Virus record (IMG/VR): IMGVR_UViG_3300013006_000018
Length of the DNA stretch: 64,000 nt
From: a virus
Strand: one strand, 5' to 3'
In this document: piece after piece, positions 1 to 64,000 of the stretch
Layout of the letters: each line of letters begins with the position of its first letter
Position numbering within the stretch: the stretch's first letter is position 1
The notes under the pieces: model-generated
What the model was told of the DNA's origin: nothing
The model's database searches: none
The model's input: the letters and a program-made list of their open reading frames with translations, nothing else
Program-made: the position numbers and the translations under genes

Positions 1-2390
1 GCTGAAGATACAGGCTCTATGATAGTACTATTTGAATTACGATAGTAGAGATCACCATAGTTAACAAAATTTGTATGATATATGTCTTGCTTTTCCAGGA
101 TTGAATCCTGGTTATCGGCGTACAACGTTGTCCGACCAGGTATTCTTAAATTAATAAAATTTGAACGCTCAGTATATAGCGGTTCATTAAAGCTTACAGG
201 GCTACCACAAGGTGACGTTCCGTTTACTAGAAATACAAACCCATCTATACTAGTCACATTAGAAAGCGGTGCTTGATATGTAAAATCTGGAGGATAACCA
301 TAAACAGGTCTATAGCCTGGTGCTGTAGGGTTTGCTGCACCATCAATGAGTTCGCTATAGTAAACCCTATAGGAAGCAGGGTTAAAGCTTGGATTATCGC
401 TCGGATAGTCTATAAGTTCTGCAGATGTCTGTGAAACAAAAGTTAAACCATCCTTATAATTACAACTATAAAACGTCTCTACAGTCTCAGAGCAGAATAT
501 TTCTGGTAAAAAATTATATGAAACAATATTAGTAAATTCGCCTTCTGGTAAACCGAAAGTAGGTACCCCATCATTATAATAAAAAGTGGAAAGCGGTGAC
601 TGATCTGTATAACGCTTTAGTGGGTAGTCTGTATAAGAATAAGGAATATAGTATCCAGTACCTGGTGGCATATTAGTAGTTGTTTTTAACTCAAAATTAT
701 ATATAAAGGGATTTAAGGCCCCGCCATTAATAATAGAACAAAGTTTTAATCCTTCAGATTCTTTTTGTCCAACTACAGAAGGAAGTACCGCCAGAGGCTG
801 TACGAACTTAAATAGCCCGTAGCTATTACCGTAAACATCTGATTTAAATTGAACAAGACTTTTATTTGTCGGTATGAGGGTCTTACTTCTGTTATTTATA
901 GGAAATTTATCAGCGGGTATTAAAGGGTATACATCTTCGTTAGCCCATACATTCTTAAGATATGAAGTAAAGAAATCTTGAGGGTCGGATTGTCTGTGTA
1001 TTCCGTAGTTAATATACTCCAGGGACTGCTCCCTTGACTGATAAGCTCTAAATGTTTGTAGTTTACTATCTGTATATACATCACCAAACCGATATTGATT
1101 TGAAATATCAATTTTATTGAAATAGTTATATTCAATAAATTTTAAGGGCGAATTAAATTCTTCTAGGGTAGTATTAGATATATTACCGTACTTGGATGGA
1201 TCGGGAAATATATAGACAGAATTAGGAGCTAAGGTATCATAATTAAAATATGGTGTAAAGTTGAATGATGTAAATACGGATAACCCTAGTTTATCTGGTT
1301 TAAAGAACCCGCCAACCTCTTTTAATGTCTTTTGATTATTGGTGTCCTCTAGAACAGCAACAGTAGGATATCGCTTATTTACATAATTGGCATATGAATT
1401 TTTTGCTTTATAAACAATACCTGAAACATAATCATAGATAGTTGAACCAGTAGAGACATAGTAAAAATCTGTACCAATATATTTTTCAATTCCTAATTTT
1501 TTAATGTTTAAATTTAAATTTTCATTGGTACCAGTGTTAACAGTATTAATAAAATCACTATCTTTTAAAAAGTAAAATTGTTCGGCAGATGAAGCCGGTG
1601 GTGTAATAGTAAAATTGTTTGTGCCTAATTCTTCTAAGAAGAATGGATAACTTGTAATGGCTTGTATTATTGATCTTGAAAAATCTAACGAAACATACGG
1701 GTCACTATCATAAACGTTTAATTCAAAGTAAGTTTTCCTATCTCCGGAAGGATTATATGCCGTTAAAGGGACGTTGGGGCTAATATCATAATAATAGTCT
1801 GATGTATCATATAACTCCTCAACACCGATATTTAAATTATTTCGTATATCAGAAAGAGAGACATTTAGTGTCTTGATGATATCGGTTATATCTGCTGCTT
1901 CTAATGCTTTTGATATTTCATTATAGATACCTTTTTGTATACCGTAGTTTGATCCACGTAAATTATTCTTAATCGGCGCGGTCTTGACGTCATCTCTAAG
2001 TGTACTATAATAAAGACATATTTCTTTAATTTTCTTCGCAAAAAAAGGAATTACAGTTACTAATTCTCTATTATTATTAAAATCTATATTAGTTAAAAAC
2101 CGTTTTTCATCCGGTGTTATATAGTTTAAGACGATTTCCTTGAGAAGAGTTACATATAGGTCCTTTATAGACGTATTATTTGTAAGTTCTTTATTATTCT
2201 GTACACTATACCAGATGTTTAAATATGTTTGGTATCTATTTAGAAATATTTCAGCTGTATCAAAAATCTTATTATTGTATGTTAACCACTGTTTAAAGGT
2301 AAAGGGTGATGTCTTGTCTAAGCCTGATTTATTGCCAGACGTAATAGACACTTCCAGTGTATTACTCTGTAGTTCAAGTATATCAGGCAT
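1..2390 (-). CDS. large virion/baseplate-associated protein, partial (runs off the window start; absent from ORF track)
   Basis: Manual translation from ATG 2390 (MPDILELQSNTLEVSITSGNK...FKQWL...VIPFFAKKIKEICLYY...); frame still open where checked (VWANEDVYPLIP near 950); AATAAATA 5 nt upstream; lies in the structural cluster. Confidence 0.7.
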   Translation of the reverse strand, partial: MPDILELQSNTLEVSITSGNKSGLDKTSPFTFKQWLTYNNKIFDTAEIFLNRYQTYLNIWYSVQNNKELTNNTSIKDLYVTLLKEIVLNYITPDEKRFLTNIDFNNNRELVTVIPFFAKKIKEICLYYSTLRDDVKTAPIKNNLRGSNYGIQKGIYNEISKALEAADITDIIKTLNVSLSDIRNNLNIGVEELYDTSDYYYDISPNVPLTAYNPSGDRKTYFELNVYDSDPYVSLDFSRSIIQAITSYPFFLEELGTNNFTITPPASSAEQFYFLKDSDFINTVNTGTNENLNLNIKKLGIEKYIGTDFYYVSTGSTIYDYVSGIVYKAKNSYANYVNKRYPTVAVLEDTNNQKTLKEVGGFFKPDKLGLSVFTSFNFTPYFNYDTLAPNSVYIFPDPSKYGNISNTTLEEFNSPLKFIEYNYFNKIDISNQYRFGDVYTDSKLQTFRAYQSREQSLEYINYGIHRQSDPQDFFTSYLKNVWANEDVYPLIPADKFPINNRSKTLIPTNKSLVQFKSDVYGNSYGLFKFVQPLAVLPSVVGQKESEGLKLCSIINGGALNPFIYNFELKTTTNMPPGTGYYIPYSYTDYPLKRYTDQSPLSTFYYNDGVPTFGLPEGEFTNIVSYNFLPEIFCSETVETFYSCNYKDGLTFVSQTSAELIDYPSDNPSFNPASYRVYYSELIDGAANPTAPGYRPVYGYPPDFTYQAPLSNVTSIDGFVFLVNGTSPCGSPVSFNEPLYTERSNFINLRIPGRTTLYADNQDSILEKQDIYHTNFVNYGDLYYRNSNSTIIEPVSS

Positions 2391-2423
2391 TTAATTATTT
2401 ATTAAAAACCTTGTTTTTGTGTT

Positions 2424-2609
2424 TTAAATGTCGGTAGGGTCAGAACTAAAGCAATCTTCTATGTTAAAATTCACAAAAGACATATCGGCCAATTCATCAC
2501 TCGTAAAAAATTCACTAACAGCTATTTCTTCGTCCGGGGTTAATGCTTGATTGTTATCATGTTTTTCTTTTAAGAAATTAAATACTTCTGTTTTATTATT
2601 AAAGTTCAT
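2424..2609 (-). CDS. small acidic hypothetical protein (late)
   Basis: 61-aa ORF fills the gap between two large genes; TAAATA 5 nt upstream of ATG. Confidence 0.55.
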   Translation of the reverse strand: MNFNNKTEVFNFLKEKHDNNQALTPDEEIAVSEFFTSDELADMSFVNFNIEDCFSSDPTDI

Positions 2610-2623
2610 AAAATTATTTAATT

Positions 2624-5173
2624 TTAATAAACAAGCAATCTAGCGCTCATCATCGAATGTAGACCGCATTGCAGATAATATGTCCCTGAATTTGGTACCG
2701 TCCAAGTCATCGTACCGGTTGTGGCGCCGTTGTTTTCAACACCAGCAGTTACATTTGAACTAGGTGGGTTACCGGTGTTACCTTCGGTTTCTACTATATA
2801 AAGAGGATGTTCACCACCAAAATTACCTCTTACAAAGGAGTATGTTAATCCTTTTTTCAGAATAATATCCTTACCGGAATTAAGAGATGTTTTTCCGGCT
2901 ACTCGGTATGTATTACCGTAAAACCCGATATCAAAAGGAGCGCCCATCCCGTTTGAATATATGTTGTAAATAAGAGGTGAGAATGTATCTGATTTACTAA
3001 AATTGACTATATAACCTAAATCCTTTAACGCACCTAATGTTATTTTAGAACAGGGCATATCATATGAACCCTCTGAAATAGGTGTCATAAGTTCATCGTT
3101 CAAGCAAGGTGCTCCTGGTGTACTGCTGCCATAATATTTTCTATCATCATTACCCACGCTACCACCATTGAAACCTTCATCCCAATGTGATCCAATAGAA
3201 CCAAACCCTAAACCGTTTTCAACTGGAATGGCGCTAAGATTTAAATTAAATGCAGTATTATATGCACTCACAGCATGAGAAGAGCTAACCGCTGTATTAT
3301 ATAAATTAAATGCGGCAGGGTAATCAGCATCTCCAATATAAGAATAATTATTACCTATTGTTGTAAGTTTACCGATATCTGTACTTGTTCGGCTATGGTT
3401 AAGAGTACTTAGTGAGTAGAAGAAATTAGCGCTTAACCCAAGACCAAGAGGGTTCTCAGTTGTATCACCTCCCCCTACTATATAACAACTATATAAATTT
3501 AAACCGCTTCTGGAGTACCATAATGAACCTACACCGAGGGCGTGAGCTAATTCATGTAATACTGTGTAATAAAACCCATTCTTACCGCCTGCAGTACTCA
3601 GAGCTAGATACTGTGAATTATAATAGGTATTTAAATACAAATAAGATCTATAAGGAATACCGTATTGCGAGGTGTACAGTTCTGAACTTCTTCTTACCGC
3701 ATTAATACCGCAGGCACCTAAAGTTCCATTGTTACCTGCGTTACTGGCAGTTATAAATACCATTAAAGATGTATTACCAGCTGCGATTAGAGGGTTAGGA
3801 ACATATTCAGATCCTGTATAAACTGTTGATGCTTCGGCTTTTGAATTAAACGTACTGCCGGATAATGCTAGTCCCCAGAAGTCTAGAGCAGATAAAATAT
3901 TATTCGTAGCGGTTGTATCAAACCCGGGTGATTTATCTAGAATAGCAGAAATAGGATATCCGATAGAAACATACACATCCTCACCGCTGTTTTTATAATT
4001 AACATAATAATTGCCTTGTCCTCTATACCCATTTGAAGGGCCTGAAGTTGATGGTGTAACTTGAGGGGTAGCTGAAGGAGTTGGTGTAACAGAGGGTGGA
4101 GTAGTAGATGGTGTTGGTGTGGGTGTTGTAGTAGGTGTAATTGCTGGTGTGGAAGTCGAAGAAGGGGGTGTAGGAGAAGGTGTCTTCGTCTGTGTCATTG
4201 TTAAGGTTGGTGTCGGAGTAGGATTCGAGGTTGCAGAAGGCGTTGCCCCGGGTGGTAGGGTATTGGTAGGTGTTAATGTAGGTGTTCTTGTTGGTGTACC
4301 TGTCGGTGTTGGTGTAACCCCTGTACTAAAATATACATTTCCTGCAGTGAATACACCAAAGAATTGCGGGTAATCATAACCAAAATTACTTAAACTATAA
4401 CCAAACGGTGATCCAATTCTAGCACCTGTAAAGTCAATTTGTATACGGGCTGCACCATCAACCCAGATACGCATTGGAGGAATTGAAGGTAATCCGCCTT
4501 GACCGGTATTGCTAAAGTAGAATTTATCTTGATAATTATTTTCTGAGAACATCGTTACATCATCGGTGGTGGTATTACCGATAACGTTATAATTAAAAGG
4601 GTTAGGCGTTACCGTCGGCGTAACTGTTGGTGTGAGGGTTGGTGTACTTGTGGGCCCTGGTGTCTCTGTTGGTCCTGGTGTCTCTGTTGGTGTTGGTGAG
4701 ACTTGCGGTGTACTAGATTGCGATGGGGTTACAGAGGGTGTTGCTCCAATTGTTAGAGAAGGGGTTGGTGTATTTGTTGTGGTGGGTGTAACAGCAGGTG
4801 TACTAGTCGAAGTAGGTGTAGCGGTTAGTGTTTCTTGTGGGGTAGGTGTACATGTTTTTGTAGGAGTTACTGTATTAGTTGGTGTCTTTGTTATTGTAGG
4901 GGTAGGCGTGGGTGATTTTGTGAGAGAAGGTGTCGGTGTGTTTGTAGCTGTCTGCGATGGTGTAACCGATGCTGTCGGTGTGTTGGTCGGTGTTATTGAA
5001 GGTGTTGGAGAATTTGAAGGGGTGGGTGTTACAGGTATGCCGATATCACTATTACCAGCACCACCGCGCTGCATAACATTATTAAAGCTGATTCTATTAA
5101 TACGACTTTGTCGTGCAGCATTATTAGCATCAATACCTTCAAAAATCCGTGTGTTAGGTCTAACGATAGCCAT
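2624..5173 (-). CDS. Thr/Pro-stalk virion protein with leishmanolysin (M8)-like zinc metalloprotease and C-terminal cupredoxin-like domain
   Basis: Two long TP-repeat tracts; HELAHALG (HExxH), GSHWDE (third His), ELMTP (Met-turn); C-terminal HPLY...YYLQCGLHSMM; TATAAATA late promoter. Confidence 0.75.
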   Translation of the reverse strand: MAIVRPNTRIFEGIDANNAARQSRINRISFNNVMQRGGAGNSDIGIPVTPTPSNSPTPSITPTNTPTASVTPSQTATNTPTPSLTKSPTPTPTITKTPTNTVTPTKTCTPTPQETLTATPTSTSTPAVTPTTTNTPTPSLTIGATPSVTPSQSSTPQVSPTPTETPGPTETPGPTSTPTLTPTVTPTVTPNPFNYNVIGNTTTDDVTMFSENNYQDKFYFSNTGQGGLPSIPPMRIWVDGAARIQIDFTGARIGSPFGYSLSNFGYDYPQFFGVFTAGNVYFSTGVTPTPTGTPTRTPTLTPTNTLPPGATPSATSNPTPTPTLTMTQTKTPSPTPPSSTSTPAITPTTTPTPTPSTTPPSVTPTPSATPQVTPSTSGPSNGYRGQGNYYVNYKNSGEDVYVSIGYPISAILDKSPGFDTTATNNILSALDFWGLALSGSTFNSKAEASTVYTGSEYVPNPLIAAGNTSLMVFITASNAGNNGTLGACGINAVRRSSELYTSQYGIPYRSYLYLNTYYNSQYLALSTAGGKNGFYYTVLHELAHALGVGSLWYSRSGLNLYSCYIVGGGDTTENPLGLGLSANFFYSLSTLNHSRTSTDIGKLTTIGNNYSYIGDADYPAAFNLYNTAVSSSHAVSAYNTAFNLNLSAIPVENGLGFGSIGSHWDEGFNGGSVGNDDRKYYGSSTPGAPCLNDELMTPISEGSYDMPCSKITLGALKDLGYIVNFSKSDTFSPLIYNIYSNGMGAPFDIGFYGNTYRVAGKTSLNSGKDIILKKGLTYSFVRGNFGGEHPLYIVETEGNTGNPPSSNVTAGVENNGATTGTMTWTVPNSGTYYLQCGLHSMMSARLLVY

Positions 5174-5423
5174 TTATATTATTTATATTATGTGATTTGA
5201 AAATTATCACTAATTGTATCATAACCTATACCATTAAACATCCCTGGTGTGGGGGTTATAGAAGGAGTAATTGACGGTGTTATTGTCACGGAAGGAGTTA
5301 TTGAGGCGGTTACAGTTACTGTGGGGGTTATTGTAGGTGTTGGTGTATTTGTTGCTGTCTGCGACGGTGTAACTGATGCTGTCGGCGTTTTGGTCGGTGT
5401 TATTGAAGGTGTTGGAGAATTTG
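4929..5423. repeat. 88-bp segment duplicated between the two TP-stalk genes (4929-5016 and 5336-5423)
   Basis: Manual alignment: 7 mismatches in 88 nt, last 34 nt identical. Confidence 0.85.
5180..5187 (-). promoter_or_regulatory. gp55-type late promoter TATAAATA
   Basis: Exact T4 late consensus 6 nt upstream of ATG 5173; gp55 is encoded in the window. Confidence 0.75.
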
Positions 5424-6261
5424 TCAGTGTATTTGTCGGTGTTACTGTAGGTGTTGCTGTTGCTGTTGGTGTCGCTGTTTGTGTAGGTGTTTGTGTTTGC
5501 GTCTGAGTAGGTGTCTGTGTTTGCGTCTGAGTAGGTGTTTGTGTTTGAGTCTTTGTTGGGGTTGCTGTGACAGCAATAGTTGGAGTAACGGAAGGAGTGA
5601 CTGTAGGTGTAAAAGTATTTGTTGGTGTTACTGAAGGTGTATTTGTGTTAGTCGGTGTTATGGACGGTGTGTTAGTATTTGTAGGTGTTACTGTAGGTGT
5701 ATTTGTGTTAGTCGGTGTTATGGACGGTGTGTTAGTATTTGTAGGTGTATTGGTTTGTGTTTGTGTGGTTGTTGGTGTTGGTGTTTTTGTAACGGTTACT
5801 GTGGGTGTTGATGTTTTAGTAACAGAAGGTGTAATGGTTTGTGTCTGTGTGGATGTAATTGAAGGGGTCGGTGTAGATGCAGATGTAGTGGACGGTGTAT
5901 TTGTATTCGTGGGTGTAGCAGTCGGTGTTGGTGTTGGATAAAGTGTATTTGTGGGGGTAGCTGTTTGTGTAATAGTTGGTGTAGGTGTTCTTGTCTGGGT
6001 AATTGACGGTGTTATTGTTGTGGTAGGTGTAGGTGTTGATGTAGTATATGGTGATTCTGTTGGGGTAGCAGTTTGCGTACTGGTAATGGTCGGTGTTGGT
6101 GTATATGTGTTTGAAGGAGTCGGTGTAGGGGGTATGGCTACATCACGCGCAACACTATCACTGCCTAGAATCGCTTTAAAATTTGGCTGTAATCTATTTG
6201 TTCTATCTTTTCGTATATAGTTATTTTTATTAATAACTTCTCTAATAGGTAATATAGCCAT
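5188..6261 (-). CDS. mucin-like Thr/Pro-repeat virion protein, paralog of 2624..5173
   Basis: Almost entirely TP repeats; N-terminus similar to neighbour (MAI..NN..R..R.NR...IP.TPTPSN). Confidence 0.75.
5636..5748. repeat. 60-bp-period tandem duplication inside TP-repeat gene
   Basis: ggtgtatttgtgttagtcggtgttatggacggtgtgttagtatttgtaggtgt occurs at 5636 and 5696. Confidence 0.85.
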
Positions 6262-6264
6262 ATA

Positions 6265-9200
6265 TTACCCTAGAACGTTTAATCCTTTTGTAAGATAATA
6301 GGATAAAATATTGCTGACAATTCCTTCGTCTGAAACCCAGCTTGTATAGGAGCTGTTTGCTGGTGCAAGAGTTGTTAGATCATCTTGCCAGTTAATAATA
6401 TTGTTGTAATAAGAGTTTTCATAACGTGGTATAAAATTATAAAATTTATAATAGTTACCTATATAGCTGCCTGAAACGCTATCTGAGGCCACTAATCCCC
6501 AGCCCCACATAGAAGAATAATTAGATAGCGGGAAACTATTTGTTGAATTGTATATTTTATTTGTATTTACTACAGTATAAGTATCGGAGAAAATTTCATA
6601 AGCTACAATAGGTGTACCGCCAGAGATAGAACTTGTGAGTGTTGATAACTCAGTACCTCTATTAATAGCAAAATACGGACTATTAATAGTACCCTTATCA
6701 TAAAAGTTTAAATCAAATTTATTTTGATCGCCCCACAACCCTTTATGTTTAATAGAAAGTAGATCTACTAATCTTCTAACTTTAGGAGGGAAAGGATAAT
6801 TATAATTTTCAAATTGTACTCCAAGTTCATAACAAAAAGATACAAGAGAATCAACACTGCATTTATCAAGATCACTATTATTGTCAATAAAGTTAGCTAT
6901 TTTTTCATATACTGTCTTACCAAGGGATTCAGGAGCAGAACTTAATCCACCTACTATGGTTCCTAAGAAATCATTAAAGAGGGTGTTATAGCTAAATAAA
7001 TAGTCTTGAAATGTAATTTGCTTGTAATAATCTGCCATATCGAAGTTTTCATTAATTTTTGAAATATTATATTTACCGGTATCAGGATATAAATTAAAGA
7101 CGTTTGATATGCCTGTAATTGTTCTTCTTAGAGCTTCAGAAAACATATATTTGTTAATCCATCTGAACCCGTTCCAATCTCCATAAGCTTGGTACCTATT
7201 TTCTTCCCATGCAGATAGAGGATACTCAGGGCCACCCGCAAGATCAGGTAAGCTTGAAGTATTATTTATAAGATACGGTTCGTTCAAGGCATCTACATAG
7301 TATATTTTTCTATCAAAATTATTAATGGCCCATATATACTGCGCCGTATCGCAAACTATACCGTCTATACTCTGTATGTGGTTTGTATTATTTGCAGATC
7401 CAACACTGACATCTGTTTTATAACCTGTATATGAATCAACACGAGTAATTGTATCCCTATCGTGCGATACCCATGCATTTTGTCCGCCGTCGACACAGAT
7501 GTTACCTATTAATCTAAAGCCGCTAAGAGGATAACCGGGTACTATATCACCGTAAGTGTCAAATTTAAACAAATAATCATTACGTGCAGAAAGATTATAT
7601 GCACTAACAGTTGTGTTGTTTAAGCATGTCAACCAAACGTTCTTATTTCTATCGACACATAATTCTACAGGTGAAAACAAAGGAGGCATTACAATAGTTC
7701 GTAGTAAAGAACCCGTAGTACTATATTTCACGACTAATGAGCTCACCGGGTGGGTGTATGCAACCCATAGATTATTTTCAAAGTCAGTATCAACAGATGC
7801 AGGTAAAAGAGTATTTTCACCAGCGAACCCACTAAGTTGCGGTAAAGTATAATCACTACTAAGCTGGTAAACTAGATTTTGATAACTTGGATATGCAACG
7901 TTTGTTATAACACCGGACAGCGCATGTATTTTTACAACAGAAACGCTATCAAATAATGATACCCATATATTTGATTCGCCGTCTAACGCTATACTATTAG
8001 GAGCTGCACTATTTAAAATAGGTGATCGGTAGTTAAGATACTCAACATTACCGGCAACATCTACTATAGTTTTATAATTAGTAAAGTCAAACGCAGAAAC
8101 AATATTACCTGTAGTAGCGTCCAACTTTATAAGAGTATCTGCAACACCGTCCGCCACCCATGGTCTATAATCTTCTCCTATACCAGCACCCGATATAGCA
8201 CATGCAATTGCATATTGGTTTCTGTTTGGTTCGACATCTATGTTTGTTCTAAGAGATGAAAGAAATATACCTACAGTGCCTAAGCAGTTACTAATTATTT
8301 GTTGCCTGAAGAAACGCCCTATATACCTAGATTGCGGTTGTGCGATCCAGGATATTAAAGTATCTTTGGGAAAGTTTATAGGGTCTTCTACTAGAACGGA
8401 TGCGGTTAGAACAACACTTTCAACAGAGTAAGGACTTTTAAAATAACCTTTAAAGAACCCACCAACAGTTTGTGGAGCTTCTATTGTAAAATCCTCGTAA
8501 AACTTAATACCTGTTAACGGTACTATTGTTTGATCATTGTAATATTTACATATCCCGAATTGTAAGTCATAAAAACCTGTTGGTGTTGTAGAGTTCGTTA
8601 TTGAAGATGATAGCGAGGAATATGTTTTTGTAGTATATCCTTCATCGTCTTTAAATTTAACAACAAAAGGTATATCGGTATTTTGCCAGCTATGAAAGGG
8701 TATATCAAAGGATGTAGAGGATAGGGCGCCTTCACCATCTATACCATTTGTTGTAATAGAAAGCTGTTGTGCCGGGTTATGCCTTACCTTTATGATAGGC
8801 ATAGTAGTGTAGTTAATATTTTGAAATCCGCCTGGGGGATAATCGACAAAATTAAAAATATTGCTGTAGGTTGAATAAAAATCTTTGAATTTACTATTAT
8901 CAATCGATGCAAAGATAATAATGGGGTTTTCACGAGATGTATAATTCTTGACTTTATCATCTACATAATGTGCTTCACATTGACCTGTTGTTCCGCAGAA
9001 GAATGATCCTAAATCATCTTTTTGACAGAGTACTATTTCCCTATTTTCGTTAATTCTGGCGTATACTTCTACGTTGTTCGTACTTAGCTTATCCACCACT
9101 ACATATTGTTCCGTATCACCTATCTTCTGTTTCGCATAAAACCTAGATAATAACCGTAAGTGTGACCATTTATCGGTGTAATAGCGACTTACGTTGAGAT

Positions 9201-9693
9201 AATCACCTGATGCACCGGAAGCATAAAAATTAATGGTATAACCTTCAGCACTTAATGCCGGCCACGATTGCCAGCTTGAAAACCTTCTAACAACTAAAGG
9301 CTCAATCAGCTTACTGGCAGGTACGTCATAAATTAGTCTCTTAAAAACTTCAAATTTTATTTCTTCATGAACAAAATCATAGATATTAATAAGAGGTTGA
9401 TAGGTGTTATCATAAGCATTCCCCGCTGCGTCAAACACCGTTAGATTAGGTTTATATACTCCGGGCCATTTATACGTATGAACCGCGGTTAAATTAGATG
9501 AATATGTCCCATCACCAAAATCCCATCTAATTTTTTTGTTAGATATATTGTTTTCTGTAGAAAGAAGTGATGAACTTGTAAAATCCGGTATAAAGGTAAG
9601 AGGTGTTATATCTAATGTGTATGATGAAAGCTGACTTCTGCCTGTAACATCTTTAACATTATAATATAGGTAAGTAAAATTAGTTGAAGCCAT
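6265..9693 (-). CDS. baseplate-associated protein with PKD domain and beta-propeller (NHL/Vgb-like) repeats; possible gp7-like wedge
   Basis: WDFGDG..HTY..PGVY PKD motif; repeated D..xNxWV units; translationally coupled downstream of gp6. Confidence 0.6.
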   Translation of the reverse strand: MASTNFTYLYYNVKDVTGRSQLSSYTLDITPLTFIPDFTSSSLLSTENNISNKKIRWDFGDGTYSSNLTAVHTYKWPGVYKPNLTVFDAAGNAYDNTYQPLINIYDFVHEEIKFEVFKRLIYDVPASKLIEPLVVRRFSSWQSWPALSAEGYTINFYASGASGDYLNVSRYYTDKWSHLRLLSRFYAKQKIGDTEQYVVVDKLSTNNVEVYARINENREIVLCQKDDLGSFFCGTTGQCEAHYVDDKVKNYTSRENPIIIFASIDNSKFKDFYSTYSNIFNFVDYPPGGFQNINYTTMPIIKVRHNPAQQLSITTNGIDGEGALSSTSFDIPFHSWQNTDIPFVVKFKDDEGYTTKTYSSLSSSITNSTTPTGFYDLQFGICKYYNDQTIVPLTGIKFYEDFTIEAPQTVGGFFKGYFKSPYSVESVVLTASVLVEDPINFPKDTLISWIAQPQSRYIGRFFRQQIISNCLGTVGIFLSSLRTNIDVEPNRNQYAIACAISGAGIGEDYRPWVADGVADTLIKLDATTGNIVSAFDFTNYKTIVDVAGNVEYLNYRSPILNSAAPNSIALDGESNIWVSLFDSVSVVKIHALSGVITNVAYPSYQNLVYQLSSDYTLPQLSGFAGENTLLPASVDTDFENNLWVAYTHPVSSLVVKYSTTGSLLRTIVMPPLFSPVELCVDRNKNVWLTCLNNTTVSAYNLSARNDYLFKFDTYGDIVPGYPLSGFRLIGNICVDGGQNAWVSHDRDTITRVDSYTGYKTDVSVGSANNTNHIQSIDGIVCDTAQYIWAINNFDRKIYYVDALNEPYLINNTSSLPDLAGGPEYPLSAWEENRYQAYGDWNGFRWINKYMFSEALRRTITGISNVFNLYPDTGKYNISKINENFDMADYYKQITFQDYLFSYNTLFNDFLGTIVGGLSSAPESLGKTVYEKIANFIDNNSDLDKCSVDSLVSFCYELGVQFENYNYPFPPKVRRLVDLLSIKHKGLWGDQNKFDLNFYDKGTINSPYFAINRGTELSTLTSSISGGTPIVAYEIFSDTYTVVNTNKIYNSTNSFPLSNYSSMWGWGLVASDSVSGSYIGNYYKFYNFIPRYENSYYNNIINWQDDLTTLAPANSSYTSWVSDEGIVSNILSYYLTKGLNVLG

Positions 9694-11546
9694 TAGAACT
9701 CCCTTACAATAGACTGTATAGAAGGTGTAATAACTACGATTTTATTAACAAAATCTATAACATTATTAATGTAAGGGAATTTATAATAGGGTAATTGTGT
9801 ATCTTGTGAAATAATTTTGATATCATCATAAGGATACACAGGGTTGTATATCACCATACTAACGCCTGGTACATAATAAGTATTTCCATTATATACAGTC
9901 TTCGTTTTAATGTTTTCTACACCTTCGAGAGCTAAAATTTGGTTTGTTATATAAGTAAAAGAAATTAATTTACCTAAATTATCAGCGGTCGTAGAAAAAT
10001 AGTTTTTAAATATAGTATAAATTTGTATTTTTAATTCTTCTGGGTTTCTTTTAGCAGTAATATTTCTTGAAATTTCTAATGTAGCACCATTAGCAATATC
10101 AGGACTTAGGGTTATATTGGGTACTGCAACAGCAAAATCTAACCCAACGTATACCGGATCATTGATGATAGGTTCTGCTGTTGTAATTTTTATATCTAAT
10201 ACATCATTAAGAATGAGCTGCTTTTGTGCAGCGTTCAAATAATTAACCCGTGTGGTGAGTGATGTAAGTTTATTTAAACGTGGTACCGCGTAGATATAGA
10301 TATTATTAAAGTTACAAGCATCAGCAAATTTAACTTGATTGAATAACACACGAGAATCTAAATTAGGCTTATCCACACCGAGATCAAAGTAATACTTTAA
10401 ATGACCGGTTGTATAGTCCCAATTATTGACTACTTTTGAAGAACATATAATATTACCGTAATTTTTATCTACATATGTTTTAAAGTCGTCTGTGGTTATT
10501 AATCTATATTGACTTTTAAAAGTATTGATCGAATTGTTTTTAATATTTTGTACAGATTCTCTAAGCACATATTGTGTTGAAGGGTTACTATTAGTAAATA
10601 GTAGGAATGAACTGTTAGTATTATCGATAAGATTAAATCCTGTAGGTATTACATTTGCCTTAATATTATCAAATCTGGATGTTGAGTAAAAGAATAATTT
10701 ACAGTTGTTTAACAGACCGGGGCCTACTTCTCCTTTTGTACCGTTAGTGCGAAGATAATAAATTGCTACTTCGTCGTTTGTATTCAGTTGTTTACCTGTT
10801 ACGTTATTTCCAAATTTTATCTCGTAGCGCTCGTTTTCATTCATTCTTATTTCATATTTTTTGCTATTAGATTTTTCTAGAAATAGGGATTGTGATGAAG
10901 ACCATTGCTCCCATGCAGGGTTAACAACAGAGTTATCCTTAACGTAAACATTAATATTAAAGTGATCCATTTCAATATTTTTACCATTTGAATCAACAAC
11001 AGTTAGGGTAAGGGTTTCAAACGGTTCACCGGTTGCAAAATAGGAGGGGTATTCAGACCATATACCCTGGTATAGTAGTGTGCCTTCTTCGAGATCTGTT
11101 AATCTTTCTATACCGGTACCCGTCTTTGAGAATGTTACATCCTTATTAAAACTATAGTTTACACCGTTGATAGTAAAATACGAATATCTCGGTATGGTGT
11201 ATGTGCCGGGTTGTAGTGAAGTGGTTGCTGTCGCTTCAAAAGATAGGATCGATGTTTGATAGCCTACAGGGCTATAGTTTAATATTTTTACAATCTTATT
11301 AACATTGTCATAAATTTCAGCGGTTGAAAAGTTACTCTCGGAAGCGGTTCTGTTCAAATAAAACAGTAAAACATGATATGAATATGCAACAATATCAATA
11401 ATAGAATTTAAATTACTTCCTTCGTACTTTTGATCAGAAAAGACGTTGGTGTCATTTAGTCTTTGTATGATCAGGTTCTTTAAACTTGTAGCATCGAACG
11501 CTACATATCCGTCTGTTGGAAGTGTATAGTCGCTAAAGTCTGCCAT
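9693..11546 (-). CDS. gp6: baseplate wedge subunit gp6-like
   Basis: FSDQKYEGSNLNSIIDIVAY..H..LFYLN..ASE; YEIKFGNNVTGKQL; QYRLITTDDFK; follows gp25. Confidence 0.85.
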   Translation of the reverse strand: MADFSDYTLPTDGYVAFDATSLKNLIIQRLNDTNVFSDQKYEGSNLNSIIDIVAYSYHVLLFYLNRTASESNFSTAEIYDNVNKIVKILNYSPVGYQTSILSFEATATTSLQPGTYTIPRYSYFTINGVNYSFNKDVTFSKTGTGIERLTDLEEGTLLYQGIWSEYPSYFATGEPFETLTLTVVDSNGKNIEMDHFNINVYVKDNSVVNPAWEQWSSSQSLFLEKSNSKKYEIRMNENERYEIKFGNNVTGKQLNTNDEVAIYYLRTNGTKGEVGPGLLNNCKLFFYSTSRFDNIKANVIPTGFNLIDNTNSSFLLFTNSNPSTQYVLRESVQNIKNNSINTFKSQYRLITTDDFKTYVDKNYGNIICSSKVVNNWDYTTGHLKYYFDLGVDKPNLDSRVLFNQVKFADACNFNNIYIYAVPRLNKLTSLTTRVNYLNAAQKQLILNDVLDIKITTAEPIINDPVYVGLDFAVAVPNITLSPDIANGATLEISRNITAKRNPEELKIQIYTIFKNYFSTTADNLGKLISFTYITNQILALEGVENIKTKTVYNGNTYYVPGVSMVIYNPVYPYDDIKIISQDTQLPYYKFPYINNVIDFVNKIVVITPSIQSIVREF

Positions 11547-11551
11547 AATAT

Positions 11552-12028
11552 TTAATTAAATATGAACCCCGAATTACTTAATGTCCCTGGTATAGTAATG
11601 CCTGTTATTTTCATACGGGGTGCTGTTATGGTTAACAAAACATAGTATTGTTGTTGCTCTTCATCAGGAACGACTTTCAATTTTTCTATTGAGACTCTGT
11701 CCGATTCGTATAAGCCTACCCCTTTTCTAATTTCTTGACCTATTGTTTCTGCAATCCCTAAGGAGACAGGGTCAAATAAGTACCTACCTAAGCCTAGTCC
11801 AAAAGATGGATTTAGTATTTTTTGACCAGGAAATGTGTTAAAAAGATTAAAAAGTGATGATTTTATTGCACCTAAATCGTATAGAGCTTCCAAATCCCGT
11901 ATTTCATCTTTCTTTAATAACTGATTATTTTGCGTATAATGCATAGTAAGATCTAACTTTATATCACTATAAGTATAGCTTTTTAATGATTTTGCCGGGG
12001 CTTTGATCGATTGTATTTTGATAGCCAT
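11552..12028 (-). CDS. gp25: baseplate wedge subunit gp25-like
   Basis: AIKSSLFNLFNTFPGQKILNPSFGLGLGRYLFDP motif. Confidence 0.85.
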   Translation of the reverse strand: MAIKIQSIKAPAKSLKSYTYSDIKLDLTMHYTQNNQLLKKDEIRDLEALYDLGAIKSSLFNLFNTFPGQKILNPSFGLGLGRYLFDPVSLGIAETIGQEIRKGVGLYESDRVSIEKLKVVPDEEQQQYYVLLTITAPRMKITGITIPGTLSNSGFIFN

Positions 12029-12033
12029 TAAAA

Positions 12034-12081
12034 TATTTATAAAAATAACTATTTTTAAAATAGGTAGGTCGAGAATAAATA
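12034..12081. promoter_or_regulatory. divergent pair of late promoters (TATAAATA minus 12034-41; AATAAATA plus 12074-81)
   Basis: Each is 5 nt from a start codon (12028 and GTG 12087). Confidence 0.7.
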
Positions 12082-12086
12082 ATTAT

Positions 12087-12713
12087 GTGAATAAGAGATT
12101 TGTCAAATTATTTGAAGCTAATATTACAAGATTTAACCATGGCGGCTTCTTAGCCAGTGATAGAGTTACTTTTATTGACAACGTTCTAAAGAATGATTAC
12201 TTCAAGAAACAGCCTGAAGAAATAGCCGGTGCTGTTACAGCGCTTATGAATTGTGGATTAAACTTAAGAGTAAAGAATATTAAGTCCACGTTTCCAGCAG
12301 TAGGCGGCGCAGGCAACCCTGATAATCTTGGTTATAGCTTTGCAGTAGAGGTTGTACCAGAGATAGCTCCGGGTAAATTTGATTATAATAAAACAGTCAC
12401 AGTACCTGCAAATTTACTTGTAAGGCACGATGACGGTATCAATTTGCCTCCGATACCTGATATATTAAAGCGAGCTGATAACTCTTATATTAAGCCCAAA
12501 TTAGCTTCTGATATAAAACAAGACGAAGTTCCTTTCTACAGACCGCATAGTCAAACACATACTTCTAATGTAGATGGCAAAAATGTTGAGGGTGATCGTG
12601 AACTTTTAAATACCAACACAAAGATACCTTCCTCACCTGCGCACGGTGTTAAAGACCCTGCCATCGGTGACTTCCCCGATAGCTATACAAAAGCTTATCT
12701 TCCTACTGCTTAA
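12087..12713 (+). CDS. putative late head-associated protein (start revised to GTG 12087)
   Basis: Late promoter 5 nt upstream; N-terminus MNKRFVKLFEA with L-x-E site. Confidence 0.6.
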   Translation: MNKRFVKLFEANITRFNHGGFLASDRVTFIDNVLKNDYFKKQPEEIAGAVTALMNCGLNLRVKNIKSTFPAVGGAGNPDNLGYSFAVEVVPEIAPGKFDYNKTVTVPANLLVRHDDGINLPPIPDILKRADNSYIKPKLASDIKQDEVPFYRPHSQTHTSNVDGKNVEGDRELLNTNTKIPSSPAHGVKDPAIGDFPDSYTKAYLPTA

Positions 12714-13635
12714 CGTCAGATAGCTGTATAAAGCAGCTATAACAATTAATTTCTTGATCTATAACAAACGCACTCCTGTACAAATGTTCAGCAATAATAA
12801 TTAAGTATTGTTTTTTAAGCTCGTTATCAGCTTCATTTTTATCTATATGATTAAAAAGAGATCGTAGTAGATTAATATAATCGGAATTAAACTTTTGTTC
12901 GTTTTCAATAAGAGATTTTCTGATAGCAAGTACATTCCCGGATTTAATATTATTCGTTATTAGATCGAGAACGTCACTTTTATTACTTTCAGTTAATAAT
13001 AATTCACCACTCGAACAATTCTTATGTATCTCATTAATACATTTTCTTAGATCAGGGTAAAAAGCTTTAACAAGATGAACGATTTTACTTCTATCATCCT
13101 CCGATACAGTGACGCCTTCATTTTTTAGTATATAGAGACATCTCTTTGCGACCCCAGCTAAGGGCGGTATAAGGTCGATACTTTGGCATCTACTTTGTAA
13201 AGCTGTAATAATTTTGTGCTTGTAATTTGCTGTAAGAATAAATCTTGTTATCTTAGAATACTCTTCCATAGTGTTACGAAGAGCTCGTTGGCCATCTATA
13301 GTAAGACCATCTGTTTCATCTAATACAACTACCTTTACTTTCCCATCAAAACTTCTTGTCTGCGCAAAGCTAGTAACCTTTGTACGGATAGTATCAATCC
13401 CATTTTCATCACTGGCGTTAATGTAAAGATACTGACATTGAAGGATATCATTAACAATGATCTTAGCTAGTGATGTCTTACCGATACCCGGGGTACCAGT
13501 AAATAATAGATTAGGTATTTCTTTCTTCTGTAAGAATGATTCTATTATTCTCTTATTATCATCGGATATAACAAAATCTCCTAATGATTTGGGTCGATAC
13601 TTTTCAACCCATATATTATTAAAATTTAAATTCAT
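12703..13635 (-). CDS. gp44: clamp loader ATPase subunit gp44 (RFC-like)
   Basis: WVEKYRP, GTPGIGKTS, INASDENGID, LDETD, LQSRC. Confidence 0.95.
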   Translation of the reverse strand: MNLNFNNIWVEKYRPKSLGDFVISDDNKRIIESFLQKKEIPNLLFTGTPGIGKTSLAKIIVNDILQCQYLYINASDENGIDTIRTKVTSFAQTRSFDGKVKVVVLDETDGLTIDGQRALRNTMEEYSKITRFILTANYKHKIITALQSRCQSIDLIPPLAGVAKRCLYILKNEGVTVSEDDRSKIVHLVKAFYPDLRKCINEIHKNCSSGELLLTESNKSDVLDLITNNIKSGNVLAIRKSLIENEQKFNSDYINLLRSLFNHIDKNEADNELKKQYLIIIAEHLYRSAFVIDQEINCYSCFIQLSDVKQ

Positions 13636-14081
13636 TTACCTGAAGAACCAAAACCTCTTTCATTACGCTCAGATGTTTCGACCTTACCCCAATCAATACC
13701 CATATGAGCATTAATATAAACTACAAACTGAGCTATTCTATCTCCAGCTTTTATTTGATATTCAGTATCTGTTAAGTTATAAAGTTTAATACCTGCAGAT
13801 CCTCTGTATCCATTATCTATAATACCTGGATGTGCCAATATACCGTGTTTAAACCCTAACCCGCTTCTTGATTCTACTTTTACCCAATAGCCGTCGGGTA
13901 TATAAGCAAATTTTAAACCAACATCTACAACATTACTACCTCTCGCAGGTATAATTTTGTCCTCTATAGAATATACATCGTATCCTGTGTCAGACTCGTG
14001 GTTTTTAGAAGGTAATTTTGCCATTTCATGCGTTTTTTCAAATTTTAAGATAGGCATAAACATAATATTAGGGTCAATCAT
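13632..14081 (-). CDS. dut: trimeric dUTPase (start revised to ATG 14081)
   Basis: GYDV, SRSGL, GIIDNGYRG, GDRIAQ, RGFGSSG. Confidence 0.95.
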   Translation of the reverse strand: MIDPNIMFMPILKFEKTHEMAKLPSKNHESDTGYDVYSIEDKIIPARGSNVVDVGLKFAYIPDGYWVKVESRSGLGFKHGILAHPGIIDNGYRGSAGIKLYNLTDTEYQIKAGDRIAQFVVYINAHMGIDWGKVETSERNERGFGSSGK

Positions 14082-14086
14082 ATATA

Positions 14087-14122
14087 ATATTATGATATAA
14101 AACCCGGAATTCAAGATAAGTA
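14087..14122. promoter_or_regulatory. sigma70-like promoter (minus, TTGAAT-N16-TAATAT, 14087-14114) back-to-back with late-like GATAAGTA (plus)
   Basis: Seen in sequence; 5 and 6 nt from the respective ATGs. Confidence 0.6.
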
Positions 14123-14128
14123 ATTTGG

Positions 14129-14587
14129 ATGAGTGATGAGCTTAATGAAATGGTTGGAGACTTATTGGGACAGTTACAAACGGCTGAAAAGAAGGCAATA
14201 GAGGCAAGTAAAGAGCGGGACCTTCTTAAGAAAGAAGACTTAGAGACGTTTGTTGTAGAGAATGCAGGCAAGCTTGTAAGTGAGAGTCTTGATATGATCA
14301 AGAATGTAAAGGAATACATTATTTCTGCTCCAGAGCATAAAGATGTTTCGGCATTAGCTGATTTGGTAGCTGCTACGTCATCTGCTATTGAAACCCTCAA
14401 TAAAATAGTTATTGCAGACAAGAGAAATGAAACATTTTTAAAGACAAAAGAAATGGATATAAAAAGTCGTCAAGAAAAACAAGAAGCAGATACCGGGCCA
14501 AAGAAATTATTATCTAGAGAAGACATCTTTAAGATGCTTATTGATGATAAGATTGTTGATGCAAAAGTAATAACTGACAAACAATAA
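14129..14587 (+). CDS. probable terminase small subunit (gp16-like)
   Basis: Size and helical pattern (GKLVSESLDMI...SAPEHKDVSALADLVAATSSAIETL) resemble gp16 of distant T4-like phages; late-like promoter. Confidence 0.55.
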   Translation: MSDELNEMVGDLLGQLQTAEKKAIEASKERDLLKKEDLETFVVENAGKLVSESLDMIKNVKEYIISAPEHKDVSALADLVAATSSAIETLNKIVIADKRNETFLKTKEMDIKSRQEKQEADTGPKKLLSREDIFKMLIDDKIVDAKVITDKQ

Positions 14588-16297
14588 TTATTTGTTGCAA
14601 GTAAAGTACTTCTTAAAAAAGTCTTTGAATAGGGACTTAAAGTTAAATTTAATTTTTGCAGCGAGCTTATCGTAATCAAAAAAGCTTTCAATATTATTTA
14701 CAAGTGCTGCTATTTTAGATTCTATATCCTTAAACATCGTCTCGATACCTGTCGTGAAGTCAAATAAATTATCTGTATCTACAGTAGGGGGTATAAAGTT
14801 ACACGCCACGTCCTTGATCTGTTGTGCGTAAGCTAGAGCAGTTGTAGGGTTAGCTAGCATGGCAGGGTTCATTACTATATTGGGGCCCAGGTTGGCAAGT
14901 GTTTCAAGTGAGCCAAAGCTTATTCCGGGTATAATATTTGGTAACCCAAAGTTGCCTAGTGTGCGGCTTATTTCAGTTATGCTCCCGGTAATACCTGTGT
15001 TATCTAAATTAGGAATAAAATTACCAGGCAAAAATTCATTTAAGTTTAATGAAGGCAGGCCTAGCGGTACACCCAAGTCTGCAATTTCTGAGACATATTT
15101 AAATGCAGGTGAAGAAGAGAATATGGTAGAAATTTGTTCATCTAATTTTGCAATTGGGTTTGTAATTTGTTTGTTTATTTCGCTTATAAACCCATTCACC
15201 TTAGGTGTATAGTCGAAGAAGCTATTAATATTAGTTGTTTGATTAAAGAATGTTGCTGCTGTTTTATCTTCTACAGTATTAAAATACTGTGTATCTACTG
15301 TGGATGTGTTTGTAGATACAGCAGATGAAGGTTGGGTTCTTGTACTCTGAAGAGAAGCAAGAGACCTTTGAATGGTAGCAGTCGATGTCACGGGTATTGC
15401 TTTTTTCTTTAATATATCTAATTTTTGAGTCAGGCCTTCGACCTTAACATCGAATAAATACCGATACATAATCTGTAGATTTGAATACGTTTCGTCTGCT
15501 GAAAAATTTCTCGGATTGTAAGCAACCCCGTCGTTGATATTACTAAAGTAAGAAATATAGGTATGTGTTCTATAATATAATTGTTGTATTAGCTTAACAT
15601 AAGGAAACATATTCTTTTTATGATCAACAAAATATTTTAAATCTGTTACGAGGTTATTTCCGTGAGCTAGTGTAGGGTCTAATTTATTAATCATAGTGCC
15701 TCTACTTGAAAATTGAATATTAACTAAATTAGTTCTAAGTAATGTAGATGTTTTTCTTGATAAGCTTTCCGATATTTCCTTGGCATTATCACTGAGTTTA
15801 TTGTTTATGGAAACAGGCCAAGTGACGGGTTGTGAATACTGGTATAGATGGGTATCAAAATACGGAATAACAGAATCGTCAAGTTTTACTTTTGAGTTAA
15901 CAAGCAGCCCTATGCTGTCGCTAACTTCATCATAATAACTTTGGAGATTATTCTCGCTCTCAAGCTTACTCTTTGTTCTTTCCTGAATTTCTTGATTTGT
16001 TGTATTTTTATACTTTTTGGTCCAGAAATGAATAAATTCAAGATTAAAATTATCAAAATAATTATTGTCCAGAGCGGAATAAAAATCACCCATAGCACTA
16101 ACGTTATCGGGTGCTTGTAAAGAAGCTCTATAGTTAATAGCTGCACTTAGTTCGGTTACATAACTTCCAAACGTTTCTAGAAAATTTGTATAATTTTTAA
16201 CAGTGTCGAGTGATGTAGCCAATTCTATGTCTAAATTATCAGGGACACCTGTATTATTAAACGACTTAGCAGGCTGATTCTGTGTATTGACAATCAT
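14588..16297 (-). CDS. hypothetical baseplate/tail-module protein
   Basis: Coupled downstream of hub-like gene; no recognised motif. Confidence 0.45.
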   Translation of the reverse strand: MIVNTQNQPAKSFNNTGVPDNLDIELATSLDTVKNYTNFLETFGSYVTELSAAINYRASLQAPDNVSAMGDFYSALDNNYFDNFNLEFIHFWTKKYKNTTNQEIQERTKSKLESENNLQSYYDEVSDSIGLLVNSKVKLDDSVIPYFDTHLYQYSQPVTWPVSINNKLSDNAKEISESLSRKTSTLLRTNLVNIQFSSRGTMINKLDPTLAHGNNLVTDLKYFVDHKKNMFPYVKLIQQLYYRTHTYISYFSNINDGVAYNPRNFSADETYSNLQIMYRYLFDVKVEGLTQKLDILKKKAIPVTSTATIQRSLASLQSTRTQPSSAVSTNTSTVDTQYFNTVEDKTAATFFNQTTNINSFFDYTPKVNGFISEINKQITNPIAKLDEQISTIFSSSPAFKYVSEIADLGVPLGLPSLNLNEFLPGNFIPNLDNTGITGSITEISRTLGNFGLPNIIPGISFGSLETLANLGPNIVMNPAMLANPTTALAYAQQIKDVACNFIPPTVDTDNLFDFTTGIETMFKDIESKIAALVNNIESFFDYDKLAAKIKFNFKSLFKDFFKKYFTCNK

Positions 16298-17826
16298 AAA
16301 GCTTTATTATTTAGAAAGATGTCAGAGTTTGCGTATGTCTTGACACATTTAAGTTCATTAATATAATTACCATCCCTGAAGATATGTCTTACGTTTACAA
16401 TAAAATATATACCTAATAGCTTTGAATCAAAGTCACTTGTATGAATAGCGCCCTCTCTATCTAAACCAATAAATCTACCTGATTGTCGATGTGTAGATCC
16501 ATCGACAGAGAACGATATAATTTGATTTAAGAATATACTAGCTCGTAAGAACTTATTTCTGCCTTTAGCCAATCTCTGGTCAGCGTTTGTTGAAGAGACA
16601 GAAAATACATGTTTTACATTTTTATTTGATGTTTTAAGATAGCCGGGTAGAAAGTTATTAACCGGACTTCTATCACCTCTAAGTGTTGTGACATAGTTTT
16701 TGTTGTAAATGTCCATAGCTGAGTCTACCGAATTTCTCTCTATATCAATATTAAAAGCTTTATCCCCGTTGTCATAACTATGCACCATCCGGGTTACAAG
16801 TGCTTCCTGAGAGTGTATGCCAGGCATAAAGTCGAGGGTATAATGGGAAAGATTATTCGTATGGCTCAGATAATTTCCTACTTTTGGAGTGAACCGTATT
16901 TCTTGTACAGGTATTGTATTGTCACTATCATTATATGCACCGAGAATATACGTTTCTAAGTAATAGGCACCTCCACCGTCGGTGCTCTTGTCGAAGGCCT
17001 TATCAAAATATGATTTTAAACTTGTGAATCCAAATGCTCTTGAATCTCTTTCTATCTCTAGAAATGATTGGTCATAATTTGATCCTGGTGTGGATACATG
17101 CCTTTCTAAGAGATAGTTTAAGCTATCTGTGCCTTTAAACTGAGCGGGCGACGAGAAAAATAATATTGTAGAACCTTGATCCCACCCGTCAGCGAAAGAA
17201 ACACCCGGGCCATTGCTAGGATCATACGCTTTCGTTAGTAATGCTTTTATTGCGTCACCTGTATAAACACCTCTTGCGTTATCTGTTAGTTGTGTTGAGT
17301 CGTTATTAACAAGCTCTGCGGTCGAAAAATCTACATTTTTATTTCTTAGTACCTCATAGTAGTTATCCCAGAAATACAGTATTTTATATTTTCTATTAGG
17401 TTCATTTTCGGTTTTTTCCTCACTATTATATATAGAAAAAACATAGAGCATTTTAAAAATCTTATCCGACAGTTCAGTTTCAGTGCTACTACTATTCTCT
17501 GTACTAACTCTAGGTTTAATTTCTACATAAAGAAAGTCTCTGCTATCACCACGAAATAAGAAACCTTTATTTGCATCGGTAGATGCGGCGTCAAACTCAG
17601 CTTCGCCTGCAGGGTTACCTCTTTCCAGATAGTCATAACTATTATCTAATGCAATATACCCTTGATGGTAAAAATTTTCAAAACTATCCTCTATGACAAG
17701 CTCTTTTATAGCAGCGGGCTTTATCTGCCTTCCTCTATTGTCGCCAGATACTAGAAAGATTTTAAATGTATAATAATCTCCGCCTATTTGACTTTTTGTA
17801 ATATTATCTACTACCGGGTCATTCAT
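16294..17826 (-). CDS. baseplate hub protein (gp27-like)
   Basis: IKELVIEDSF..FYHQGYI N-terminus and LLGIYFIVNVRHIF..Y.NEL.CVK C-terminus typical of hub proteins; follows gp53. Confidence 0.65.
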   Translation of the reverse strand: MNDPVVDNITKSQIGGDYYTFKIFLVSGDNRGRQIKPAAIKELVIEDSFENFYHQGYIALDNSYDYLERGNPAGEAEFDAASTDANKGFLFRGDSRDFLYVEIKPRVSTENSSSTETELSDKIFKMLYVFSIYNSEEKTENEPNRKYKILYFWDNYYEVLRNKNVDFSTAELVNNDSTQLTDNARGVYTGDAIKALLTKAYDPSNGPGVSFADGWDQGSTILFFSSPAQFKGTDSLNYLLERHVSTPGSNYDQSFLEIERDSRAFGFTSLKSYFDKAFDKSTDGGGAYYLETYILGAYNDSDNTIPVQEIRFTPKVGNYLSHTNNLSHYTLDFMPGIHSQEALVTRMVHSYDNGDKAFNIDIERNSVDSAMDIYNKNYVTTLRGDRSPVNNFLPGYLKTSNKNVKHVFSVSSTNADQRLAKGRNKFLRASIFLNQIISFSVDGSTHRQSGRFIGLDREGAIHTSDFDSKLLGIYFIVNVRHIFRDGNYINELKCVKTYANSDIFLNNKAL

Positions 17827-18185
17827 ACAAGATATGTTCTTAGCTCATCTATAACCTGCCGGACATATGTGGGTTTTAATATTCTCAGCGTTGTTCCAAT
17901 GTTCGGAATAATAATAGGATTATAGATGTTATTTACAAGACATATTAACCACCAGAGATCTATAGTTTTATATGCGTTATAGCTAATCATTGTCCACGGG
18001 AGCTTCTGTCTTACCGTTATGTAGTCGAGCATTGTTTCGTTTATTAACTTAGGAAAGTAAACGGTGTTAATGATATTATAAAAATATTGATTATTCTCTG
18101 TCTTAAACAGCTTAAAAATATTTTCATACTTTGTATCAGACAAAGCTGGTAAGGTTGCTATTTTATTTTGATAATCGCCATCCAT
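17823..18185 (-). CDS. gp53: baseplate wedge gp53-like (LysM-like)
   Basis: ISYNAYKTIDLWWLICLVNNIYNP...GTTLRILKP. Confidence 0.8.
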   Translation of the reverse strand: MDGDYQNKIATLPALSDTKYENIFKLFKTENNQYFYNIINTVYFPKLINETMLDYITVRQKLPWTMISYNAYKTIDLWWLICLVNNIYNPIIIPNIGTTLRILKPTYVRQVIDELRTYLV

Positions 18186-18189
18186 AATA

Positions 18190-19560
18190 TTATGCTAGTG
18201 CTATATTTGCACCAAACTGATTTAGTAATCTCTTCTCTGCTTCATCAAGGCTACTAATATCAGCCGCAGCTTGTTGAGTGTTTGCATTGACAGTATGAAA
18301 TAGAAGATTTTTAGATTCTGAGAACATGCTTTTAACAGATATTTTTATTTGATATGCATCAGGTATGATGGCTTTAATGTTTTTAGTAACGGTTTTATTG
18401 GTGATGGGTGTGGATTGATTGGAGTTTGTCAATGGTCCCCCAAAACTACCGCCAGCACCTCTACTAATCTCATTATTTAAATCTGTGTTCGGAAGATTTG
18501 AACTAGTATTATTCGATTGCGGTGTATTCTGTCTTGTTTCGACAGGTATTGTTAAATCTAGCTCTCTTCTTGAACCTTGAAACTCTACATTTATAGCAGT
18601 AATATAGCAGAACGGTAAAAACTTTACACCAGGTATTCTGACTTCATATACCGGAGGGGGCTCAATAATAGACTTTGTTTGACGAGCTGGTTTATTATTA
18701 TATAAAAGTAAAAATACAAGCTGCCAATTCCTTACAACATCATCAAACGTAAGAGAGCCTGTATTTATTAAAGGAAATCCAAAAGAAAATTCTTCACCAT
18801 CCGTGGGGTAGTTATAAAACTTAGCTCTCTCTTGAAAAGAATAATTTAAAGGGGTTTCTATAGCATTCGCCGCTTCGGCAAAATTTATAACACCGTCTGT
18901 TACGCCCTTTACTAATCCTAATAATGGGTTTGTTGGATCACCTGAGAAGTTATTCTGAGTTGAGCCTTGATAATTTTCAAAATATGGCAGAATGAACTCC
19001 CATCCTGTATCTTTTGTTATATATAGATTTCTATAGGGCTCTAGCCAGGGCGATTGGTCATACACACTGTTTTCATCAGTCACATCACTAGAAATTTTAC
19101 GCTTTAAGCCATCCAGGCTGGCTGAAAATCCTGGTATACGTTCCCCAGCTTCATTGAGTACGGGTTGAGCGGTATTAGTGCCCGTTTGGCCCGCTGCTCC
19201 TAGTGCACCCCCTACCATTCTTGTAACTTCATTAGCTGTCTGCTCGTTTAAATATGTTCTCAAGCTATTTTGCATAGAGTCAACAGAAGCTCCAAAAGAA
19301 TATATGAGCTGCGAAATGAGAGCGTTAACTTTTAGTTTCTTCTCTTTTAAGTAAATAGTGGGTACTTCTTTTCTGGCAACGTCACCGGGTTTTGAGTATG
19401 TCCAGTAATAATTCTTTGCTACGTCAACAGTAGTTCCCTTTTCACTATTTCCAGGTGCTACAAGATAAGGAGGGTTGCCTGATTTAAAGGGGCCCTGATT
19501 TAGAGTACTATCAGCTTCCGTTTTTTCTTTGTAAGCAAAATTCCAGAGTAAGCCAGCCAT
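18190..19560 (-). CDS. baseplate tail-tube cap/initiator (gp48-like)
   Basis: EFSFGFPLIN, PPPVYEVRIPG, FCYITAINVEF; position between tape-measure-like gene and gp53. Confidence 0.55.
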   Translation of the reverse strand: MAGLLWNFAYKEKTEADSTLNQGPFKSGNPPYLVAPGNSEKGTTVDVAKNYYWTYSKPGDVARKEVPTIYLKEKKLKVNALISQLIYSFGASVDSMQNSLRTYLNEQTANEVTRMVGGALGAAGQTGTNTAQPVLNEAGERIPGFSASLDGLKRKISSDVTDENSVYDQSPWLEPYRNLYITKDTGWEFILPYFENYQGSTQNNFSGDPTNPLLGLVKGVTDGVINFAEAANAIETPLNYSFQERAKFYNYPTDGEEFSFGFPLINTGSLTFDDVVRNWQLVFLLLYNNKPARQTKSIIEPPPVYEVRIPGVKFLPFCYITAINVEFQGSRRELDLTIPVETRQNTPQSNNTSSNLPNTDLNNEISRGAGGSFGGPLTNSNQSTPITNKTVTKNIKAIIPDAYQIKISVKSMFSESKNLLFHTVNANTQQAAADISSLDEAEKRLLNQFGANIALA

Positions 19561-19570
19561 AAAGTTATTT

Positions 19571-21700
19571 TTATACTAATGTCCGGGCTATACCCGATCT
19601 ATAGCTAGCAGTTGATGGTAACTGAGTAGCCGACACTGTACGTCCTCCTTTATTTGCCATAATGATATTATTTGAAGAAAAATCTTTATTTCTTATGTCT
19701 TTTAAGAATGGGGTATGAGATGTAACAGCGTTTAGCTGTTTATTTTGTACTAACAGACTTTCTTTATAGAAATTTTCAAGACTAGAGAATTTCTTGTTTA
19801 ATGATTTAATTTCTTTTATTAACTCTTCGTTTGTTTTATTGGTCTTATTAGCGAAGTTTGCCATTAAGTTATCTACAGGGCCGCCCTTTTTAACAGCAAA
19901 AAATTCATCACTCTTATTAAATTTATAAGCATTTCTTCCAGAGAATAATGTCTTCTCATTAGAGCTTATAAGATCATCTGCTTTATTAACCTTTATATTT
20001 GTCTTCTCTATGGGTGTTTGTTTTTCTAAATTATTAGCAGTATCGGATAGTCGCTTATTGATCGAATCAAAGCTAAGGTAGTTTTGAAATTGTCTTTTCC
20101 AAAAATCCTTAGTTAATACACTCGATAAAAAGTCTTTAAGCTTAAGCCCCATACCGGCTATACCTTCACCTATCATATTACCGAGATTTTGCAATTCCTT
20201 CCCGAGAGAGAAGTTTGTAAAGAAATCTTCTAGTTCTTCACTCCAGTGTTTAAAGAATAATAGTATAGGGCCTTCTTTTTTATCACCAAACATCTTGTCC
20301 CATGCACTACCTATCCAGAATGGTAGGTCAGCAGCAAAAAACTTCAAAGTCATACCGAAAGCTTTATATAGAATTTCAGGTACTGCAGCAAAGGCGAGAC
20401 CAAGCTTATTTAGAGTATCAGGTGCTTCATAGATATTTCTGATTATTGGTTCAAGTTGCTTGAGGGTTAAGAAAGCAAGAGGAAACAATACCCCGCTACT
20501 GAACCACCCTATGGCGTTTAAAGCAATCGTCGTAGCTGCAGCTGTCAGTGTTGCATTATCTACTTTTTCACCCTTAATCTTCTTTTCGACTAATTGCATA
20601 AGGGTATCTACAGATGAAATTAAGGTCCCTATGTAAGGCATCTTTTTCATTATAAAGCCGATGCCGGGTATTTTCTCTAAAGCTTTAACAGCACCCTCTA
20701 GCTTGGAACCTACAAAGGAAAGCGCCTCTCCAGCAGACTTAAACAACTCACTAAATGTTTTTCCGAAACCTTCAAGAGCAATTTGAAATAAAGATTTGGG
20801 CTTATCTATAAGTTTTATTTCTTCTTCAAGAGCTAATATCATTTCGTTAAACTTAAATCCTTCTTTTTTAAATTCTAGAAGTTTTTCCAGGGTGCTGATT
20901 TGCTCTTGTTGGGCTTTAGATATTTCTGCACCATAATCTAAGCCTGTTTTAAATTTTGTTTTCTTAATATACTCAGTCAACTGACCGACATTCATATCAC
21001 GCAGGTATTTTGGTAATTCTTTTATTCTCTGGGTAAAGGTTTTCATTTCTTTCAGGGTATTGAGAAAATTTTCTGTTTGCCATAATTTAGGGGTCTTTAG
21101 ATCCCGCATAAATTTGCCAAATTTTGATTCGCTAATTGTTTTTGCAATATCGCTAAAGACTTGACCTAATTTTGATTCTTTGAATGATTTCCACAAACTA
21201 TCTCGTATATCTTTAAAGATATTCCTAATATTTTTCAGAGCATCTATAGAGTGAAGGTTTGCCCATAAAGCTTTTAATTTCTCCATAATGAAACCTATAA
21301 CACCACCGAGTAATCCCAATATTAAAGCTGCTATAGCACCCCAGATACCTGTTTTCTTATCTTCCAACTGCTTCTTATCAATATTAAATGTAAATAAGTT
21401 TTTTAGAACCTTTTTAAGACTCTTTTGACCATCTAAACTTATACTATCTATGGTAATTGGTACTGCCTGAAAAGCTTTCCTTTTCTGCTTGTAACGCTTC
21501 AAAGCTACATCATCTTTTTTATCACTCGCAAAAAGTTTATCTCTAAGCCGCTCCATTTCTTGCTCTTTCATAGCAGGAGGCAGTTTCTTATTGTCATCAT
21601 GCCCGTTTAGCATTTCGAGCATAGCATCTACCTTGTTATTAATGACTCCTATATTGTCGTTAAGGACATTTAAATTATTATCTAAAGACATGTCGTCCAT
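19571..21700 (-). CDS. tape-measure/gp29-like protein
   Basis: Long helical protein with hydrophobic G/A segments; position in tail module. Confidence 0.55.
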   Translation of the reverse strand: MDDMSLDNNLNVLNDNIGVINNKVDAMLEMLNGHDDNKKLPPAMKEQEMERLRDKLFASDKKDDVALKRYKQKRKAFQAVPITIDSISLDGQKSLKKVLKNLFTFNIDKKQLEDKKTGIWGAIAALILGLLGGVIGFIMEKLKALWANLHSIDALKNIRNIFKDIRDSLWKSFKESKLGQVFSDIAKTISESKFGKFMRDLKTPKLWQTENFLNTLKEMKTFTQRIKELPKYLRDMNVGQLTEYIKKTKFKTGLDYGAEISKAQQEQISTLEKLLEFKKEGFKFNEMILALEEEIKLIDKPKSLFQIALEGFGKTFSELFKSAGEALSFVGSKLEGAVKALEKIPGIGFIMKKMPYIGTLISSVDTLMQLVEKKIKGEKVDNATLTAAATTIALNAIGWFSSGVLFPLAFLTLKQLEPIIRNIYEAPDTLNKLGLAFAAVPEILYKAFGMTLKFFAADLPFWIGSAWDKMFGDKKEGPILLFFKHWSEELEDFFTNFSLGKELQNLGNMIGEGIAGMGLKLKDFLSSVLTKDFWKRQFQNYLSFDSINKRLSDTANNLEKQTPIEKTNIKVNKADDLISSNEKTLFSGRNAYKFNKSDEFFAVKKGGPVDNLMANFANKTNKTNEELIKEIKSLNKKFSSLENFYKESLLVQNKQLNAVTSHTPFLKDIRNKDFSSNNIIMANKGGRTVSATQLPSTASYRSGIARTLV

Positions 21701-21731
21701 AGCTAATAATATTTAACGGAAAGATGTAGGT

Positions 21732-22484
21732 TTATACCGTAAAAAACGTAGCGTCTATATTAAGATCAATAGCTTTGCCATCTTTTATAAAATATTTTGA
21801 TTCAAACTGTTTAACCTCATTTATATATGAAATAATCGCTGTATTAGTGGTTAAAGGTAGTTTTTCTACTATTTGCTTTTTTTGTGTAATGTTTATGTCG
21901 TTAAAATCAATATCTACCGGTGTTTCACCGTTCTTAAACATGACCTTGTCTATATATTTTACTAGTTCGTGTATATACAACTCGCCAATGACTTCTTTTG
22001 TTATTTCATCCTTATCCTCGGTGTTTTGAGTTACCTTTTTTGATTCGTTATTGATAAGTATCTCTTTTTTAAAGTTAGGAATTGCTAGATGTACAGCTAA
22101 CGGACCATCTTCTATAATCTTTGTTCTCAAGACCTGGGGGACAGGTATATTGACCTGATTAATAAAGGATATATCAATTGTTTCATCCTTAACCTTAAGA
22201 ATTGGTGATAGAGATAGTGATCTGAGAGCAGCTATAATATAAAATCTGTCAACTAGTAGAAAATTAATGTTTTGCTCAACAGAACTTTCAGTAATTATAT
22301 CACAAAGTAGGTTTGCAAAAGTAATACCCGCAGCATTCCTATCTAAGACACTTTTAACAACATCTTTCTGTTGTTTTGTGGTAAGTCCTTTAAACTTTAG
22401 TTGGCGATTTAAAGACGGTACAAATATTGAGTACTCTTTACTAAGGGTAGCAAGAAAATCTAACGTCTGATTAAAGTTTTCCAT
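21732..22484 (-). CDS. baseplate hub assembly protein (gp26-like)
   Basis: IFVPSLNRQLKFKGLTTKQQK; C-terminal FF; synteny. Confidence 0.6.
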   Translation of the reverse strand: MENFNQTLDFLATLSKEYSIFVPSLNRQLKFKGLTTKQQKDVVKSVLDRNAAGITFANLLCDIITESSVEQNINFLLVDRFYIIAALRSLSLSPILKVKDETIDISFINQVNIPVPQVLRTKIIEDGPLAVHLAIPNFKKEILINNESKKVTQNTEDKDEITKEVIGELYIHELVKYIDKVMFKNGETPVDIDFNDINITQKKQIVEKLPLTTNTAIISYINEVKQFESKYFIKDGKAIDLNIDATFFTV

Positions 22485-22488
22485 AAAA

Positions 22489-23346
22489 TTACTTAACTAG
22501 CGGTGCTGCTTTTTCAATGGGTATGCTTTTTGATGTAGTATTGTCTTTATTATTCTTGTCATATTCTTGTTCTAACAGATTTTGTAATACTAGATTCTCT
22601 GCTAATGTATTTTTATCAATATAATCGGGGCTGTACTGTGCCTTACTTACTAATACATATTGCAATTCATATAAACTACTTAAATTAGAACTAAATAGCG
22701 CCCTTAACAGCTCTAGCATTGATAGGTCAAACGGTTTTATTGCAATTGGTTGTACTAATTTAAAGTCTAGAACAAGGTTTTCAAAGTCTTTAGATATTTT
22801 AAGTAGGTAGTCTTTGAGGTGTTGAGTTAAGCTTATAGGTAAAGTTTTGTAAAGTTCATTTTTCTCTTCTACTGTAAGATCGTTTACAATAATTTTTGTA
22901 TGACCATGATTGATAGCATGTAGTAATCCAAAATAGGCATCGAACATGTCGTTAAAAATAAATTTATAGGGCAGTCCTAATATAAATTCTATATTATCTA
23001 TGTTAACTACCTCGGTAAATGTAGTTTTCATGTCTAAGCAGTTATTAAGAAACGGGAGAAGAGGGTACTTAAAGTTTGAATTGTCTTTTTTATATTCAAT
23101 ATTGGGTGAGACAGAGAGACATCTAAGCATAAACAGCGCGCAAAACTTATCATAGCCTGTTAATTTGCTAACAATATCTTTTTCTAGTATATTTTCTTTT
23201 AAAATTTCATCAAAATAACTAACAATATGCTCATCCTTATTATTAGTAATAAACTTATTGAGTATCTTGTACTGTAAGAAGCTAAGCTCCTTTATTCTAA
23301 GGTCTAAGTTGAGGGTAGGTGCGTATATATTAGCAAAGAAACTCAT
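22489..23346 (-). CDS. gp26-like hub assembly paralog with possible gp51-like C-terminus
   Basis: DKFCALFMLRCLSVSP; C-terminal LYELQYVLVSKAQYSPDYID...E resembles gp51. Confidence 0.5.
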   Translation of the reverse strand: MSFFANIYAPTLNLDLRIKELSFLQYKILNKFITNNKDEHIVSYFDEILKENILEKDIVSKLTGYDKFCALFMLRCLSVSPNIEYKKDNSNFKYPLLPFLNNCLDMKTTFTEVVNIDNIEFILGLPYKFIFNDMFDAYFGLLHAINHGHTKIIVNDLTVEEKNELYKTLPISLTQHLKDYLLKISKDFENLVLDFKLVQPIAIKPFDLSMLELLRALFSSNLSSLYELQYVLVSKAQYSPDYIDKNTLAENLVLQNLLEQEYDKNNKDNTTSKSIPIEKAAPLVK

Positions 23347-23366
23347 TACAGTAACTTATTACTAGT

Positions 23367-24260
23367 TTAAATAAATCCTATAGGATTAATACTACCGATA
23401 CCATTTTGAAAGGTTGTAACTCTCGGTATAGCTCCTTGCTGTATACGGTTAATGATATCTGAAAGAGCAAGGTAATTGTTGTTTTCAACAGTATAGTTTG
23501 TGTATGTCCAGCGAGTCGCATATGTATCTAACCTTTCACTTTCATATTCGAGTGTTTCTTCCTGTACATTATAGGGTACACAGTTATAGAAAGTCCATAT
23601 CTTGCGGGGTACCATAGAGATGGCTCTTAATGTTCTGGTGTATTGAAATATTTGAATGTTACATTTTATATTTTTATCATCTCTTTTTTCGCCTGTATCT
23701 CCAGGGCGAGCTACCATCCCATAATGGGATGCAAGAATAGTCCAAGGTCTAATAACGAAATCAATAAATGAGGTGTTGGTCTCTCTAAAATCAATAACTA
23801 ATGACGGTGGTTCTGTGCTTCTTCTTCCACCGAGTATACCAGGTAAGTAACCTCTATTGTTTGATATTACGGAAGATTCAGGATCGAAGCTTTCAGTTGG
23901 TATAGTTACTGAGCTTGCAAATAAACAACCAATAACCTTTTGATAAAAAAGACTAGTTAGGAGTGTGGTAGCTGGATTAATGTCAAACCCCCGTTTACCA
24001 CCATCAATTCGTTCTAATCCTTGAATAATGCTTGTACGTAAAGCCTTTGGATAGTTATCAACTACAATAACCCACTGGGTAGATGTCGGAATAGCGGTAA
24101 ACCACGATTCCATTTGCACGAGAAAGTAATCTCGTACACTTATTATTGGTACAGCAGGTAGATTAAAGCCGAATAGATTACCAAACTGCGGAGCAAACGT
24201 GAATTGATTAAAGTTTTGACCAATACCTGCTAGAAAAGAACTATTGGGATCACTTATCAC
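23367..24260 (-). CDS. tail tube-fold protein (gp54-like)
   Basis: Tube-fold pattern (SVTIPTE, IDFRET, WTFYNCVP); follows gp19; GATAAATA promoter. Confidence 0.6.
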   Translation of the reverse strand: MISDPNSSFLAGIGQNFNQFTFAPQFGNLFGFNLPAVPIISVRDYFLVQMESWFTAIPTSTQWVIVVDNYPKALRTSIIQGLERIDGGKRGFDINPATTLLTSLFYQKVIGCLFASSVTIPTESFDPESSVISNNRGYLPGILGGRRSTEPPSLVIDFRETNTSFIDFVIRPWTILASHYGMVARPGDTGEKRDDKNIKCNIQIFQYTRTLRAISMVPRKIWTFYNCVPYNVQEETLEYESERLDTYATRWTYTNYTVENNNYLALSDIINRIQQGAIPRVTTFQNGIGSINPIGFI

Positions 24261-24299
24261 CTAATTATTTATCAGGTAAATTTAGTTTAACCTTGAGGT

Positions 24300-24845
24300 T
24301 TATTGAAGTTTATAGTAATGAAACGCAAGGGTGGCAGTAAACTCTATTGTATCACCTGTTCCAGTGGCAATATTATAGGTTAAAGCCCCTACTTGTCTAG
24401 GAGAAACACCTACTAATTGATACTGCTGGACTCTATTTAATTGGTTATCGAGCTGTACTAGGTCAATAACTGATGTTTGATTGGGGGTAAAGTAGTTACC
24501 AGTACTTGTCGCATCATCAAAGGTATCACGCGTCCATTGTTCAAACTTTTGACGGATCTGTGAGTTTGAATCAGCATAAAACGTTACATCCCATGCTTCA
24601 CTTCCAGGGTAAGTAGCGGTACCAGGAATATTAAAATTAAGTCCCATGTATGGAACCGCAACGTTTGTTATAGCACGGGCTGGTAGTGTTGTTGATTTGA
24701 TATAAACTAGATCGTTATTATCAAAACTAACACCACTTGCTCCACCGGCATTAATGTTTAATACGCGAAAGTTAAAATCACGCGCAAATTCTCTTGAGGT
24801 TGCTACTCTGTAGAAGTCAGTAATAAGTTGATTTACATCGGCCAT
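24300..24845 (-). CDS. gp19: tail tube protein gp19
   Basis: LPAR.I..V.VPYMG....PG.ATY....WDVTFY.D....IRQKFEQW; directly after sheath. Confidence 0.85.
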   Translation of the reverse strand: MADVNQLITDFYRVATSREFARDFNFRVLNINAGGASGVSFDNNDLVYIKSTTLPARAITNVAVPYMGLNFNIPGTATYPGSEAWDVTFYADSNSQIRQKFEQWTRDTFDDATSTGNYFTPNQTSVIDLVQLDNQLNRVQQYQLVGVSPRQVGALTYNIATGTGDTIEFTATLAFHYYKLQ

Positions 24846-24860
24846 AGAATTATTTATCCT

Positions 24861-27146
24861 TTAGGTTACAATCTCCTGGAAGTTTGTACCGGTACGTGTC
24901 GCATAGAAGTTACAAAGGATAAATTCTGCTGTACGAACCGGTTTAACATAGATATCTACAATTAAAGTACCGTCATCAACAATGTCAGGTGTATTATTAC
25001 GTTCATCGCAAATAATGAGATAATCGTATATACCTTGCGTGTTTTTCGCGTTATCAAATATAGGAGTAATTGTATTTATTACATTTGTACGTGTGAATAA
25101 TGTGTTTGGTTCAAACACGAAGAATTTAACAGTATCGCGTGTTCTATTTTCCAAGCTTAAGAACAATCTGCGTACATTAATACGATCGAATACGCTAGGT
25201 TTCTGCTGTAAGGTCTTTTGTCCAAAGATTACAAAGCCTTCTGCAGGGAAGAACGCAACTGGATTAATACCAATCTTATAAAGCTGGTCTCTCTGCTTTT
25301 GCTTTGGATAAAACGCCAGGTCATTCAATCCTGTTACTATACCGCGTGTAAAGCCGGCTGGTGCATACCATGGTTGATATGTTGAGTCTGTATTTGCGAA
25401 GTTTGCAGCTGCAAACCCTGAGAATGGGACCCATATTTGCTGGTTTGTAACAACATCAACGGTGCGACCACAGTTAGCAAATGTACAAACGAAGCTTGAA
25501 TCAATAGCGCTAAACTGGTTACGTAAGGGCCAGTACAGATTTGTTGAAAAGGCCTTAGTGGGGTCATCTAAAGTTTTAACATTCTGCCCTTGTACGAAGA
25601 TGTTTGTAATAGCATCAGCAATAAAAATATGATCTTTGCGCTTGTTACCTGCAAAATTAATAAATTCATTAGCTACTGCCAAGTAGTTTTGTACGACTAC
25701 TGGTAATGTCTGTAGATCTGATGCGCTTAATGCATTGATGGCACCGTAGACTACAGAATCATCAAAGTATGTGTCGGTTAAAGGATTAAAGGAGTTTAAA
25801 TATACAGTACCTAACCCGGCTTCTACTGAAATATTGATTGGATAAACATCAGAATTATCGAGCTTATCAAAGGCCGCTGCTAATTTAGCAGGTACATTAC
25901 CGATTACCTTGGTAGTAAGATCGGTACTTTCGAAATCACCTAAAGCAAACAACGAGTTTGTTGCACCATAAGTCTCAATAAACCCTTGAACCGTGGCTGA
26001 CGGTGCGCCGAGTCTTGTTTCATATGTATCAGATGCTTCTTCTGCAAGCGGTGTTGCCATGCTCTCACTCAAGAAGCGTACCATCTTCGACGGTACACCT
26101 GAAAGATTCAACCAGGTTGTAGTAGCTTTATTGGAAATATAAGGGTTAATGAGCATCGTAACATTGAGCGATGTATCATCAAGATTTTCTAGGAAGAAGC
26201 TTGTTGCGGGTCCACCATTTACGCTATTTATTTGCCTGTAGTTATCAAAAGAGCCTACAAAACTTTCTTCTAAAACATAATCAAGGGCTATTGTATCGGG
26301 TGAAAATACAGATTGACGCAGTTTAAATAAACCAAATACCACTGTATCATTATACTGATTTGTGTAAAGGTTAAATGAAGGTATATTTTCCAGTACTTCC
26401 GATACACTACCAGCAACGCCTGCAGGTGTAGCGCTAAGCGGGAAGTTTAATCTAATACTAGGAATATCGATATAATTATCGATAACGATGTCAGTTGAAT
26501 TAATTGTTTTAATTGCATTAACATCATTAAAAGGGGTTGCGGGGTTTAAATTACTGTTATCAATTATACCGACATAGTAACCTTCATATCTTGAATTGAT
26601 TGACGATTGAGATTTATTGAGTACAATAAGACCTGCAGCACTTAAGGAGGTTACTGTTTCGAACACTCCAACGCCTTTAGTATCTGGTGACCAGTTAAAG
26701 GCATCACCTCTTAAGATATTGAGATATTCAACTTCTGAAAGTTTTAAGTGCGTCGGTTTACCGAAATAATAATGTGAATTTGCTGTTGTAAGGCTTGTGC
26801 TCGAAGCACTGGCGACATACGACACTACAGGGTATACTAAAGCGCTATAATTTTGTGTTGTTCCGACACCTGCGCCGCCACCGTAAGGCAAACGATAGAT
26901 TAATACATCGGCAGGACTTTGGAACACTGCTTTTACAGTGTGGTAGAAATATCTTTCAGCAGCATTTGTAGGTTGTCCGAAAATTTGTTCAAATTGAGAA
27001 AGACTTGCAATCTTAAAGGGTTCTGAAACAGGTCCTTTAGCTGCAAAACCTGGAACAAAGACTGTCGTTGCGGCTGGTCCTATAGCTGCAAGTGAAAGGT
27101 CAACTTCTTTAATTTCAACACCGGGGCTCTGGATCGTACGTGCCAT
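24861..27146 (-). CDS. gp18: tail sheath protein gp18
   Basis: SPGVEIKEVDLS; PWYAPAGFTRG; QRDQLYKIGINP; FGQKTL; FDRINVRRLF; FEPN. Confidence 0.95.
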   Translation of the reverse strand: MARTIQSPGVEIKEVDLSLAAIGPAATTVFVPGFAAKGPVSEPFKIASLSQFEQIFGQPTNAAERYFYHTVKAVFQSPADVLIYRLPYGGGAGVGTTQNYSALVYPVVSYVASASSTSLTTANSHYYFGKPTHLKLSEVEYLNILRGDAFNWSPDTKGVGVFETVTSLSAAGLIVLNKSQSSINSRYEGYYVGIIDNSNLNPATPFNDVNAIKTINSTDIVIDNYIDIPSIRLNFPLSATPAGVAGSVSEVLENIPSFNLYTNQYNDTVVFGLFKLRQSVFSPDTIALDYVLEESFVGSFDNYRQINSVNGGPATSFFLENLDDTSLNVTMLINPYISNKATTTWLNLSGVPSKMVRFLSESMATPLAEEASDTYETRLGAPSATVQGFIETYGATNSLFALGDFESTDLTTKVIGNVPAKLAAAFDKLDNSDVYPINISVEAGLGTVYLNSFNPLTDTYFDDSVVYGAINALSASDLQTLPVVVQNYLAVANEFINFAGNKRKDHIFIADAITNIFVQGQNVKTLDDPTKAFSTNLYWPLRNQFSAIDSSFVCTFANCGRTVDVVTNQQIWVPFSGFAAANFANTDSTYQPWYAPAGFTRGIVTGLNDLAFYPKQKQRDQLYKIGINPVAFFPAEGFVIFGQKTLQQKPSVFDRINVRRLFLSLENRTRDTVKFFVFEPNTLFTRTNVINTITPIFDNAKNTQGIYDYLIICDERNNTPDIVDDGTLIVDIYVKPVRTAEFILCNFYATRTGTNFQEIVT

Positions 27147-27152
27147 ATAAAG

Positions 27153-27160
27153 TATTTATG
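27153..27160 (-). promoter_or_regulatory. late promoter CATAAATA of tail sheath gene
   Basis: 6 nt upstream of ATG 27146; equivalent GATAAATA boxes at 24851-58 and 24266-73. Confidence 0.7.
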
Positions 27161-27190
27161 TTTTTTTGGATAAAGTTTTACAAATTTTTA

Positions 27191-27835
27191 TTACAAGTCT
27201 ATATCTTTTACAAGAGACACGTAAAACTGCGAATAACTAAATGCAAAACTTGTTTCTATTTCAGAACCATCACGGTAATTGAAATTTACACCTCCAAGAA
27301 ATGTCGGAAAAGCCTTATAATATTTAAATTGTACAGTTTTTTTGTTGTATTCGTCCAAGGCATATATAGATATATCCGATCTGTAGTTTAAATTTATATT
27401 GTTTACATTATTATTGTCAGGCTTTGCAATACCATATTCTGCAAGCGCTTGCTTAGTCTTTGTCAGGTCATTTATATCATATGTACCTTCCCTCTCGTCA
27501 TTAAACAAATTTAACCATGTATAAATGACCCAGTAATTATTAAATCTATTATCAACAGTAAAATTTACAACCATAGGCGGATAGGGATTACGACTGTAAC
27601 TGCTTGTTGTAAGTGTTTGGCCACTATAACGAACCGTTGAAGCACTGATCTCTATGTCTGGTACTATAATACCAAAGACTGAAAACTGTAATGTATCGGG
27701 TATAATGATTTCGTTACTTCTAACATCTTTTGTAGAGATTTGTTTTAATGCAGGGGGTACATTAAACGACATTAAAAATTTATCGCGCCGTGACTTATTG
27801 AGAGGGCTCTGATTTAAAGGTGTAAGATCGGGCAT
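27191..27835 (-). CDS. tail completion/tube terminator (gp3-like)
   Basis: VNFTVDNRFNNYWVIYTWL; F.Y.KAFPTFLGGVNF..F.YS. Confidence 0.65.
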   Translation of the reverse strand: MPDLTPLNQSPLNKSRRDKFLMSFNVPPALKQISTKDVRSNEIIIPDTLQFSVFGIIVPDIEISASTVRYSGQTLTTSSYSRNPYPPMVVNFTVDNRFNNYWVIYTWLNLFNDEREGTYDINDLTKTKQALAEYGIAKPDNNNVNNINLNYRSDISIYALDEYNKKTVQFKYYKAFPTFLGGVNFNYRDGSEIETSFAFSYSQFYVSLVKDIDL

Positions 27836-27838
27836 ATA

Positions 27839-29545
27839 TTAATTTAATCTTTTCCACCCTTGAGATTCTAAATCTTGTAGGTCAGTGTTTGCTTCGTCTT
27901 CTCTATTTGGGAGTAAAATCGGTAAAGGCTTATAACCACTACTATCTTTTTCATTATTATACATAGAATCTGGATTAACGAAATATTTCACACCATAATC
28001 TAGGGCGCGTATTTTGAGAGGTTTTTTGTTTGTATCTAACTCAACAACCTCAAAGAACTTTTCTGCTAATTCATTTTCTAGTATTATCAAAGCCCATATT
28101 AAGCTCATGACTCTGTCGTCCTGCATATCAGCACCAGGTTTTGCGGCCCAAGTGCCGTTGGGGTAACGAATAAAATCTCTTAATTCGTTTAAAGTTTTAA
28201 GATCATGAATTTTGACAGCGTTAAGCTCATTTATCCAGTAACGCATATTCATAACACCCTTATATTTGGTATTCGTATGCGCGCTTATTCCGGCCTTTTT
28301 AAATTCAGCTGAGCCAGCCTTGGTGCCGTATGAAACTATATTATCGTAATTTAGAGTAAATTTTAATTGATCAACAACTTGCGCACCACAATTATTTCTT
28401 TCTATCATGGCTAGGGGCGACCCCCAATGCTTGAGAATTTCATGGAGCTTAGAAGTAAAGTTATATGGTGATATCTGTTTGTTGTGATAGGTAGCCACTT
28501 GTTCAATATTCTTTAAGTCCGTAATATCAAATATCTGTACAACACTAGCTGCCTCGCCGACACCTTCACTCACATCAACCCCTACTACATAAATTGATTC
28601 TTGCTTGGGTTCAGCCCATAAAAGATATTTTCCTTCATCATAAATAAATTTCGGTTCAAAGCATTCCGCTTTAAGCTTTTCAAACATGTTGTCATTAATC
28701 GAACTTTCACCTGATTGAAAGAATACATTTCCGTACTCCTGGTCGAACGCGTCCTTGGTGCCTATTGATTTTGTTGTTAATGCTTTCCATTCTTCATCTC
28801 TGCCAGGTATTTCCCACCAATCAACCCGCTCCGCCCTCCAGCCATTTTTTTCCTCAAAAGCACCTGTGTATATTTCATGGAAAAGATTGCCTGTGCCGTT
28901 TGGTGTACTTGCAATAAAGATTTTAGATTTCTTGGAACTCGAAATAATAGGATAAACTGATTTCCAGAATTCTTCTACAAGATGATTATCAATAAACGCC
29001 AACTCGTCGAGGATTACGCAATTTACCGATTCACCTCGACCCGCATCGCTACTAGTTGTTGATATACCAATGCTGCTGCCGTTGCCTAAAGTCATAGAAG
29101 TTTTACCGTACTCTACAGCCCCTGGTTTTAAGTAATTTGGTAGCTGTTCATATGCGATTCTCACGCGTTTAAAAATATTGATCGCGGTCTGCTCTTTATT
29201 AGCTACAATTAATACCCGCTGATCTTCATGAAAACAAGCCAGCCAAAGGGCATATATAGTCATAACCGTTGTTTTACCTATTTGACGCGAAGCTAGTAGA
29301 ACTACAAATCTATTATCTCTTAATGATCTTAATACGCGTTTTTGACAGGAAAACAGTTCAATCTTAATTTTACCTTGGTCGAGATTAACTATGTAGAAAA
29401 AGTTTTCTGCAAAATACAATATATTCTTAGTACATTTTTGTATATCCTTGATCCATTGCGGGTTACTAGCATAATCAAAGGTAGCGGCTGGCCTAGGTAA
29501 ATTAACGTTGCCTAAATAAAATTGTTTTTCATTTTTTGGAGGCAT
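27839..29545 (-). CDS. gp17: terminase large subunit gp17
   Basis: YLGNVNL, ASRQIGKTT, ILDELAF, ASTPNG, GVDVSEG, DDRVM. Confidence 0.95.
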   Translation of the reverse strand: MPPKNEKQFYLGNVNLPRPAATFDYASNPQWIKDIQKCTKNILYFAENFFYIVNLDQGKIKIELFSCQKRVLRSLRDNRFVVLLASRQIGKTTVMTIYALWLACFHEDQRVLIVANKEQTAINIFKRVRIAYEQLPNYLKPGAVEYGKTSMTLGNGSSIGISTTSSDAGRGESVNCVILDELAFIDNHLVEEFWKSVYPIISSSKKSKIFIASTPNGTGNLFHEIYTGAFEEKNGWRAERVDWWEIPGRDEEWKALTTKSIGTKDAFDQEYGNVFFQSGESSINDNMFEKLKAECFEPKFIYDEGKYLLWAEPKQESIYVVGVDVSEGVGEAASVVQIFDITDLKNIEQVATYHNKQISPYNFTSKLHEILKHWGSPLAMIERNNCGAQVVDQLKFTLNYDNIVSYGTKAGSAEFKKAGISAHTNTKYKGVMNMRYWINELNAVKIHDLKTLNELRDFIRYPNGTWAAKPGADMQDDRVMSLIWALIILENELAEKFFEVVELDTNKKPLKIRALDYGVKYFVNPDSMYNNEKDSSGYKPLPILLPNREDEANTDLQDLESQGWKRLN

Positions 29546-29550
29546 ATTAT

Positions 29551-29563
29551 TATAAATATTTAA
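29551..29563. promoter_or_regulatory. overlapping bidirectional late promoter (palindrome TAAATATTTA)
   Basis: TATAAATA on plus 5 nt before GTG 29564; TTAAATA on minus upstream of gp17. Confidence 0.65.
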
Positions 29564-30400
29564 GTGAATACCGCAAATACACTAGTAGACATTGGTTTGT
29601 TATATGAAAAAACAGTTACAAAGAATACACCTTATAGGCCTGCCTATACTTTTAAGAAGGAAACAAATAAGAAAGTAGTTGATGCCAAAACAGACCCCAA
29701 GGCGTTCATAAAAGACACAGGCCCTGAGGCTGCAGAAAATTTTGACAAAGAAGCGCTGGTGGACCCAGAACATGATACAAAAGGCGATAATCATTTTCAG
29801 CCTAAAAAATATTCACAAAATTTAGAGAAAACAGAAGTTAAAAGCATAAATAATTCTATGAACAATAAGTCTATTTTCGATAAACTATACGAGGAAGTGC
29901 TCGGTGGGGAACCTACAGCACATGATGATATGGCTGATGCAGAAGCATTAGACATTAACATCGGTAAAGAAGAAGAAGGCAGCGATGTAACATTTACATT
30001 GCCCCGTGAAGTTGCACAACAACTTTGTGACGTTCTTCATTCTGCTTTAGGAAGTGGTGAAGAAGACATGGATGGTGAAGAAGATTTAGATGGTGGAATG
30101 GATGCCCCCGGCGGCGAACAAAAAGAAGATATGATAGGCGGAGGAGCTGATGTTTCACGTGAAGCTACTGAAATGACAGAATTAAAGCCCTCTGCTGGTG
30201 AATCCTTGATGAAAAAGGACAATAAAGTCCACGGGACAGTATCTAACTTAGTAAGCAAAGGTCATGGAGATGGAAAAGTTACTGATAAGGTAGGCAACGA
30301 TGGTACCTTGGCAGATAGCAAAGGAAAGACACTTACAGGTAAGAACAATAAGGTGGCTGGCAAAGCGTCTAACGTAGGTCAGTATATCTACCAAAAATAA
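29564..30400 (+). CDS. putative prohead core/internal head protein
   Basis: Acidic low-complexity middle, LLYE and KLYEE sites, late promoter; nested start at 29858. Confidence 0.6.
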   Translation: MNTANTLVDIGLLYEKTVTKNTPYRPAYTFKKETNKKVVDAKTDPKAFIKDTGPEAAENFDKEALVDPEHDTKGDNHFQPKKYSQNLEKTEVKSINNSMNNKSIFDKLYEEVLGGEPTAHDDMADAEALDINIGKEEEGSDVTFTLPREVAQQLCDVLHSALGSGEEDMDGEEDLDGGMDAPGGEQKEDMIGGGADVSREATEMTELKPSAGESLMKKDNKVHGTVSNLVSKGHGDGKVTDKVGNDGTLADSKGKTLTGKNNKVAGKASNVGQYIYQK

Positions 30401-30423
30401 ATAGTAAGAATAGACTTAAAAAG

Positions 30424-30455
30424 AAAGAGCCTAACGTAAGTTAGGCTCTTTTTTT
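30424..30455 (+). terminator. rho-independent terminator
   Basis: AAAGAGCCTAAC-GTAA-GTTAGGCTCTTT followed by T-run. Confidence 0.9.
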
Positions 30456-30470
30456 GCTTAAATATATTTG

Positions 30471-30842
30471 ATGACCTTTTTAGAATATTATAGATCAGGT
30501 GTCGTCCATAGACATATGAAGGATATTATTCCTGATCCTTCGTCACATTCCCAATCTCCAGGTAAGACTGTACCGGATTATGTACGGACAAAGAAAACAA
30601 ATACAAAATTAGAAGCTATAAAGAACATGGAAGTAGGTAGGTTTGTATATCTCACACCTTTAGACATCAAAGAAATAGAAGGAATGTTCCCTACAAAAGC
30701 TGATTTATCTACATCTGCTAAGCCTGAAGTGAAAGAGATAGGTAAACCTAACGAAAAAGACGGCACAAGAATAGTACTTAGCTATGATCCCATGGTTAAG
30801 AAATATAAACTAACAAAATCAAGAGGTGTTAAAAATGTCTAA
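30471..30842 (+). CDS. late hypothetical protein with capsid-targeting-like N-terminus
   Basis: MTFLEYY; TTAAATA 6 nt before ATG 30471. Confidence 0.6.
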   Translation: MTFLEYYRSGVVHRHMKDIIPDPSSHSQSPGKTVPDYVRTKKTNTKLEAIKNMEVGRFVYLTPLDIKEIEGMFPTKADLSTSAKPEVKEIGKPNEKDGTRIVLSYDPMVKKYKLTKSRGVKNV

Positions 30843-31557
30843 TGATTTTTATACGGGCGGGAACGGTATTCAGACATATCCTATTACACAGCCGATTAAT
30901 CAATGCTTTAGTTTTACAGATAAATCTCAAAACGGTTGCGAACGGCTCATATACTCAAACTACTGGCAGGAGCAAATCAATCTATATGGTCAGAATGTAT
31001 TGTATTTTGTAAATAACTTCAACTTATCGAGTGCGGATAGTTTATACGGTGAAGAACCAACACAGAAGTTTCAAGAGCCTAAGTTTATTAAATTAGGGAT
31101 CAATCTTAACGAAAACGCACTCATGTTGAGCAAGTATGGGTTAATGTCAGAGGATGAAGTTACAGCTTACGTTCATATTTCTGGTTATTATTCAACCTTT
31201 GGTTATGGAGCAGAACCAAAGTCGGGCGATATCTTTCAATTATATGATTACGGGTTAGATAGACCGGGCGGGAGGAATGGTAGATATTACGAAATAACTG
31301 AAAGATTAGATCAGGATATAGCACAGATAAACCCACTTGCAGGTCATTATGTATGGTTACTAAAAGCCAAGCGCTTTGAATACTCTTTTGAATTAGGTCT
31401 ATCAGGTGCTGCAGATGCAATGAATAACCAGATTTTTGATGATGCTAAAAACACTAGTGTATCGGGTGCTAACAAACCCTATAGTTACAGTGCGGATGCT
31501 CAGAATATATTTGACTATTCAGCTAGTAACAACGATAGTGTATATGGTGGTTATTAA
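30835..31557 (+). CDS. gp14: neck protein gp14-like (start revised to 30835)
   Basis: EQINLYGQNVLY, LYGEEP..KF, LSKYGL..EDE, EPKSGDIF, YVW.LKAKRFEYS. Confidence 0.8.
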   Translation: MSNDFYTGGNGIQTYPITQPINQCFSFTDKSQNGCERLIYSNYWQEQINLYGQNVLYFVNNFNLSSADSLYGEEPTQKFQEPKFIKLGINLNENALMLSKYGLMSEDEVTAYVHISGYYSTFGYGAEPKSGDIFQLYDYGLDRPGGRNGRYYEITERLDQDIAQINPLAGHYVWLLKAKRFEYSFELGLSGAADAMNNQIFDDAKNTSVSGANKPYSYSADAQNIFDYSASNNDSVYGGY

Positions 31558-31826
31558 GCGGAAGCAGCTGGCACAACTTCGTTTCTAAAAGACGCAATTA
31601 AATTATCTGCTTCTCTGGCATTATTAAATTCTAAAAACACAAATTTGCCTGCATTATCCTTTAGTTTATACACAATCATATTTTCCTTTTTAGAAATATT
31701 AACAATAATGTAAGAGGTGCCGGCAGCTAACTGTCGTTCGTATCTTGTATTTGCAGCATTATTGCTGTCTATTATTACGTTTTTTCTTCTATTGACTGTA
31801 AAATGGGTGCCAACAATGTAGTGCAT
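31554..31826 (-). CDS. hypothetical protein
   Basis: 90-aa ORF at end of minus-strand run. Confidence 0.55.
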   Translation of the reverse strand: MHYIVGTHFTVNRRKNVIIDSNNAANTRYERQLAAGTSYIIVNISKKENMIVYKLKDNAGKFVFLEFNNAREADNLIASFRNEVVPAASA

Positions 31827-32194
31827 AGATCAGACTCCAGTGTATCGGTGAGTTCTAGGTCGATAGGTTCCAATGTGGTGCATAAAACAGGCTTTAATAA
31901 TGTGGTGCATAACTTAGGCTCTATAGTATTTATTTCAAAAGTCATTTTTTCAAATCCTGCTACCTCTTCAATCATTGTTTCATACCTTTCGACGATATAC
32001 TTCTGAAATGAAAGTGGTTTAATCCAATCACTAGTCTTTTCCATATCGTGCTTGAGCTGCTTAGCCCTTATACTTACGTGATCTAAGGCTTCAATTAGAC
32101 AAAGCCATCTACTGTATTCGTGTATTGTAAGTTCGTGTTCTTTTTGACTTGTTGATTTAATTTGTATACTGTTTTTTGAAGATTCCTGTCGCAT
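31775..32194 (-). CDS. hypothetical protein with triplicated LCTTL C-terminus
   Basis: 139-aa ORF overlapping both neighbours. Confidence 0.55.
   Translation of the reverse strand: MRQESSKNSIQIKSTSQKEHELTIHEYSRWLCLIEALDHVSIRAKQLKHDMEKTSDWIKPLSFQKYIVERYETMIEEVAGFEKMTFEINTIEPKLCTTLLKPVLCTTLEPIDLELTDTLESDLCTTLLAPILQSIEEKT
31815..31911. repeat. three copies of 13-nt AATGTRGTGCATA
   Basis: Copies at 31815, 31872 and 31899. Confidence 0.85.
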
Positions 32195-32612
32195 ATCCCA
32201 GTATTATAATAGAAATTTCTTTTGGTTCAAGAAGATTATTATTTTTATTAAAAAGATCCATTAGATCACAAAACGTTTCGACTTGAGAAGTAAAATTCTT
32301 AAAATAACTTCTACAAAGATCCATGACGTCATGTTTTTTTTCCTCGTCCATTGTAGAAGTTTTAATCTTATCTAAAGTATAGTCATGTATTAAGGCAAGA
32401 GTATTACTAAATATTTCCTTAGAAGTTGAAGCCTCTTTTTTATAATAAAAGAAACTCTGTTCTAATAGTTTACTAAGCTTTTCATCATTTAAATTATAGC
32501 GAAGGAAATCGTAAATTTCTTTTGGGTCTTTCTTTGTAAAAACACGTGATGGTATGAAGGGGTCACCAGCTCGTGCTTCGGATTGGGTTAAAATAGAATC
32601 AGGTATATTCAT
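32157..32612 (-). CDS. hypothetical protein
   Basis: 151-aa ORF in operon. Confidence 0.55.
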   Translation of the reverse strand: MNIPDSILTQSEARAGDPFIPSRVFTKKDPKEIYDFLRYNLNDEKLSKLLEQSFFYYKKEASTSKEIFSNTLALIHDYTLDKIKTSTMDEEKKHDVMDLCRSYFKNFTSQVETFCDLMDLFNKNNNLLEPKEISIIILGYATGIFKKQYTN

Positions 32613-33033
32613 CGGCTAATGCAGATTCTACTATTTCTTTTAAAGCTTCTTTTGAATTATCCATAGGTTGCGTTGTAACAACAGTAGATATATCTATATA
32701 GATAGCGACATCTTTCTTACACTCTTGGCATGTATATAAATTGTCTGTATTGAATCTAATAGGCACAAACGCCTTAACTTTCTTATGACAAGGGCAAACT
32801 ACTTCAGCGCCTTGATAAGAAAACTCTTTTATACGTTCATTTTCTAATTTTTTATTTTTTAAAAGAAAGTATACCGTAAAAACATTACTATAAATATAGT
32901 ATATAAAAAATTGAAGGCTGAGACCGATCCCGCATCCAAGCCAAAAGCTGAGCCCTAATTCTTTAGTTAGAAATCCTGTTAATAGAGAAACAGAGATTAG
33001 TATTAATAGTTGTACTATTGTCTTTAAGACCAC
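32599..33033 (-). CDS. membrane protein (2 TM) with C-terminal zinc ribbon
   Basis: Two hydrophobic segments; CPCH...CQEC; TTGATT-N16-TAAAAT promoter at 33041-68. Confidence 0.6.
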   Translation of the reverse strand: MVLKTIVQLLILISVSLLTGFLTKELGLSFWLGCGIGLSLQFFIYYIYSNVFTVYFLLKNKKLENERIKEFSYQGAEVVCPCHKKVKAFVPIRFNTDNLYTCQECKKDVAIYIDISTVVTTQPMDNSKEALKEIVESALADEYT

Positions 33034-33060
33034 AATATATATTTTATGAACTTTTTGATA

Positions 33061-33435
33061 CTAATCAATGATCTTATCTAGAGTATCGCTGACGTGCTTG
33101 ACTGTGTCAATTATAGCTTTAAGTTTTCTTATAGCATCCTGCACCTCGAGTTTTGCTTTAGTATTTTCAGATACTAAGGGAAAATTGAGTGAGGTTTCAA
33201 AGAGCTGTAATGCATTAGATGCATCAACATATATTTGGCCTAGCGAATCTGTTACCGTAGTGAGAGGGAACGGAAGGCTTTTTCTTAATTGTACTTGGTT
33301 CGGAAATTGGGACATCGACTTGTTAAATAGGTCCTTTATAGTAACCTGTTGTGCATTAACCTCTCTTGCAGCCATACCTGTAGTCCACTTGTTATAGTAG
33401 CTTACTGTATCTTCAAACATTAACCTTTTCTTCAC
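33061..33435 (-). CDS. late hypothetical (putative head) protein
   Basis: AATAAATA 6 nt upstream; MKKRLMFED. Confidence 0.6.
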   Translation of the reverse strand: MKKRLMFEDTVSYYNKWTTGMAAREVNAQQVTIKDLFNKSMSQFPNQVQLRKSLPFPLTTVTDSLGQIYVDASNALQLFETSLNFPLVSENTKAKLEVQDAIRKLKAIIDTVKHVSDTLDKIID

Positions 33436-33468
33436 TAAATATATTTATTCTAATATAAATAATAATGT

Positions 33469-33885
33469 ATGAGTAATATTTTTGAAAAACGATTTAATAC
33501 GATTTTGGAAGCTGACGTTGCGCCAATGCCGGAGATGCAAGATGACGCGCCTATGACTGACAGAGAAGCAATGGCCCAGACATTAAAGACGTCAAAGCCA
33601 GAGGATTATGATGTACAAGCACCTCATGGGGGCGGTGAGATAGAGAAGGAAAAAGAACACCAAAAAACGCAGCTCGGTGGTTGGGTACAGGAAATTGACA
33701 AGTTTATTGCCTTTTTGAACGGGACAGATGGTGGCTCAATTCAAGCAAAATTACATGCTGCCCGTTGCGATTCAGTGTTTGAAGATATCGCAAGAAGCGA
33801 GAAAAAGAAAATAGCTAGAATAGCAGCAGAATTGAGCGCCTTAAGCGAAGCGTTTAAGGGTTACTTGATTTCAATGTCTAGTTAA
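33469..33885 (+). CDS. late hypothetical (putative head) protein
   Basis: TATAAATA at 33454-61; MSNIFEKRFNTILEAD. Confidence 0.65.
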   Translation: MSNIFEKRFNTILEADVAPMPEMQDDAPMTDREAMAQTLKTSKPEDYDVQAPHGGGEIEKEKEHQKTQLGGWVQEIDKFIAFLNGTDGGSIQAKLHAARCDSVFEDIARSEKKKIARIAAELSALSEAFKGYLISMSS

Positions 33886-34918
33886 TATTTGTTAAAATAA
33901 GTCTTGCTTTTATACCGCTAAAGCTGTTTTCATTCACAAAGCTGGTATCAATACAATCTAGTTTTTGATCAATACAGATATCGTTAAAGTCTTTATATTT
34001 TTTCCCATATTTTTCTGGCCATACAAAAACTGTTTCCCCGCTTTCAACTAAACTTGCTGTCTTCTTTTTACTGGCCGTATCCTTCCACTGGCTATCAAGA
34101 ACCCATACTTTTTTAAATAAGTTAAATTCAAAGAGCTGCTTTTCTTGCAGGGGAGAAAAACTATTTATGGAATCTTCTTGAATACCAGCAACAGCAATAC
34201 CATTACGCATAAAAAAACAATCTATAGGGCCTTCGAAAATAAAGATCTGCTCCAAACCAGTATCAATTTGATTTATATTAAACAAAGACCGTTCACCACG
34301 AACCTTACTTAGGTAACGGGGTTTAAGTTTCAGATCAATATCATAGATAGCTCTCGTCTGATAAAAGATTATATTATTACTTTTATCATAAAACGGTATG
34401 ATGATACGGTTCTTGTGTATATAATCAGTAAGAGAAATATATAGAGCATGAGGACGATTGATTGCTGTATCTAATCTACGCTTCTTAATAAGACTCAACG
34501 CATCTATTACACATTTATTATCTTTAAAGAATTGTACCTGAGAATCATCAAATAAATTAATTGAATCTGTAGGTAGATGTTCAATGACCGGTATCTTATT
34601 CTTTACTCTCTCTTCAATGTCTACGTCTTTTACCATATTAGGTATAACGTCAAAGTTGCCGGCCTCTTTTAATATTTCACCTACCGAAAGACCCGACACC
34701 TCCTGTATCCATTTAACAGGAGCACCATACCACCCGCAATTATGGCAGCAAATAATATTCTTAGTTATAACGTAATAGCAGCGGCGTTTTACTTGCCAGG
34801 AATTACCTTCCCTGCATATAGGGCATCCCGCTTCATAGGTTTGTGATAACTTCTTAAATCGCGGGTACCCTGCGTACTGATAAAATTTTTGTACAATATA
34901 CTCTTGAGGAATATCCAC
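33878..34918 (-). CDS. gp61: DNA primase gp61
   Basis: CPICREG...CHNCG zinc finger; RIIIPF; TOPRIM FEGPID; KDFND. Confidence 0.9.
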   Translation of the reverse strand: MDIPQEYIVQKFYQYAGYPRFKKLSQTYEAGCPICREGNSWQVKRRCYYVITKNIICCHNCGWYGAPVKWIQEVSGLSVGEILKEAGNFDVIPNMVKDVDIEERVKNKIPVIEHLPTDSINLFDDSQVQFFKDNKCVIDALSLIKKRRLDTAINRPHALYISLTDYIHKNRIIIPFYDKSNNIIFYQTRAIYDIDLKLKPRYLSKVRGERSLFNINQIDTGLEQIFIFEGPIDCFFMRNGIAVAGIQEDSINSFSPLQEKQLFEFNLFKKVWVLDSQWKDTASKKKTASLVESGETVFVWPEKYGKKYKDFNDICIDQKLDCIDTSFVNENSFSGIKARLILTNIN

Positions 34919-34949
34919 AAGCTATTGTAGTAATATAGGAAGTAAAATT

Positions 34950-35147
34950 CTACTCTTTTTTATCTTGAGTAGCACTAGGTATGTCTCTAACAGAGACAAC
35001 GCCTTTACGGATAAAAGTACCGCTTGCGGGATCAATATATTCGGCTTCAACAACTTCTTTGCGACCACGGATATATGTTTTTAATGTGGGCCTAACAGGT
35101 TCACCGGAGATGGGTGATGTAATTATTACCGGCTTAATGAAGTCCAT
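34950..35147 (-). CDS. small hypothetical protein
   Basis: MDFIKP...SPISG...DPASG; fills gap; start uncertain (35147 or 35162). Confidence 0.5.
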   Translation of the reverse strand: MDFIKPVIITSPISGEPVRPTLKTYIRGRKEVVEAEYIDPASGTFIRKGVVSVRDIPSATQDKKE

Positions 35148-35174
35148 AAAACTATTTATCAACCAAGTTTATAA

Positions 35175-35474
35175 TTACAAGTTGTTCTTATTGTATTGAC
35201 GTAGACAGGTATCATAAATATTCCTAGGTAGTCTTTCAACTATATCAACAATACCGTTGTCAAGACCAAATTGAAATTTTTCGACAGGAATAACTCTATT
35301 AATCATCTTGGGCATAGATAGAAACCCATGGCTTTCGTTCATAGTCTTACAGTAAACAAGTAGTTCACCGAGGTATGTACCTTTTGTAACAGCGTAAATA
35401 TACCCCCTTTTAGGGTGAGGCTTAACCGAGAAGCTGTTCTTTAAGTGCGATAATACATTTTTGAGCTGAGTCAT
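35175..35474 (-). CDS. hypothetical protein
   Basis: RGYIYAVTKGTYLGELLV...; start uncertain, overlaps upstream gene. Confidence 0.5.
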   Translation of the reverse strand: MTQLKNVLSHLKNSFSVKPHPKRGYIYAVTKGTYLGELLVYCKTMNESHGFLSMPKMINRVIPVEKFQFGLDNGIVDIVERLPRNIYDTCLRQYNKNNL

Positions 35475-36300
35475 AAATATCAGGTAGGCCGAGTTCAAGT
35501 TTATGAATTTTTTCAGTAGAAAGCAAGCAATTTGATCTATTCGCTTTAAAGCCTATTTCGTCATAATTTTTCATTTTCCAGTTGGCGTTGATCAAATCAT
35601 TTGCTGTAAGAATATCAACAACAGCACGTGCCGTAATACCACCTGTATTAACAACGTTATAGATACCGGACTTTGTGTATTGATAGTTGAGCGAAATAAA
35701 TTTATAGAAAAATTCACATAAATCCTCAACACAAGTACAGCTGTTATTAAAATCTATTAGGTTATCGTAGTTTAAGATCTTAATGAAATAATTTTTCTTG
35801 TTTATCTCGCCTGTAAACGGTATGCGTACCCTAAAGATAGATGTATTGACATAGTTAGTAATAAGCTCGGAAATATGTTTTGTTTTTGAATAGAAGCTAC
35901 TCTCTGGATTAAACAGTCCGAAGTTTGGTGTATCGGTTTCACTATATTCCTTTTCGTATCCGTTGTAAATACACCCACTAGAAATCGTAATTAATGCGTA
36001 TTTATTTTGAATACAAAAACTATTTAATATAGATTGGAGATTGACGTTGTAATTGAAACAAACAGATTTATTGTCCTCACAAGCTTCAACGTTCGGAGAG
36101 CCTGTATAACCAGAGCAGTTAACTACAGTAACAAATTCATTTCTAACATGCTTTGCTATATAACTAGCTAGCTTATTAGTATCAAAATAATCGCACTCAG
36201 ATCTTGATATATGATGTAAATCTAGTTGTTTATCTTGTAAGAAAGAAAAAAGCTTATTACCAATGAAGCCTTTGCCTAGAACTAGAATTGAATCGCGCAC
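35422..36300 (-). CDS. NDP-4-keto-6-deoxyglucose 3,5-epimerase/4-reductase (RmlD/UER-like SDR)
   Basis: ILVLGKGFIG, NCSGYTGSPNVEACE, SSGCIY, SFYSKTK (YxxxK), RSNCLL. Confidence 0.8.
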   Translation of the reverse strand: MRDSILVLGKGFIGNKLFSFLQDKQLDLHHISRSECDYFDTNKLASYIAKHVRNEFVTVVNCSGYTGSPNVEACEDNKSVCFNYNVNLQSILNSFCIQNKYALITISSGCIYNGYEKEYSETDTPNFGLFNPESSFYSKTKHISELITNYVNTSIFRVRIPFTGEINKKNYFIKILNYDNLIDFNNSCTCVEDLCEFFYKFISLNYQYTKSGIYNVVNTGGITARAVVDILTANDLINANWKMKNYDEIGFKANRSNCLLSTEKIHKLELGLPDIYDSAQKCIIALKEQLLG

Positions 36301-36317
36301 AAAATAACTTATTTAAG

Positions 36318-36644
36318 TTATTCACTATCTCCAGGCTCACTCCTTACGTTTTTTATAAAAAACTTGTTTAAAAGTGTGGCGAGAGAGTCAGCCTCTTGCT
36401 CATTATGAGCAAAGATAAAATTAACTGGTTGACCATCCATCGTGTAGCCTAAAATAATAAACGAGTTTAGGAACTCTTGTACCGTATTAACTAATGCGTC
36501 TGTATTTTTTCGGGCAGAACTGTTTTCTTTAATCTGATTCTGAATAAAGGCGGCAAAAGCTTTTTTAGCTAAATCTTTTGTTTCGCTATCTTTTGGGTCA
36601 AAGTCGTTATTATCCTTCGACTGATTCTGGTTGACTTTCTTCAT
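36318..36644 (-). CDS. hypothetical protein (late promoter)
   Basis: GATAAATA 6 nt upstream, inside upstream gene. Confidence 0.6.
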   Translation of the reverse strand: MKKVNQNQSKDNNDFDPKDSETKDLAKKAFAAFIQNQIKENSSARKNTDALVNTVQEFLNSFIILGYTMDGQPVNFIFAHNEQEADSLATLLNKFFIKNVRSEPGDSE

Positions 36645-36996
36645 TTATATTATTTATCCTCTTGGAGAGAAATCTACAGCGACCGGAGTAGTCTTGATTA
36701 CATGTTACACCATATTTTACAAGGTATTCAATTATAGTTTCAATACTTTCGGTCTTTAAGGTAAAATTACGGGGGAATCTATTGCCGCCGTCATTCAGCT
36801 CAAAGCATGTTGAGTTATTGTCGCCGCCATCATTATAGCAAGTAATAAAGACAGAGACTTCACTAGGATTAACTAGTACGGTCCATCTACGGGGATCGCT
36901 TTTATTAAAAATAGAGAACACTTTCAAGACAACAAACCCGTTGTCTTTAAGACGTTTTATAAAGTACCCCGGTGTACGTATTTTGTTTTTACTCAT
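36610..36996 (-). CDS. hypothetical protein
   Basis: Coupled to gp45 stop (TAATG). Confidence 0.6.
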   Translation of the reverse strand: MSKNKIRTPGYFIKRLKDNGFVVLKVFSIFNKSDPRRWTVLVNPSEVSVFITCYNDGGDNNSTCFELNDGGNRFPRNFTLKTESIETIIEYLVKYGVTCNQDYSGRCRFLSKRINNINEESQPESVEG

Positions 36997-37727
36997 TAGC
37001 TTGTAAGAGCTGAGATGACAATTTTATGTTTCACTGCACTATCATCTAGTTCCAGTAACGCTATACCCATTTTCGAATGGATTTTAATGTTAAATGTTTT
37101 TACCCTCATAGAAGAAATTATTCTAAAAATTTCAAAATTCAACGGTATCCCTGTAGTTATTGCGACACCAACATAGTCATCTGTAAGCTTTAAATCAAAG
37201 GAGTCTATATTCGGTCTACTTTTATCAGTAAGCTCTCCAAATACACTATTATTTTTAAATGTTAAATACATCTTGCTTGAGTCATTATTAATAGAACTCG
37301 CTTTTACCAGGTTAACTAGGACAGACTGTGAAAGTGAAAAGCAACCATCGAACTTAATATCATCCAATTTATTAATATTAAGTTTTGGAGTTGTAATAAT
37401 ACCGTCATCAAACAAATGATATTTAAATCTGATATCGTCAGAGCTGTAGGAAATATTATTACTATTGATTGTAATATCAAATTCTTTACTTGAAATACAG
37501 GAGAACAATCGATGTAATTTTTTAAGGTCCGGTATATTGAGTGTTACTTTACCTTTCATTTTTTCATCAGAAAAGGTAGAAGATACAATTACCGTACTAT
37601 CACTTGTCGATAATAAGGAATTAATACCGCTGTCGGTAATATTAATTACCGCACTTTCAGAAATTTTACTTATAAAGCCGAGAAAGCTATCTAAAAAACA
37701 ATCTCGATCACGAATTGTTACTAACAT
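36996..37727 (-). CDS. gp45: sliding clamp gp45-like
   Basis: ~240 aa, two-domain beta-rich clamp pattern (LNIPDLKKL..L, IRFKYHL.DD.II); replication cluster. Confidence 0.7.
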   Translation of the reverse strand: MLVTIRDRDCFLDSFLGFISKISESAVINITDSGINSLLSTSDSTVIVSSTFSDEKMKGKVTLNIPDLKKLHRLFSCISSKEFDITINSNNISYSSDDIRFKYHLFDDGIITTPKLNINKLDDIKFDGCFSLSQSVLVNLVKASSINNDSSKMYLTFKNNSVFGELTDKSRPNIDSFDLKLTDDYVGVAITTGIPLNFEIFRIISSMRVKTFNIKIHSKMGIALLELDDSAVKHKIVISALTS

Positions 37728-37732
37728 TAAAA

Positions 37733-38122
37733 CTACTTAGATGTTTTAGATAAAATTGTAAGTGTATTTTTAGTATTTTCTTGTATCTTCTCTAAACATA
37801 TTGCTATTCTATCTAGACTCAAAGCAATCTTATTATTCTCTGGAGCAATAGGGATATGAGAAATGGTAGGTACTTGGGCCTGCTGTACAAAGGGCTGCAC
37901 CTGCAGTGCAGGCGCCCCTTGAGGCAAGGGCTGTGCTTGAGTTTGTTGCTTTGGTATTGTTTTTAAGATGCCCTCGGGATTTAAGCTTAACCCCTGCAGC
38001 GTAGGATTCTTACTAACAATATGACCGTCTAGTGCCTTAAGGTCACCGAGATTCTGACCCATAAACTGGAGTGTTACCAGTCTGATCTCTTCTGGTGTAG
38101 GCTCTCTGAAAGTATCGCTCAT
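37733..38122 (-). CDS. hypothetical protein
   Basis: Between gp32 and gp45; Q/P-rich middle. Confidence 0.55.
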   Translation of the reverse strand: MSDTFREPTPEEIRLVTLQFMGQNLGDLKALDGHIVSKNPTLQGLSLNPEGILKTIPKQQTQAQPLPQGAPALQVQPFVQQAQVPTISHIPIAPENNKIALSLDRIAICLEKIQENTKNTLTILSKTSK

Positions 38123-38994
38123 TATTCGTCAAGCTCTTTAAGAAGATTAGTAATAGAATCATCACTTAAATCATCTTCAACTTTTTTAGTAGCTTTTACC
38201 GAGGGTGTTTCTGTATTTACCTGTTTTTTAATAGATTTTACTTCAGCTACGATTTGAGGTACTGTAACTTCTGCTTCCTCAGCTACATCCTCTTTACAAT
38301 AGAAATGCTGATCAAATAGTGATTTTAATTCATCGTAACTCTTAACAGATACATATGACTCTAAATTACAAGCGCCGTTATATTTTTCATCGTATTCATC
38401 TGCATCTAATCCTTCAATTTCTTTAGCAGATTCAAATCTTGAAGAGACATACGTCGGATAATCACCTTGCTTTTCAACCCTAATCTTTAAATTACATCCT
38501 TTAGGAGATAAGTCAAAAATACGAGGACCAAACTCTTCCGCAGCTTCTCCTTCTATAGCATCCATAATAATCTTATGAAGCTGTTTGCCGAATCGGATAA
38601 CTTTTATCTTTCCGTTGTTATCTGGATTGACAGGGTCTTTAACAACATAGGCGTTTACCATCCAATTTTCCCGTCTCATAATCACAGACATTTTCTTCTT
38701 TTCATCTTCGGTACCATTACGAAGAACACGGTACCGCTCTTCTCCGATAGGGTCCCTTTGGCCCCATGTAGTTGGACTTACACACATAACAAGCTGGCCG
38801 GTACTGTAACTATTCCAGCCGTATGAATAATAATGGAAGAAGGTCTTTGTAGGGTCTTTGATATTAGGTAACAGCCTTACCGTATATGTGTTGCCTACTT
38901 CAGTCCTTAAGAAGTCTTTGGTACGGGAGGCGGTTGGTTCTTTAGTTAGGGCAGACTTAATGCTTTCAAACATTGAATTTGTAAATGAGTTCAT
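38122..38994 (-). CDS. gp32: single-stranded DNA-binding protein gp32
   Basis: VRLLP, YVVKDPVNPDNNGKIKVIRFGKQL, FDL..GCN.KI, YVSSRF, acidic tail. Confidence 0.9.
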   Translation of the reverse strand: MNSFTNSMFESIKSALTKEPTASRTKDFLRTEVGNTYTVRLLPNIKDPTKTFFHYYSYGWNSYSTGQLVMCVSPTTWGQRDPIGEERYRVLRNGTEDEKKKMSVIMRRENWMVNAYVVKDPVNPDNNGKIKVIRFGKQLHKIIMDAIEGEAAEEFGPRIFDLSPKGCNLKIRVEKQGDYPTYVSSRFESAKEIEGLDADEYDEKYNGACNLESYVSVKSYDELKSLFDQHFYCKEDVAEEAEVTVPQIVAEVKSIKKQVNTETPSVKATKKVEDDLSDDSITNLLKELDE

Positions 38995-39000
38995 AATTAA

Positions 39001-39028
39001 ATTTTATGATAACGAATCTTGAATTCAA
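39001..39028 (-). promoter_or_regulatory. sigma70-like promoter TTGAAT-N16-TAAAAT for gp32
   Basis: -35 contains TGA stop of upstream gene; 6 nt to ATG. Confidence 0.7.
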
Positions 39029-39687
39029 GCTTTATTTAAAGTATCTTTGATCTTTTTAATGGCATGCGTCCCGAGTAGTTTGGCCTTCTTAGAAAAACTG
39101 TACTTATTTTTAAGAGTTTCGACTCTATTAAAGAAATTATTTCCAAACATAAATTCTAAAATTTCAGCTCCTGAGATTCTCATATTACGAATAGCGTCTT
39201 TAAATTCAAAAAGTGAATAGAGATTTATCTTATGCTCTTGTAGATGTAGCAAAAAAGAGAAGATATTGTTTGTCTTATGGTTTACATAACTATCAATAGT
39301 GATATTGTTTTCGGTACAAAATTCTTTAATAAACTTAAAGGATATTAATAAAGCTCGAAGCTGTTTTAAATCATCCGGGTCGAGCTGCTCAGTTCTCTTT
39401 ACAATAAGGGTGTAGGCTCTGGTAGCTTTAAGACTAATATAATAATCCAGTCCGAAGTATTTTTCGTCTTTATATAGTTCATAGGGAGCTTGAAAAAATT
39501 CTAATATGGAAATATGCTTAAATCTATTAAAGAAGTTGGACAACTTTTTAAGGTGAACGTAATCTTTGTCATTAAAATCAGTAAAGTCTTTGCGCGCTCG
39601 ATAAGGCTGATTCTTGGCACCTCTTGAAACCTTTATAAAGGTATTGTATATGTGTTTTTCGAAATCTGTAAGAGTATTCAATACCAT
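39025..39687 (-). CDS. possible helicase loader (gp59-like)
   Basis: Basic, aromatic 220-aa protein immediately upstream of gp32 as in T4; positional inference only. Confidence 0.45.
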   Translation of the reverse strand: MVLNTLTDFEKHIYNTFIKVSRGAKNQPYRARKDFTDFNDKDYVHLKKLSNFFNRFKHISILEFFQAPYELYKDEKYFGLDYYISLKATRAYTLIVKRTEQLDPDDLKQLRALLISFKFIKEFCTENNITIDSYVNHKTNNIFSFLLHLQEHKINLYSLFEFKDAIRNMRISGAEILEFMFGNNFFNRVETLKNKYSFSKKAKLLGTHAIKKIKDTLNKA

Positions 39688-39969
39688 CTATGATAATGCA
39701 TTTTTATTAGCGTTCAAATATTTCATTATATATTTACTTTTATATAATCCTGTATCAAACTGCAGAAAACTTTTTATCGCTGAGTAGTCGTTTTCAAAGC
39801 CACAGTACTCCTTAAACAGAGTTCTTACACTCGGATTCTGTAATAGTAGTAAGAATATATTTGCTAAGTTCATTTTTTTTGTCTGAAGTAAGCTAATAAG
39901 AGTACAGAATGAATAAAACAAATGATTGAACTCATATGTGGTTATTGAATGGGATGGGTCTGATTTCAT
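39688..39969 (-). CDS. hypothetical protein
   Basis: 93-aa ORF, coupled to neighbours. Confidence 0.55.
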   Translation of the reverse strand: MKSDPSHSITTYEFNHLFYSFCTLISLLQTKKMNLANIFLLLLQNPSVRTLFKEYCGFENDYSAIKSFLQFDTGLYKSKYIMKYLNANKNALS

Positions 39970-40877
39970 AATGCAGCCAGGCTTTTACTAAAGCGAAGAA
40001 ACTCCTCGTTAAGAGGTCCTCCACCAATATTCTTTGTACCTTCGCCTTTAAAGTTTTCCCTAGCAAATCTGCCTATGTGTAAATCATGGTTTTTGTTTTT
40101 ATCTTTTCTTAAGCTTATATATTTTACATTTAAATTGACTACTATAGCGATATCTGCATCAGCTTTAGTTAGAATATAGTGTGCAACTTCACTCGGAGCG
40201 AAATCTGAGGTTGTACTGACTACTTTATAATTCTTGTCTTCAAAGTTAACATTTGTTGTATATATACTAAGTTGATCGAGAATACCGTTTAATTTATTTT
40301 TATATTGCTTAATAAGATTAGTTTGTTGGTTATTAAATCCTTTAAACCCGTCCTTAAAATCATTATAAAATTTTTCTATTCTGTCTCCTGTATAGCTCCA
40401 GAAGAGAAAGTTTAAATCTTTAGAAAAAGGGTGTTTAAGGTTATAGCTGTCATAATCATTAACTAAGGAAATTAGTAATTTTTGTTCTTGTGTTAGAATA
40501 TCGTTATATTTTTCTTTAAGTCTTTTGTATAGCATTAATGCACAGCTTGAACTGTTGTCAGTAATAATTTTTGCATTTTTAAATTTAGCTACATGCTTTG
40601 GATTATCTTCACCGTGGTTAATATATGTTACATTTTTGAGATCTGCAATATCGTCTGTAAAGCCAAGAATAGCTAAATCAAAGATATAGATTTTTTTAAA
40701 GTTTTCAGATTTATTATTATTAAGAAATGACTCAAAATCTTTACGGAAAGATTTCTCTGTAGATGCCCTATAGGGACATATAAGCTTTGTAAACCATCTG
40801 AAAACTGTATAGCAGCATGCACCATCAAGGTCTGCATCTGTGAAGATAAAAATATTGTCGACAGGTTTTTCTGCCAT
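39966..40877 (-). CDS. DHH-family phosphoesterase homolog with degenerate motifs
   Basis: TDADLDG (motif I), IFDL (II), INHG in place of DHH, VNDYD (IV), GEGTKNIGGG in place of GGGH. Confidence 0.75.
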   Translation of the reverse strand: MAEKPVDNIFIFTDADLDGACCYTVFRWFTKLICPYRASTEKSFRKDFESFLNNNKSENFKKIYIFDLAILGFTDDIADLKNVTYINHGEDNPKHVAKFKNAKIITDNSSSCALMLYKRLKEKYNDILTQEQKLLISLVNDYDSYNLKHPFSKDLNFLFWSYTGDRIEKFYNDFKDGFKGFNNQQTNLIKQYKNKLNGILDQLSIYTTNVNFEDKNYKVVSTTSDFAPSEVAHYILTKADADIAIVVNLNVKYISLRKDKNKNHDLHIGRFARENFKGEGTKNIGGGPLNEEFLRFSKSLAAL

Positions 40878-40912
40878 AAATTTATTTAGAGTTTATAACA
40901 AAGAAATCAATT

Positions 40913-42238
40913 CTAATTGTTTGAAAGTGAAGCAAGACTGTTTATAGTTGATGTACTTGCTTCGGTGTCGTTTACATGTTCATCTTCTGAAATTGTAAGA
41001 GTACTATAGTCGACACGCATAATGCAGTGACCGAAATTTGTACCAAACCGATTTTTCATAATTCCGAGCTTTATAACACCGAGCTCTCTGTCTGTATCTT
41101 CTTGCCAAATGCTCATTATAACATCGGCTGTAGCGGCCAACCCCATACTCTCAGAGATGGTATTTAAACCTGGGTCAGAGGTGTTATAGCCTTCACGGTT
41201 TAACTGTGTAGCGCTAATGACAGGGCAATTAAACACATAAGTTAACGCTCTTAACTGTTCAGTACAATATTTGATACGTTCATAGGTGTTACTTCCCAAG
41301 GTAGTATGTAGTAGATTGATATAATCTAAAACAATAGCATCAATCTTGAGACCCTTGCTAGTAAGTTTTTTGATAAAAGCTTTAAGGTGATTTGTTGTAA
41401 TAGTTGAAGGGGGGAATTCTTTAACAAGAATTTTTGCACCAGGCTTTTCAGCAGTATATCCTTCTATCTGATTCTTTAATGTAATACACTCAGGCTTTAG
41501 ATGGTTAAAAGGTATCTTAGTAATATTTGTATAAAGACGTTTTGCATAAACCATTTCCGGCATTTCAAGTGTTATAAGGAGAACGGTCTTATTTTGACTT
41601 GCTATATTAACTGCAACATTACCAAGGAATATGCTTTTACCAATATTAGTTTCACCTGCAAACACATAGATTGAACGGCCTGATTCTAAAAAACCACCAC
41701 CTAATCTTTCATCAAGCCACTTCCATTTACTAGAAATATAATTATCTTCTCTATTCAGATCTTGGATAACTTTTTCAATATCGGGAAATAGATCTAGACC
41801 TGCATCCGTCGTAAGACTAATACTGCATGCTTTATCAAATTTATTTAAAATAGCAGATGTATCAATACTATTCTTCCCGATATCATCCACGGTATCCATC
41901 ATAGTATGATAGACCGCTTTTTCTTTGAGAAAAATTTCCGTATTGTTATAAAGTTCGTCGTTGTTAAATTTTTTATCTAAATCAACGAACTTGTTTACGA
42001 CAACCTTACAAGACGCTTTTAATTCGTCTGTATTGAGATAGCTCTTTATTTCTGTTAATGTCGGTTTTGTACTTCTTTTAGTATAAAAATCTTTAATGAT
42101 ATTATAGATATCTCTATTATTTTTATCTTTAAAAAAGCGCAGCTCGAGAATATCTACAATCGATGCCAGGTACATCTCATCTGAAAGACATTTATAAATT
42201 ATGACTGTCTCAAAGAAATCTAAATCTAGCTTAACCAT
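40913..42238 (-). CDS. gp41: replicative helicase gp41 (DnaB-like)
   Basis: AGETNIGKS, ITLEM, VKEFP, LDYINLL, SATQLNR, SESMGLAATAD, MKNRFG. Confidence 0.95.
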   Translation of the reverse strand: MVKLDLDFFETVIIYKCLSDEMYLASIVDILELRFFKDKNNRDIYNIIKDFYTKRSTKPTLTEIKSYLNTDELKASCKVVVNKFVDLDKKFNNDELYNNTEIFLKEKAVYHTMMDTVDDIGKNSIDTSAILNKFDKACSISLTTDAGLDLFPDIEKVIQDLNREDNYISSKWKWLDERLGGGFLESGRSIYVFAGETNIGKSIFLGNVAVNIASQNKTVLLITLEMPEMVYAKRLYTNITKIPFNHLKPECITLKNQIEGYTAEKPGAKILVKEFPPSTITTNHLKAFIKKLTSKGLKIDAIVLDYINLLHTTLGSNTYERIKYCTEQLRALTYVFNCPVISATQLNREGYNTSDPGLNTISESMGLAATADVIMSIWQEDTDRELGVIKLGIMKNRFGTNFGHCIMRVDYSTLTISEDEHVNDTEASTSTINSLASLSNN

Positions 42239-42244
42239 CTAAAG

Positions 42245-42272
42245 ATTTTATCTATGACAAGCAAATATTCAA
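42245..42272 (-). promoter_or_regulatory. sigma70-like promoter TTGAAT-N16-TAAAAT for gp41
   Basis: -35 overlaps upstream TGA stop; 6 nt to ATG. Confidence 0.7.
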
Positions 42273-42934
42273 GAATACTCTTGAATAAACTTTTCCTGAC
42301 TGCTGAGAAACACCGAGCTATTAGGATCAAGTAGCCCGGGTGACTTATGAATAACCCAGATTGGAGTAACCCCGAGCTTTAATTTCTTTTTGTTTGCATC
42401 AATACTGCTAGCAATATCATAGTGATGAAAAGTATAGTTTTCGTTAAATTTCCAGTCTACTTCCTTTACCCTTTTAGTATTAACGCTAATAAAAAGACCA
42501 TCTAGCAACGTAACTCTTGATGGTGTCGGACCGAAGCTTGTCATAAGAATTGTTTTCTCTTGGAGTGGGTGGGCAACTGCTCCTCTAAGGTTAGTACTAT
42601 TAAAACCGCCGCACATTATATGCCATAGCGCAGGTTCAATAATTCTGGGGTTAGTACCGCCGGCTAACCCAACTATGTCGTATTCCATATGAGCTGTATG
42701 TAGCTTTTCACAAACATTAAGATCATCAACATATACATCGTCATGAATAAAGGTTATATAATCATAGGTGTCGCTATGTTTTTGCAGTATAAGATTGTAA
42801 TTAGTGCTTAACCCTATTTTATTGTTTGAATTATAAGCTATGTCTATATCTTTAATTTTAGATAGAGATTTACATGCTTGTGTATCTTTAGGGTCAATAT
42901 TTCTTGTACAGAAATAAAATAGGATCTTTTTCAC
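42269..42934 (-). CDS. GT-A fold glycosyltransferase (GT2-like)
   Basis: GLSTNYN, FIHDDVY (DxD-like), DIVGLAG, LDGLFI, FHHYD. Confidence 0.75.
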   Translation of the reverse strand: MKKILFYFCTRNIDPKDTQACKSLSKIKDIDIAYNSNNKIGLSTNYNLILQKHSDTYDYITFIHDDVYVDDLNVCEKLHTAHMEYDIVGLAGGTNPRIIEPALWHIMCGGFNSTNLRGAVAHPLQEKTILMTSFGPTPSRVTLLDGLFISVNTKRVKEVDWKFNENYTFHHYDIASSIDANKKKLKLGVTPIWVIHKSPGLLDPNSSVFLSSQEKFIQEYS

Positions 42935-43620
42935 TTCGTAAAGAAGGGTGAGCTCGCTTTAAATTCACACACCTCAGTTATACCTTCAGGCGTTAAGAGA
43001 TAAAGAATACCTTCGTCTATAGGTTTGAAGCCCTTCTCAGTTAATGATGAGAAGCTATTATTGAGAAAATCTGCATAAAGGGTACAGCCTGAGCGAGCGA
43101 TATAAATATTTTGGTTCTTAGAATTATATATCCATAAACCAAAATTACCTTCAAGAACACTCAATACAGAGCAAATAATTTGAGCTTCCGTTTTCTTAGG
43201 GAACTTTTTCTTTTGTAAATGTAGTAGTACTGGAATTACTGACGAATCTACTTCATTGAATAACTTTTTGTCTCTAATTGGTTTCTTTAATTCCAGGTGG
43301 TTAGTTAGCACACCATTGTGAGCTACAACCCAATTTTCTATATTAAAAGGATGCGATGTCTTGATGTTGTATTTTCTTGCAGATGACGTGGGTGCCTGTG
43401 TATGGCCAAGAAAGTAGTCAAAATCATAGATTTTTTTATTGGCTTTGCCGTATTTTATAACTAAATTCCGAGTTAGGTTAATTTTACCCGGTGAGCGTAA
43501 TGTTGCGTATATAGATTTTGTCACTAAAATACCACCAAACGCGTAAGTTCCTCGTTTTTTGTTCATATTATACAGCTGCGTGTACAGTTTATAATCTTTT
43601 GCTCCAAATATACCGCACAT
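42931..43620 (-). CDS. class II (Ntn) glutamine amidotransferase, stand-alone (start revised to 43620)
   Basis: MCGIFG N-terminal Cys, RG, GHTQAPT, SHPF, AHNGVLTN, VDS; promoter TTGAAA-N16-TAATAT at 43629-56. Confidence 0.85.
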   Translation of the reverse strand: MCGIFGAKDYKLYTQLYNMNKKRGTYAFGGILVTKSIYATLRSPGKINLTRNLVIKYGKANKKIYDFDYFLGHTQAPTSSARKYNIKTSHPFNIENWVVAHNGVLTNHLELKKPIRDKKLFNEVDSSVIPVLLHLQKKKFPKKTEAQIICSVLSVLEGNFGLWIYNSKNQNIYIARSGCTLYADFLNNSFSSLTEKGFKPIDEGILYLLTPEGITEVCEFKASSPFFTK

Positions 43621-43657
43621 ATAAGAATATATTAATAGAAAGAATAAATATTTCAAG

Positions 43658-44515
43658 ATGAATAAGGATGTACACTTAATATATGAAGCGTATACAGATA
43701 GATTTCTAGTCGAAGCACCTCCTGTTGAGATGTCTGGTGATGTAAATGTCGAGCCAGTCACGAGCAAGACTATACCTGGACAAGGAAAGAAGTACGGCGG
43801 AGGCGCCATTACTGCTGTAGCCCAACAACAAGGGAAAAGTGAAGAAGATGTCACCCAGGATATGGCTAAAACAATAATTGCAAAAGCACAAGATAAAAAA
43901 GAAATTGACGGGAAGATGGTGCATTATTTTTCAGGCGAACCTGATGCATTTATTGAGAGCCTCGTTCCTGAGTTTGAACAGAAGTACGGTATCAAGCCTA
44001 CAATGGCCAGATACACTATAAATTATCTTCTAATATATGTGTTGAATGCAAAGAAAACACCCGGTGGTCTGATTAAGCTGAGCACTAAGAATATATCGAA
44101 CCCGGAAGCATTACCTGACCAGCCTACGGTAACAGATATGAAATTCCCTTCAGTAGATGAAGGGTATGGGCCAGAGTTTAATTATATTAAGAATAAAGAA
44201 GCAAAGCTAGAGGGTAAAATAGGAGAAGTTTTTAATTTAATGCCTGAAGAGGTTAGCGGCGATGACATGTCGTCGGCTATCAAGAGAAACATGATACAAG
44301 TTGGTATTGATAAAAGACAATTCTGGAGTGTTATCACCGGGTTAATAGAAAATCGTGCGTTTTTTGAAAAGAAGAAAGATGAGACTTCTGATCCTGAGAG
44401 CGATGTTTCTGTAGAGCCTTTATCAGTTTCAAAGAGAGATACAGAAGATGCTGTTAGAGAGCTCCCTGCATATAGAGAAATGCAAAGACAAAAAGCAAGA
44501 GAAACTAGTTACTAA
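43658..44515 (+). CDS. late hypothetical (putative head) protein
   Basis: AATAAATA 7 nt upstream; MNKDVHLIYEAY..FLVEA. Confidence 0.65.
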   Translation: MNKDVHLIYEAYTDRFLVEAPPVEMSGDVNVEPVTSKTIPGQGKKYGGGAITAVAQQQGKSEEDVTQDMAKTIIAKAQDKKEIDGKMVHYFSGEPDAFIESLVPEFEQKYGIKPTMARYTINYLLIYVLNAKKTPGGLIKLSTKNISNPEALPDQPTVTDMKFPSVDEGYGPEFNYIKNKEAKLEGKIGEVFNLMPEEVSGDDMSSAIKRNMIQVGIDKRQFWSVITGLIENRAFFEKKKDETSDPESDVSVEPLSVSKRDTEDAVRELPAYREMQRQKARETSY

Positions 44516-45257
44516 TTAAGTAACACCCATTATCTTTCCAGGGTATACTAATTTTATAAGGTAGGGGGTCTATTAATTTAGCTTCCAAAAAGCCTTTTAT
44601 TCTTAATGAACAGGCTGTACACTCACCGCATGATATCTCACCGCCCTCATAACATGTCCATGTTGACCTGAAATCAACCCCGAGTTTAATACCCTTTTTA
44701 ATAATATCTTTTTTAGATAATTCTATTAACGGTGCTTCAATAATAATTTTATTTCTTCTATTGAGAGCAGAGACATTATTAATTTGTTCTAAAAATTCAG
44801 GACTACCATCCCAAAAACCTGCAACGCTATCGGCTTGTGCAGCTCCATGAAAAACTGTGCTAGCCCCGTAGTTTTCTGCTATTGCAAGTGATATACTTAA
44901 GAGCATTAAGTTTCTGTATGGGACATAGTTCACCGTCTGCGGATCACCCATTACATCTTTAGCCTTAGCAACTGCAACCTTGTTATTAAGAAGGGAAGAA
45001 ACCTGACATATATCTTTAAAAAACGGTAATTTTACATGCAGACTATCAACCGGTATATCAACCGATTCAATCTGAAATGACGCGCAGTTTATTTCTTTAT
45101 CACGATGCTTCTGACCGTAATCATAGTTAACCGTAATTACTTTATCATACTTACTTGCAGCTAAATGTAGTAGTACGGAACTATCCATACCACCTGAAAC
45201 AGGTACTACAACTTTAGTCTTTTGCTTCTTCTTCTTCGGGAGGCGCTTCATTTGCAT
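44505..45257 (-). CDS. queC: 7-cyano-7-deazaguanine synthase QueC
   Basis: SGGMDS, YGQKH, YVPYRN, TWTCYEG..CGECTAC. Confidence 0.92.
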   Translation of the reverse strand: MQMKRLPKKKKQKTKVVVPVSGGMDSSVLLHLAASKYDKVITVNYDYGQKHRDKEINCASFQIESVDIPVDSLHVKLPFFKDICQVSSLLNNKVAVAKAKDVMGDPQTVNYVPYRNLMLLSISLAIAENYGASTVFHGAAQADSVAGFWDGSPEFLEQINNVSALNRRNKIIIEAPLIELSKKDIIKKGIKLGVDFRSTWTCYEGGEISCGECTACSLRIKGFLEAKLIDPLPYKISIPWKDNGCYLISN

Positions 45258-46329
45258 TATACTTATATTCTAGTGCTAGGCGCTTATCAAGTTCAGGTAT
45301 AATAAACTCTTCATAAAATGCAGGCTCTCTAGCAAAGTTTTTTGCATAACCGAGTTTTTCACCTGTTTTATACTTACCGCAGTCAATACCTACTGTAAAT
45401 GTTGGGCCGTTCTGTACAACAATATTCCTTGCAGCTGCCATAGCTAGAAGACCACTATATTTGTTTAGACCATATTTGAATGAGAGGTACATTTCGGCTT
45501 CAAGGAAGGGCGGTAAGAATCTATTTTTTACAGTTAACACTCTCAATGTTGTTCCGGTATATTTGTTGGCTTCTGCGAGCTTAACATCAGCTAAGAAGTT
45601 ATCGCCTTCGCCTTCTTTTTCGTTTCTTCTTGCAAGCTGTACTAAGATACTAGACATATATATAGGACCTGAACCTCCTGCCTGGCTTTTAACCAAAGTA
45701 GGGTACATAGAGCCCGGATCCTCGTAAGTATGGTTAGTAAAGAGGATAGTAACACCTGCTTTTGCTGCTTTAAATGTTAAAACTCTAAACATACTTTTAA
45801 GAGATTTTGCTCGTAAACCCATATCTGTTGCAGATTTATCTTTTATAACGTCATCGAGCTCTTTCTGTGAGGCCAAATTACCCAAACTATCAATACTAAT
45901 AATAAATTTTCCTTTAGCATCGTTTTCAATAACGCTATCTAGGAAAGTTGAAATTTGATTACGGCACTGATCAATGGTATCAACAGGGACATATTTTGTC
46001 TTTTCAGGATCCAAACCGACGCCCTTGGTGCTGTTTTCATCAATAGCGATCTCAGTATCAAAGATGACTGGAAATATGCCTACTTTTTGAGCGCTAGCAA
46101 GAATCTTGTTTACTATAAAAGTTTTACCGGTTTGACTAGGACCTGAGAAGCCTACTATCCGGCCTTTAGGTACCCCGCCGGTACGACAGCTTCCACCCAG
46201 AATTGCATTCAGTGCAAAGCATCCTGTATCAAACCATGTATCGACTTTACTTAAAGCGTTTTCATTTAAGAATGACGCTTCACTATTTAAATTATCTAGA
46301 GATGCGAAAATTTTATTAAGATCTTTCAT
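45214..46329 (-). CDS. uvsX: RecA-like recombinase UvsX
   Basis: DTG..ALNAILGG, GPSQTGKT, FDTE, IDSLGNL, DMG.RAK, TNHTY, KNRF; start 46329 fits promoter 46336-63. Confidence 0.93.
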   Translation of the reverse strand: MKDLNKIFASLDNLNSEASFLNENALSKVDTWFDTGCFALNAILGGSCRTGGVPKGRIVGFSGPSQTGKTFIVNKILASAQKVGIFPVIFDTEIAIDENSTKGVGLDPEKTKYVPVDTIDQCRNQISTFLDSVIENDAKGKFIISIDSLGNLASQKELDDVIKDKSATDMGLRAKSLKSMFRVLTFKAAKAGVTILFTNHTYEDPGSMYPTLVKSQAGGSGPIYMSSILVQLARRNEKEGEGDNFLADVKLAEANKYTGTTLRVLTVKNRFLPPFLEAEMYLSFKYGLNKYSGLLAMAAARNIVVQNGPTFTVGIDCGKYKTGEKLGYAKNFAREPAFYEEFIIPELDKRLALEYKYNANEAPPEEEEAKD

Positions 46330-46363
46330 TATCATATTTTATATTATTCCTTTTAAGAATCAA

Positions 46364-46402
46364 TAAAATACCCTACATATTTTAGGTATGTAGGGTATTT
46401 TA
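46364..46402. terminator. 16-bp-stem hairpin, probable bidirectional terminator
   Basis: TAAAATACCCTACATA-7nt-TATGTAGGGTATTTTA perfect inverted repeat. Confidence 0.8.
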
Positions 46403-46422
46403 GCAAAGTATGTTATGGTTTA

Positions 46423-46797
46423 TTATTCGTCAAATAACTTGATAACACGTTCGTCTTTTTGTTCCTGCTTGGGTTCGCTCGCGGGTGTATTAGAGAAGAG
46501 ACGTTCATATTGAGTAATAAGCCGTTCATCATTCTCAACCGAAACACCGAGCACAACATTCGAATAGAAAAACTTCCAAACAGTACCTGCTTCACGAGAT
46601 TTTTCGCCTAAAAATTCTCTAAAAAACATTGGAATTGTTTGTACGTTAAGCTGACCTGTTTGGGTCGGTTGTACGTGAATGATTGCGGGGTTTTTAACAA
46701 GGAAAGCGACACCTTTATCAGTATCACCCTCATTGCCACCGATAATTGTTCTACCGATGTGATCGACGAATGTTACAATACTATTTGTTTTGCTCAT
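46423..46797 (-). CDS. hypothetical protein (possibly Sm-like fold)
   Basis: GRTIIG...LVKNPAII pattern; own promoter at 46804-31. Confidence 0.55.
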   Translation of the reverse strand: MSKTNSIVTFVDHIGRTIIGGNEGDTDKGVAFLVKNPAIIHVQPTQTGQLNVQTIPMFFREFLGEKSREAGTVWKFFYSNVVLGVSVENDERLITQYERLFSNTPASEPKQEQKDERVIKLFDE

Positions 46798-46827
46798 ATA
46801 CTTATATTATGAAAATACATTTTAAAA

Positions 46828-49419
46828 TCAACTACCATCTTTTAATAGATCGAATAGATCAGTCTGAACCTGATTACCGGGCGTCTTTAGCTTCCAATTT
46901 ACCGCTTGATAGAAACGATCAATAATGCTATATACAATTTTTGTAAACATAAGTTCATGGTCCGGTTTAAAGCTATCTTTAAACTCCTTGGGGTAATAAT
47001 ATTTGTAACCTAGCACAGAAATACCAAATTTATTAGGCTGTTGGGTGTAAAAAAACTTAACCTTATCTCCGGAGGATAACTTTTCGTATGTCTTATCTAT
47101 ATTAAATCTTTCTAGTAGTTTGTTATGGTAGTATGCCGCTTTGACATGGATGGGCATATGCTTAGCGGTTTTAAAGCCGTCACATTCTGGTGCATACTTT
47201 TCATATCCCTTTATACCCATTGTAAATGCTATATCTTCAACAGGTAGTTGTTTGAATATATCATATGTTTCGTTGAAGATTTTATTGGTTTCTTGCAGGT
47301 TTTTAGTCAAAAGCATAGTCTCGATAATTTTCTTTACCTTCGGCTTGATGGGCGTTGGCATAGTAGTACGTACTACCTCAACACCTGTATACTTAAACTT
47401 GTCACAAGGTATACCTTCTTCATCTAAAATGTGTATTACATACCTCTTTTTTTGTAGAAAGAGACCAACGTCTGCTATCGCTTCCCTTTTAAAATTTAGC
47501 CGGCAATCAATAGATCTTAACGATTCCGCGCCCCACTTCTTAATTTCTACATTCAAGTAATCTTCTATCTCTTGCACGATTTTATAATATTCCGATGTTA
47601 TCTTACCCTTTGAATCACATAACTTGATTCCAAGCTTCTCAACTAAAGGCTTAATAGAAATATAAGAACTATCCGTATCATTGTATATGATCGGTGTATT
47701 GGTGCTAAGCTCTTCATCTGTCATATTAGTCTTACTTTTTATAAACTCTGTTAATAATTTGTTTGACTGCTTTATAACAGATTGACCGGTAAGAGTAATC
47801 GATTCAGCGAGTTGATCATCCCCGAGAGGGCTATGCTTATTACCAAAATATCCGTAGATGGTATTAATTAAGATTTTTATTGTATGCTGTTTAACGTTAG
47901 TGTTTTCAATCTGATGCTGTATATCTTTGTACTCGGGTGTACCTTTTTCAATAGTTAAAATCTTTCTTTTTAATGTCTTTAAAACTTTTTTAAGCACGAC
48001 CCGTTTTTCATAATAGTAATCTACCGTAATAGGGATAATACCCTTTTCTTTCTGAGAGAACATAACTTTTGCTTTAGAAATAGCTATTTGTTCCTTCTCA
48101 ATAAAATTAACAAAGTTTTCATGTGAAAGCTTAAAGGTCTGACCGTTGACATGTTCAATTGTTATTTCCTTATCTGTCTTTTCTGTGATAACACCGACCT
48201 TTGTTTCGGGTGATAGATTTAAAGTGATCATTACGTTTGGATATAGACTGTTCGCGTCAAAAGAGATTATATGCTCTTGAAATCCAGATTTTGGTTCACT
48301 TACATAAGCACCTTCATTCTTACCGTCCTCTTTTACATCCTTATTAAACGTCGGTATTCTTTGATTGCGCTGTCGTGCTTTTATAGCACATAACCCTGTA
48401 ATAACGGATAGAGACCCTAGAGCACCTTCAAATGTTGTTAATCCTGCGTACGCTATCATACGTAATAAAGAAAGATATTGGAGCTTACTTTCTAATCTTA
48501 CCAATAGATTTACGTCTTGTACGTTGTATTCGACAAATAAATCCCAATTAGTGTCAGCTAGATTGGAAAGGTTTGTACCACCAAAATCAATCTTACTTTC
48601 ACCCAGTTCGGTGTTGCCAATATTATCCAGCTTATATGATTCACGTAGAACAGGGCAAAAGCGTTTATATATATCCAGGTAATCAACGCAAGAGACACCC
48701 TCTATATGCCACCTTGTTTGCTCTCTACCGAACTTACCAAGGAATGTGCGTGGTCGTATTGTATTGATTGGTGACAACCGTCTCGCTTCATTTTCTCCCA
48801 ATATCTTTACAATACGATTTACAATATAAGGTATATCAAAGAATTCACTATTCCATCCAGAAAGAATATCTGGGTAGTCAGCTTCTAAGAAACATAGAAA
48901 TTTTGTAAATAATTCCTTCTCCGTCTTACAATAGATATAAGTTGAGTTATCTTTTATCTTATTGTACGGCTTAATCCCCCATGTATAGAAATGTTTACGA
49001 ATAGAATCATATATTGTTATAATATTAACGGTATGTAATGGGTTTTCAGGAATGGGAAATTCATCTGGACTGTACGTTTCGATATCAATAAAATAAACTT
49101 TCAACTCATGCTTATTAAAGTCATCTGTTTCGTTTGTCTGCCAGAAAGAATCTATTAAAAATTGCTGCTGGGCATTAAAGTTTTCAAATAAGCGCTCTAT
49201 TTTATTGTCTTTTAGATATCTATATCTATCAGCTTGAGTACGGAATGATTTTTTCTTAAGCTTGGTATTAAATATGCTTGTACAGTCGGCTTGGTTGTTG
49301 GTTTCAAGAAAAATATACGGATTGAAAGTTGCATCATACTGTATTCTTTTACCGTTTTCATCCCACGTAAACAGGCGCATAACCTGCTGACTGGGTATAT
49401 ATGCACAATTCCTATACAC
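46828..49419 (-). CDS. gp43: family B DNA polymerase gp43
   Basis: DIET, GWNSEFFDIPY, YNVQDV exonuclease motifs; FDANSLYP, KILINTIYG, YNDTDS, KKRY. Confidence 0.97.
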   Translation of the reverse strand: MYRNCAYIPSQQVMRLFTWDENGKRIQYDATFNPYIFLETNNQADCTSIFNTKLKKKSFRTQADRYRYLKDNKIERLFENFNAQQQFLIDSFWQTNETDDFNKHELKVYFIDIETYSPDEFPIPENPLHTVNIITIYDSIRKHFYTWGIKPYNKIKDNSTYIYCKTEKELFTKFLCFLEADYPDILSGWNSEFFDIPYIVNRIVKILGENEARRLSPINTIRPRTFLGKFGREQTRWHIEGVSCVDYLDIYKRFCPVLRESYKLDNIGNTELGESKIDFGGTNLSNLADTNWDLFVEYNVQDVNLLVRLESKLQYLSLLRMIAYAGLTTFEGALGSLSVITGLCAIKARQRNQRIPTFNKDVKEDGKNEGAYVSEPKSGFQEHIISFDANSLYPNVMITLNLSPETKVGVITEKTDKEITIEHVNGQTFKLSHENFVNFIEKEQIAISKAKVMFSQKEKGIIPITVDYYYEKRVVLKKVLKTLKRKILTIEKGTPEYKDIQHQIENTNVKQHTIKILINTIYGYFGNKHSPLGDDQLAESITLTGQSVIKQSNKLLTEFIKSKTNMTDEELSTNTPIIYNDTDSSYISIKPLVEKLGIKLCDSKGKITSEYYKIVQEIEDYLNVEIKKWGAESLRSIDCRLNFKREAIADVGLFLQKKRYVIHILDEEGIPCDKFKYTGVEVVRTTMPTPIKPKVKKIIETMLLTKNLQETNKIFNETYDIFKQLPVEDIAFTMGIKGYEKYAPECDGFKTAKHMPIHVKAAYYHNKLLERFNIDKTYEKLSSGDKVKFFYTQQPNKFGISVLGYKYYYPKEFKDSFKPDHELMFTKIVYSIIDRFYQAVNWKLKTPGNQVQTDLFDLLKDGS

Positions 49420-49425
49420 TAAAAA

Positions 49426-49453
49426 ATTTTACGATACTAAAATACGAAATCAA
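49426..49453 (-). promoter_or_regulatory. sigma70-like promoter TTGATT-N16-TAAAAT for gp43
   Basis: -35 overlaps upstream TGA stop; 6 nt to GTG. Confidence 0.7.
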
Positions 49454-50661
49454 GAGATACCGTTAATTGCGTTCAGTAAGCGTCTCTCGGGGTGACCATA
49501 CGGCAGCGTATAGAGTTCAAGGTATTTGTTAATATTATCGTCATTTTCAAGCCAGCGCTCACCTGCAGTCTTGCGCGCACGAGCGCAAGTATTCATATAT
49601 TTACCCTTTTTCTCTAATGTACTATCAATAGCTTTGATCATTTCGTCACCTGTCTTAAATTTAATTGGCGCGTCAGCATACGTACATAAATCTTGACAAG
49701 CAATAGGTAGCCCAAAGCAAGATGATTCAATATATTTCAAATCACTCTTTGCTTTATTGAAGGTATTATCTTGAAGAGGTGCTACAAGCATATTAACGCG
49801 CAGGTTAAAGATTTTCTCAGGATATTGATACAGAGCTGACCAAGGATGAAACTCGAACTGTTTGGCTTGTACTAATGGATGAAATCTCATTGGGTACCCA
49901 CCAAGAAACACCCACTGATACTTGTGCATAGTACCCATAATTGCATCTATAACGTGCTCAAAATCATCCCGCTGGCCGACGCGGTTATCAACATCGAAGT
50001 GTGCTCCTGAGCCAGCGTACAAGATGCGAGGGCGCTCTTTATAGAGGTCGTAATTCTCTGATATACGCTTCTCATCATAATGATTACCCATCCACCATTT
50101 AGGTGGATAGTTAGGTATTTTGGTAACATTTTTATTATTAGTTTTTGACTTGTAATAGTCTTTCATGAAGTCACATGTTACTGTAATTTCATCGCATAGT
50201 TCCATAATTTGCTGAGATGTATTACGGATTTCGTCAGTTGTAAATGCTGGCTTAAACTTATTATATTCTGGTATATCTTCACGGAAAACCAGATCGTCTA
50301 TTTCATATATGATTTTAAATCCTATTTGCTTTTGGACTTCTTTTAAGAATTGAACGAATTTTAGTTGGGCCGGCGTTGCTTGACGCTGTATTCTTACCGT
50401 CTTGACACCAATAAAGTAACGAGGATCAAAACACATGACAGTACTACCATGCACCGTCATTTTTTGGTGCGCATTAAGCAGATGCTCTGGCCAAATTAAA
50501 CGCCAAAAACCGCACCCGCTATAATCTGCATAATAATTTAATGCGCGCGGAAGGTTAACTTCAGGTGGGACGGGCGTTGTTGACTGTGGTTGATGGATTT
50601 GTGGGTGAGCTGCGGCAAAAGGAGATGCGAAGGGTGATGAAAAGGGAGAGGGTGAAAACAT
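49450..50661 (-). CDS. GT-B fold glycosyltransferase
   Basis: GCGFWR..WP, IQRQ, YEIDD, IPNY, APLQDNTFNKAKSDLKYIE. Confidence 0.8.
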   Translation of the reverse strand: MFSPSPFSSPFASPFAAAHPQIHQPQSTTPVPPEVNLPRALNYYADYSGCGFWRLIWPEHLLNAHQKMTVHGSTVMCFDPRYFIGVKTVRIQRQATPAQLKFVQFLKEVQKQIGFKIIYEIDDLVFREDIPEYNKFKPAFTTDEIRNTSQQIMELCDEITVTCDFMKDYYKSKTNNKNVTKIPNYPPKWWMGNHYDEKRISENYDLYKERPRILYAGSGAHFDVDNRVGQRDDFEHVIDAIMGTMHKYQWVFLGGYPMRFHPLVQAKQFEFHPWSALYQYPEKIFNLRVNMLVAPLQDNTFNKAKSDLKYIESSCFGLPIACQDLCTYADAPIKFKTGDEMIKAIDSTLEKKGKYMNTCARARKTAGERWLENDDNINKYLELYTLPYGHPERRLLNAINGIS

Positions 50662-50676
50662 ATGAAGTAATTAATG

Positions 50677-52482
50677 TTAAGCAGGCAGATAATCAACCCG
50701 ACGTGTTATACTATTACGCTTCTCAAGAAATATGACATCACCCGATGCAGACTTAACACTTTCTTTTCTGTGACTAATAATCATTATAGCTTCATTATAC
50801 TCTTGTACTCTCTCATTGAGAATATTGATTACAAGATCGACGCCTTTTTCGTCTAAGCTCGAATCAAACAGTTCATCATATATACTGAAATTATAGGTCA
50901 CATCGCCCTGTAGTCTACGGATATCCATAAAGGCAAATAGACAAGATAGATCAATATTCTTACGCTCAGCTCCGCTAAAATTAAAATACGAACATGTCTT
51001 TCCTTTATCATTAATAATCTCTTCTTCAAAATACTCATTAAAAGTACAGTGACAATTAGCATCCATTTTTTTGAGATAGTATATAAGTTTTGAGTTGAAT
51101 AATTGCAGAATTTTTTTAACAATATAAGCTTTGACACCCTCTTCGGATACTACAAATTTAGCAGTTTCCTGGAGTTTAATTTTTTTCTTAAATTCATCAA
51201 TATTCTTATTAATAATAGTGAGTTTTATATTTTGTTCTTCAATTAAGCTATCAAAATTTTTGGCAGTTGTTTTTAAATCTTTTAAATCTTGTTCTAACTC
51301 TATCTGCCATGCTTCAAGCTGCTTTTTTCTGTTTAACGTATTTTCGTGGTCTCTTTTCTCTAGATGCGATTCATTAATCTTTTGAACCAACACACTTATC
51401 TTATCTTCGATTTTATGTTCTAAAGCTTCAAGCTTATTAATATCATCTTCATTTTGAGTAATATCTTTGTTATATTCTTCAATTGTACTACCGATTTTTT
51501 CTTTCTCGGTTTTAATATGTTCCGCGTCCATGTCTTTTATGTCTCTAAGGCATACCGTACACTTACCTTTTAAGGTATCAATAGTAGCATACTGCTTATT
51601 GAGTTGCTTTATAAGCGTTTGTTTTTCCGAGATGTTATGACGTATTTTTATTAGCTTATTGTCTATCTTCTTAATATTTTCTTTTTGTTCCTTGATTGAA
51701 GCTTCGGTCTCAGAAACATTATGCTCTTTAAACGGTTTAATTTTTTTCTCAATAATAGATAATTCTTCAGCATTATTCTTTTTTCTTGTTTCGTACTTTA
51801 TCCTGCGCGTAGTAAGGTCCTGTTCTGAAGTGGTTTTTTGCTTTTCAAGACTTTCAACTGTACGTTCTATTTCCTCATATCTTGTTGTTTCAATATCATA
51901 TTCACGTTTTGTCTCGCTTATATCTTCTTTAAGCTTTAGAAGCATATCACTAAAGACACTTAAATTAAAAATATCTTCAATAAATTTTCTTTTATCTTGC
52001 TTCTTTTTAGCCATGAATGGTATTGTATTATTAATAGTCATTATGACACAGTTTTGGAAGACATCTTCAGTACAGCATAATAACTGTGAGATATATTCGT
52101 TAGTATTTGTTATACTGTCTCGTGTAATATCTTTACCGTTAAGCTTTAGATAACAGCGTGATGGCTCTATACTTCTTGTGATTTGAATAACATCTGTATT
52201 ACCAGCGTTTTGAATATCTATATCTAGGGTAACAACACAATTGCTTTTATTAATGTTATTAACAATAAGTTCCTTCTTTAAATCTCTTAAAGTGTTACCG
52301 AATACACCGAAATAGATAGCATCGGCAATGGTCGACTTACCAACCCCGTTTCGGCGATCTTCTTTATCCCGATTAACACCGGTAATTACATGCAATCCTG
52401 GTTTAAATTCAACCATGACGGGTTCTTCGCCGACTGAAAGAAAGTTCTTTATTGTAACTTTTTTAAATAAAATAGTCTTCAT
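50677..52482 (-). CDS. gp46: recombination endonuclease ATPase subunit gp46 (Rad50/SbcC-like)
   Basis: KNFLSVG, NGVGKST, CTVC hook, FSGAE, YDELFDSSLD, IISH. Confidence 0.95.
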   Translation of the reverse strand: MKTILFKKVTIKNFLSVGEEPVMVEFKPGLHVITGVNRDKEDRRNGVGKSTIADAIYFGVFGNTLRDLKKELIVNNINKSNCVVTLDIDIQNAGNTDVIQITRSIEPSRCYLKLNGKDITRDSITNTNEYISQLLCCTEDVFQNCVIMTINNTIPFMAKKKQDKRKFIEDIFNLSVFSDMLLKLKEDISETKREYDIETTRYEEIERTVESLEKQKTTSEQDLTTRRIKYETRKKNNAEELSIIEKKIKPFKEHNVSETEASIKEQKENIKKIDNKLIKIRHNISEKQTLIKQLNKQYATIDTLKGKCTVCLRDIKDMDAEHIKTEKEKIGSTIEEYNKDITQNEDDINKLEALEHKIEDKISVLVQKINESHLEKRDHENTLNRKKQLEAWQIELEQDLKDLKTTAKNFDSLIEEQNIKLTIINKNIDEFKKKIKLQETAKFVVSEEGVKAYIVKKILQLFNSKLIYYLKKMDANCHCTFNEYFEEEIINDKGKTCSYFNFSGAERKNIDLSCLFAFMDIRRLQGDVTYNFSIYDELFDSSLDEKGVDLVINILNERVQEYNEAIMIISHRKESVKSASGDVIFLEKRNSITRRVDYLPA

Positions 52483-53540
52483 TTACACTTTAGATATAAA
52501 TCTGTACAATATTTTGTAACGCTTTCTTTTTCTTCAATTTCTAATAGGTTAATGAATTCACTAATAGCTTGGGTTATATCAATGCCCCCTAAATCGTATT
52601 TATTTTCCTCAGCTACATTGAGTTTATCAACAGCTAGTGAATAATCGACAGATAATGATTGCGGTTTATGGAGGGTTAATTTCTTGATAAGGCTGTCAAT
52701 ATTCTCACTTGACATCTTCTTATCTATAACAAGCTTGACGATATTTTTATTTAAAGCTGTCTTGATGTTATCTGTTTCGAGAGACTCGTTGCTAAGAACA
52801 TCTGATAATAATAATTTTTTATGTTTTGGTGAAACATTATTTTCAAAGAATTCATAGCTAATGTCTTTAAAATCTAAAATATGATACCCTTTTGAAGAAC
52901 CAGCATCACCAAAGTCCATTTCGAAAGGGTTGCCTAGATAAATAATTTTACCTTCATCATACTTTCTTTCATCACGCAGATGAAAATGACCTGAAAATAT
53001 AAAGCGTGCATGTTTAAGAAGATCTTTTGATTTTACCCCCTCTTCACACAACTTATATGAGTTCATTTTAAAACTTTCAATTTCAAGATGACCAAATATA
53101 ATATCCGACTTACCAATTTTATTTAATTCAGAGTTCCAGGGTAAAAAAGTGCATTTCTTACCGTGGATCATAACGGTACATACTTCGCTTATAACATTAA
53201 TATTATCCCACCCATGCAGAATAGAGAGCGAATTAACACCGGTGCGGTCTTTATAGAATGAATCGTGATTACCTACAAGTATACAGATATTAAAATCTTT
53301 CCATACCTTTAGGATTTCGCTTACAACATGTATTGTATTGACAGCAATTTCGTCGCGGTAATGATAGAGGTCACCAAGAATAAGAATATCTTCAATATCT
53401 TTTTCCTGTAACTCTGTTTTTAGCCATTCAGCCCACTTGAGAGCTGTTTCATGCCAAAAAGAACTATTCTGATGTACCCCTATATGAAGATCGGATATAC
53501 AACAGACTTTACTGTTCCGTACTGTTACTTCTTTTTGCAT
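52479..53540 (-). CDS. gp47: recombination endonuclease subunit gp47 (Mre11/SbcD-like)
   Basis: SDLHIG, GDLY, GNHD, FGHLE, SGHFH. Confidence 0.95.
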   Translation of the reverse strand: MQKEVTVRNSKVCCISDLHIGVHQNSSFWHETALKWAEWLKTELQEKDIEDILILGDLYHYRDEIAVNTIHVVSEILKVWKDFNICILVGNHDSFYKDRTGVNSLSILHGWDNINVISEVCTVMIHGKKCTFLPWNSELNKIGKSDIIFGHLEIESFKMNSYKLCEEGVKSKDLLKHARFIFSGHFHLRDERKYDEGKIIYLGNPFEMDFGDAGSSKGYHILDFKDISYEFFENNVSPKHKKLLLSDVLSNESLETDNIKTALNKNIVKLVIDKKMSSENIDSLIKKLTLHKPQSLSVDYSLAVDKLNVAEENKYDLGGIDITQAISEFINLLEIEEKESVTKYCTDLYLKCK

Positions 53541-54139
53541 TAGTCTTGGGCGTTATAATTATCATCGTCAGGCTCTACATAGATAAATACATTTCCGAAT
53601 TCATCTTTTTTTGCCATTGTTTCGGTATATACCTTTTCTTTATATTCGTTTAATACCTCATGATGCTTCTTTTCTTTCTTGATACGATTAATAAAAGCAT
53701 GGAAAGCAATAGTTGTAAAATATGAGAACGGGCTAAACCCTGAATCTAATCTAAACTTTTTATTTTTTAAAGCAGAAAACATCTTTACAACAGCATCCCC
53801 TATCATCTCGTCTTTATAGGAATAATTAATAAAGTTAGTAGCAAACGATAAGCCGTTTGCAATCTTTATGATACTTTCCCCGAGCTTTTCGCTTATATGT
53901 TCAGAGTTATAGAAGGTACGTATTTGCTCCTCGAATTCTCTACTATTGACATAATGAAGTTTATCCTTTGGCTTGACTTTGATCTTTTTAACTTCTTCAA
54001 TTTTTTTAGTTAAAATCTTGATATCCGGATCATTGATATCAATACCCCCTCCGATGGCTAACTCTTCTGCAAGAGTATGCACTTCTTCTTTAAGGTTCTT
54101 GGATGGTTTTGATGTTGACTTTAATGGTCTCTTTTTCAT
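53540..54139 (-). CDS. gp55: late transcription sigma factor gp55
   Basis: HYVN, KIANGLS..NFINYSYKDEMIGDA, PFSYFT.IAF.AFINRIKKEKK. Confidence 0.92.
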   Translation of the reverse strand: MKKRPLKSTSKPSKNLKEEVHTLAEELAIGGGIDINDPDIKILTKKIEEVKKIKVKPKDKLHYVNSREFEEQIRTFYNSEHISEKLGESIIKIANGLSFATNFINYSYKDEMIGDAVVKMFSALKNKKFRLDSGFSPFSYFTTIAFHAFINRIKKEKKHHEVLNEYKEKVYTETMAKKDEFGNVFIYVEPDDDNYNAQD

Positions 54140-55532
54140 ATAGTTCTATTCTCTTTTCATTGTGTTGTTTACCGTAGTATAGTTGATCTGCTATATCAAA
54201 AATAATTAGTTTCTCTTTATCTTGATGTAGTCGGAGACCTCTACCTATAGATTGTATTATTTTTACCTTAGCTTTGCCACCACCAGCAAAGATAATGTAA
54301 TGTAGATTCTTTATATTTATTCCAGTCGAGAAGATTTTTGATATGGCAACAACACATATATTATTCTTTTCTTCCATTAAGTTTTTTATTTTGTCTCTTT
54401 CTTCAACATCCACTTCGCCACGGATAAAAAAGATATCCTTATCTCTACAGTTAGACTTTAAAGTTTGAGTTAGCACTTCGCCATGCTCTATAAAATCTAT
54501 AAGTATCAGACTATTATTTTTTAAATTATCAACTACCTTGCTAATAACTTTATTTCTAAATTCATTATTAATTATAAATTTTTGTTCCGCGCGAAAGCGA
54601 TCTGTAATACCTGAAGTCTGCTTTTTTTCAATTTTCTGTTTATATACAATTTTTAATACTTGTATTAAGACGTTACTAACAAAGCTCTCTAATCTAAGTT
54701 CATAACTATTTTTTTCGTAAAGTATAGGACCAATCTTACCGATAATATTCCATTGATCTAACTCATTCTCAGGAAGCGTACCTGTAAATCCAAATTTAAA
54801 AGGCGTTGTTATCTTTTTAATAATCTTATTAACTTCGTTGCCTCTTCTTATTTTATGAACTTCGTCTATTATCAAATAATTAATTTGCGATAGCCATTCA
54901 AGATTAGTATTTTTACTTTGTAAGATACCAAGATTTGCAATGATAGTATTAGCAGTAAGATCGAGAGGGTTACTGCCTGTAAATTTTGAAACAGTAAAAT
55001 TAACATTATAATTTTTGAAGTCATTAAATGTTTGATTTACCAGTCCTAAGTCAGGCACAATAATAAGACATTTAGCACGTGGTGTTTCATGAAATGCATT
55101 GGACAGTAACGATGCAATGACTAAAGTCTTCCCGCCAGCGGTAGCGAGAACAACTGTTCCGCGTCCTGTATTATAACATATGTTAACTATTTCCGTTTGA
55201 TATTCTCTTAGTTCGAGCTTAAGCGGTATATTCTCTTTGTCTTTTGTCCATAACTTTTTAGAAGGCAGAAGTTGTTCGAGAAGCATGTCGTCGGTGTGTA
55301 TTTTATCTACATACTGCAGAGAAATAATAAACTTTCTTATTTCAAAATAGAGACCGATATCGAATCTACCTGTTGGTGTTATTGCGTACGTTCTCTGTGG
55401 TATATATCTTCTGTAGTTTCTTATAAATGCTGCAGACTCATTTTTAACGGAAAATTTCTCTCTTATTTCCTCAAATAAATCACCTGATAAAATACCCTGC
55501 TTTTTTGCAGAGTCATAATTAAAGGATATCAT
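54090..55532 (-). CDS. uvsW: SF2 DNA helicase UvsW
   Basis: LREYQ, ATAGGKT, DEVH, GFTGT, FSTGINIKNL, QSIGRGLR. Confidence 0.93.
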   Translation of the reverse strand: MISFNYDSAKKQGILSGDLFEEIREKFSVKNESAAFIRNYRRYIPQRTYAITPTGRFDIGLYFEIRKFIISLQYVDKIHTDDMLLEQLLPSKKLWTKDKENIPLKLELREYQTEIVNICYNTGRGTVVLATAGGKTLVIASLLSNAFHETPRAKCLIIVPDLGLVNQTFNDFKNYNVNFTVSKFTGSNPLDLTANTIIANLGILQSKNTNLEWLSQINYLIIDEVHKIRRGNEVNKIIKKITTPFKFGFTGTLPENELDQWNIIGKIGPILYEKNSYELRLESFVSNVLIQVLKIVYKQKIEKKQTSGITDRFRAEQKFIINNEFRNKVISKVVDNLKNNSLILIDFIEHGEVLTQTLKSNCRDKDIFFIRGEVDVEERDKIKNLMEEKNNICVVAISKIFSTGINIKNLHYIIFAGGGKAKVKIIQSIGRGLRLHQDKEKLIIFDIADQLYYGKQHNEKRIELYEKETIKVNIKTIQEP

Positions 55533-55918
55533 GTAGTTTCGAGTTTAATGATATCTATTAAATTCTTTAAATCAAAAGATGTACTGCTGAGTGTCTTTTC
55601 AGCTTTTTCAAGTAACTCAGTAACCAAGCTAAGTTCATTTATCTTTGCGTCTATATCCTTCATTTCGCTATGCTTTTCTGCTGTTCTTTCGATTATAGGC
55701 ATTGCGAGTTTTACGGGACTAGTATGTTGTATTTGCTCGACAAGGCTTCTCTTTATTTCCCCTCTTTTAGAACGTAACTGCAGTAATTCGTATTTATGCC
55801 GAATATAACGACCGGCCCATTTATGCTTAATTCCAGGTAGTTTTAATTGATAATCCTTGAGATTAAGCTCGTCAATCTTAAGATCGCTTTCCAATTCTTT
55901 TATATAAACATCAATCAT
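55529..55918 (-). CDS. uvsY: recombination mediator UvsY-like
   Basis: DLKIDE.NL....KLP..KHKW; SFDLKNLID; adjacent to uvsW. Confidence 0.75.
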   Translation of the reverse strand: MIDVYIKELESDLKIDELNLKDYQLKLPGIKHKWAGRYIRHKYELLQLRSKRGEIKRSLVEQIQHTSPVKLAMPIIERTAEKHSEMKDIDAKINELSLVTELLEKAEKTLSSTSFDLKNLIDIIKLETT

Positions 55919-55952
55919 TAGTTAAATAATAATATATACAAAGTAGAAATCA

Positions 55953-56240
55953 ATGAGCCTATTTGAAAAAATATTTTTAAAGTTATTGGAAGAAGATATG
56001 ACGTCTGGAGGAGAAGGAAGTGTATTTGGTAGTAACGACGGTCAGGATATTGGATCCTATGGAAACCAATTCCCCTCTAACAACGACAATGCGTATGCAG
56101 CAAAAGATCCTAGAAAGCTTTCACCTTATGGTCCTGCAGGAGCAGTCTTAGGTGCAAAAGTTTCAAAAAAGAAGACAAAGGGGAAAAAGAAGGGCTCGAA
56201 GGTGACAGTAAAATTTCCAGTGCAGAGACGAATGTTCTAG
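55953..56240 (+). CDS. small late (putative head internal) protein
   Basis: MSLFEKIFLKLLEED, basic C-terminus. Confidence 0.6.
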   Translation: MSLFEKIFLKLLEEDMTSGGEGSVFGSNDGQDIGSYGNQFPSNNDNAYAAKDPRKLSPYGPAGAVLGAKVSKKKTKGKKKGSKVTVKFPVQRRMF

Positions 56241-56241
56241 T

Positions 56242-56658
56242 ATGACAGATACCGGCCACTGGATTATTAAAGAAGGGGTCGAGCTTAGTGAGGATGCATA
56301 TGGTTTTATTTATGAAATAACAAACACTGTTAACGGTAAAGTCTATATAGGTAAAAAGCAGTGTATGTATAAAAAGAAAAAGAGACCGTTAAAAGGTAAG
56401 AAGAAAAACAGGATTCATATGGAAGAGTCTGACTGGAAGACATATACAAGCTCATCGAACTATCTTAACGAAGATATTATAAAGTATGGTAAAGATAAAT
56501 TTATTTTTAAAATTATTAAGCAGTGTTATTCAAAGTGGGAGCTAGCGTATTTTGAAATAAAAGAACAAATAGAAAGAGAAGTTTTACTGTCCGATAGATT
56601 TTATAATGGTATTATGAATGTTAGGATTGGAAGACCACCAAAAGGCTTGAAAGTATAA
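56242..56658 (+). CDS. GIY-YIG nuclease, catalytic domain only
   Basis: GFIYEITN..NGKVYIGKKQ; conserved E and FYNG. Confidence 0.8.
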   Translation: MTDTGHWIIKEGVELSEDAYGFIYEITNTVNGKVYIGKKQCMYKKKKRPLKGKKKNRIHMEESDWKTYTSSSNYLNEDIIKYGKDKFIFKIIKQCYSKWELAYFEIKEQIEREVLLSDRFYNGIMNVRIGRPPKGLKV

Positions 56659-56681
56659 TCCTTATCTAATATAATAGATCG

Positions 56682-57242
56682 ATGCCAAGCAGTGAAATTC
56701 TTAGTAAGTACAATCTGTCAATTTTAGATTTAGTCAAAATCTTTAAAGACAAGATTGACGTAACGGTAGTGAATGAACTGTATATGTATGGCTGTCTTGG
56801 TAAGTTCGATAAAACAATAAAGAAACTTCTTTTACATAATTTAATTTTTATACTCTGTCAGGATATAATAGATTCAAAGTGTAAAGAAAAAATTATTATA
56901 TACCTGAATAAAGAGGCATTCCTCCAGCAAAATATGAATTTGTTTGAACACTATAAAGGTGAAGACATCTTTAATGAAATAGATAAGATCTTAAGACATA
57001 TAAAACGGGTATTACCTATGCGAGTTTTCAAATCTGAAATTTCTGCTAAGGAATTTCTAGACCTATTAAAAGAGAGAAACGGTAAAGGTATAGATGTTTT
57101 AAATAAACTTAGACAATGCTCAAATAATAAATTTTCTTATAGCTTTAATAGAGCAAAATCATTTTGTTATAAGAATGGACTCGTTTTCTTGGTCGAAGAC
57201 TATTTTGAAAGATTAAAGACAAAGCAGCTTTTTATATCATAA
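56682..57242 (+). CDS. hypothetical protein (weak resemblance to a degenerate RNase H/5' nuclease N-terminus)
   Basis: Own promoter TTGAAA-N17-TATAAT at 56647-75; no intact catalytic acidic set seen. Confidence 0.5.
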   Translation: MPSSEILSKYNLSILDLVKIFKDKIDVTVVNELYMYGCLGKFDKTIKKLLLHNLIFILCQDIIDSKCKEKIIIYLNKEAFLQQNMNLFEHYKGEDIFNEIDKILRHIKRVLPMRVFKSEISAKEFLDLLKERNGKGIDVLNKLRQCSNNKFSYSFNRAKSFCYKNGLVFLVEDYFERLKTKQLFIS

Positions 57243-57260
57243 ATTAGCATAAATATTATT

Positions 57261-57608
57261 ATGAAGTTTACAGAAGCTCTTGGAAAAGCGTATTTGTTGT
57301 TTGAACAAGAGACGCCTACAGCTAGTGCACTCCCTGATGCAGCAATGCCTCAAGGCGGAGAGCCTGGTGTGCAAAAGCCCGGGCCCGACAGCGGACCTGA
57401 AAGAGAGAAGTTCACACCAGAAGGTAAAGTTATGCTTGTAAGACTTCTCTTAAAAGCCTTTGTTATAAGTCCTAAACCTGAAGATGCCTCTGAAATTTCA
57501 AAGTTTGAAGATATAAATGCAAATAATGCGTCTGAAGTCCTAAAACAGCTTATAAGCTTAATGAGAAAATATACCGACTTGGATGTTAACACTCCAGGTG
57601 TTGATTAA
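57261..57608 (+). CDS. late hypothetical (putative head) protein
   Basis: CATAAATA 5 nt upstream; MKF.E...LLFEQE. Confidence 0.65.
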   Translation: MKFTEALGKAYLLFEQETPTASALPDAAMPQGGEPGVQKPGPDSGPEREKFTPEGKVMLVRLLLKAFVISPKPEDASEISKFEDINANNASEVLKQLISLMRKYTDLDVNTPGVD

Positions 57609-58255
57609 CTTTTAATTTTCTTATCTTCGATAACCTTAATCGTTTCAAATAATATCTTTTCTAAATTTTCAAGCGATTCTCTCTTAAGATTAAGTTTTAA
57701 TTTATTAACAAGCTGCTCACTACCATTATCAATAGCGGTGTACAATGATTCTTCATTATTCTCTTCCACGTTGTTCATATCTGTTTGAAATTTTTGCCTG
57801 TACTTTTGATAATCTTTAAATCCAAATATCGAATCGAGGTTTTCGAGAGAAGAGGCAATTTTTGATAGTACCCAAGGCTCGACGTTCTCTTCATCCGAAA
57901 GTAGATCATGTAACATTGCTGAAATTTTATGTATTCTAAAGAGCTCTTGCTTGACCATTCTTACGCCAGTTTCTTCAGACCCACCGTGCATTTCATTATC
58001 TTCTGAAGGTGATTGATTTGCTTTACATTCCCCACAACCGTTACATTTACATCCTTTTTCAGCATAATGGCAATGTTCACATTCACATTCTTCTTCCCCC
58101 TCACAAGCGCATTTCTTTTTTGGTATGTCAATGATGGTTGGTTTTATAGAGCCTAAGCCAACATCGCTTATGGCATTAGGACCGAGGCCGACATCTTCCT
58201 TAATAATCCTACGGGCATAAAGATTATTTAAATTATGGACGTCATTATCAAACAT
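57605..58255 (-). CDS. late hypothetical protein with Cys-rich segment
   Basis: CATAAATA 5 nt upstream; IIKED; CACEGEEECECEHCH..CKCNGCGEC; VEPWVLSKI. Confidence 0.65.
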   Translation of the reverse strand: MFDNDVHNLNNLYARRIIKEDVGLGPNAISDVGLGSIKPTIIDIPKKKCACEGEEECECEHCHYAEKGCKCNGCGECKANQSPSEDNEMHGGSEETGVRMVKQELFRIHKISAMLHDLLSDEENVEPWVLSKIASSLENLDSIFGFKDYQKYRQKFQTDMNNVEENNEESLYTAIDNGSEQLVNKLKLNLKRESLENLEKILFETIKVIEDKKIKS

Positions 58256-58292
58256 ATAAATATTTATGCAAAAAACGATAAATATCTTTACT

Positions 58293-58424
58293 TTGAAAAC
58301 ATTTAAAACATTCTTTATAGAAAAGACAAAAAAGGCCCCTAGAGTGTGTTGGAAGGGTTATAAAATGGTTGGTACCAAGAAGAAAGGTAACCGTACTGTA
58401 CCTAACTGTGTACCGTCAAAATGA
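58293..58424 (+). CDS. 43-aa late peptide (not in ORF track)
   Basis: TTG start, MKTFKTFFIEKTKKAPRVCWKGYKMVGTKKKGNRTVPNCVPSK; GATAAATA 8 nt upstream; ATGA overlap with next gene. Confidence 0.75.
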   Translation: MKTFKTFFIEKTKKAPRVCWKGYKMVGTKKKGNRTVPNCVPSK

Positions 58425-59062
58425 ATAGTTTTAAAGATTTTTATGATCGCCCTGTTTTAGGCATAAACGAAATAATAGATATTGACGGTTTAGGCCAAGT
58501 TAAGGCTAAGGTTGACAGTGGTAATGAAGGGTATAATGTTTTACATGGTGTAGATATAAAGCAAAGCTCCGGTAAAGTTACTTTTAAAACTGCGGGTGAT
58601 AAAGTAGTGACCTTACCCTTACACGGTGATATGAAGATCCACATTGGAAGTGGTGTTAAAGAGAGTCGGCCTATAGTTACTCTTAGCTTTACAATGTTTG
58701 GAAAAAAGTTCAATGAACCATTTACGATTGCAGATAGATCAGAAAATGAAGACCCTGTTCTAATGGGTGAACCGTTTCTAAAGAAAATAAGGGGCCTTAT
58801 AGATGTCACGAAACAGTTAAAAGAATCTGTACAGTATAAAGTTACCGGTAAGCGGTTATCAGATAAACTTTCCGGTGGTTGGGTTAAGAGTAAATATACG
58901 GAAAAGGAAATACGTAGAATAGCTAATAGGCAGAAAGTTCTCATAACCGATATAAGTGGATCCCCTCGCTTTAAGGGTAAGAATAAACTAAAAATAGTAA
59001 ACCCAAATAATAGACAGTCTTTTATTAAGTTTAAAAAAGTGGCAGATACAGAAGAAACTTAA
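58421..59062 (+). CDS. retropepsin-like aspartic protease (RimK-associated RimKLX type)
   Basis: KAKVDSG, E.RPIV, FTIADRS, PVLMG..FL. Confidence 0.75.
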   Translation: MNSFKDFYDRPVLGINEIIDIDGLGQVKAKVDSGNEGYNVLHGVDIKQSSGKVTFKTAGDKVVTLPLHGDMKIHIGSGVKESRPIVTLSFTMFGKKFNEPFTIADRSENEDPVLMGEPFLKKIRGLIDVTKQLKESVQYKVTGKRLSDKLSGGWVKSKYTEKEIRRIANRQKVLITDISGSPRFKGKNKLKIVNPNNRQSFIKFKKVADTEET

Positions 59063-59700
59063 ACCTGCGCGAACTCAACAAACTTATAAAATTCAGCACG
59101 AGAGTTGTCTTTGTTATCTAGGAAAGCACCGGACATTCTTGCAGTACGCATTGTTGAATCATGACGGATTCCGCGATTAGAACAGCATGTGTGTTCGGCT
59201 TCTATCATAACTGCAACACCGTTATTCTTCTCGCAAACCATATTAATATAGGCATGAATTTGCATGGTAAGATTTTCCTGAACTTGTGGTCGTCGTGCAA
59301 ACCAATCTACAATTCTATTGAGTTTACTTAGTCCTATTACTTTACCATGTACAGATGGAATGTATGCAACATGGGCAACACCGGTGAACGGCGCATGATG
59401 ATGAGAGCAGAGTGATGTTAGTTTAATGTTATTTTGACAGACAATACCGTCATATTTATCTATATTGTCAAAAGCTGTTACTTTCGGGGGGTTACTATAG
59501 CAGCCCCATGCAAAATCCTCTACGAAAGCCTTTGCAACACGGTGTGGTGTGTTAGAGCTATTCGGGTCATTACGCCAATCATACCCCAATGCATCCATGT
59601 AAGCTTCATATGCTTTCGCGGCCTTTTCTATAATTTCGTTCTTTTCTTGTTCATTTGCCGGATGGCTATGATTCGCAAAGGGTAACTTTTTTCTACTCAT
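59059..59700 (-). CDS. folE: GTP cyclohydrolase I FolE (start revised to 59700)
   Basis: TPHRVAK, SLCSHH, GLSKLNR, RPQVQE, HTCC..RG; promoter at 59708-35. Confidence 0.95.
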   Translation of the reverse strand: MSRKKLPFANHSHPANEQEKNEIIEKAAKAYEAYMDALGYDWRNDPNSSNTPHRVAKAFVEDFAWGCYSNPPKVTAFDNIDKYDGIVCQNNIKLTSLCSHHHAPFTGVAHVAYIPSVHGKVIGLSKLNRIVDWFARRPQVQENLTMQIHAYINMVCEKNNGVAVMIEAEHTCCSNRGIRHDSTMRTARMSGAFLDNKDNSRAEFYKFVEFAQV

Positions 59701-59749
59701 TACATTATTTTTATCATATGTACACCGTTTTTCAAGATAAATAATATAA

Positions 59750-60175
59750 ATGAAGGGGAATACTTTTTTGACGTGTTTGTTAGAAGCTAGTAATCTTAAG
59801 AAAATAAGAATTAAGGTTGATCCAAGTGAAATTTCCCATGCCACCGACTTCAGTAAATGTAACGGGTATGAAGGTTATATTCTAAGAGAGAAACTCGGTA
59901 AAACAAAGATTATAGTTCTATCTCCAGATTTCCCTATCTTTGATGATATCCCTAGTGATTACTTAGAGAATATTATAGATGAAAGAGGAACAGATGTTAT
60001 AGATGATTTTAAATGTTTTGTACACAGTAAGCTCGAGCTTAAGGAAGGTGATCCTTTCATTGAGTGTTTAGCTAAAGCAGAAACTATCGAGGACATTGAA
60101 GCAGGGTTAAAGCAAAGAGGTTTAGAACCAGAAAAAATAAGCAACCTATATAGGGATTTTATTTCTAATGAGTAA
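59750..60175 (+). CDS. late hypothetical protein
   Basis: GATAAATA 6 nt upstream; F...LLEAS; YEGYIL. Confidence 0.6.
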   Translation: MKGNTFLTCLLEASNLKKIRIKVDPSEISHATDFSKCNGYEGYILREKLGKTKIIVLSPDFPIFDDIPSDYLENIIDERGTDVIDDFKCFVHSKLELKEGDPFIECLAKAETIEDIEAGLKQRGLEPEKISNLYRDFISNE

Positions 60176-61013
60176 ATACAACAGACGCGTAGAGCAACTT
60201 TTAAATGAGGCAGGCTGGCTTAAAGCAGCAGCCAAAACAGCAGCAAAGGGTGTAGGTACAGGAATGAGAAAATTAGTAAATCCGGCTGCATGGCTTCAAG
60301 GGGCTTCAAATGTTGTTAAGGGCGCACAAGCGGTTGCTAATGCCCCTGCAAATATCGGTAAAGCAGTTAAGGGTGCTGTAGTAGATAATGATTATTCACC
60401 GCTCTCAAACGCTCTTGGAAACATGTCACAAAAGCTCGGTAATTTTGATAACAAAGCAACTGACGCGATAACACAGCAAAGGGCAAAAGATACTCAAGCA
60501 GGGGATCAAAAGACAATGAGTACATTGCAGGGGTTTGCAGGTGACCCTCGTGCGGGTAATAATATTACACTATATGATATCCCTGGTGTTATGGATGGCG
60601 GTTCAAGTACAGGTACGATTAAGCAAGCACAACCATACAAAGACGGGTTTGTATATACAGCGAATATAAAGTCCAATACACCTAACGGGCCAGATACAGC
60701 AAATATAGTTTATTCCAAAGGTAGCCCGAACGTACAAGTTTTCTTTTCGAAAAAAAATGTGCCAATGCCAGATTTAACAATTAATACATATATGAGTAAA
60801 GGTGATAAAGGAGGCAATGCCTGGTCAATTTTAAGTCCGAGGAGCTATAAGAGTGATAACTCGGCAGCAGTAGATGTTAGTAATATACAAGGAACCCTGC
60901 CTTCTGTTGGTGCAGAAGTTACTTTTAAAGATAATAATGGTAAAATGTCACGTGGAACGTATCTAGGTTTTAATGACCCGACTGGAAAAAGTCTTCGTGT
61001 TATAAGAAAATAA
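60168..61013 (+). CDS. late hypothetical (putative head/ejection) protein
   Basis: EQLLNEAG followed by A/G/K-rich amphipathic helix. Confidence 0.6.
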   Translation: MSKYNRRVEQLLNEAGWLKAAAKTAAKGVGTGMRKLVNPAAWLQGASNVVKGAQAVANAPANIGKAVKGAVVDNDYSPLSNALGNMSQKLGNFDNKATDAITQQRAKDTQAGDQKTMSTLQGFAGDPRAGNNITLYDIPGVMDGGSSTGTIKQAQPYKDGFVYTANIKSNTPNGPDTANIVYSKGSPNVQVFFSKKNVPMPDLTINTYMSKGDKGGNAWSILSPRSYKSDNSAAVDVSNIQGTLPSVGAEVTFKDNNGKMSRGTYLGFNDPTGKSLRVIRK

Positions 61014-61022
61014 CTCCAAGAG

Positions 61023-61129
61023 TTGATTTTTCACACATTTTTTATATAATATTATAGGTATAGAAAAGACTGTCTTTGTGTATATAGTATCCCCTCTTTA
61101 TGTTGATTAGTGAATCCATATACTATAAT
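61023..61129 (+). promoter_or_regulatory. tandem sigma70-like promoters upstream of queD
   Basis: TTGATT-N16-TATAAT (61023-50) and TTGATT-N15-TATAAT (61103-29). Confidence 0.55.
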
Positions 61130-61137
61130 TACATATA

Positions 61138-61785
61138 ATGAAATACAGCAGTACAAAGATTTTAGAATTAGGTAGTTGTGCATTTCGTCAACCAAAAGCT
61201 ACAAGCCATTGCAGATTTTTACATGGTTATAGATTACAAGCTAAATTTTGGTTTACCTGCAATGAACTAGATGAGAATGGTTGGGTTGTGGATTTCGGTG
61301 GCTTAGATGGTCTGAAAAAAGAGTTACAAAAGATGTTTGATCATACAACATGCATTGCATTAGATGACCCATATCTCAAAGATTTTGAAGAACTCAATAG
61401 AAAAGGAATTATCGATCTTCGGGTGTTTCCTTATGGTGTAGGCATAGAGAAGTTTGCAAAAGAGGCATATAATATAGCTAATAAAAATGTTAAAGCGTTG
61501 ACTAATGAAAGATGCTGGGTCACGAAAGTTGAAATGTGGGAACATGAAAAGAACTCTGCAATATATGAGAATGAACCCTTAGTGACAAGTGTATCTGTAG
61601 GTTCTTTAGCACCTACCTTGGTATCTAATCCGGAACCGGTGCAAGATATACAACAAGTACAACCTAAAATTGAACCCTTAAGTCAGCCGGTCGCAGAACA
61701 TAATCCGAATGCTGCGCCTCTTTATACAAAAAAGAGTTCCGGTTATAGTAATTTATTTGGCGGGACAAGCTGGGGTACCAAATGA
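61138..61785 (+). CDS. queD: 6-carboxy-tetrahydropterin synthase QueD with C-terminal extension
   Basis: CAFRQ, SHCRFLHGY, GWVVDFG, FDHT, G.EKFA, WEHEKNSA. Confidence 0.9.
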   Translation: MKYSSTKILELGSCAFRQPKATSHCRFLHGYRLQAKFWFTCNELDENGWVVDFGGLDGLKKELQKMFDHTTCIALDDPYLKDFEELNRKGIIDLRVFPYGVGIEKFAKEAYNIANKNVKALTNERCWVTKVEMWEHEKNSAIYENEPLVTSVSVGSLAPTLVSNPEPVQDIQQVQPKIEPLSQPVAEHNPNAAPLYTKKSSGYSNLFGGTSWGTK

Positions 61786-61985
61786 ACGATAAAAATAAAC
61801 CAATGAATGCTGAAACAAAGCAGCAATTATACGGCGGTGAGATAACAGATTATGAACCGAAGCTTCAAGACAAATATCCGTACAAAAACGATAAAAAAGA
61901 TCTCGAGAATATTTACGATCAAATCTCTAAGAAACAAAAAAATATTCTAAACAATAAAGATATTAAGAAGATTTCTAACGATTAA
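61782..61985 (+). CDS. small hypothetical protein
   Basis: ATGA-coupled to queD. Confidence 0.5.
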   Translation: MNDKNKPMNAETKQQLYGGEITDYEPKLQDKYPYKNDKKDLENIYDQISKKQKNILNNKDIKKISND

Positions 61986-64000
61986 CACGGACCGGTTTGT
62001 ATTGAGGGTCGACCACCGAAAGGATTTGTGAAGCCTGTTTTATTTGAACAATAGTAGACTGTACCCACAGGACCAAGTGCATTGTATCCTAATACAGGAG
62101 CATTACCTGTAAAGGTATAGTTTATTAATTCTAAAGTATTATAAAAAGCAAAGCTACCTATATAAGAAAGAGAATTACTTACAGTTAGATTAGCCAGCCT
62201 CTGATTATCCCCAAACGTCCAGTCTGGAATGTCTTTTGTTAAAACTACAGCAGATTTTAGATAATAATCTTGTCTAAAACAATCTTGTCCAAAGCTAACT
62301 ACTGAACTAGGAATGTATACCCCTGTAAGAGAGTAACAATAACTAAACGCACCGATACCTATAGCTGTAACACTGCTTGAAATCGTTACATCATATAAAC
62401 TGGTACTTGTAAACGCTTCCCGTCCAATAGTATTAAGACTGGCAGGCATCTGTATACTTGATAAAGGCGCTGCGTAAAATGCATAATCTTCTATAGCTGT
62501 AACCCCGCTAGGAATTAAAAACTTAGAAATTTTTGTAAATCTATCTTTACCTGTATTGAATGCTAACAATTTTGTCATTGTTTTATTGTATAAAATACCT
62601 GATGAACTTGTAAAATAAGCATTATTAGGATCTACGTAAATAGCGGAAAGTGCGCGGGCATAACTTAAGCCATAGCCTACTTGAGAAACATTACGAGGTA
62701 TTGTAAATGTAGACATGCTATGACAACTAGTGAAGGGCATAGCACCTATTCCTAAAAGACTATCGGGAGCACGAAGTGCTGTGAGGCTCCCCATACCCGC
62801 GAAGCATCTGGTTTGAAAATATTTTACACCTTCTGGGATGATAATATTATTACAGTGTGAATTGTAAAATGCCCCTTCTCCAACTGTATCTACAGTGCCT
62901 GGAATAGTAAAGGTACCACTTAAACCGGGTGCAACACCTATTATTGTAGTTTTGGATTTATTATAATATGCAAGACCGTCCGATGTGAAGTATGGATTGC
63001 TTGGATCAATAGTTATTGAAAGTAAATTCTCAGCGTACATTAGTATATTTGAATATCCTTGGCCGCCGGATGTTTGAAAACCTGTACCGAATCTTACAGC
63101 AGATAGACTAGGGTTTATATATATGCTTGTGGAGTCAAGAGAAGTAACGCTGTTTGTAAATGTTATGCTTTTTAAGGAGCTATTGCTATAGATACAAACA
63201 TAGTCAACAGTATTGACATAATCTATTATTAACTCTCCGCTCATACTTGTATTATAAAAGGTGTAGGCACCTAGTCTTTTTGCACTTGATCCAAATTGTA
63301 CTCCCGTTAAAAATGGACTGGCAGAGTTGCCTCCATAACTATCTGCACTTATGTCGCTACTATATACTGTAATAGGCGCTCTATCTTTAAAATAAAATAT
63401 AGTAGGGCCACCTATAGGTGGCCTCGTAGGTGTTGGGGTACTGGTACTCACTGGTGTATCGGTAGGTGTAACAGAAGGTGTCATCGTTGGTGTCTTGGTC
63501 ATTGTAACCGAAGGTGTGGGTGTTAACGTTCTAGTTGTTGTAGTTGTAGGTGTTGGAGTTGAGAACGATGTCTTTGTTGGTGTAGCTGTTGGTGTTGCAG
63601 TGCCCCCGGGTGTTCTTGTTGGTGTAGGTGTAGAGGTTTGTACAGGTGTATCTGTAGGTGTAGGTGTCTGGGTAGATGTTGCAACAGGCGAAGCACCCGG
63701 TGAGCTAGTCACCGACGGGGTAACAGACGGGGTGACAGGGTTTGTAGTCGCAGGTGTAGCTGCTGGTGTTGTTTGCGGTGTACTTGTTGGTGTGGGGGTC
63801 GGGGTTACTAAGAGAGTGCTTGTGGGTGTAACAGTAGGTGTTATATTAGGAGTAGGCTCCGGTGTACCTGTTGGAGTAGGTGTTGGCTCCGGGTTGGTCA
63901 TATCGAAGACCCCGTAAGCTACCACCAGGTAAGATGAACCCGGTTCAAAAGCAGTAAAAGGCGAAGCATAGCCGGGCGAGTATGATATGAATCCGGTACC
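61982..64000 (-). CDS. Thr/Pro-stalk protein with BspA/TpLRR-type leucine-rich repeats, partial (start beyond window)
   Basis: Frame open to 64000 (GTGFISYSPG...); TP tract; repeats IP..VT.IG..AF and N.YF.S.DG..YNK..T. Confidence 0.85.
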   Translation of the reverse strand, partial: GTGFISYSPGYASPFTAFEPGSSYLVVAYGVFDMTNPEPTPTPTGTPEPTPNITPTVTPTSTLLVTPTPTPTSTPQTTPAATPATTNPVTPSVTPSVTSSPGASPVATSTQTPTPTDTPVQTSTPTPTRTPGGTATPTATPTKTSFSTPTPTTTTTRTLTPTPSVTMTKTPTMTPSVTPTDTPVSTSTPTPTRPPIGGPTIFYFKDRAPITVYSSDISADSYGGNSASPFLTGVQFGSSAKRLGAYTFYNTSMSGELIIDYVNTVDYVCIYSNSSLKSITFTNSVTSLDSTSIYINPSLSAVRFGTGFQTSGGQGYSNILMYAENLLSITIDPSNPYFTSDGLAYYNKSKTTIIGVAPGLSGTFTIPGTVDTVGEGAFYNSHCNNIIIPEGVKYFQTRCFAGMGSLTALRAPDSLLGIGAMPFTSCHSMSTFTIPRNVSQVGYGLSYARALSAIYVDPNNAYFTSSSGILYNKTMTKLLAFNTGKDRFTKISKFLIPSGVTAIEDYAFYAAPLSSIQMPASLNTIGREAFTSTSLYDVTISSSVTAIGIGAFSYCYSLTGVYIPSSVVSFGQDCFRQDYYLKSAVVLTKDIPDWTFGDNQRLANLTVSNSLSYIGSFAFYNTLELINYTFTGNAPVLGYNALGPVGTVYYCSNKTGFTNPFGGRPSIQTGPC

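Follow-up and report, generated by a model that had tools for sequence, protein, structure and literature searches.

Promoters abutting start codons suggest mostly leaderless expression in an uncultured T4-like phage

Nearly all transcription units of a large uncultured T4-like phage probably begin at the start codon. Most mRNAs of this phage, and of hundreds of its relatives, should begin at AUG or GUG itself, unlike those of T4. Textbook accounts of phage gene expression are built on T4, with its timed promoters, its leaders bearing Shine-Dalgarno (SD) sites, and the repressors of translation and nucleases that target those leaders. The material is a window of 64,000 nt, the whole stretch of DNA analysed, from an uncultured T4-like virus (IMG/VR record IMGVR_UViG_3300013006_000018; genome G+C 35%), and class counts refer to 68 curated genes in that window. 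Leaderless mRNA appears to be the best reading of the promoter-to-start layout; from the DNA, we infer both the transcription start points, using consensus -10-to-+1 distances, and the mode of ribosome binding.

In the proposed mechanism, the host RNA polymerase and its primary sigma factor would transcribe early and replication genes, using TTGAtt-N16/17-TAtAAT promoters whose -10 element ends 6 nt (5-8) before ATG or GTG. Late and virion genes would be transcribed by polymerase carrying a phage gp55-type sigma factor, from (A/T)TAAATA boxes ending 5 nt (5-7) before the start. Such offsets are normal -10-to-+1 distances, which would make the start codon's A or G the first, or nearly the first, base of the mRNA. 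Ribosomes, most likely 70S, would bind these mRNAs directly, without SD pairing. Downstream genes would be reached through stop/start coupling, where stop and start either overlap, as in ATGA, or lie at most 12 nt apart, again without SD sites.

Two promoter classes at start codons

A TAAATA box lies 4-9 nt upstream of the start in 21 of the 68 genes (late class), and a TTGA-N16/17-TAnnnT promoter lies at the same distance in 15 (early class). These 36 promoter-adjacent genes make up 36 of the 42 that are not coupled to an upstream gene. Another 26 are stop/start coupled, with a same-strand gap to the upstream stop of -52 to +10 nt (mostly -4, -1 or 0-5), as a preliminary description of this DNA had said of most other genes. 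Six fit neither arrangement, among them the large terminase (29545) and the primase (34918), whose -35 element has one mismatch. That description's term "genome-wide" is apt insofar as promoters adjoin about half of the genes and most others are coupled to these, but it does not extend to every gene. The promoter-adjacent start codons comprise 29 ATG and 7 GTG; all are thus purine-first, as an initiating nucleotide should be. TTG starts account for 1 of 151 and 3 of 72 across the clade.

The late-class consensus is ATAAATA, with no -35 element or anything else conserved further upstream. The box ends 5 nt before the start in 11 genes, 6 nt in 6, 7 nt in 2, and 9 nt in 2. All 18 late sites listed in the preliminary description proved to have (A/T/C)TAAATA ending 5-8 nt before ATG, GTG or TTG on the strand given there; the only doubtful start among them is 58293, the TTG of a 43-aa ORF. 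On the minus strand, boxes end 5 nt before ATG 2390 (a 796-aa appendage gene; box at 2396..2401), ATG 2609 (2615..2620), ATG 12028 (baseplate wedge subunit; 12034..12039), GTG 24260 (24266..24271), ATG 24845 (tail tube; 24851..24856), ATG 35147 (a 65-aa ORF; 35153..35158), and ATG 58255 (58261..58266). Boxes end 6 nt before ATG 5173 (a baseplate/fibre-connector-like protein; 5180..5185), ATG 27146 (tail sheath; 27153..27158), and ATG 36644 (36651..36656). Late-like TTAAATA boxes at 21710..21715 and 36310..36315 end 9 nt before ATG 21700, where the leader would be 3-4 nt, and GTG 36300.

On the plus strand, boxes end 5 nt before GTG 12087 (12076..12081), GTG 29564 (29553..29558), and ATG 57261 (57250..57255); 6 nt before ATG 59750 (59738..59743); and 7 nt before ATG 43658 (43645..43650), an opposite-strand late gene inside the replication module. 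The boxes at 5180, 12034 and 29553 match TATAAATA, of which the window holds 10 perfect copies, 4 of them at starts.

The early class carries sigma70-type promoters. The ten early genes named beforehand all have TTGA(A/T)(A/T)-N15-18-TA(A/T)(A/T)A(T/A) ending 5-8 nt before the start, and the version with an N16/17 spacer precedes 15 genes. On the minus strand, TTGAAT-N16-TAAAAT lies 6 nt before ATG 38994 (gp32-like ssDNA-binding protein; 39001..39028, with the upstream gene 30 nt away) and ATG 42238 (gp41-like helicase; 42245..42272). TTGATT-N16-TAAAAT lies 7 nt before GTG 33033 (33041..33068) and 6 nt before GTG 49419 (gp43 DNA polymerase; 49426..49453). The other minus-strand promoters are TTGAAT-N16-TAATAT at 14087..14114, 5 nt before ATG 14081 (dUTPase); TTGAAC-N16-TATAAT at 32203..32230, 8 nt before ATG 32194; TTGAAA-N16-TAATAT at 43629..43656, 8 nt before ATG 43620 (amidotransferase); TTGATT-N16-TAATAT at 46804..46831, 6 nt before ATG 46797; TTGATT-N17-TAATTA (or N16-TTAATT) at 50668..50696, 6-7 nt before ATG 50661 (glycosyltransferase); TTGATT-N16-TATTAT at 55924..55953, 7 nt before ATG 55918 (UvsY); and TTGAAA-N16-TAAAAA at 59708..59735, 7 nt before ATG 59700 (GTP cyclohydrolase I, FolE). 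Plus-strand examples are TTGAAA-N17-TATAAT at 56647..56675, 6 nt before ATG 56682, and TTGATT-N15-TATAAT (8 nt) or N17-TAATTA (6 nt) at 61103..61131, before ATG 61138 (QueD/PTPS). The promoter at 40883..40910 on the minus strand, TTGATT-N16-TAAATA ending 5 nt before ATG 40877, fits both classes. Offsets of 7-9 nt (21700, 36300, 32194, 43620) would leave leaders of 1-4 nt.

Both motifs are concentrated at starts. TAAATA stands at offsets 5-7 in 19 genes, whereas 5000 shuffles of each gene's own 40-nt upstream region gave 0.59 on average and never more than 5. The strict sigma70-type pattern precedes 11 genes; the shuffles averaged 0.165 and did not exceed 3. The positional comparison with shuffled controls that the preliminary description had proposed thus finds both classes enriched. 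Among 5-mers preceding the 68 genes, AAATA at -10 is the one most tied to its position (14 genes). TTGA-N18-TAnnnT occurs 46 times and peaks at offsets 6-8 from a start, where 10 copies lie.

Such a pattern might be suspected to come from AT-rich intergenic DNA together with wrongly called starts. The window is 35% G+C and holds 116 TAAATA; the 43 copies of ATAAATA on both strands do not exceed a rough base-composition expectation (an estimate). The starts of 12087, 14081, 43620, 46329 and 59700 were chosen with the motif in view and are partly circular, a circularity eased by PHROG alignments that begin at residues 1-15 and by an offset test that is free of gene calls. In that test, 17 of the 43 ATAAATA copies are followed at offset 5-7 by the start codon of an ORF of at least 60 aa, and none at offsets 0-4 or 8-20. 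The shuffles, the lack of such an offset peak in a T4 control, and the conservation in relatives of start positions and spacing from the first codon likewise argue against an artefact, which was tested, is not supported, and is highly improbable.

The two motifs also divide by gene function, as had been claimed: five of five structural genes are late-type, and 11 of 11 replication and nucleotide-metabolism genes are early-type (Fisher p = 2.3e-4). The late box precedes baseplate wedge, tail tube, tail sheath and fibre-connector genes and no replication gene; the sigma70-type promoter precedes those for dUTPase, gp32, gp41, amidotransferase, UvsX, gp43, glycosyltransferase, UvsY, FolE and QueD. 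A gene at 53540..54139 on the minus strand encodes a gp55-like protein (phrog_234 "late sigma transcription factor", E 5.8e-25), the likely reader of the TAAATA boxes. A gp44-like clamp loader lies at 12703-13635. Neither gp45 nor gp33 was recognised by PHROGs or Pfam within the window, which is only part of the genome.

Shine-Dalgarno pairing and translation signals

The box-to-codon gap of 5-7 nt leaves no room for an SD site. Mean SD pairing energy is +0.43 kcal/mol at promoter-adjacent starts and -1.28 in the coding background, so pairing at these starts is the weaker (p = 5e-7). There is no SD excess at coupled starts: 5 of 26 are at -5 or below, not different from the 9.3% background. 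At annotated T4 starts, by contrast, the mean is -5.65, and 63% are at -5 or below. The free-energy scan suggested in the preliminary description thus bears out its claim that SD sites are absent, with pairing at or below background. Five coupled genes do carry SD-like sequences (9693, GGGAG; 30835, GAGGTG; 31826; 60168; and 61782), and the host ribosome may therefore still use such sites.

The missing SD sites would also suit a different arrangement, in which the AT-rich boxes are SD-independent translation signals (protein S1 or "non-SD RBS") on long polycistronic transcripts from a few distant promoters. Some SD-poor lineages do use AT-rich upstream motifs in this way. Under a loose definition, moreover, sigma70-like matches are no commoner than in shuffles (83 versus 75.6; 98 versus 76.5, sd 8.8), and only the start-anchored subset stands out. 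However, we know of no role in translation for a -35 TTGA kept at a strict distance of 16-17 nt, and this element is conserved in relatives. The functional division resembles the temporal promoter classes of T4; the same TATAAATA box is a late promoter in T4; and the phage encodes a gp55 homologue.

Gene arrangement also argues against translation signals on long transcripts. Divergent pairs separated by 18-58 nt cannot share one upstream promoter, and a separate box in the right orientation stands before each of their starts. Examples are 12028/12087, with a 58-nt gap; 33435/33469, where two back-to-back late boxes occupy a 33-nt gap (33442-33447, minus strand, 6 nt before GTG 33435; 33456-33461, plus strand, 7 nt before ATG 33469); and 43620/43658. 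The divergent terminase gene lies 18 nt from start 29564. Two strong terminators directly precede a promoter and start codon. The plus-strand composite at 30424..30473 consists of a strong hairpin terminator with a T-run (30424-30451), TTAAATA (30459-30464), 6 nt, and ATG 30471. In the minus-strand composite at 46329..46402, the tail of a 16-bp hairpin terminator (46364-46402) runs into TTGATT-N16-TAAAAT (46336-46363), followed by 6 nt and ATG 46329 (UvsX). Overall, a translation-signal role for the boxes seems quite improbable.

Conservation in relatives

Leaderless initiation from promoters abutting starts appears to be a property of the clade. IMG/VR holds over 500 relatives of the gp43 gene. 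Upstream of gp43, TTG-N16-18-TAnnnT lies at 4-8 nt in 44 of 47 distinct relatives (58-94% amino-acid identity), and the spacer sequence is scrambled while the promoter spacing stays. For the tail sheath gene, 46 of 52 distinct relatives (44-94% identity) have TAAATA 5-7 nt before the start. In 974 kb of sequence from relatives, the commonest offsets are 6 and 5. Early promoters in relatives are TTGAt/TTGACC with TATAAT/TATACT. The 239 genes of a 199-kb relative, 91% complete, include 58 of the late type, 39 of the early type and 75 that are coupled; this relative shows no SD signal, strong sites making up 0-9% of every class versus a 9.1% background. In a metagenome scan, contig ends show no pile-up at the sheath start.

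The spread of offsets raises a closely related reading: the boxes are promoters from which RNA synthesis begins 1-4 nt ahead of the codon, or at more than one position, so that leaders are very short rather than absent. Translation would still be SD-independent, with different ribosome-binding kinetics. Offsets vary in the window (late 5-9 nt, early 5-8 nt); sheath relatives favour 6 and 7 nt (20 and 17) over 5 (9); and the -1 base is usually T or A. However, at the commonest offset of each class (5 nt for late boxes, 6 nt for -10 hexamers), +1 falls on the codon's first base, and RNA polymerase prefers a purine at +1, the nearest of which, in these T-rich spacers, is the start codon. In the Thermus phages phiYS40 and Lalka27a, moreover, most transcripts are leaderless, with mapped 5' ends at the A or G of the initiation codon (bioRxiv 10.64898/2026.04.20.719267). 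Very short leaders are thus rather unlikely.

Known systems and implications

The late boxes belong to the same 8-bp family as TATAAATA, the T4 late promoter that gp55 recognises together with gp33 and the gp45 clamp; the window's form is (A/T)TAAATA. Both lack a conserved -35, precede virion genes, and are accompanied by an encoded gp55 homologue. The distance cited for the T4 box is only approximate, about one helical turn upstream of the transcription start (PMC2988020). The two differ in placement: TATAAATA is 14-28 nt before the start codon in T4, where 63% of starts have a strong SD site, and 5-7 nt before it in the window.

HTVC008M, a cultured T4-like pelagimyophage whose gp43 is about 30% identical to the window's, has nine TAAATA boxes exactly 5 nt before annotated late-gene starts in its first 50 kb. 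It is mixed, with 42% of starts carrying a strong SD site (AAGGAG), whereas in the window's clade SD pairing is at background level and early promoters are fused to starts too.

A literature search found no paper on mostly leaderless expression in T4-like phages; such expression is already published for the Thermus phages YS40 and Lalka27a. As proposed for the window, these also make leaderless mRNAs from phage-specific late promoters. However, they are unrelated to T4, infect a thermophile whose genes are often leaderless, and have a late -10 of TAGGGT and no gp55. Their 5' ends are mapped, whereas the window's layout is known from DNA alone.

In Deinococcus-Thermus, a -10 element a few nucleotides upstream of the ORF drives leaderless expression (PMC12340547). 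In mycobacteria, a 5'-terminal ATG or GTG suffices for a leaderless start, and TTG and CTG are unused (PMC4633059), a rule matched by the ATG/GTG-only promoter-adjacent starts in the window. Both are cellular, high-G+C genomes with 20-46% of genes leaderless (PMC3160421), whereas the window comes from a 35% G+C phage with strong -35 elements and a second, phage-specific promoter class. Leaderless GUG starts work poorly in E. coli and Caulobacter (PMC9031893); the gp43 start is GUG, which counts against the leaderless reading.

An environmental branch of the T4 lineage thus appears to keep the promoter logic (host sigma early, gp55 late) with promoters abutting starts and no SD sites. If so, even the very abundant sheath and tube proteins would be made from leaderless mRNAs, which would challenge the view that, a few phyla apart, leaderless translation is weak and of minor importance. 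Gene finders built on RBS models would misplace starts in these phages, and promoter boxes would give precise ones. The layout would be a sequence-only marker that may help to narrow the host, and the compact terminator-promoter-ATG design (30-nt gaps) may serve synthetic biology.

Leaderless expression would also raise the question of whether the phage exploits the SD difference to shut off host translation. It is conceivable, albeit a long shot, that this T4-like clade has dropped SD-dependent initiation altogether and can disable SD-led host translation while its own expression is immune, or else that the layout marks a host lineage with ribosomes efficient on 5'-AUG and 5'-GUG. Shutoff could involve the ribosomal protein bS21, which four of five long relatives encode, or else a nuclease or modifier that targets mRNA leaders, the anti-SD sequence or initiation factors.

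Probable promoter boxes at start codons

The window (64 kb, 35% G+C) has a T4-type gene set by PHROGs and Pfam profile assignments. Virion and packaging genes include those for baseplate wedge subunits, tail tube, tail sheath, and large terminase. Replication and recombination are represented by clamp loader, dUTPase, primase, gp32-like ssDNA-binding protein, gp41-like helicase, UvsX, gp43 DNA polymerase, gp46/47-like nuclease, Dda-like helicase, and UvsY; nucleotide metabolism by QueC, FolE, QueD, and glycosyltransferases; and transcription by a gp55-like late sigma factor. No tRNA gene lies within the 64-kb window, and Pfam and PHROGs searches of the window identified no translation factor and no function for most small late genes.

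The preliminary description placed two promoter classes 5-8 nt from start codons. The analysis defines them as a late-type box, (A/T)TAAATA, and an early, sigma70-type promoter, TTGA-N16/17-TAnnnT. At all 18 late coordinates of the description, (A/T/C)TAAATA indeed ends 5-8 nt ahead of a start codon (ATG, GTG, or TTG) on the strand it assigned. The single doubtful start is 58293, a TTG that opens a 43-aa ORF; nearby, an ATG at 58266 lies 3 nt past a TATAAATA.

Both classes are anchored at start codons. A test independent of gene calls scanned each motif copy for downstream start codons at every offset (box end to start codon). Among 43 copies of ATAAATA on both strands, 17 have, at offsets 5-7, the start codon of an ORF of 60 aa or more, and none has one at any remaining offset within 0-20. 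For TTGA-N18-TAnnnT (16-nt spacer, 46 copies), offsets 6-8 account for 10 cases, and each of the other offsets for about 0.3. When the 40-nt upstream region of each gene was shuffled 5000 times, the enrichment held for both classes: TAAATA occurs at offsets 5-7 in 19 genes versus 0.59 in shuffles (maximum 5), and the strict sigma70-type pattern in 11 genes versus 0.165 (maximum 3). An unbiased position-specific 5-mer search recovered AAATA at -10 (14 of 68 genes), TAAAT at -11, and TTGAT at -35. Loose sigma70-like matches are at most marginally more frequent than in shuffles (83 versus 75.6; in a second scan, 98 versus 76.5, sd 8.8), so the signal lies in anchoring at start codons and not in motif abundance; a generic sigma70 scan is uninformative in such AT-rich DNA.

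The 68 genes were called from coding potential with curation of a few starts, and several start codons were picked with the motif in view; in this set, a TAAATA box stands 5-9 nt upstream of 21 genes (5 nt, 11; 6 nt, 6; 7 nt, 2; 9 nt, 2), and TTG(A)-N15-18-TAnnn(T/A) stands 5-8 nt upstream of 15, including gene 22484, which is coupled and whose match is probably coincidental. Another 26 are stop/start coupled to a same-strand upstream gene (overlap or gap of at most 10 nt), and 6 have neither promoter box nor coupling. Thus, 36 of the 42 non-coupled genes have a promoter box at the -10-to-+1 distance. Among the 6 remaining genes, primase (34918) has TAGAAT-N17-TACAAT-N5-GTG, one mismatch from the early pattern, and gene 58421 overlaps a small ORF with a late box of its own.

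Several individual sites deserve mention. The large terminase gene (27839-29563, start 29545) has no well-placed box of its own, with TATAAT at 3 nt and TTAAATA at 12 nt. The minus-strand promoter at 40877-40910, TTGATT-N16-TAAATA, lies 5 nt before the ATG of a 303-aa gene (39966-40877) and matches both classes; it could serve host sigma in the early phase and gp55 in the late one. Four minus-strand junctions (38994/39025, 42238/42269, 46797/46828, and 49419/49450) share an identical 30-nt stop-to-start gap, a length that fits a putative arrangement of stop codon within the -35 TTGA, then N16, the -10 hexamer, and 6 nt. Inside late gene 29564-30400, TAAATA-N5-ATG occurs at 29847-29860 (+), with ATG 29858 in frame and 180 aa to the stop. 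This may be an internal promoter for an N-terminally shortened product, or a chance occurrence. (T4 genes 17 and 21 have internal promoters that yield such shortened products.) Finally, a homing-endonuclease-like ORF at 56242-56658 (+), with GIY-YIG/NUMOD-type PHROG matches, sits between uvsY and a sigma70-promoted gene, coupled to the ORF at 55953 across a 1-nt gap.

Promoters versus translation signals

A conserved box this close to a start codon might be a translation signal. Five lines of evidence point instead to promoters. First, the motifs divide by function: all 5 recognisable virion genes have the late type, and all 11 replication and nucleotide-metabolism genes have the sigma70 type (Fisher p = 2.3e-4), a split exactly like that of the T4 temporal classes. 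Second, the window encodes a gp55 homologue (53540-54139, minus strand). Third, the early class depends on TTGA as a -35 element with its spacing held to 16-17 nt, which is a polymerase feature. Fourth, in divergent pairs (12028/12087, 33435/33469, 43620/43658, and 59700/59750), every start has its correctly oriented box; a fifth pair, large terminase (29545) and a late gene (29564), is separated by 18 nt. With divergent starts only 18-58 nt apart, sharing of an upstream promoter is impossible. Fifth, a promoter and start codon come immediately after each of two strong intrinsic terminators: at 30424-30473, a hairpin and T-run (30424-30451) precede TTAAATA, 6 nt, and ATG; at 46329-46402, a 16-bp hairpin (46364-46402) runs into TTGATT-N16-TAAAAT, 6 nt, and the ATG of uvsX. 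In T4 late promoters, an 8-bp TATA box precedes the start site by roughly one helical turn and so occupies the place of the -10 element (PMC2988020).

Shine-Dalgarno (SD) potential was measured as the energy with which positions -18 to -4 pair to the 16S rRNA 3' tail. The mean for promoter-adjacent starts is +0.43 kcal/mol, significantly weaker pairing than at random coding positions (mean -1.28; p = 5e-7). Coupled starts are indistinguishable from background (5 of 26 at or below -5, versus 9.3% of background positions; p = 0.09). Plausible SD sites precede only a few genes: 9693 (GGGAG), 30835 (GAGGTG), 31826, 60168, and 61782. By the same measure, 57 annotated T4 starts average -5.65, with 63% at or below -5, so the method discriminates. 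The contrast drawn earlier with SD-led T4 is therefore real, the window lying at or below background. The layouts differ as well: T4 has its TATAAATA box 14-28 nt before start codons, versus 5-9 nt for late boxes in the window.

Conservation and reach of the layout

With 20 kb of the window as query, megablast gave no phage isolate and no nucleotide-level match in the phage collection. Its gp43 is at best about 30% identical to those of isolated phages, the best matches being Kyanoviridae, among them pelagiphage Mosig, phage C48C1, and cyanophages. Relatives of this gp43 are encoded on 532 IMG/VR contigs, the best 80 of which show 58-94% identity, so the window belongs to a large uncultured clade.

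Counts across these related loci are not independent events; the boxes persist where surrounding sequence does not. Upstream of gp43 (relatives at 58-94% identity), spacer and flanks are scrambled; TTG-N16-18-TAnnnT nonetheless stands 4-8 nt before the start in 44 of 47 distinct upstream regions, at 6 nt in 32 of these. Likewise, TAAATA stands 5-7 nt before the tail-sheath ATG (27146 in the window) in 46 of 52 distinct relatives (44-94% identity), and the proteins are conserved from the first codon onward (MAR...). Among the most distant sheath relatives, a few (loci L094, L147, L162, and L163; 45-54% identity) have the box 15-20 nt upstream, with AAGGAG in its place in one of them. This makes the fused layout derived and maintained, not constant across T4-like phages, and these four loci appear to be evolutionary intermediates linking the leadered and the fused layout.

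Over 974 kb of related loci, the offset distribution has its maximum at 6 nt for the sigma70-type pattern (16-nt spacer, 77 distinct cases; 17-nt spacer, 43) and at 5 nt for ATAAATA. A 198,847-bp relative (CheckV, 91% complete) has the same peaks genome-wide. Of its 239 genes, with uncurated longest-ORF starts, 58 are late-type, 39 are early-type, and 75 are coupled, leaving 66 other; within every class a strong SD site precedes 0-9% of genes, versus 9.1% for background. This supports the genome-wide scope of the claim, with about 40-50% of genes promoter-adjacent and about one third coupled.

Among cultured phages, pelagiphage Mosig and phage C48C1 are mostly SD-led; fused early promoters turn up in them occasionally, as at C48C1 gp43. 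The cultured pelagimyophage HTVC008M (1-50000) has 9 TAAATA boxes exactly 5 nt before annotated late-gene starts, and a strong SD site such as AAGGAG at 42% of starts, on other genes. Fused late promoters are therefore spread more widely among marine T4-like phages. On sequence grounds, the window's clade is the extreme case, with both temporal classes fused and SD sites absent.

Leaderless phage expression is itself already known: Thermus phages YS40 and Lalka27a have mostly leaderless transcription, documented experimentally (bioRxiv 10.64898/2026.04.20.719267). In Deinococcus-Thermus, genes are commonly expressed from a -10 element that adjoins the ORF (PMC12340547), and leaderless genes make up 20-46% of the total in Actinobacteria and Deinococcus-Thermus (PMC3160421). 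For the T4-like case predicted here, searches of the literature turned up no description of leaderless expression in T4-like phages, cyanophages, or pelagiphages, or together with gp55. Metagenome contigs beginning at the sheath start codon, sought as indirect transcript evidence, show no pile-up.

Host clues

Searching genome contigs for a host returned just two distant MAG matches (28-29% identity; Thaumarchaeota and Pseudobdellovibrionaceae), both probably binned phage DNA. Five long relatives lack both WhiB, an actinophage marker, and psbA, a cyanophage marker; as weak evidence, this gives no support for an actinobacterial or cyanobacterial host. Bacteroidetes do not use SD sites, and a Bacteroidetes host was considered. 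Their promoters have a -7 element, TAnnTTTG. The early -10 element here is TATAAT or TATACT, and such canonical TTGAnn/TATAAT promoters argue against Bacteroidetes, which were judged unlikely.

In 34 of 47 distinct relatives (loci L001-L079), gp43 starts with GTG, at the predicted mRNA 5' end (49419 in the window). Leaderless initiation in mycobacteria requires a 5' ATG or GTG, and either is enough; in E. coli leaderless AUG is about 10% effective and GUG hardly at all (PMC4633059; PMC9031893). Leaderless GUG is also inefficient in Caulobacter (PMC9031893), and efficient in actinobacteria. The frequent, predicted leaderless GUG at gp43 hints either that host ribosomes tolerate 5'-GUG or that polymerase synthesis is deliberately kept low.

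A homologue of ribosomal protein bS21 (Pfam PF01165, best E 3e-14), absent from the window, is encoded by 4 of the 5 long relatives: at G001:C1:167046-167228 (locus L177:1495-1677) and in L178-L180. bS21 lies near the mRNA and the anti-SD region of the 30S subunit; a tie to leaderless, SD-free translation is speculation. Against PDB bS21 chains, these homologues gave weak matches to many organisms, with no discrimination among them. Some relatives carry contig names from a Trout Bog Lake hypolimnion assembly, and some more distant ones from TARA ocean samples.

Follow-up and report, generated by a model that had tools for sequence, protein, structure and literature searches.

Why would successive genes of a phage genome end in TGA at precisely the same distance from the next start codon, with that stop codon lying inside what looks like a promoter? 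The question is raised by four minus-strand junctions (39025/38994, 42269/42238, 46828/46797 and 49450/49419) in a 64,000-nt stretch of viral DNA, hereafter the window, which comes from a T4-like phage of a large clade without cultured members, with 553 polymerase relatives in IMG/VR. The preliminary description of this DNA reported an identical 30-nt gap at each of them, and inspection of the sequence together with an ORF check confirmed both the coordinates and the arrangement: the upstream gene ends in NNT TGA, exactly 30 nt follow, and the next gene starts with ATG (38994, 42238 and 46797) or GTG (49419). Every gap can be parsed in the same manner, with 2 nt finishing a TTGA(A/T)T hexamer, a 16-nt spacer, TAAAAT or TAATAT, and 6 nt to the start codon, so that the four share the layout TTGAnn-N16-TA(A/T)(A/T)AT-N6-ATG/GTG (Table 1). 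Beyond these two boxes the four spacers have nothing in common, none of the four 6-nt segments between the -10 and the start codon is Shine-Dalgarno (SD)-like, and a terminator scan returned no stem-loop at any of the four junctions. With the -35 sharing bases with the stop codon, there is no intergenic space ahead of it for a stem-loop. Two of the promoters, 42272..42245 (TTGAAT-16-TAAAAT) and 49453..49426 (TTGATT-16-TAAAAT), are also reported by a generic sigma-70 scan, and all four junctions sit between core replication genes whose order is conserved.

Table 1. Positions of junction elements, promoter-like boxes and the sigma factor gene in the window.
Feature	Coordinates	Strand	Context
-35-like hexamer TTGAAT	39023..39028	-	Includes TGA stop (39025-39027) of 220-aa gene 39025-39687; layout shared by close relatives L002 and L003
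-10-like hexamer TAAAAT	39001..39006	-	16 nt past the -35; 6 nt before ATG of gp32-like SSB gene 38122-38994
-35-like hexamer TTGAAT	42267..42272	-	Includes TGA stop (42269-42271) of 221-aa gene 42269-42934
-10-like hexamer TAAAAT	42245..42250	-	6 nt before ATG of gp41-like DnaB helicase gene 40913-42238
-35-like hexamer TTGATT	46826..46831	-	Includes TGA stop (46828-46830) of DNA polymerase gene 46828-49419
-10-like hexamer TAATAT	46804..46809	-	6 nt before ATG of 124-aa gene 46423-46797
-35-like hexamer TTGATT	49448..49453	-	Includes TGA stop (49450-49452) of glycosyltransferase-like gene 49450-50661
-10-like hexamer TAAAAT	49426..49431	-	6 nt before GTG of DNA polymerase gene
TAG variant	34924..34952	-	TAG stop 34950-34952 is the first 3 bases of TAGAAT; 17-nt spacer; TACAAT 34924-34929; 5 nt to GTG of primase gene 33878-34918
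Counter-example, gap 27 nt	33041..33068	-	TTGATT 33063-33068 in last codons of gene 33061-33435; TAAAAT 33041-33046; 7 nt to GTG 33033
Counter-example, gap 15 nt	50669..50696	-	TTGATT 50691-50696 within gp46/SbcC-like gene 50677-52482; -10-like TTAATT 50669-50674; 7 nt to ATG 50661
UvsX promoter TTGATT-N16-TAAAAT	46336..46363	-	First ATG (46335) adjoins the -10; a further ATG (46329), 6 nt later, agrees with the clade geometry
Late box example GATAAATA	24851..24858	-	5 nt before ATG of tail-tube gene 24300-24845
gp55-like late sigma factor gene	53540..54139	-	phrog_234 'late sigma transcription factor', E 5.8e-25

Stop-codon type was tabulated against gap length in the window and four relatives of 129-199 kb, a five-genome set of 853 called starts; genes were called by our own longest-ORF rule, a crude caller, and 263 of the 853 starts fall in no class, many of them probably being miscalled. 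Within the window, 48 of the 73 ORFs of at least 50 codons end in TAA, in agreement with the earlier remark that many other genes do so, while 8 end in TAG and 17 in TGA. Ten of these TGA stops belong to 4-nt start/stop overlaps and four to the junctions described above, leaving three others, two of which are on doubtful small ORFs. Across the five genomes a gap of exactly 30 nt is preceded by TGA in all ten cases (no TAA or TAG), and the expected excess was borne out for gaps of 29-31 nt, where TGA makes up 16 of 25 stops (TAA 7, TAG 2) versus 30 of 379 at other gaps of zero or more (TAA 295, TAG 54; odds ratio 20.7, p=5.7e-11, Fisher test). In 76 related loci plus the window, TTGA is present at all 66 TGA stops with gaps of 27-33 nt (55 unique sequences), although these loci all surround one gene, meaning that their junctions are orthologous rather than independent and that the signal is carried by about ten junction families. 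Among 188 TGA-ending ORFs, 101 end in ATGA and 54 in TTGA; at 4-nt overlaps TGA is used in 97 of 97 junctions, and at 1-nt overlaps TAA in 33 of 34. TGA stops are nearly limited to dual-use contexts.

The TTGA is, as had been proposed, the beginning of a -35-like hexamer. This hexamer is conserved and keeps a constant distance to the start codon: TTGA peaks 30 and 31 nt before called starts (45 and 34 of 853 genes), and TA[TA]AAT peaks at 6 nt. The full sigma-70 pattern occurs at 86 of the 853 starts versus 4 of 674 internal in-frame ATG/GTG controls. Within these 86 matches the spacer measures 15, 16, 17 or 18 nt in 5, 58, 20 and 3 cases, the -10-to-start distance 5, 6, 7 or 8 nt in 9, 52, 13 and 12, and the last two positions of the -35 are A37/T42 and A27/T45, giving TTGA(A/T)(A/T). 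A TTGACA-like -35 and, 16-18 nt after it, a TATAAT-like -10 (here TA(T/A)(A/T)AT) are the marks of a sigma-70-type promoter, at which RNA polymerase holoenzyme binds and transcription begins about 7 nt past the -10; boxes of this type precede the genes for SSB, helicase, polymerase, UvsX and UvsY. Relatives contain the exact pattern 38 times in 752 kb, versus 5 times in 501 kb for T4, Mosig and S-SM2 together, and a reversed-motif control was negative. A generic sigma-70 consensus scan of positions 33000-52000, on the other hand, yielded 85 sites versus 74.7 +/- 9.2 in shuffles, which is no enrichment; the signal is therefore the fixed position relative to start codons and not motif counts, and a site taken singly is weak evidence. 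Consensus-like hexamers are plentiful in this DNA of 35% GC. From their placement, we infer that the motifs are active promoters.

A second class of boxes precedes the structural genes. TAAATA lies 5, 6 or 7 nt before the start in 99, 53 and 22 genes, that is, at 174 of 853 starts versus 4 of the 674 internal controls. As for the heptamer ATAAATA, 133 of 359 occurrences on either strand (37%) are followed, after 5-7 nt, by the start of an ORF of 50 codons or more, versus 2.5-3.6% for five composition-matched heptamers. It is also scarcer in the genomes than these (359 versus 590-879 occurrences), and such depletion elsewhere is as expected if stray promoters are harmful. In the window, boxes similar to GATAAATA stand 5-7 nt before 13 ORFs, and the genes for tail tube, tail sheath and baseplate carry them. 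They are TATAAATA-like and have no -35 element, as in T4-type late promoters, and the gp55-like sigma factor encoded in the window likely reads them. Neither gp33 nor a sliding clamp had a PHROG match by name among the 61 window proteins scanned; clamp-loader genes are present. The description of the T4 late box in PMC1524935 has it spanning -13 to -6, and with 5 nt following such a box, position +1 would be the A of ATG or the G of GTG.

Does this leave any room for a leader? SD motifs precede 39 of 853 starts and 31 of 674 internal controls, which is no enrichment, whereas the identical pipeline returned strong SD peaks for T4 and the pelagiphage Mosig, neither of which has a TAAATA peak at 5-7 nt or a TTGA peak at 30 nt, and each of which uses TGA at 2 of 5 junctions with gaps of 29-31 nt. 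Genes flush with a promoter start with a purine (TTG in 0 of 260), and GTG is used by 51 of 260 of them versus 9 of the 213 genes (out of 853) that are tightly coupled to their upstream neighbor at gaps of -8 to +4 (p=2.7e-7). Because only 6 nt separate the sigma-70-type box from the start codon, and 5 nt the late box, the messages would be leaderless, with a 5' end predicted to lie on the start codon itself or no more than 1-2 nt away. The preliminary description took the 30-nt junctions as independent support for a leaderless model; the rigid promoter-to-start geometry does fit it, and the transcript start at the start codon itself is a prediction from spacing. A search of five relatives turned up no WhiB-like gene, so an actinobacterial host is not indicated.

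So what determines the choice of stop codon at these junctions? The TGA is probably a passive by-product of packing, in a clade where promoters are flush with starts, messages would be leaderless, and a stop is shared by whichever frame happens to meet it. Most genes of the clade would be either tightly coupled to the preceding gene or under a promoter of their own that abuts the start codon: for replication and early genes a host sigma-70-type promoter, TTGA(A/T)(A/T)-N16(17)-TAnAAT-N6(7)-ATG/GTG, and for structural genes a T4-type late box, (N)ATAAATA-N5(6)-ATG/GTG, presumably with the gp55-like sigma as reader. At such spacings the expected +1 would coincide with the initial base of the start codon, which would make the messages leaderless and a Shine-Dalgarno site unneeded. 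With TTGA kept 30 +/- 1 nt from the start codon and one gene following closely on another, any reading frame that arrives from upstream and meets the -35 in the right register must stop at its TGA, and this would produce the T-TGA/30-nt junctions; frames that miss it would either read on to a stop in the spacer or end slightly ahead of the box. The promoter would thus 'choose' the stop in a passive sense only. This reading is preferred because shorter junctions exist, TAA is found in the late box, frames show no bias, and the state has changed at least 8 times at a single junction.

The best surviving alternative, although an unlikely one, is that of a selected minimal design, in which selection favors the shortest junction and fixes TGA as a stop that shares its bases with the -35, 30 nt being the smallest gap able to contain a promoter. 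When the stop is placed relative to TTGA at 62 promoter junctions, 15 are embedded, 16 precede the box by up to 10 nt, 21 fall inside the promoter and 10 are farther away. No single offset is as frequent as the embedded one, none of the others exceeding 5; the embedded stop is also the commonest state at each of the four orthologous junctions, and TGA is otherwise as rare as tabulated above. Shorter promoter-bearing junctions are, however, common. In those 21 of 62, genome-wide, the stop falls downstream of TTGA and coding sequence overlaps the promoter. The window itself has gaps of 27 nt, at 33061/33033, where the last T of TTGATT is the T of the upstream TAG stop, and of 15 nt, where the TAA stop (50677-50679) of the gp46/SbcC-like gene falls in the spacer. 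Hexamers of the TTG|TAA type lead to gaps of 28-29 nt, and a TAA within the late box to gaps of 8-9 nt. The claim that 30 nt is the minimal possible promoter-containing junction therefore does not hold. The 31-nt TAG variant at 34950/34918, downstream of a 65-codon ORF (34950-35147), is present as reported, but is a weaker case because its hexamer is TAGAAT and not TTGAnn.

A design in which the promoter dictates the stop by selection also finds no support in the reading frames. Those entering the promoter are distributed 20/15/16 (chi-square p=0.66), a null result in which, with 51 junctions, a modest selective preference for the embedded stop could be missed, and of 36 ORFs that reach TTGA, 15 stop there versus one third expected (p=0.29). 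Turnover points in the same direction. Spacing at orthologous junctions was expected to be conserved, and this is true from promoter to start, but not for the stop. Upstream of the polymerase, 34 of 44 unique junctions keep TTG[ACT]nn-N15-18-TAnnnT-N5-8-start while their spacers have diverged. The embedded TGA occurs in just 4 of 12, 7 of 20, 13 of 36 and 13 of 46 unique orthologous junctions, the last two sets being those after the polymerase gene (46828) and between the glycosyltransferase-like and polymerase genes (49450). At the polymerase junction, the polymerase tree implies a minimum of 8 gains or losses of the embedded stop, with the promoter staying in place.

Less probable again is that the boxes act not as promoters but within a long polycistronic RNA, where an A/U-rich stretch of constant length before each start would serve SD-independent or re-initiating ribosomes, with TTGA as a favored stop context. 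The absence of SD motifs and the tight coupling of a quarter of the genes (213 of 853) would suit this, but sigma-70 spacing of 16-17 nt, and the conservation of TTGA and TAnnnT while the spacer drifts, would not. Moreover, the second box class matches the T4 late consensus, sits on structural genes in a genome with a gp55-like sigma, and is depleted elsewhere, and 23 of 85 TTGA boxes have their upstream neighbor on the opposite strand, where TTGA cannot be a stop context. We consider it somewhat more doubtful still that the junctions mark the edges of mobile promoter cassettes of the PeSL (promoter-early stem-loop) kind, the 30 nt being inherited with a repeated cassette rather than set by function. 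In one long relative, 'TAA GCTTGAA...' junctions do recur with a gap of 37 nt, and a stem-loop (46364-46402) immediately precedes the UvsX -35 in the window, but the core replication genes on either side of the four junctions keep a conserved order, the spacers have only the two boxes in common and differ between relatives, and a 30-nt gap leaves no room for the stem-loop of a PeSL, nor is its Shine-Dalgarno present. Chance or an ORF-calling artefact, for which the abundance of consensus-like hexamers in AT-rich DNA and the crude caller could be cited, is refuted by the Fisher test, the 66 of 66 TTGA contexts, and the internal-ATG, reversed-motif and other-phage controls, all negative.

A far more speculative extension of the by-product reading, to which we give little credence, is a loss of Shine-Dalgarno-led translation throughout this widespread lineage, with host-sigma and phage-sigma promoters both firing on the start codon. 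Every message would in that case be leaderless or translated by coupling, with expression set almost wholly at the promoter; in its boldest form, the phage would retune host ribosomes to leaderless messages and thereby shut off host translation. Were such retuning true, stops buried in promoter boxes (TGA in TTGA, TAA in TAAATA) would be routine genome punctuation.

How do these junctions compare with known systems? T4 late promoters (TATAAATA) are read by gp55 together with gp33 and the gp45 clamp, and the clade shares with them the box and its use on structural genes, while the window also encodes a gp55-like sigma. However, the late box of the clade mostly ends 5-6 nt before the start (99 and 53 of the 174 genes) and leaves no leader, whereas TAAATA in T4, run through the identical pipeline, lies mostly 12-29 nt upstream, with an SD peak at 5-8 nt. 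The PeSL cassettes of T4-type phages, as outlined in PMC4122927, have a stem-loop upstream of the promoter and a Shine-Dalgarno at the end. Sigma-70-like early promoters directly between genes, and the single stem-loop and promoter module before UvsX, resemble these, but the four junctions have neither stem-loop nor SD, and at each of them the stop codon of the preceding gene lies within the -35. In the leaderless genes of Actinobacteria and Deinococcus-Thermus, the -10 box lies a few bases before the start codon. The present genes are similar in their -10 at about 6 nt before ATG or GTG, the lack of SD and the acceptance of GTG, and differ in belonging to a phage, in having a strong -35 as well, and in a second, phage-specific promoter class. 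Finally, as in the ATGA and TAATG overlaps of translational coupling, an overlapping signal fixes the type of stop codon; here, however, that signal is not the next start codon but a DNA transcription signal, either the -35 or the late box.

At each of four minus-strand gene borders, the upstream gene ends in T-TGA and is followed by a gap of exactly 30 nt, so that the identical layout reported in the preliminary description is borne out at all four. Every one of these gaps opens with the 2 nt that complete a TTGA(A/T)T hexamer, continues with 16 nt and then TAAAAT or TAATAT, and closes with 6 nt before the start codon; the TGA stop is embedded within the TTGA of the -35-like hexamer (hereafter the embedded state). 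That many other genes end in TAA holds as well, with 48 TAA, 8 TAG and 17 TGA stops among 73 ORFs of the window. Ten of the 17 TGA stops form a 4-nt overlap with the next start, four are those of the junctions described here, and three are other cases. The variant with TAG does have its 31-nt gap, but its hexamer reads TAGAAT. The upstream partner at this last junction is a 65-codon gene, itself preceded by a late box (a predicted T4-type late promoter motif around TAAATA).

Features of the window, with positions and strands where assigned
Feature	Position	Strand	Remark
Junction, GCT TGA + 30 nt + ATG	39025/38994	minus	read from sequence
Junction, TCT TGA + 30 nt + ATG	42269/42238	minus	read from sequence
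Junction, AGT TGA + 30 nt + ATG	46828/46797	minus	read from sequence
Junction, TCT TGA + 30 nt + GTG	49450/49419	minus	read from sequence
DNA polymerase	46828-49419	minus	start codon 49417-49419
gp55-like late sigma	53540-54139		
65-codon gene	34950-35160 region	minus	ATG 35147
Late box GATAAATA	35153-35160		5 nt before ATG 35147
72-aa ORF	34981-35199	plus	probably an antisense shadow of the 65-codon gene
Gene with -35 in its last codons	33061-33435		gap 27 nt
Amidotransferase ORF as called	42931-43854	minus	307 aa, GTG start
Amidotransferase, most likely start	43620	minus	ATG (M-C-G-I-F-G...)
TTGAAA before ATG 43620	43651-43656	minus	followed by N16
TAATAT before ATG 43620	43629-43634	minus	followed by N8
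285-aa ORF	43658-44515	plus	omitted by the greedy caller
Divergent predicted promoters of amidotransferase and 285-aa ORF	43621-43660		
QueC-like	44505-45257		deazaguanine pathway part, as listed
GTP cyclohydrolase	59059-59844		deazaguanine pathway part, as listed
QueD-like	61138-61785		deazaguanine pathway part, as listed
UvsX ORF, first ATG	46335	minus	touches the -10 hexamer; region 46327-46363
UvsX, likelier start	46329	minus	ATG, 6 nt after the -10
Stem-loop	46364-46402	minus	16 pairs
Gene before the stem-loop	46423-46797		followed by 87-nt gap

A spike at 30 nt for TTGA-ending genes had been predicted, and it emerged when stop type was tabulated against gap for same-strand junctions in the relatives and the window, using longest ORFs chosen greedily by length. 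In the locus set (76 related polymerase loci and the window; 985,450 bases, 710 junctions), TGA clusters at gap -4 (n = 106) and at gaps 29, 30 and 31 (n = 17, 39 and 4), where TAA occurs 3, 1 and 1 times and TAG is absent. All 66 TGA junctions with gaps of 27-33 nt in this set, representing 55 unique sequences, have a T before the TGA. Because these 76 loci all surround one gene, four long relatives (129-199 kb, an estimated 61-91% complete) were added whole, giving together with the window 854 ORFs and 644 same-strand junctions. In this long-relative set, gap 30 holds 10 TGA and neither TAA nor TAG, while gaps 29-31 hold 16 TGA, 7 TAA and 2 TAG, against 30, 295 and 54 at the other gaps of at least 0 (Fisher odds ratio 20.7, p = 5.7e-11). 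At gaps of at least 0, a T precedes the stop in 32/46 TGA cases versus 108/358 for TAA or TAG (p = 3e-7), and among 188 TGA-ending ORFs, 101 end in ATGA and 54 in TTGA.

Does the promoter then dictate the stop codon, within the shortest junction that can hold a promoter? The second half of that proposal is refuted within the window, where gaps of 27 and 15 nt also contain promoters: in the former the -35 falls within the final codons of the upstream gene, and in the latter it lies well within the gp46-like gene, whose TAA falls in the promoter spacer. Junctions take several equivalent states; the embedded TGA is one of them and not the shortest. Where the two-box pattern (a predicted sigma-70-type -35/-10 pair) follows a gene on the same strand (62 junctions), that gene stops at the TGA of TTGA in 15 cases, 3-10 nt ahead of the box in 16, within the promoter in 21 and farther away in 10. 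Among the relatives there are also junctions where a TAG abuts TTGAC, and TTG|TAA hexamers that place a TAA within the -35. The late box has its own twin of the TTGA case, as the upstream gene stops on the TAA of TAAATA in 22/116 late-box junctions of the four long relatives, resulting in gaps of 8-9 nt and a TAA spike at gap 8 (n = 19).

As for selection on the stop itself, reading frames enter the promoter without bias (20/15/16, p = 0.66, in a small test that could miss a modest preference), and the 15 of 36 ORFs reaching TTGA that stop there do not depart from one third (p = 0.29, likewise a small test). On these counts a selected design is not supported. Stop-in-promoter overlaps would follow passively from a promoter kept at a constant distance from the start, a TTGA that does not vary and genes packed very tightly. 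The overlap is best read in this way, as a consequence of packing; it is a tidy by-product and not a mechanism.

Among orthologues, the promoter pattern is kept and the stop state is not. Despite differing spacers, 34 of the 44 unique junctions upstream of the polymerase fit the promoter pattern, whereas an embedded TGA is found in 4/12 unique orthologous junctions of SSB, 7/20 of the helicase, 13/36 of the gene after the polymerase and 13/46 of the polymerase. On a FastTree phylogeny of 62 polymerases, of which 51 could be scored and 17 of these are embedded, the embedded state requires at least 8 changes; shuffling the labels gave 14.1 on average and never fewer than 9. Over short distances the state is inherited, with frequent turnover.

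The more interesting fact behind the overlap is apparently a clade-wide, leaderless-looking design, in which promoter boxes sit flush with start codons. Over 853 called starts, the end of TAAATA lies 5, 6 or 7 nt before the start in 99, 53 and 22 genes, TA[TA]AAT is most frequent at 6 nt, and TTGA has its maximum at 30-31 nt (45 and 34 genes), while Shine-Dalgarno (SD) motifs have almost no positional peak. Compared with 674 internal in-frame ATG/GTG codons, the late box is found at 174/853 starts versus 4/674 controls, the full two-box pattern at 86/853 versus 4/674, and SD at 39/853 versus 31/674. Of the 86 two-box matches, 58 have a 16-nt and 20 a 17-nt spacer, and 52 have 6 nt between -10 and start. 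ATAAATA precedes an ORF of at least 50 codons by 5-7 nt in 133/359 occurrences, against 2.5-3.6% for five matched heptamers. A reversed -10 pattern (T...AT) was set aside as a control, since TATAAT also fits it. On both strands of the window and the four long relatives these 359 occurrences compare with 590-879 for five heptamers of the same composition, a rarity that suggests avoidance of stray late promoters. The flush layout is common to all four long relatives. Predicted promoters of replication genes are of the two-box type, those of structural genes of the late-box type. A generic promoter scan of positions 33000-52000 did not separate the junction sites from background.

A -10 hexamer occupies positions -12 to -7, and 6 bases after it the start codon would be at +1. 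In T4 the late box spans -13 to -6 (PMC1524935), and therefore a start codon 5 bases after the box would likewise begin at +1. Promoter-flush genes have no TTG starts (0/260), and GTG is about five times commoner there than at coupled starts (51/260 versus 9/213, p = 2.7e-7), a choice that would fit a purine at +1. At the 44 unique junctions upstream of the polymerase (76 loci and the window) the start is ATG in 23, GTG in 20 and TTG in 1. Judged from sequence, box geometry, the match with function class and purine starts support leaderless expression, and both promoter classes appear to be leaderless across the clade.

The window carries a T4-type replication and structural module by ORF calls and profile matches, including gp41-like helicase, gp32-like SSB, UvsX, UvsY, primase and SbcC/SbcD-like gp46/47, as well as tail sheath, tail tube, baseplate and terminase genes. 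Its polymerase shares about 29-31% identity with the best-listed known phages, with 2668/2668 matching records below 60%, and megablast of 16 kb of the window against 50,697 phage records gave no match. Relatives of the polymerase are encoded on 553 IMG/VR stretches, from which the 76 distinct loci (53-94% identity) were retained; GC is about 35%. A polymerase search of genome contigs returned just two distant matches (28-29% identity); both are in MAGs, from groups unrelated to each other, and say nothing about the host. Five relatives, just one of them at least 90% complete, yielded no member of the WhiB or PsbA families, and no tRNA or Rfam family was detected in the window. Recoding of TGA was rejected because long conserved genes stay intact with TGA as stop.

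The amidotransferase ORF as called is over-extended by 78 codons, the start of this Ntn-type gene most likely being a plain ATG, and that of UvsX probably by two. A 285-aa plus-strand ORF starts 37 nt from the opposite-strand amidotransferase start, and a late box AATAAATA precedes its ATG by 7 nt. As its start codon shares bases with the minus-strand -35, two divergent predicted promoters lie within 37 bp. Directly upstream of the UvsX -35 is a stem-loop.

With a rule of box, 5-7 nt and ATG/GTG, start codons are placed exactly in hundreds of genomes of uncultured phages, in which SD-based gene callers will misplace the starts. Furthermore, TGA in this clade marks signals that overlap (ATGA or TTGA) and does not indicate an altered genetic code. 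If the leaderless reading is true, this would be a T4-type lineage with leaderless messages for early and late genes alike, which would limit the kind of host and ribosome used by these abundant phages.

In the PeSL cassettes of T4-type phages, an early promoter is accompanied by a stem-loop and an SD (PMC4122927). The stem-loop and promoter of UvsX resemble such a module of terminator and promoter, whereas the four 30-nt junctions have neither stem-loop nor SD. Run through the identical script, T4 and the pelagiphage Mosig differ from the clade: their SD peaks are strong, and they lack both a late box at 5-7 nt and a TTGA peak at 30 nt; at gaps of 29-31 nt, each has TGA at 2/5 junctions. The exact search pattern has 38 matches in five relatives (reversed control 1), compared with 2 in T4, 2 in Mosig and 1 in S-SM2. 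Open-access papers and bioRxiv yielded no description of a leaderless T4-type phage, nor of leaderless expression tied to TATAAATA. Some bacterial phyla do have leaderless genes in which a -10 box precedes the start codon. The late box and the gp55-like sigma resemble those of T4; the start-flush placement does not.
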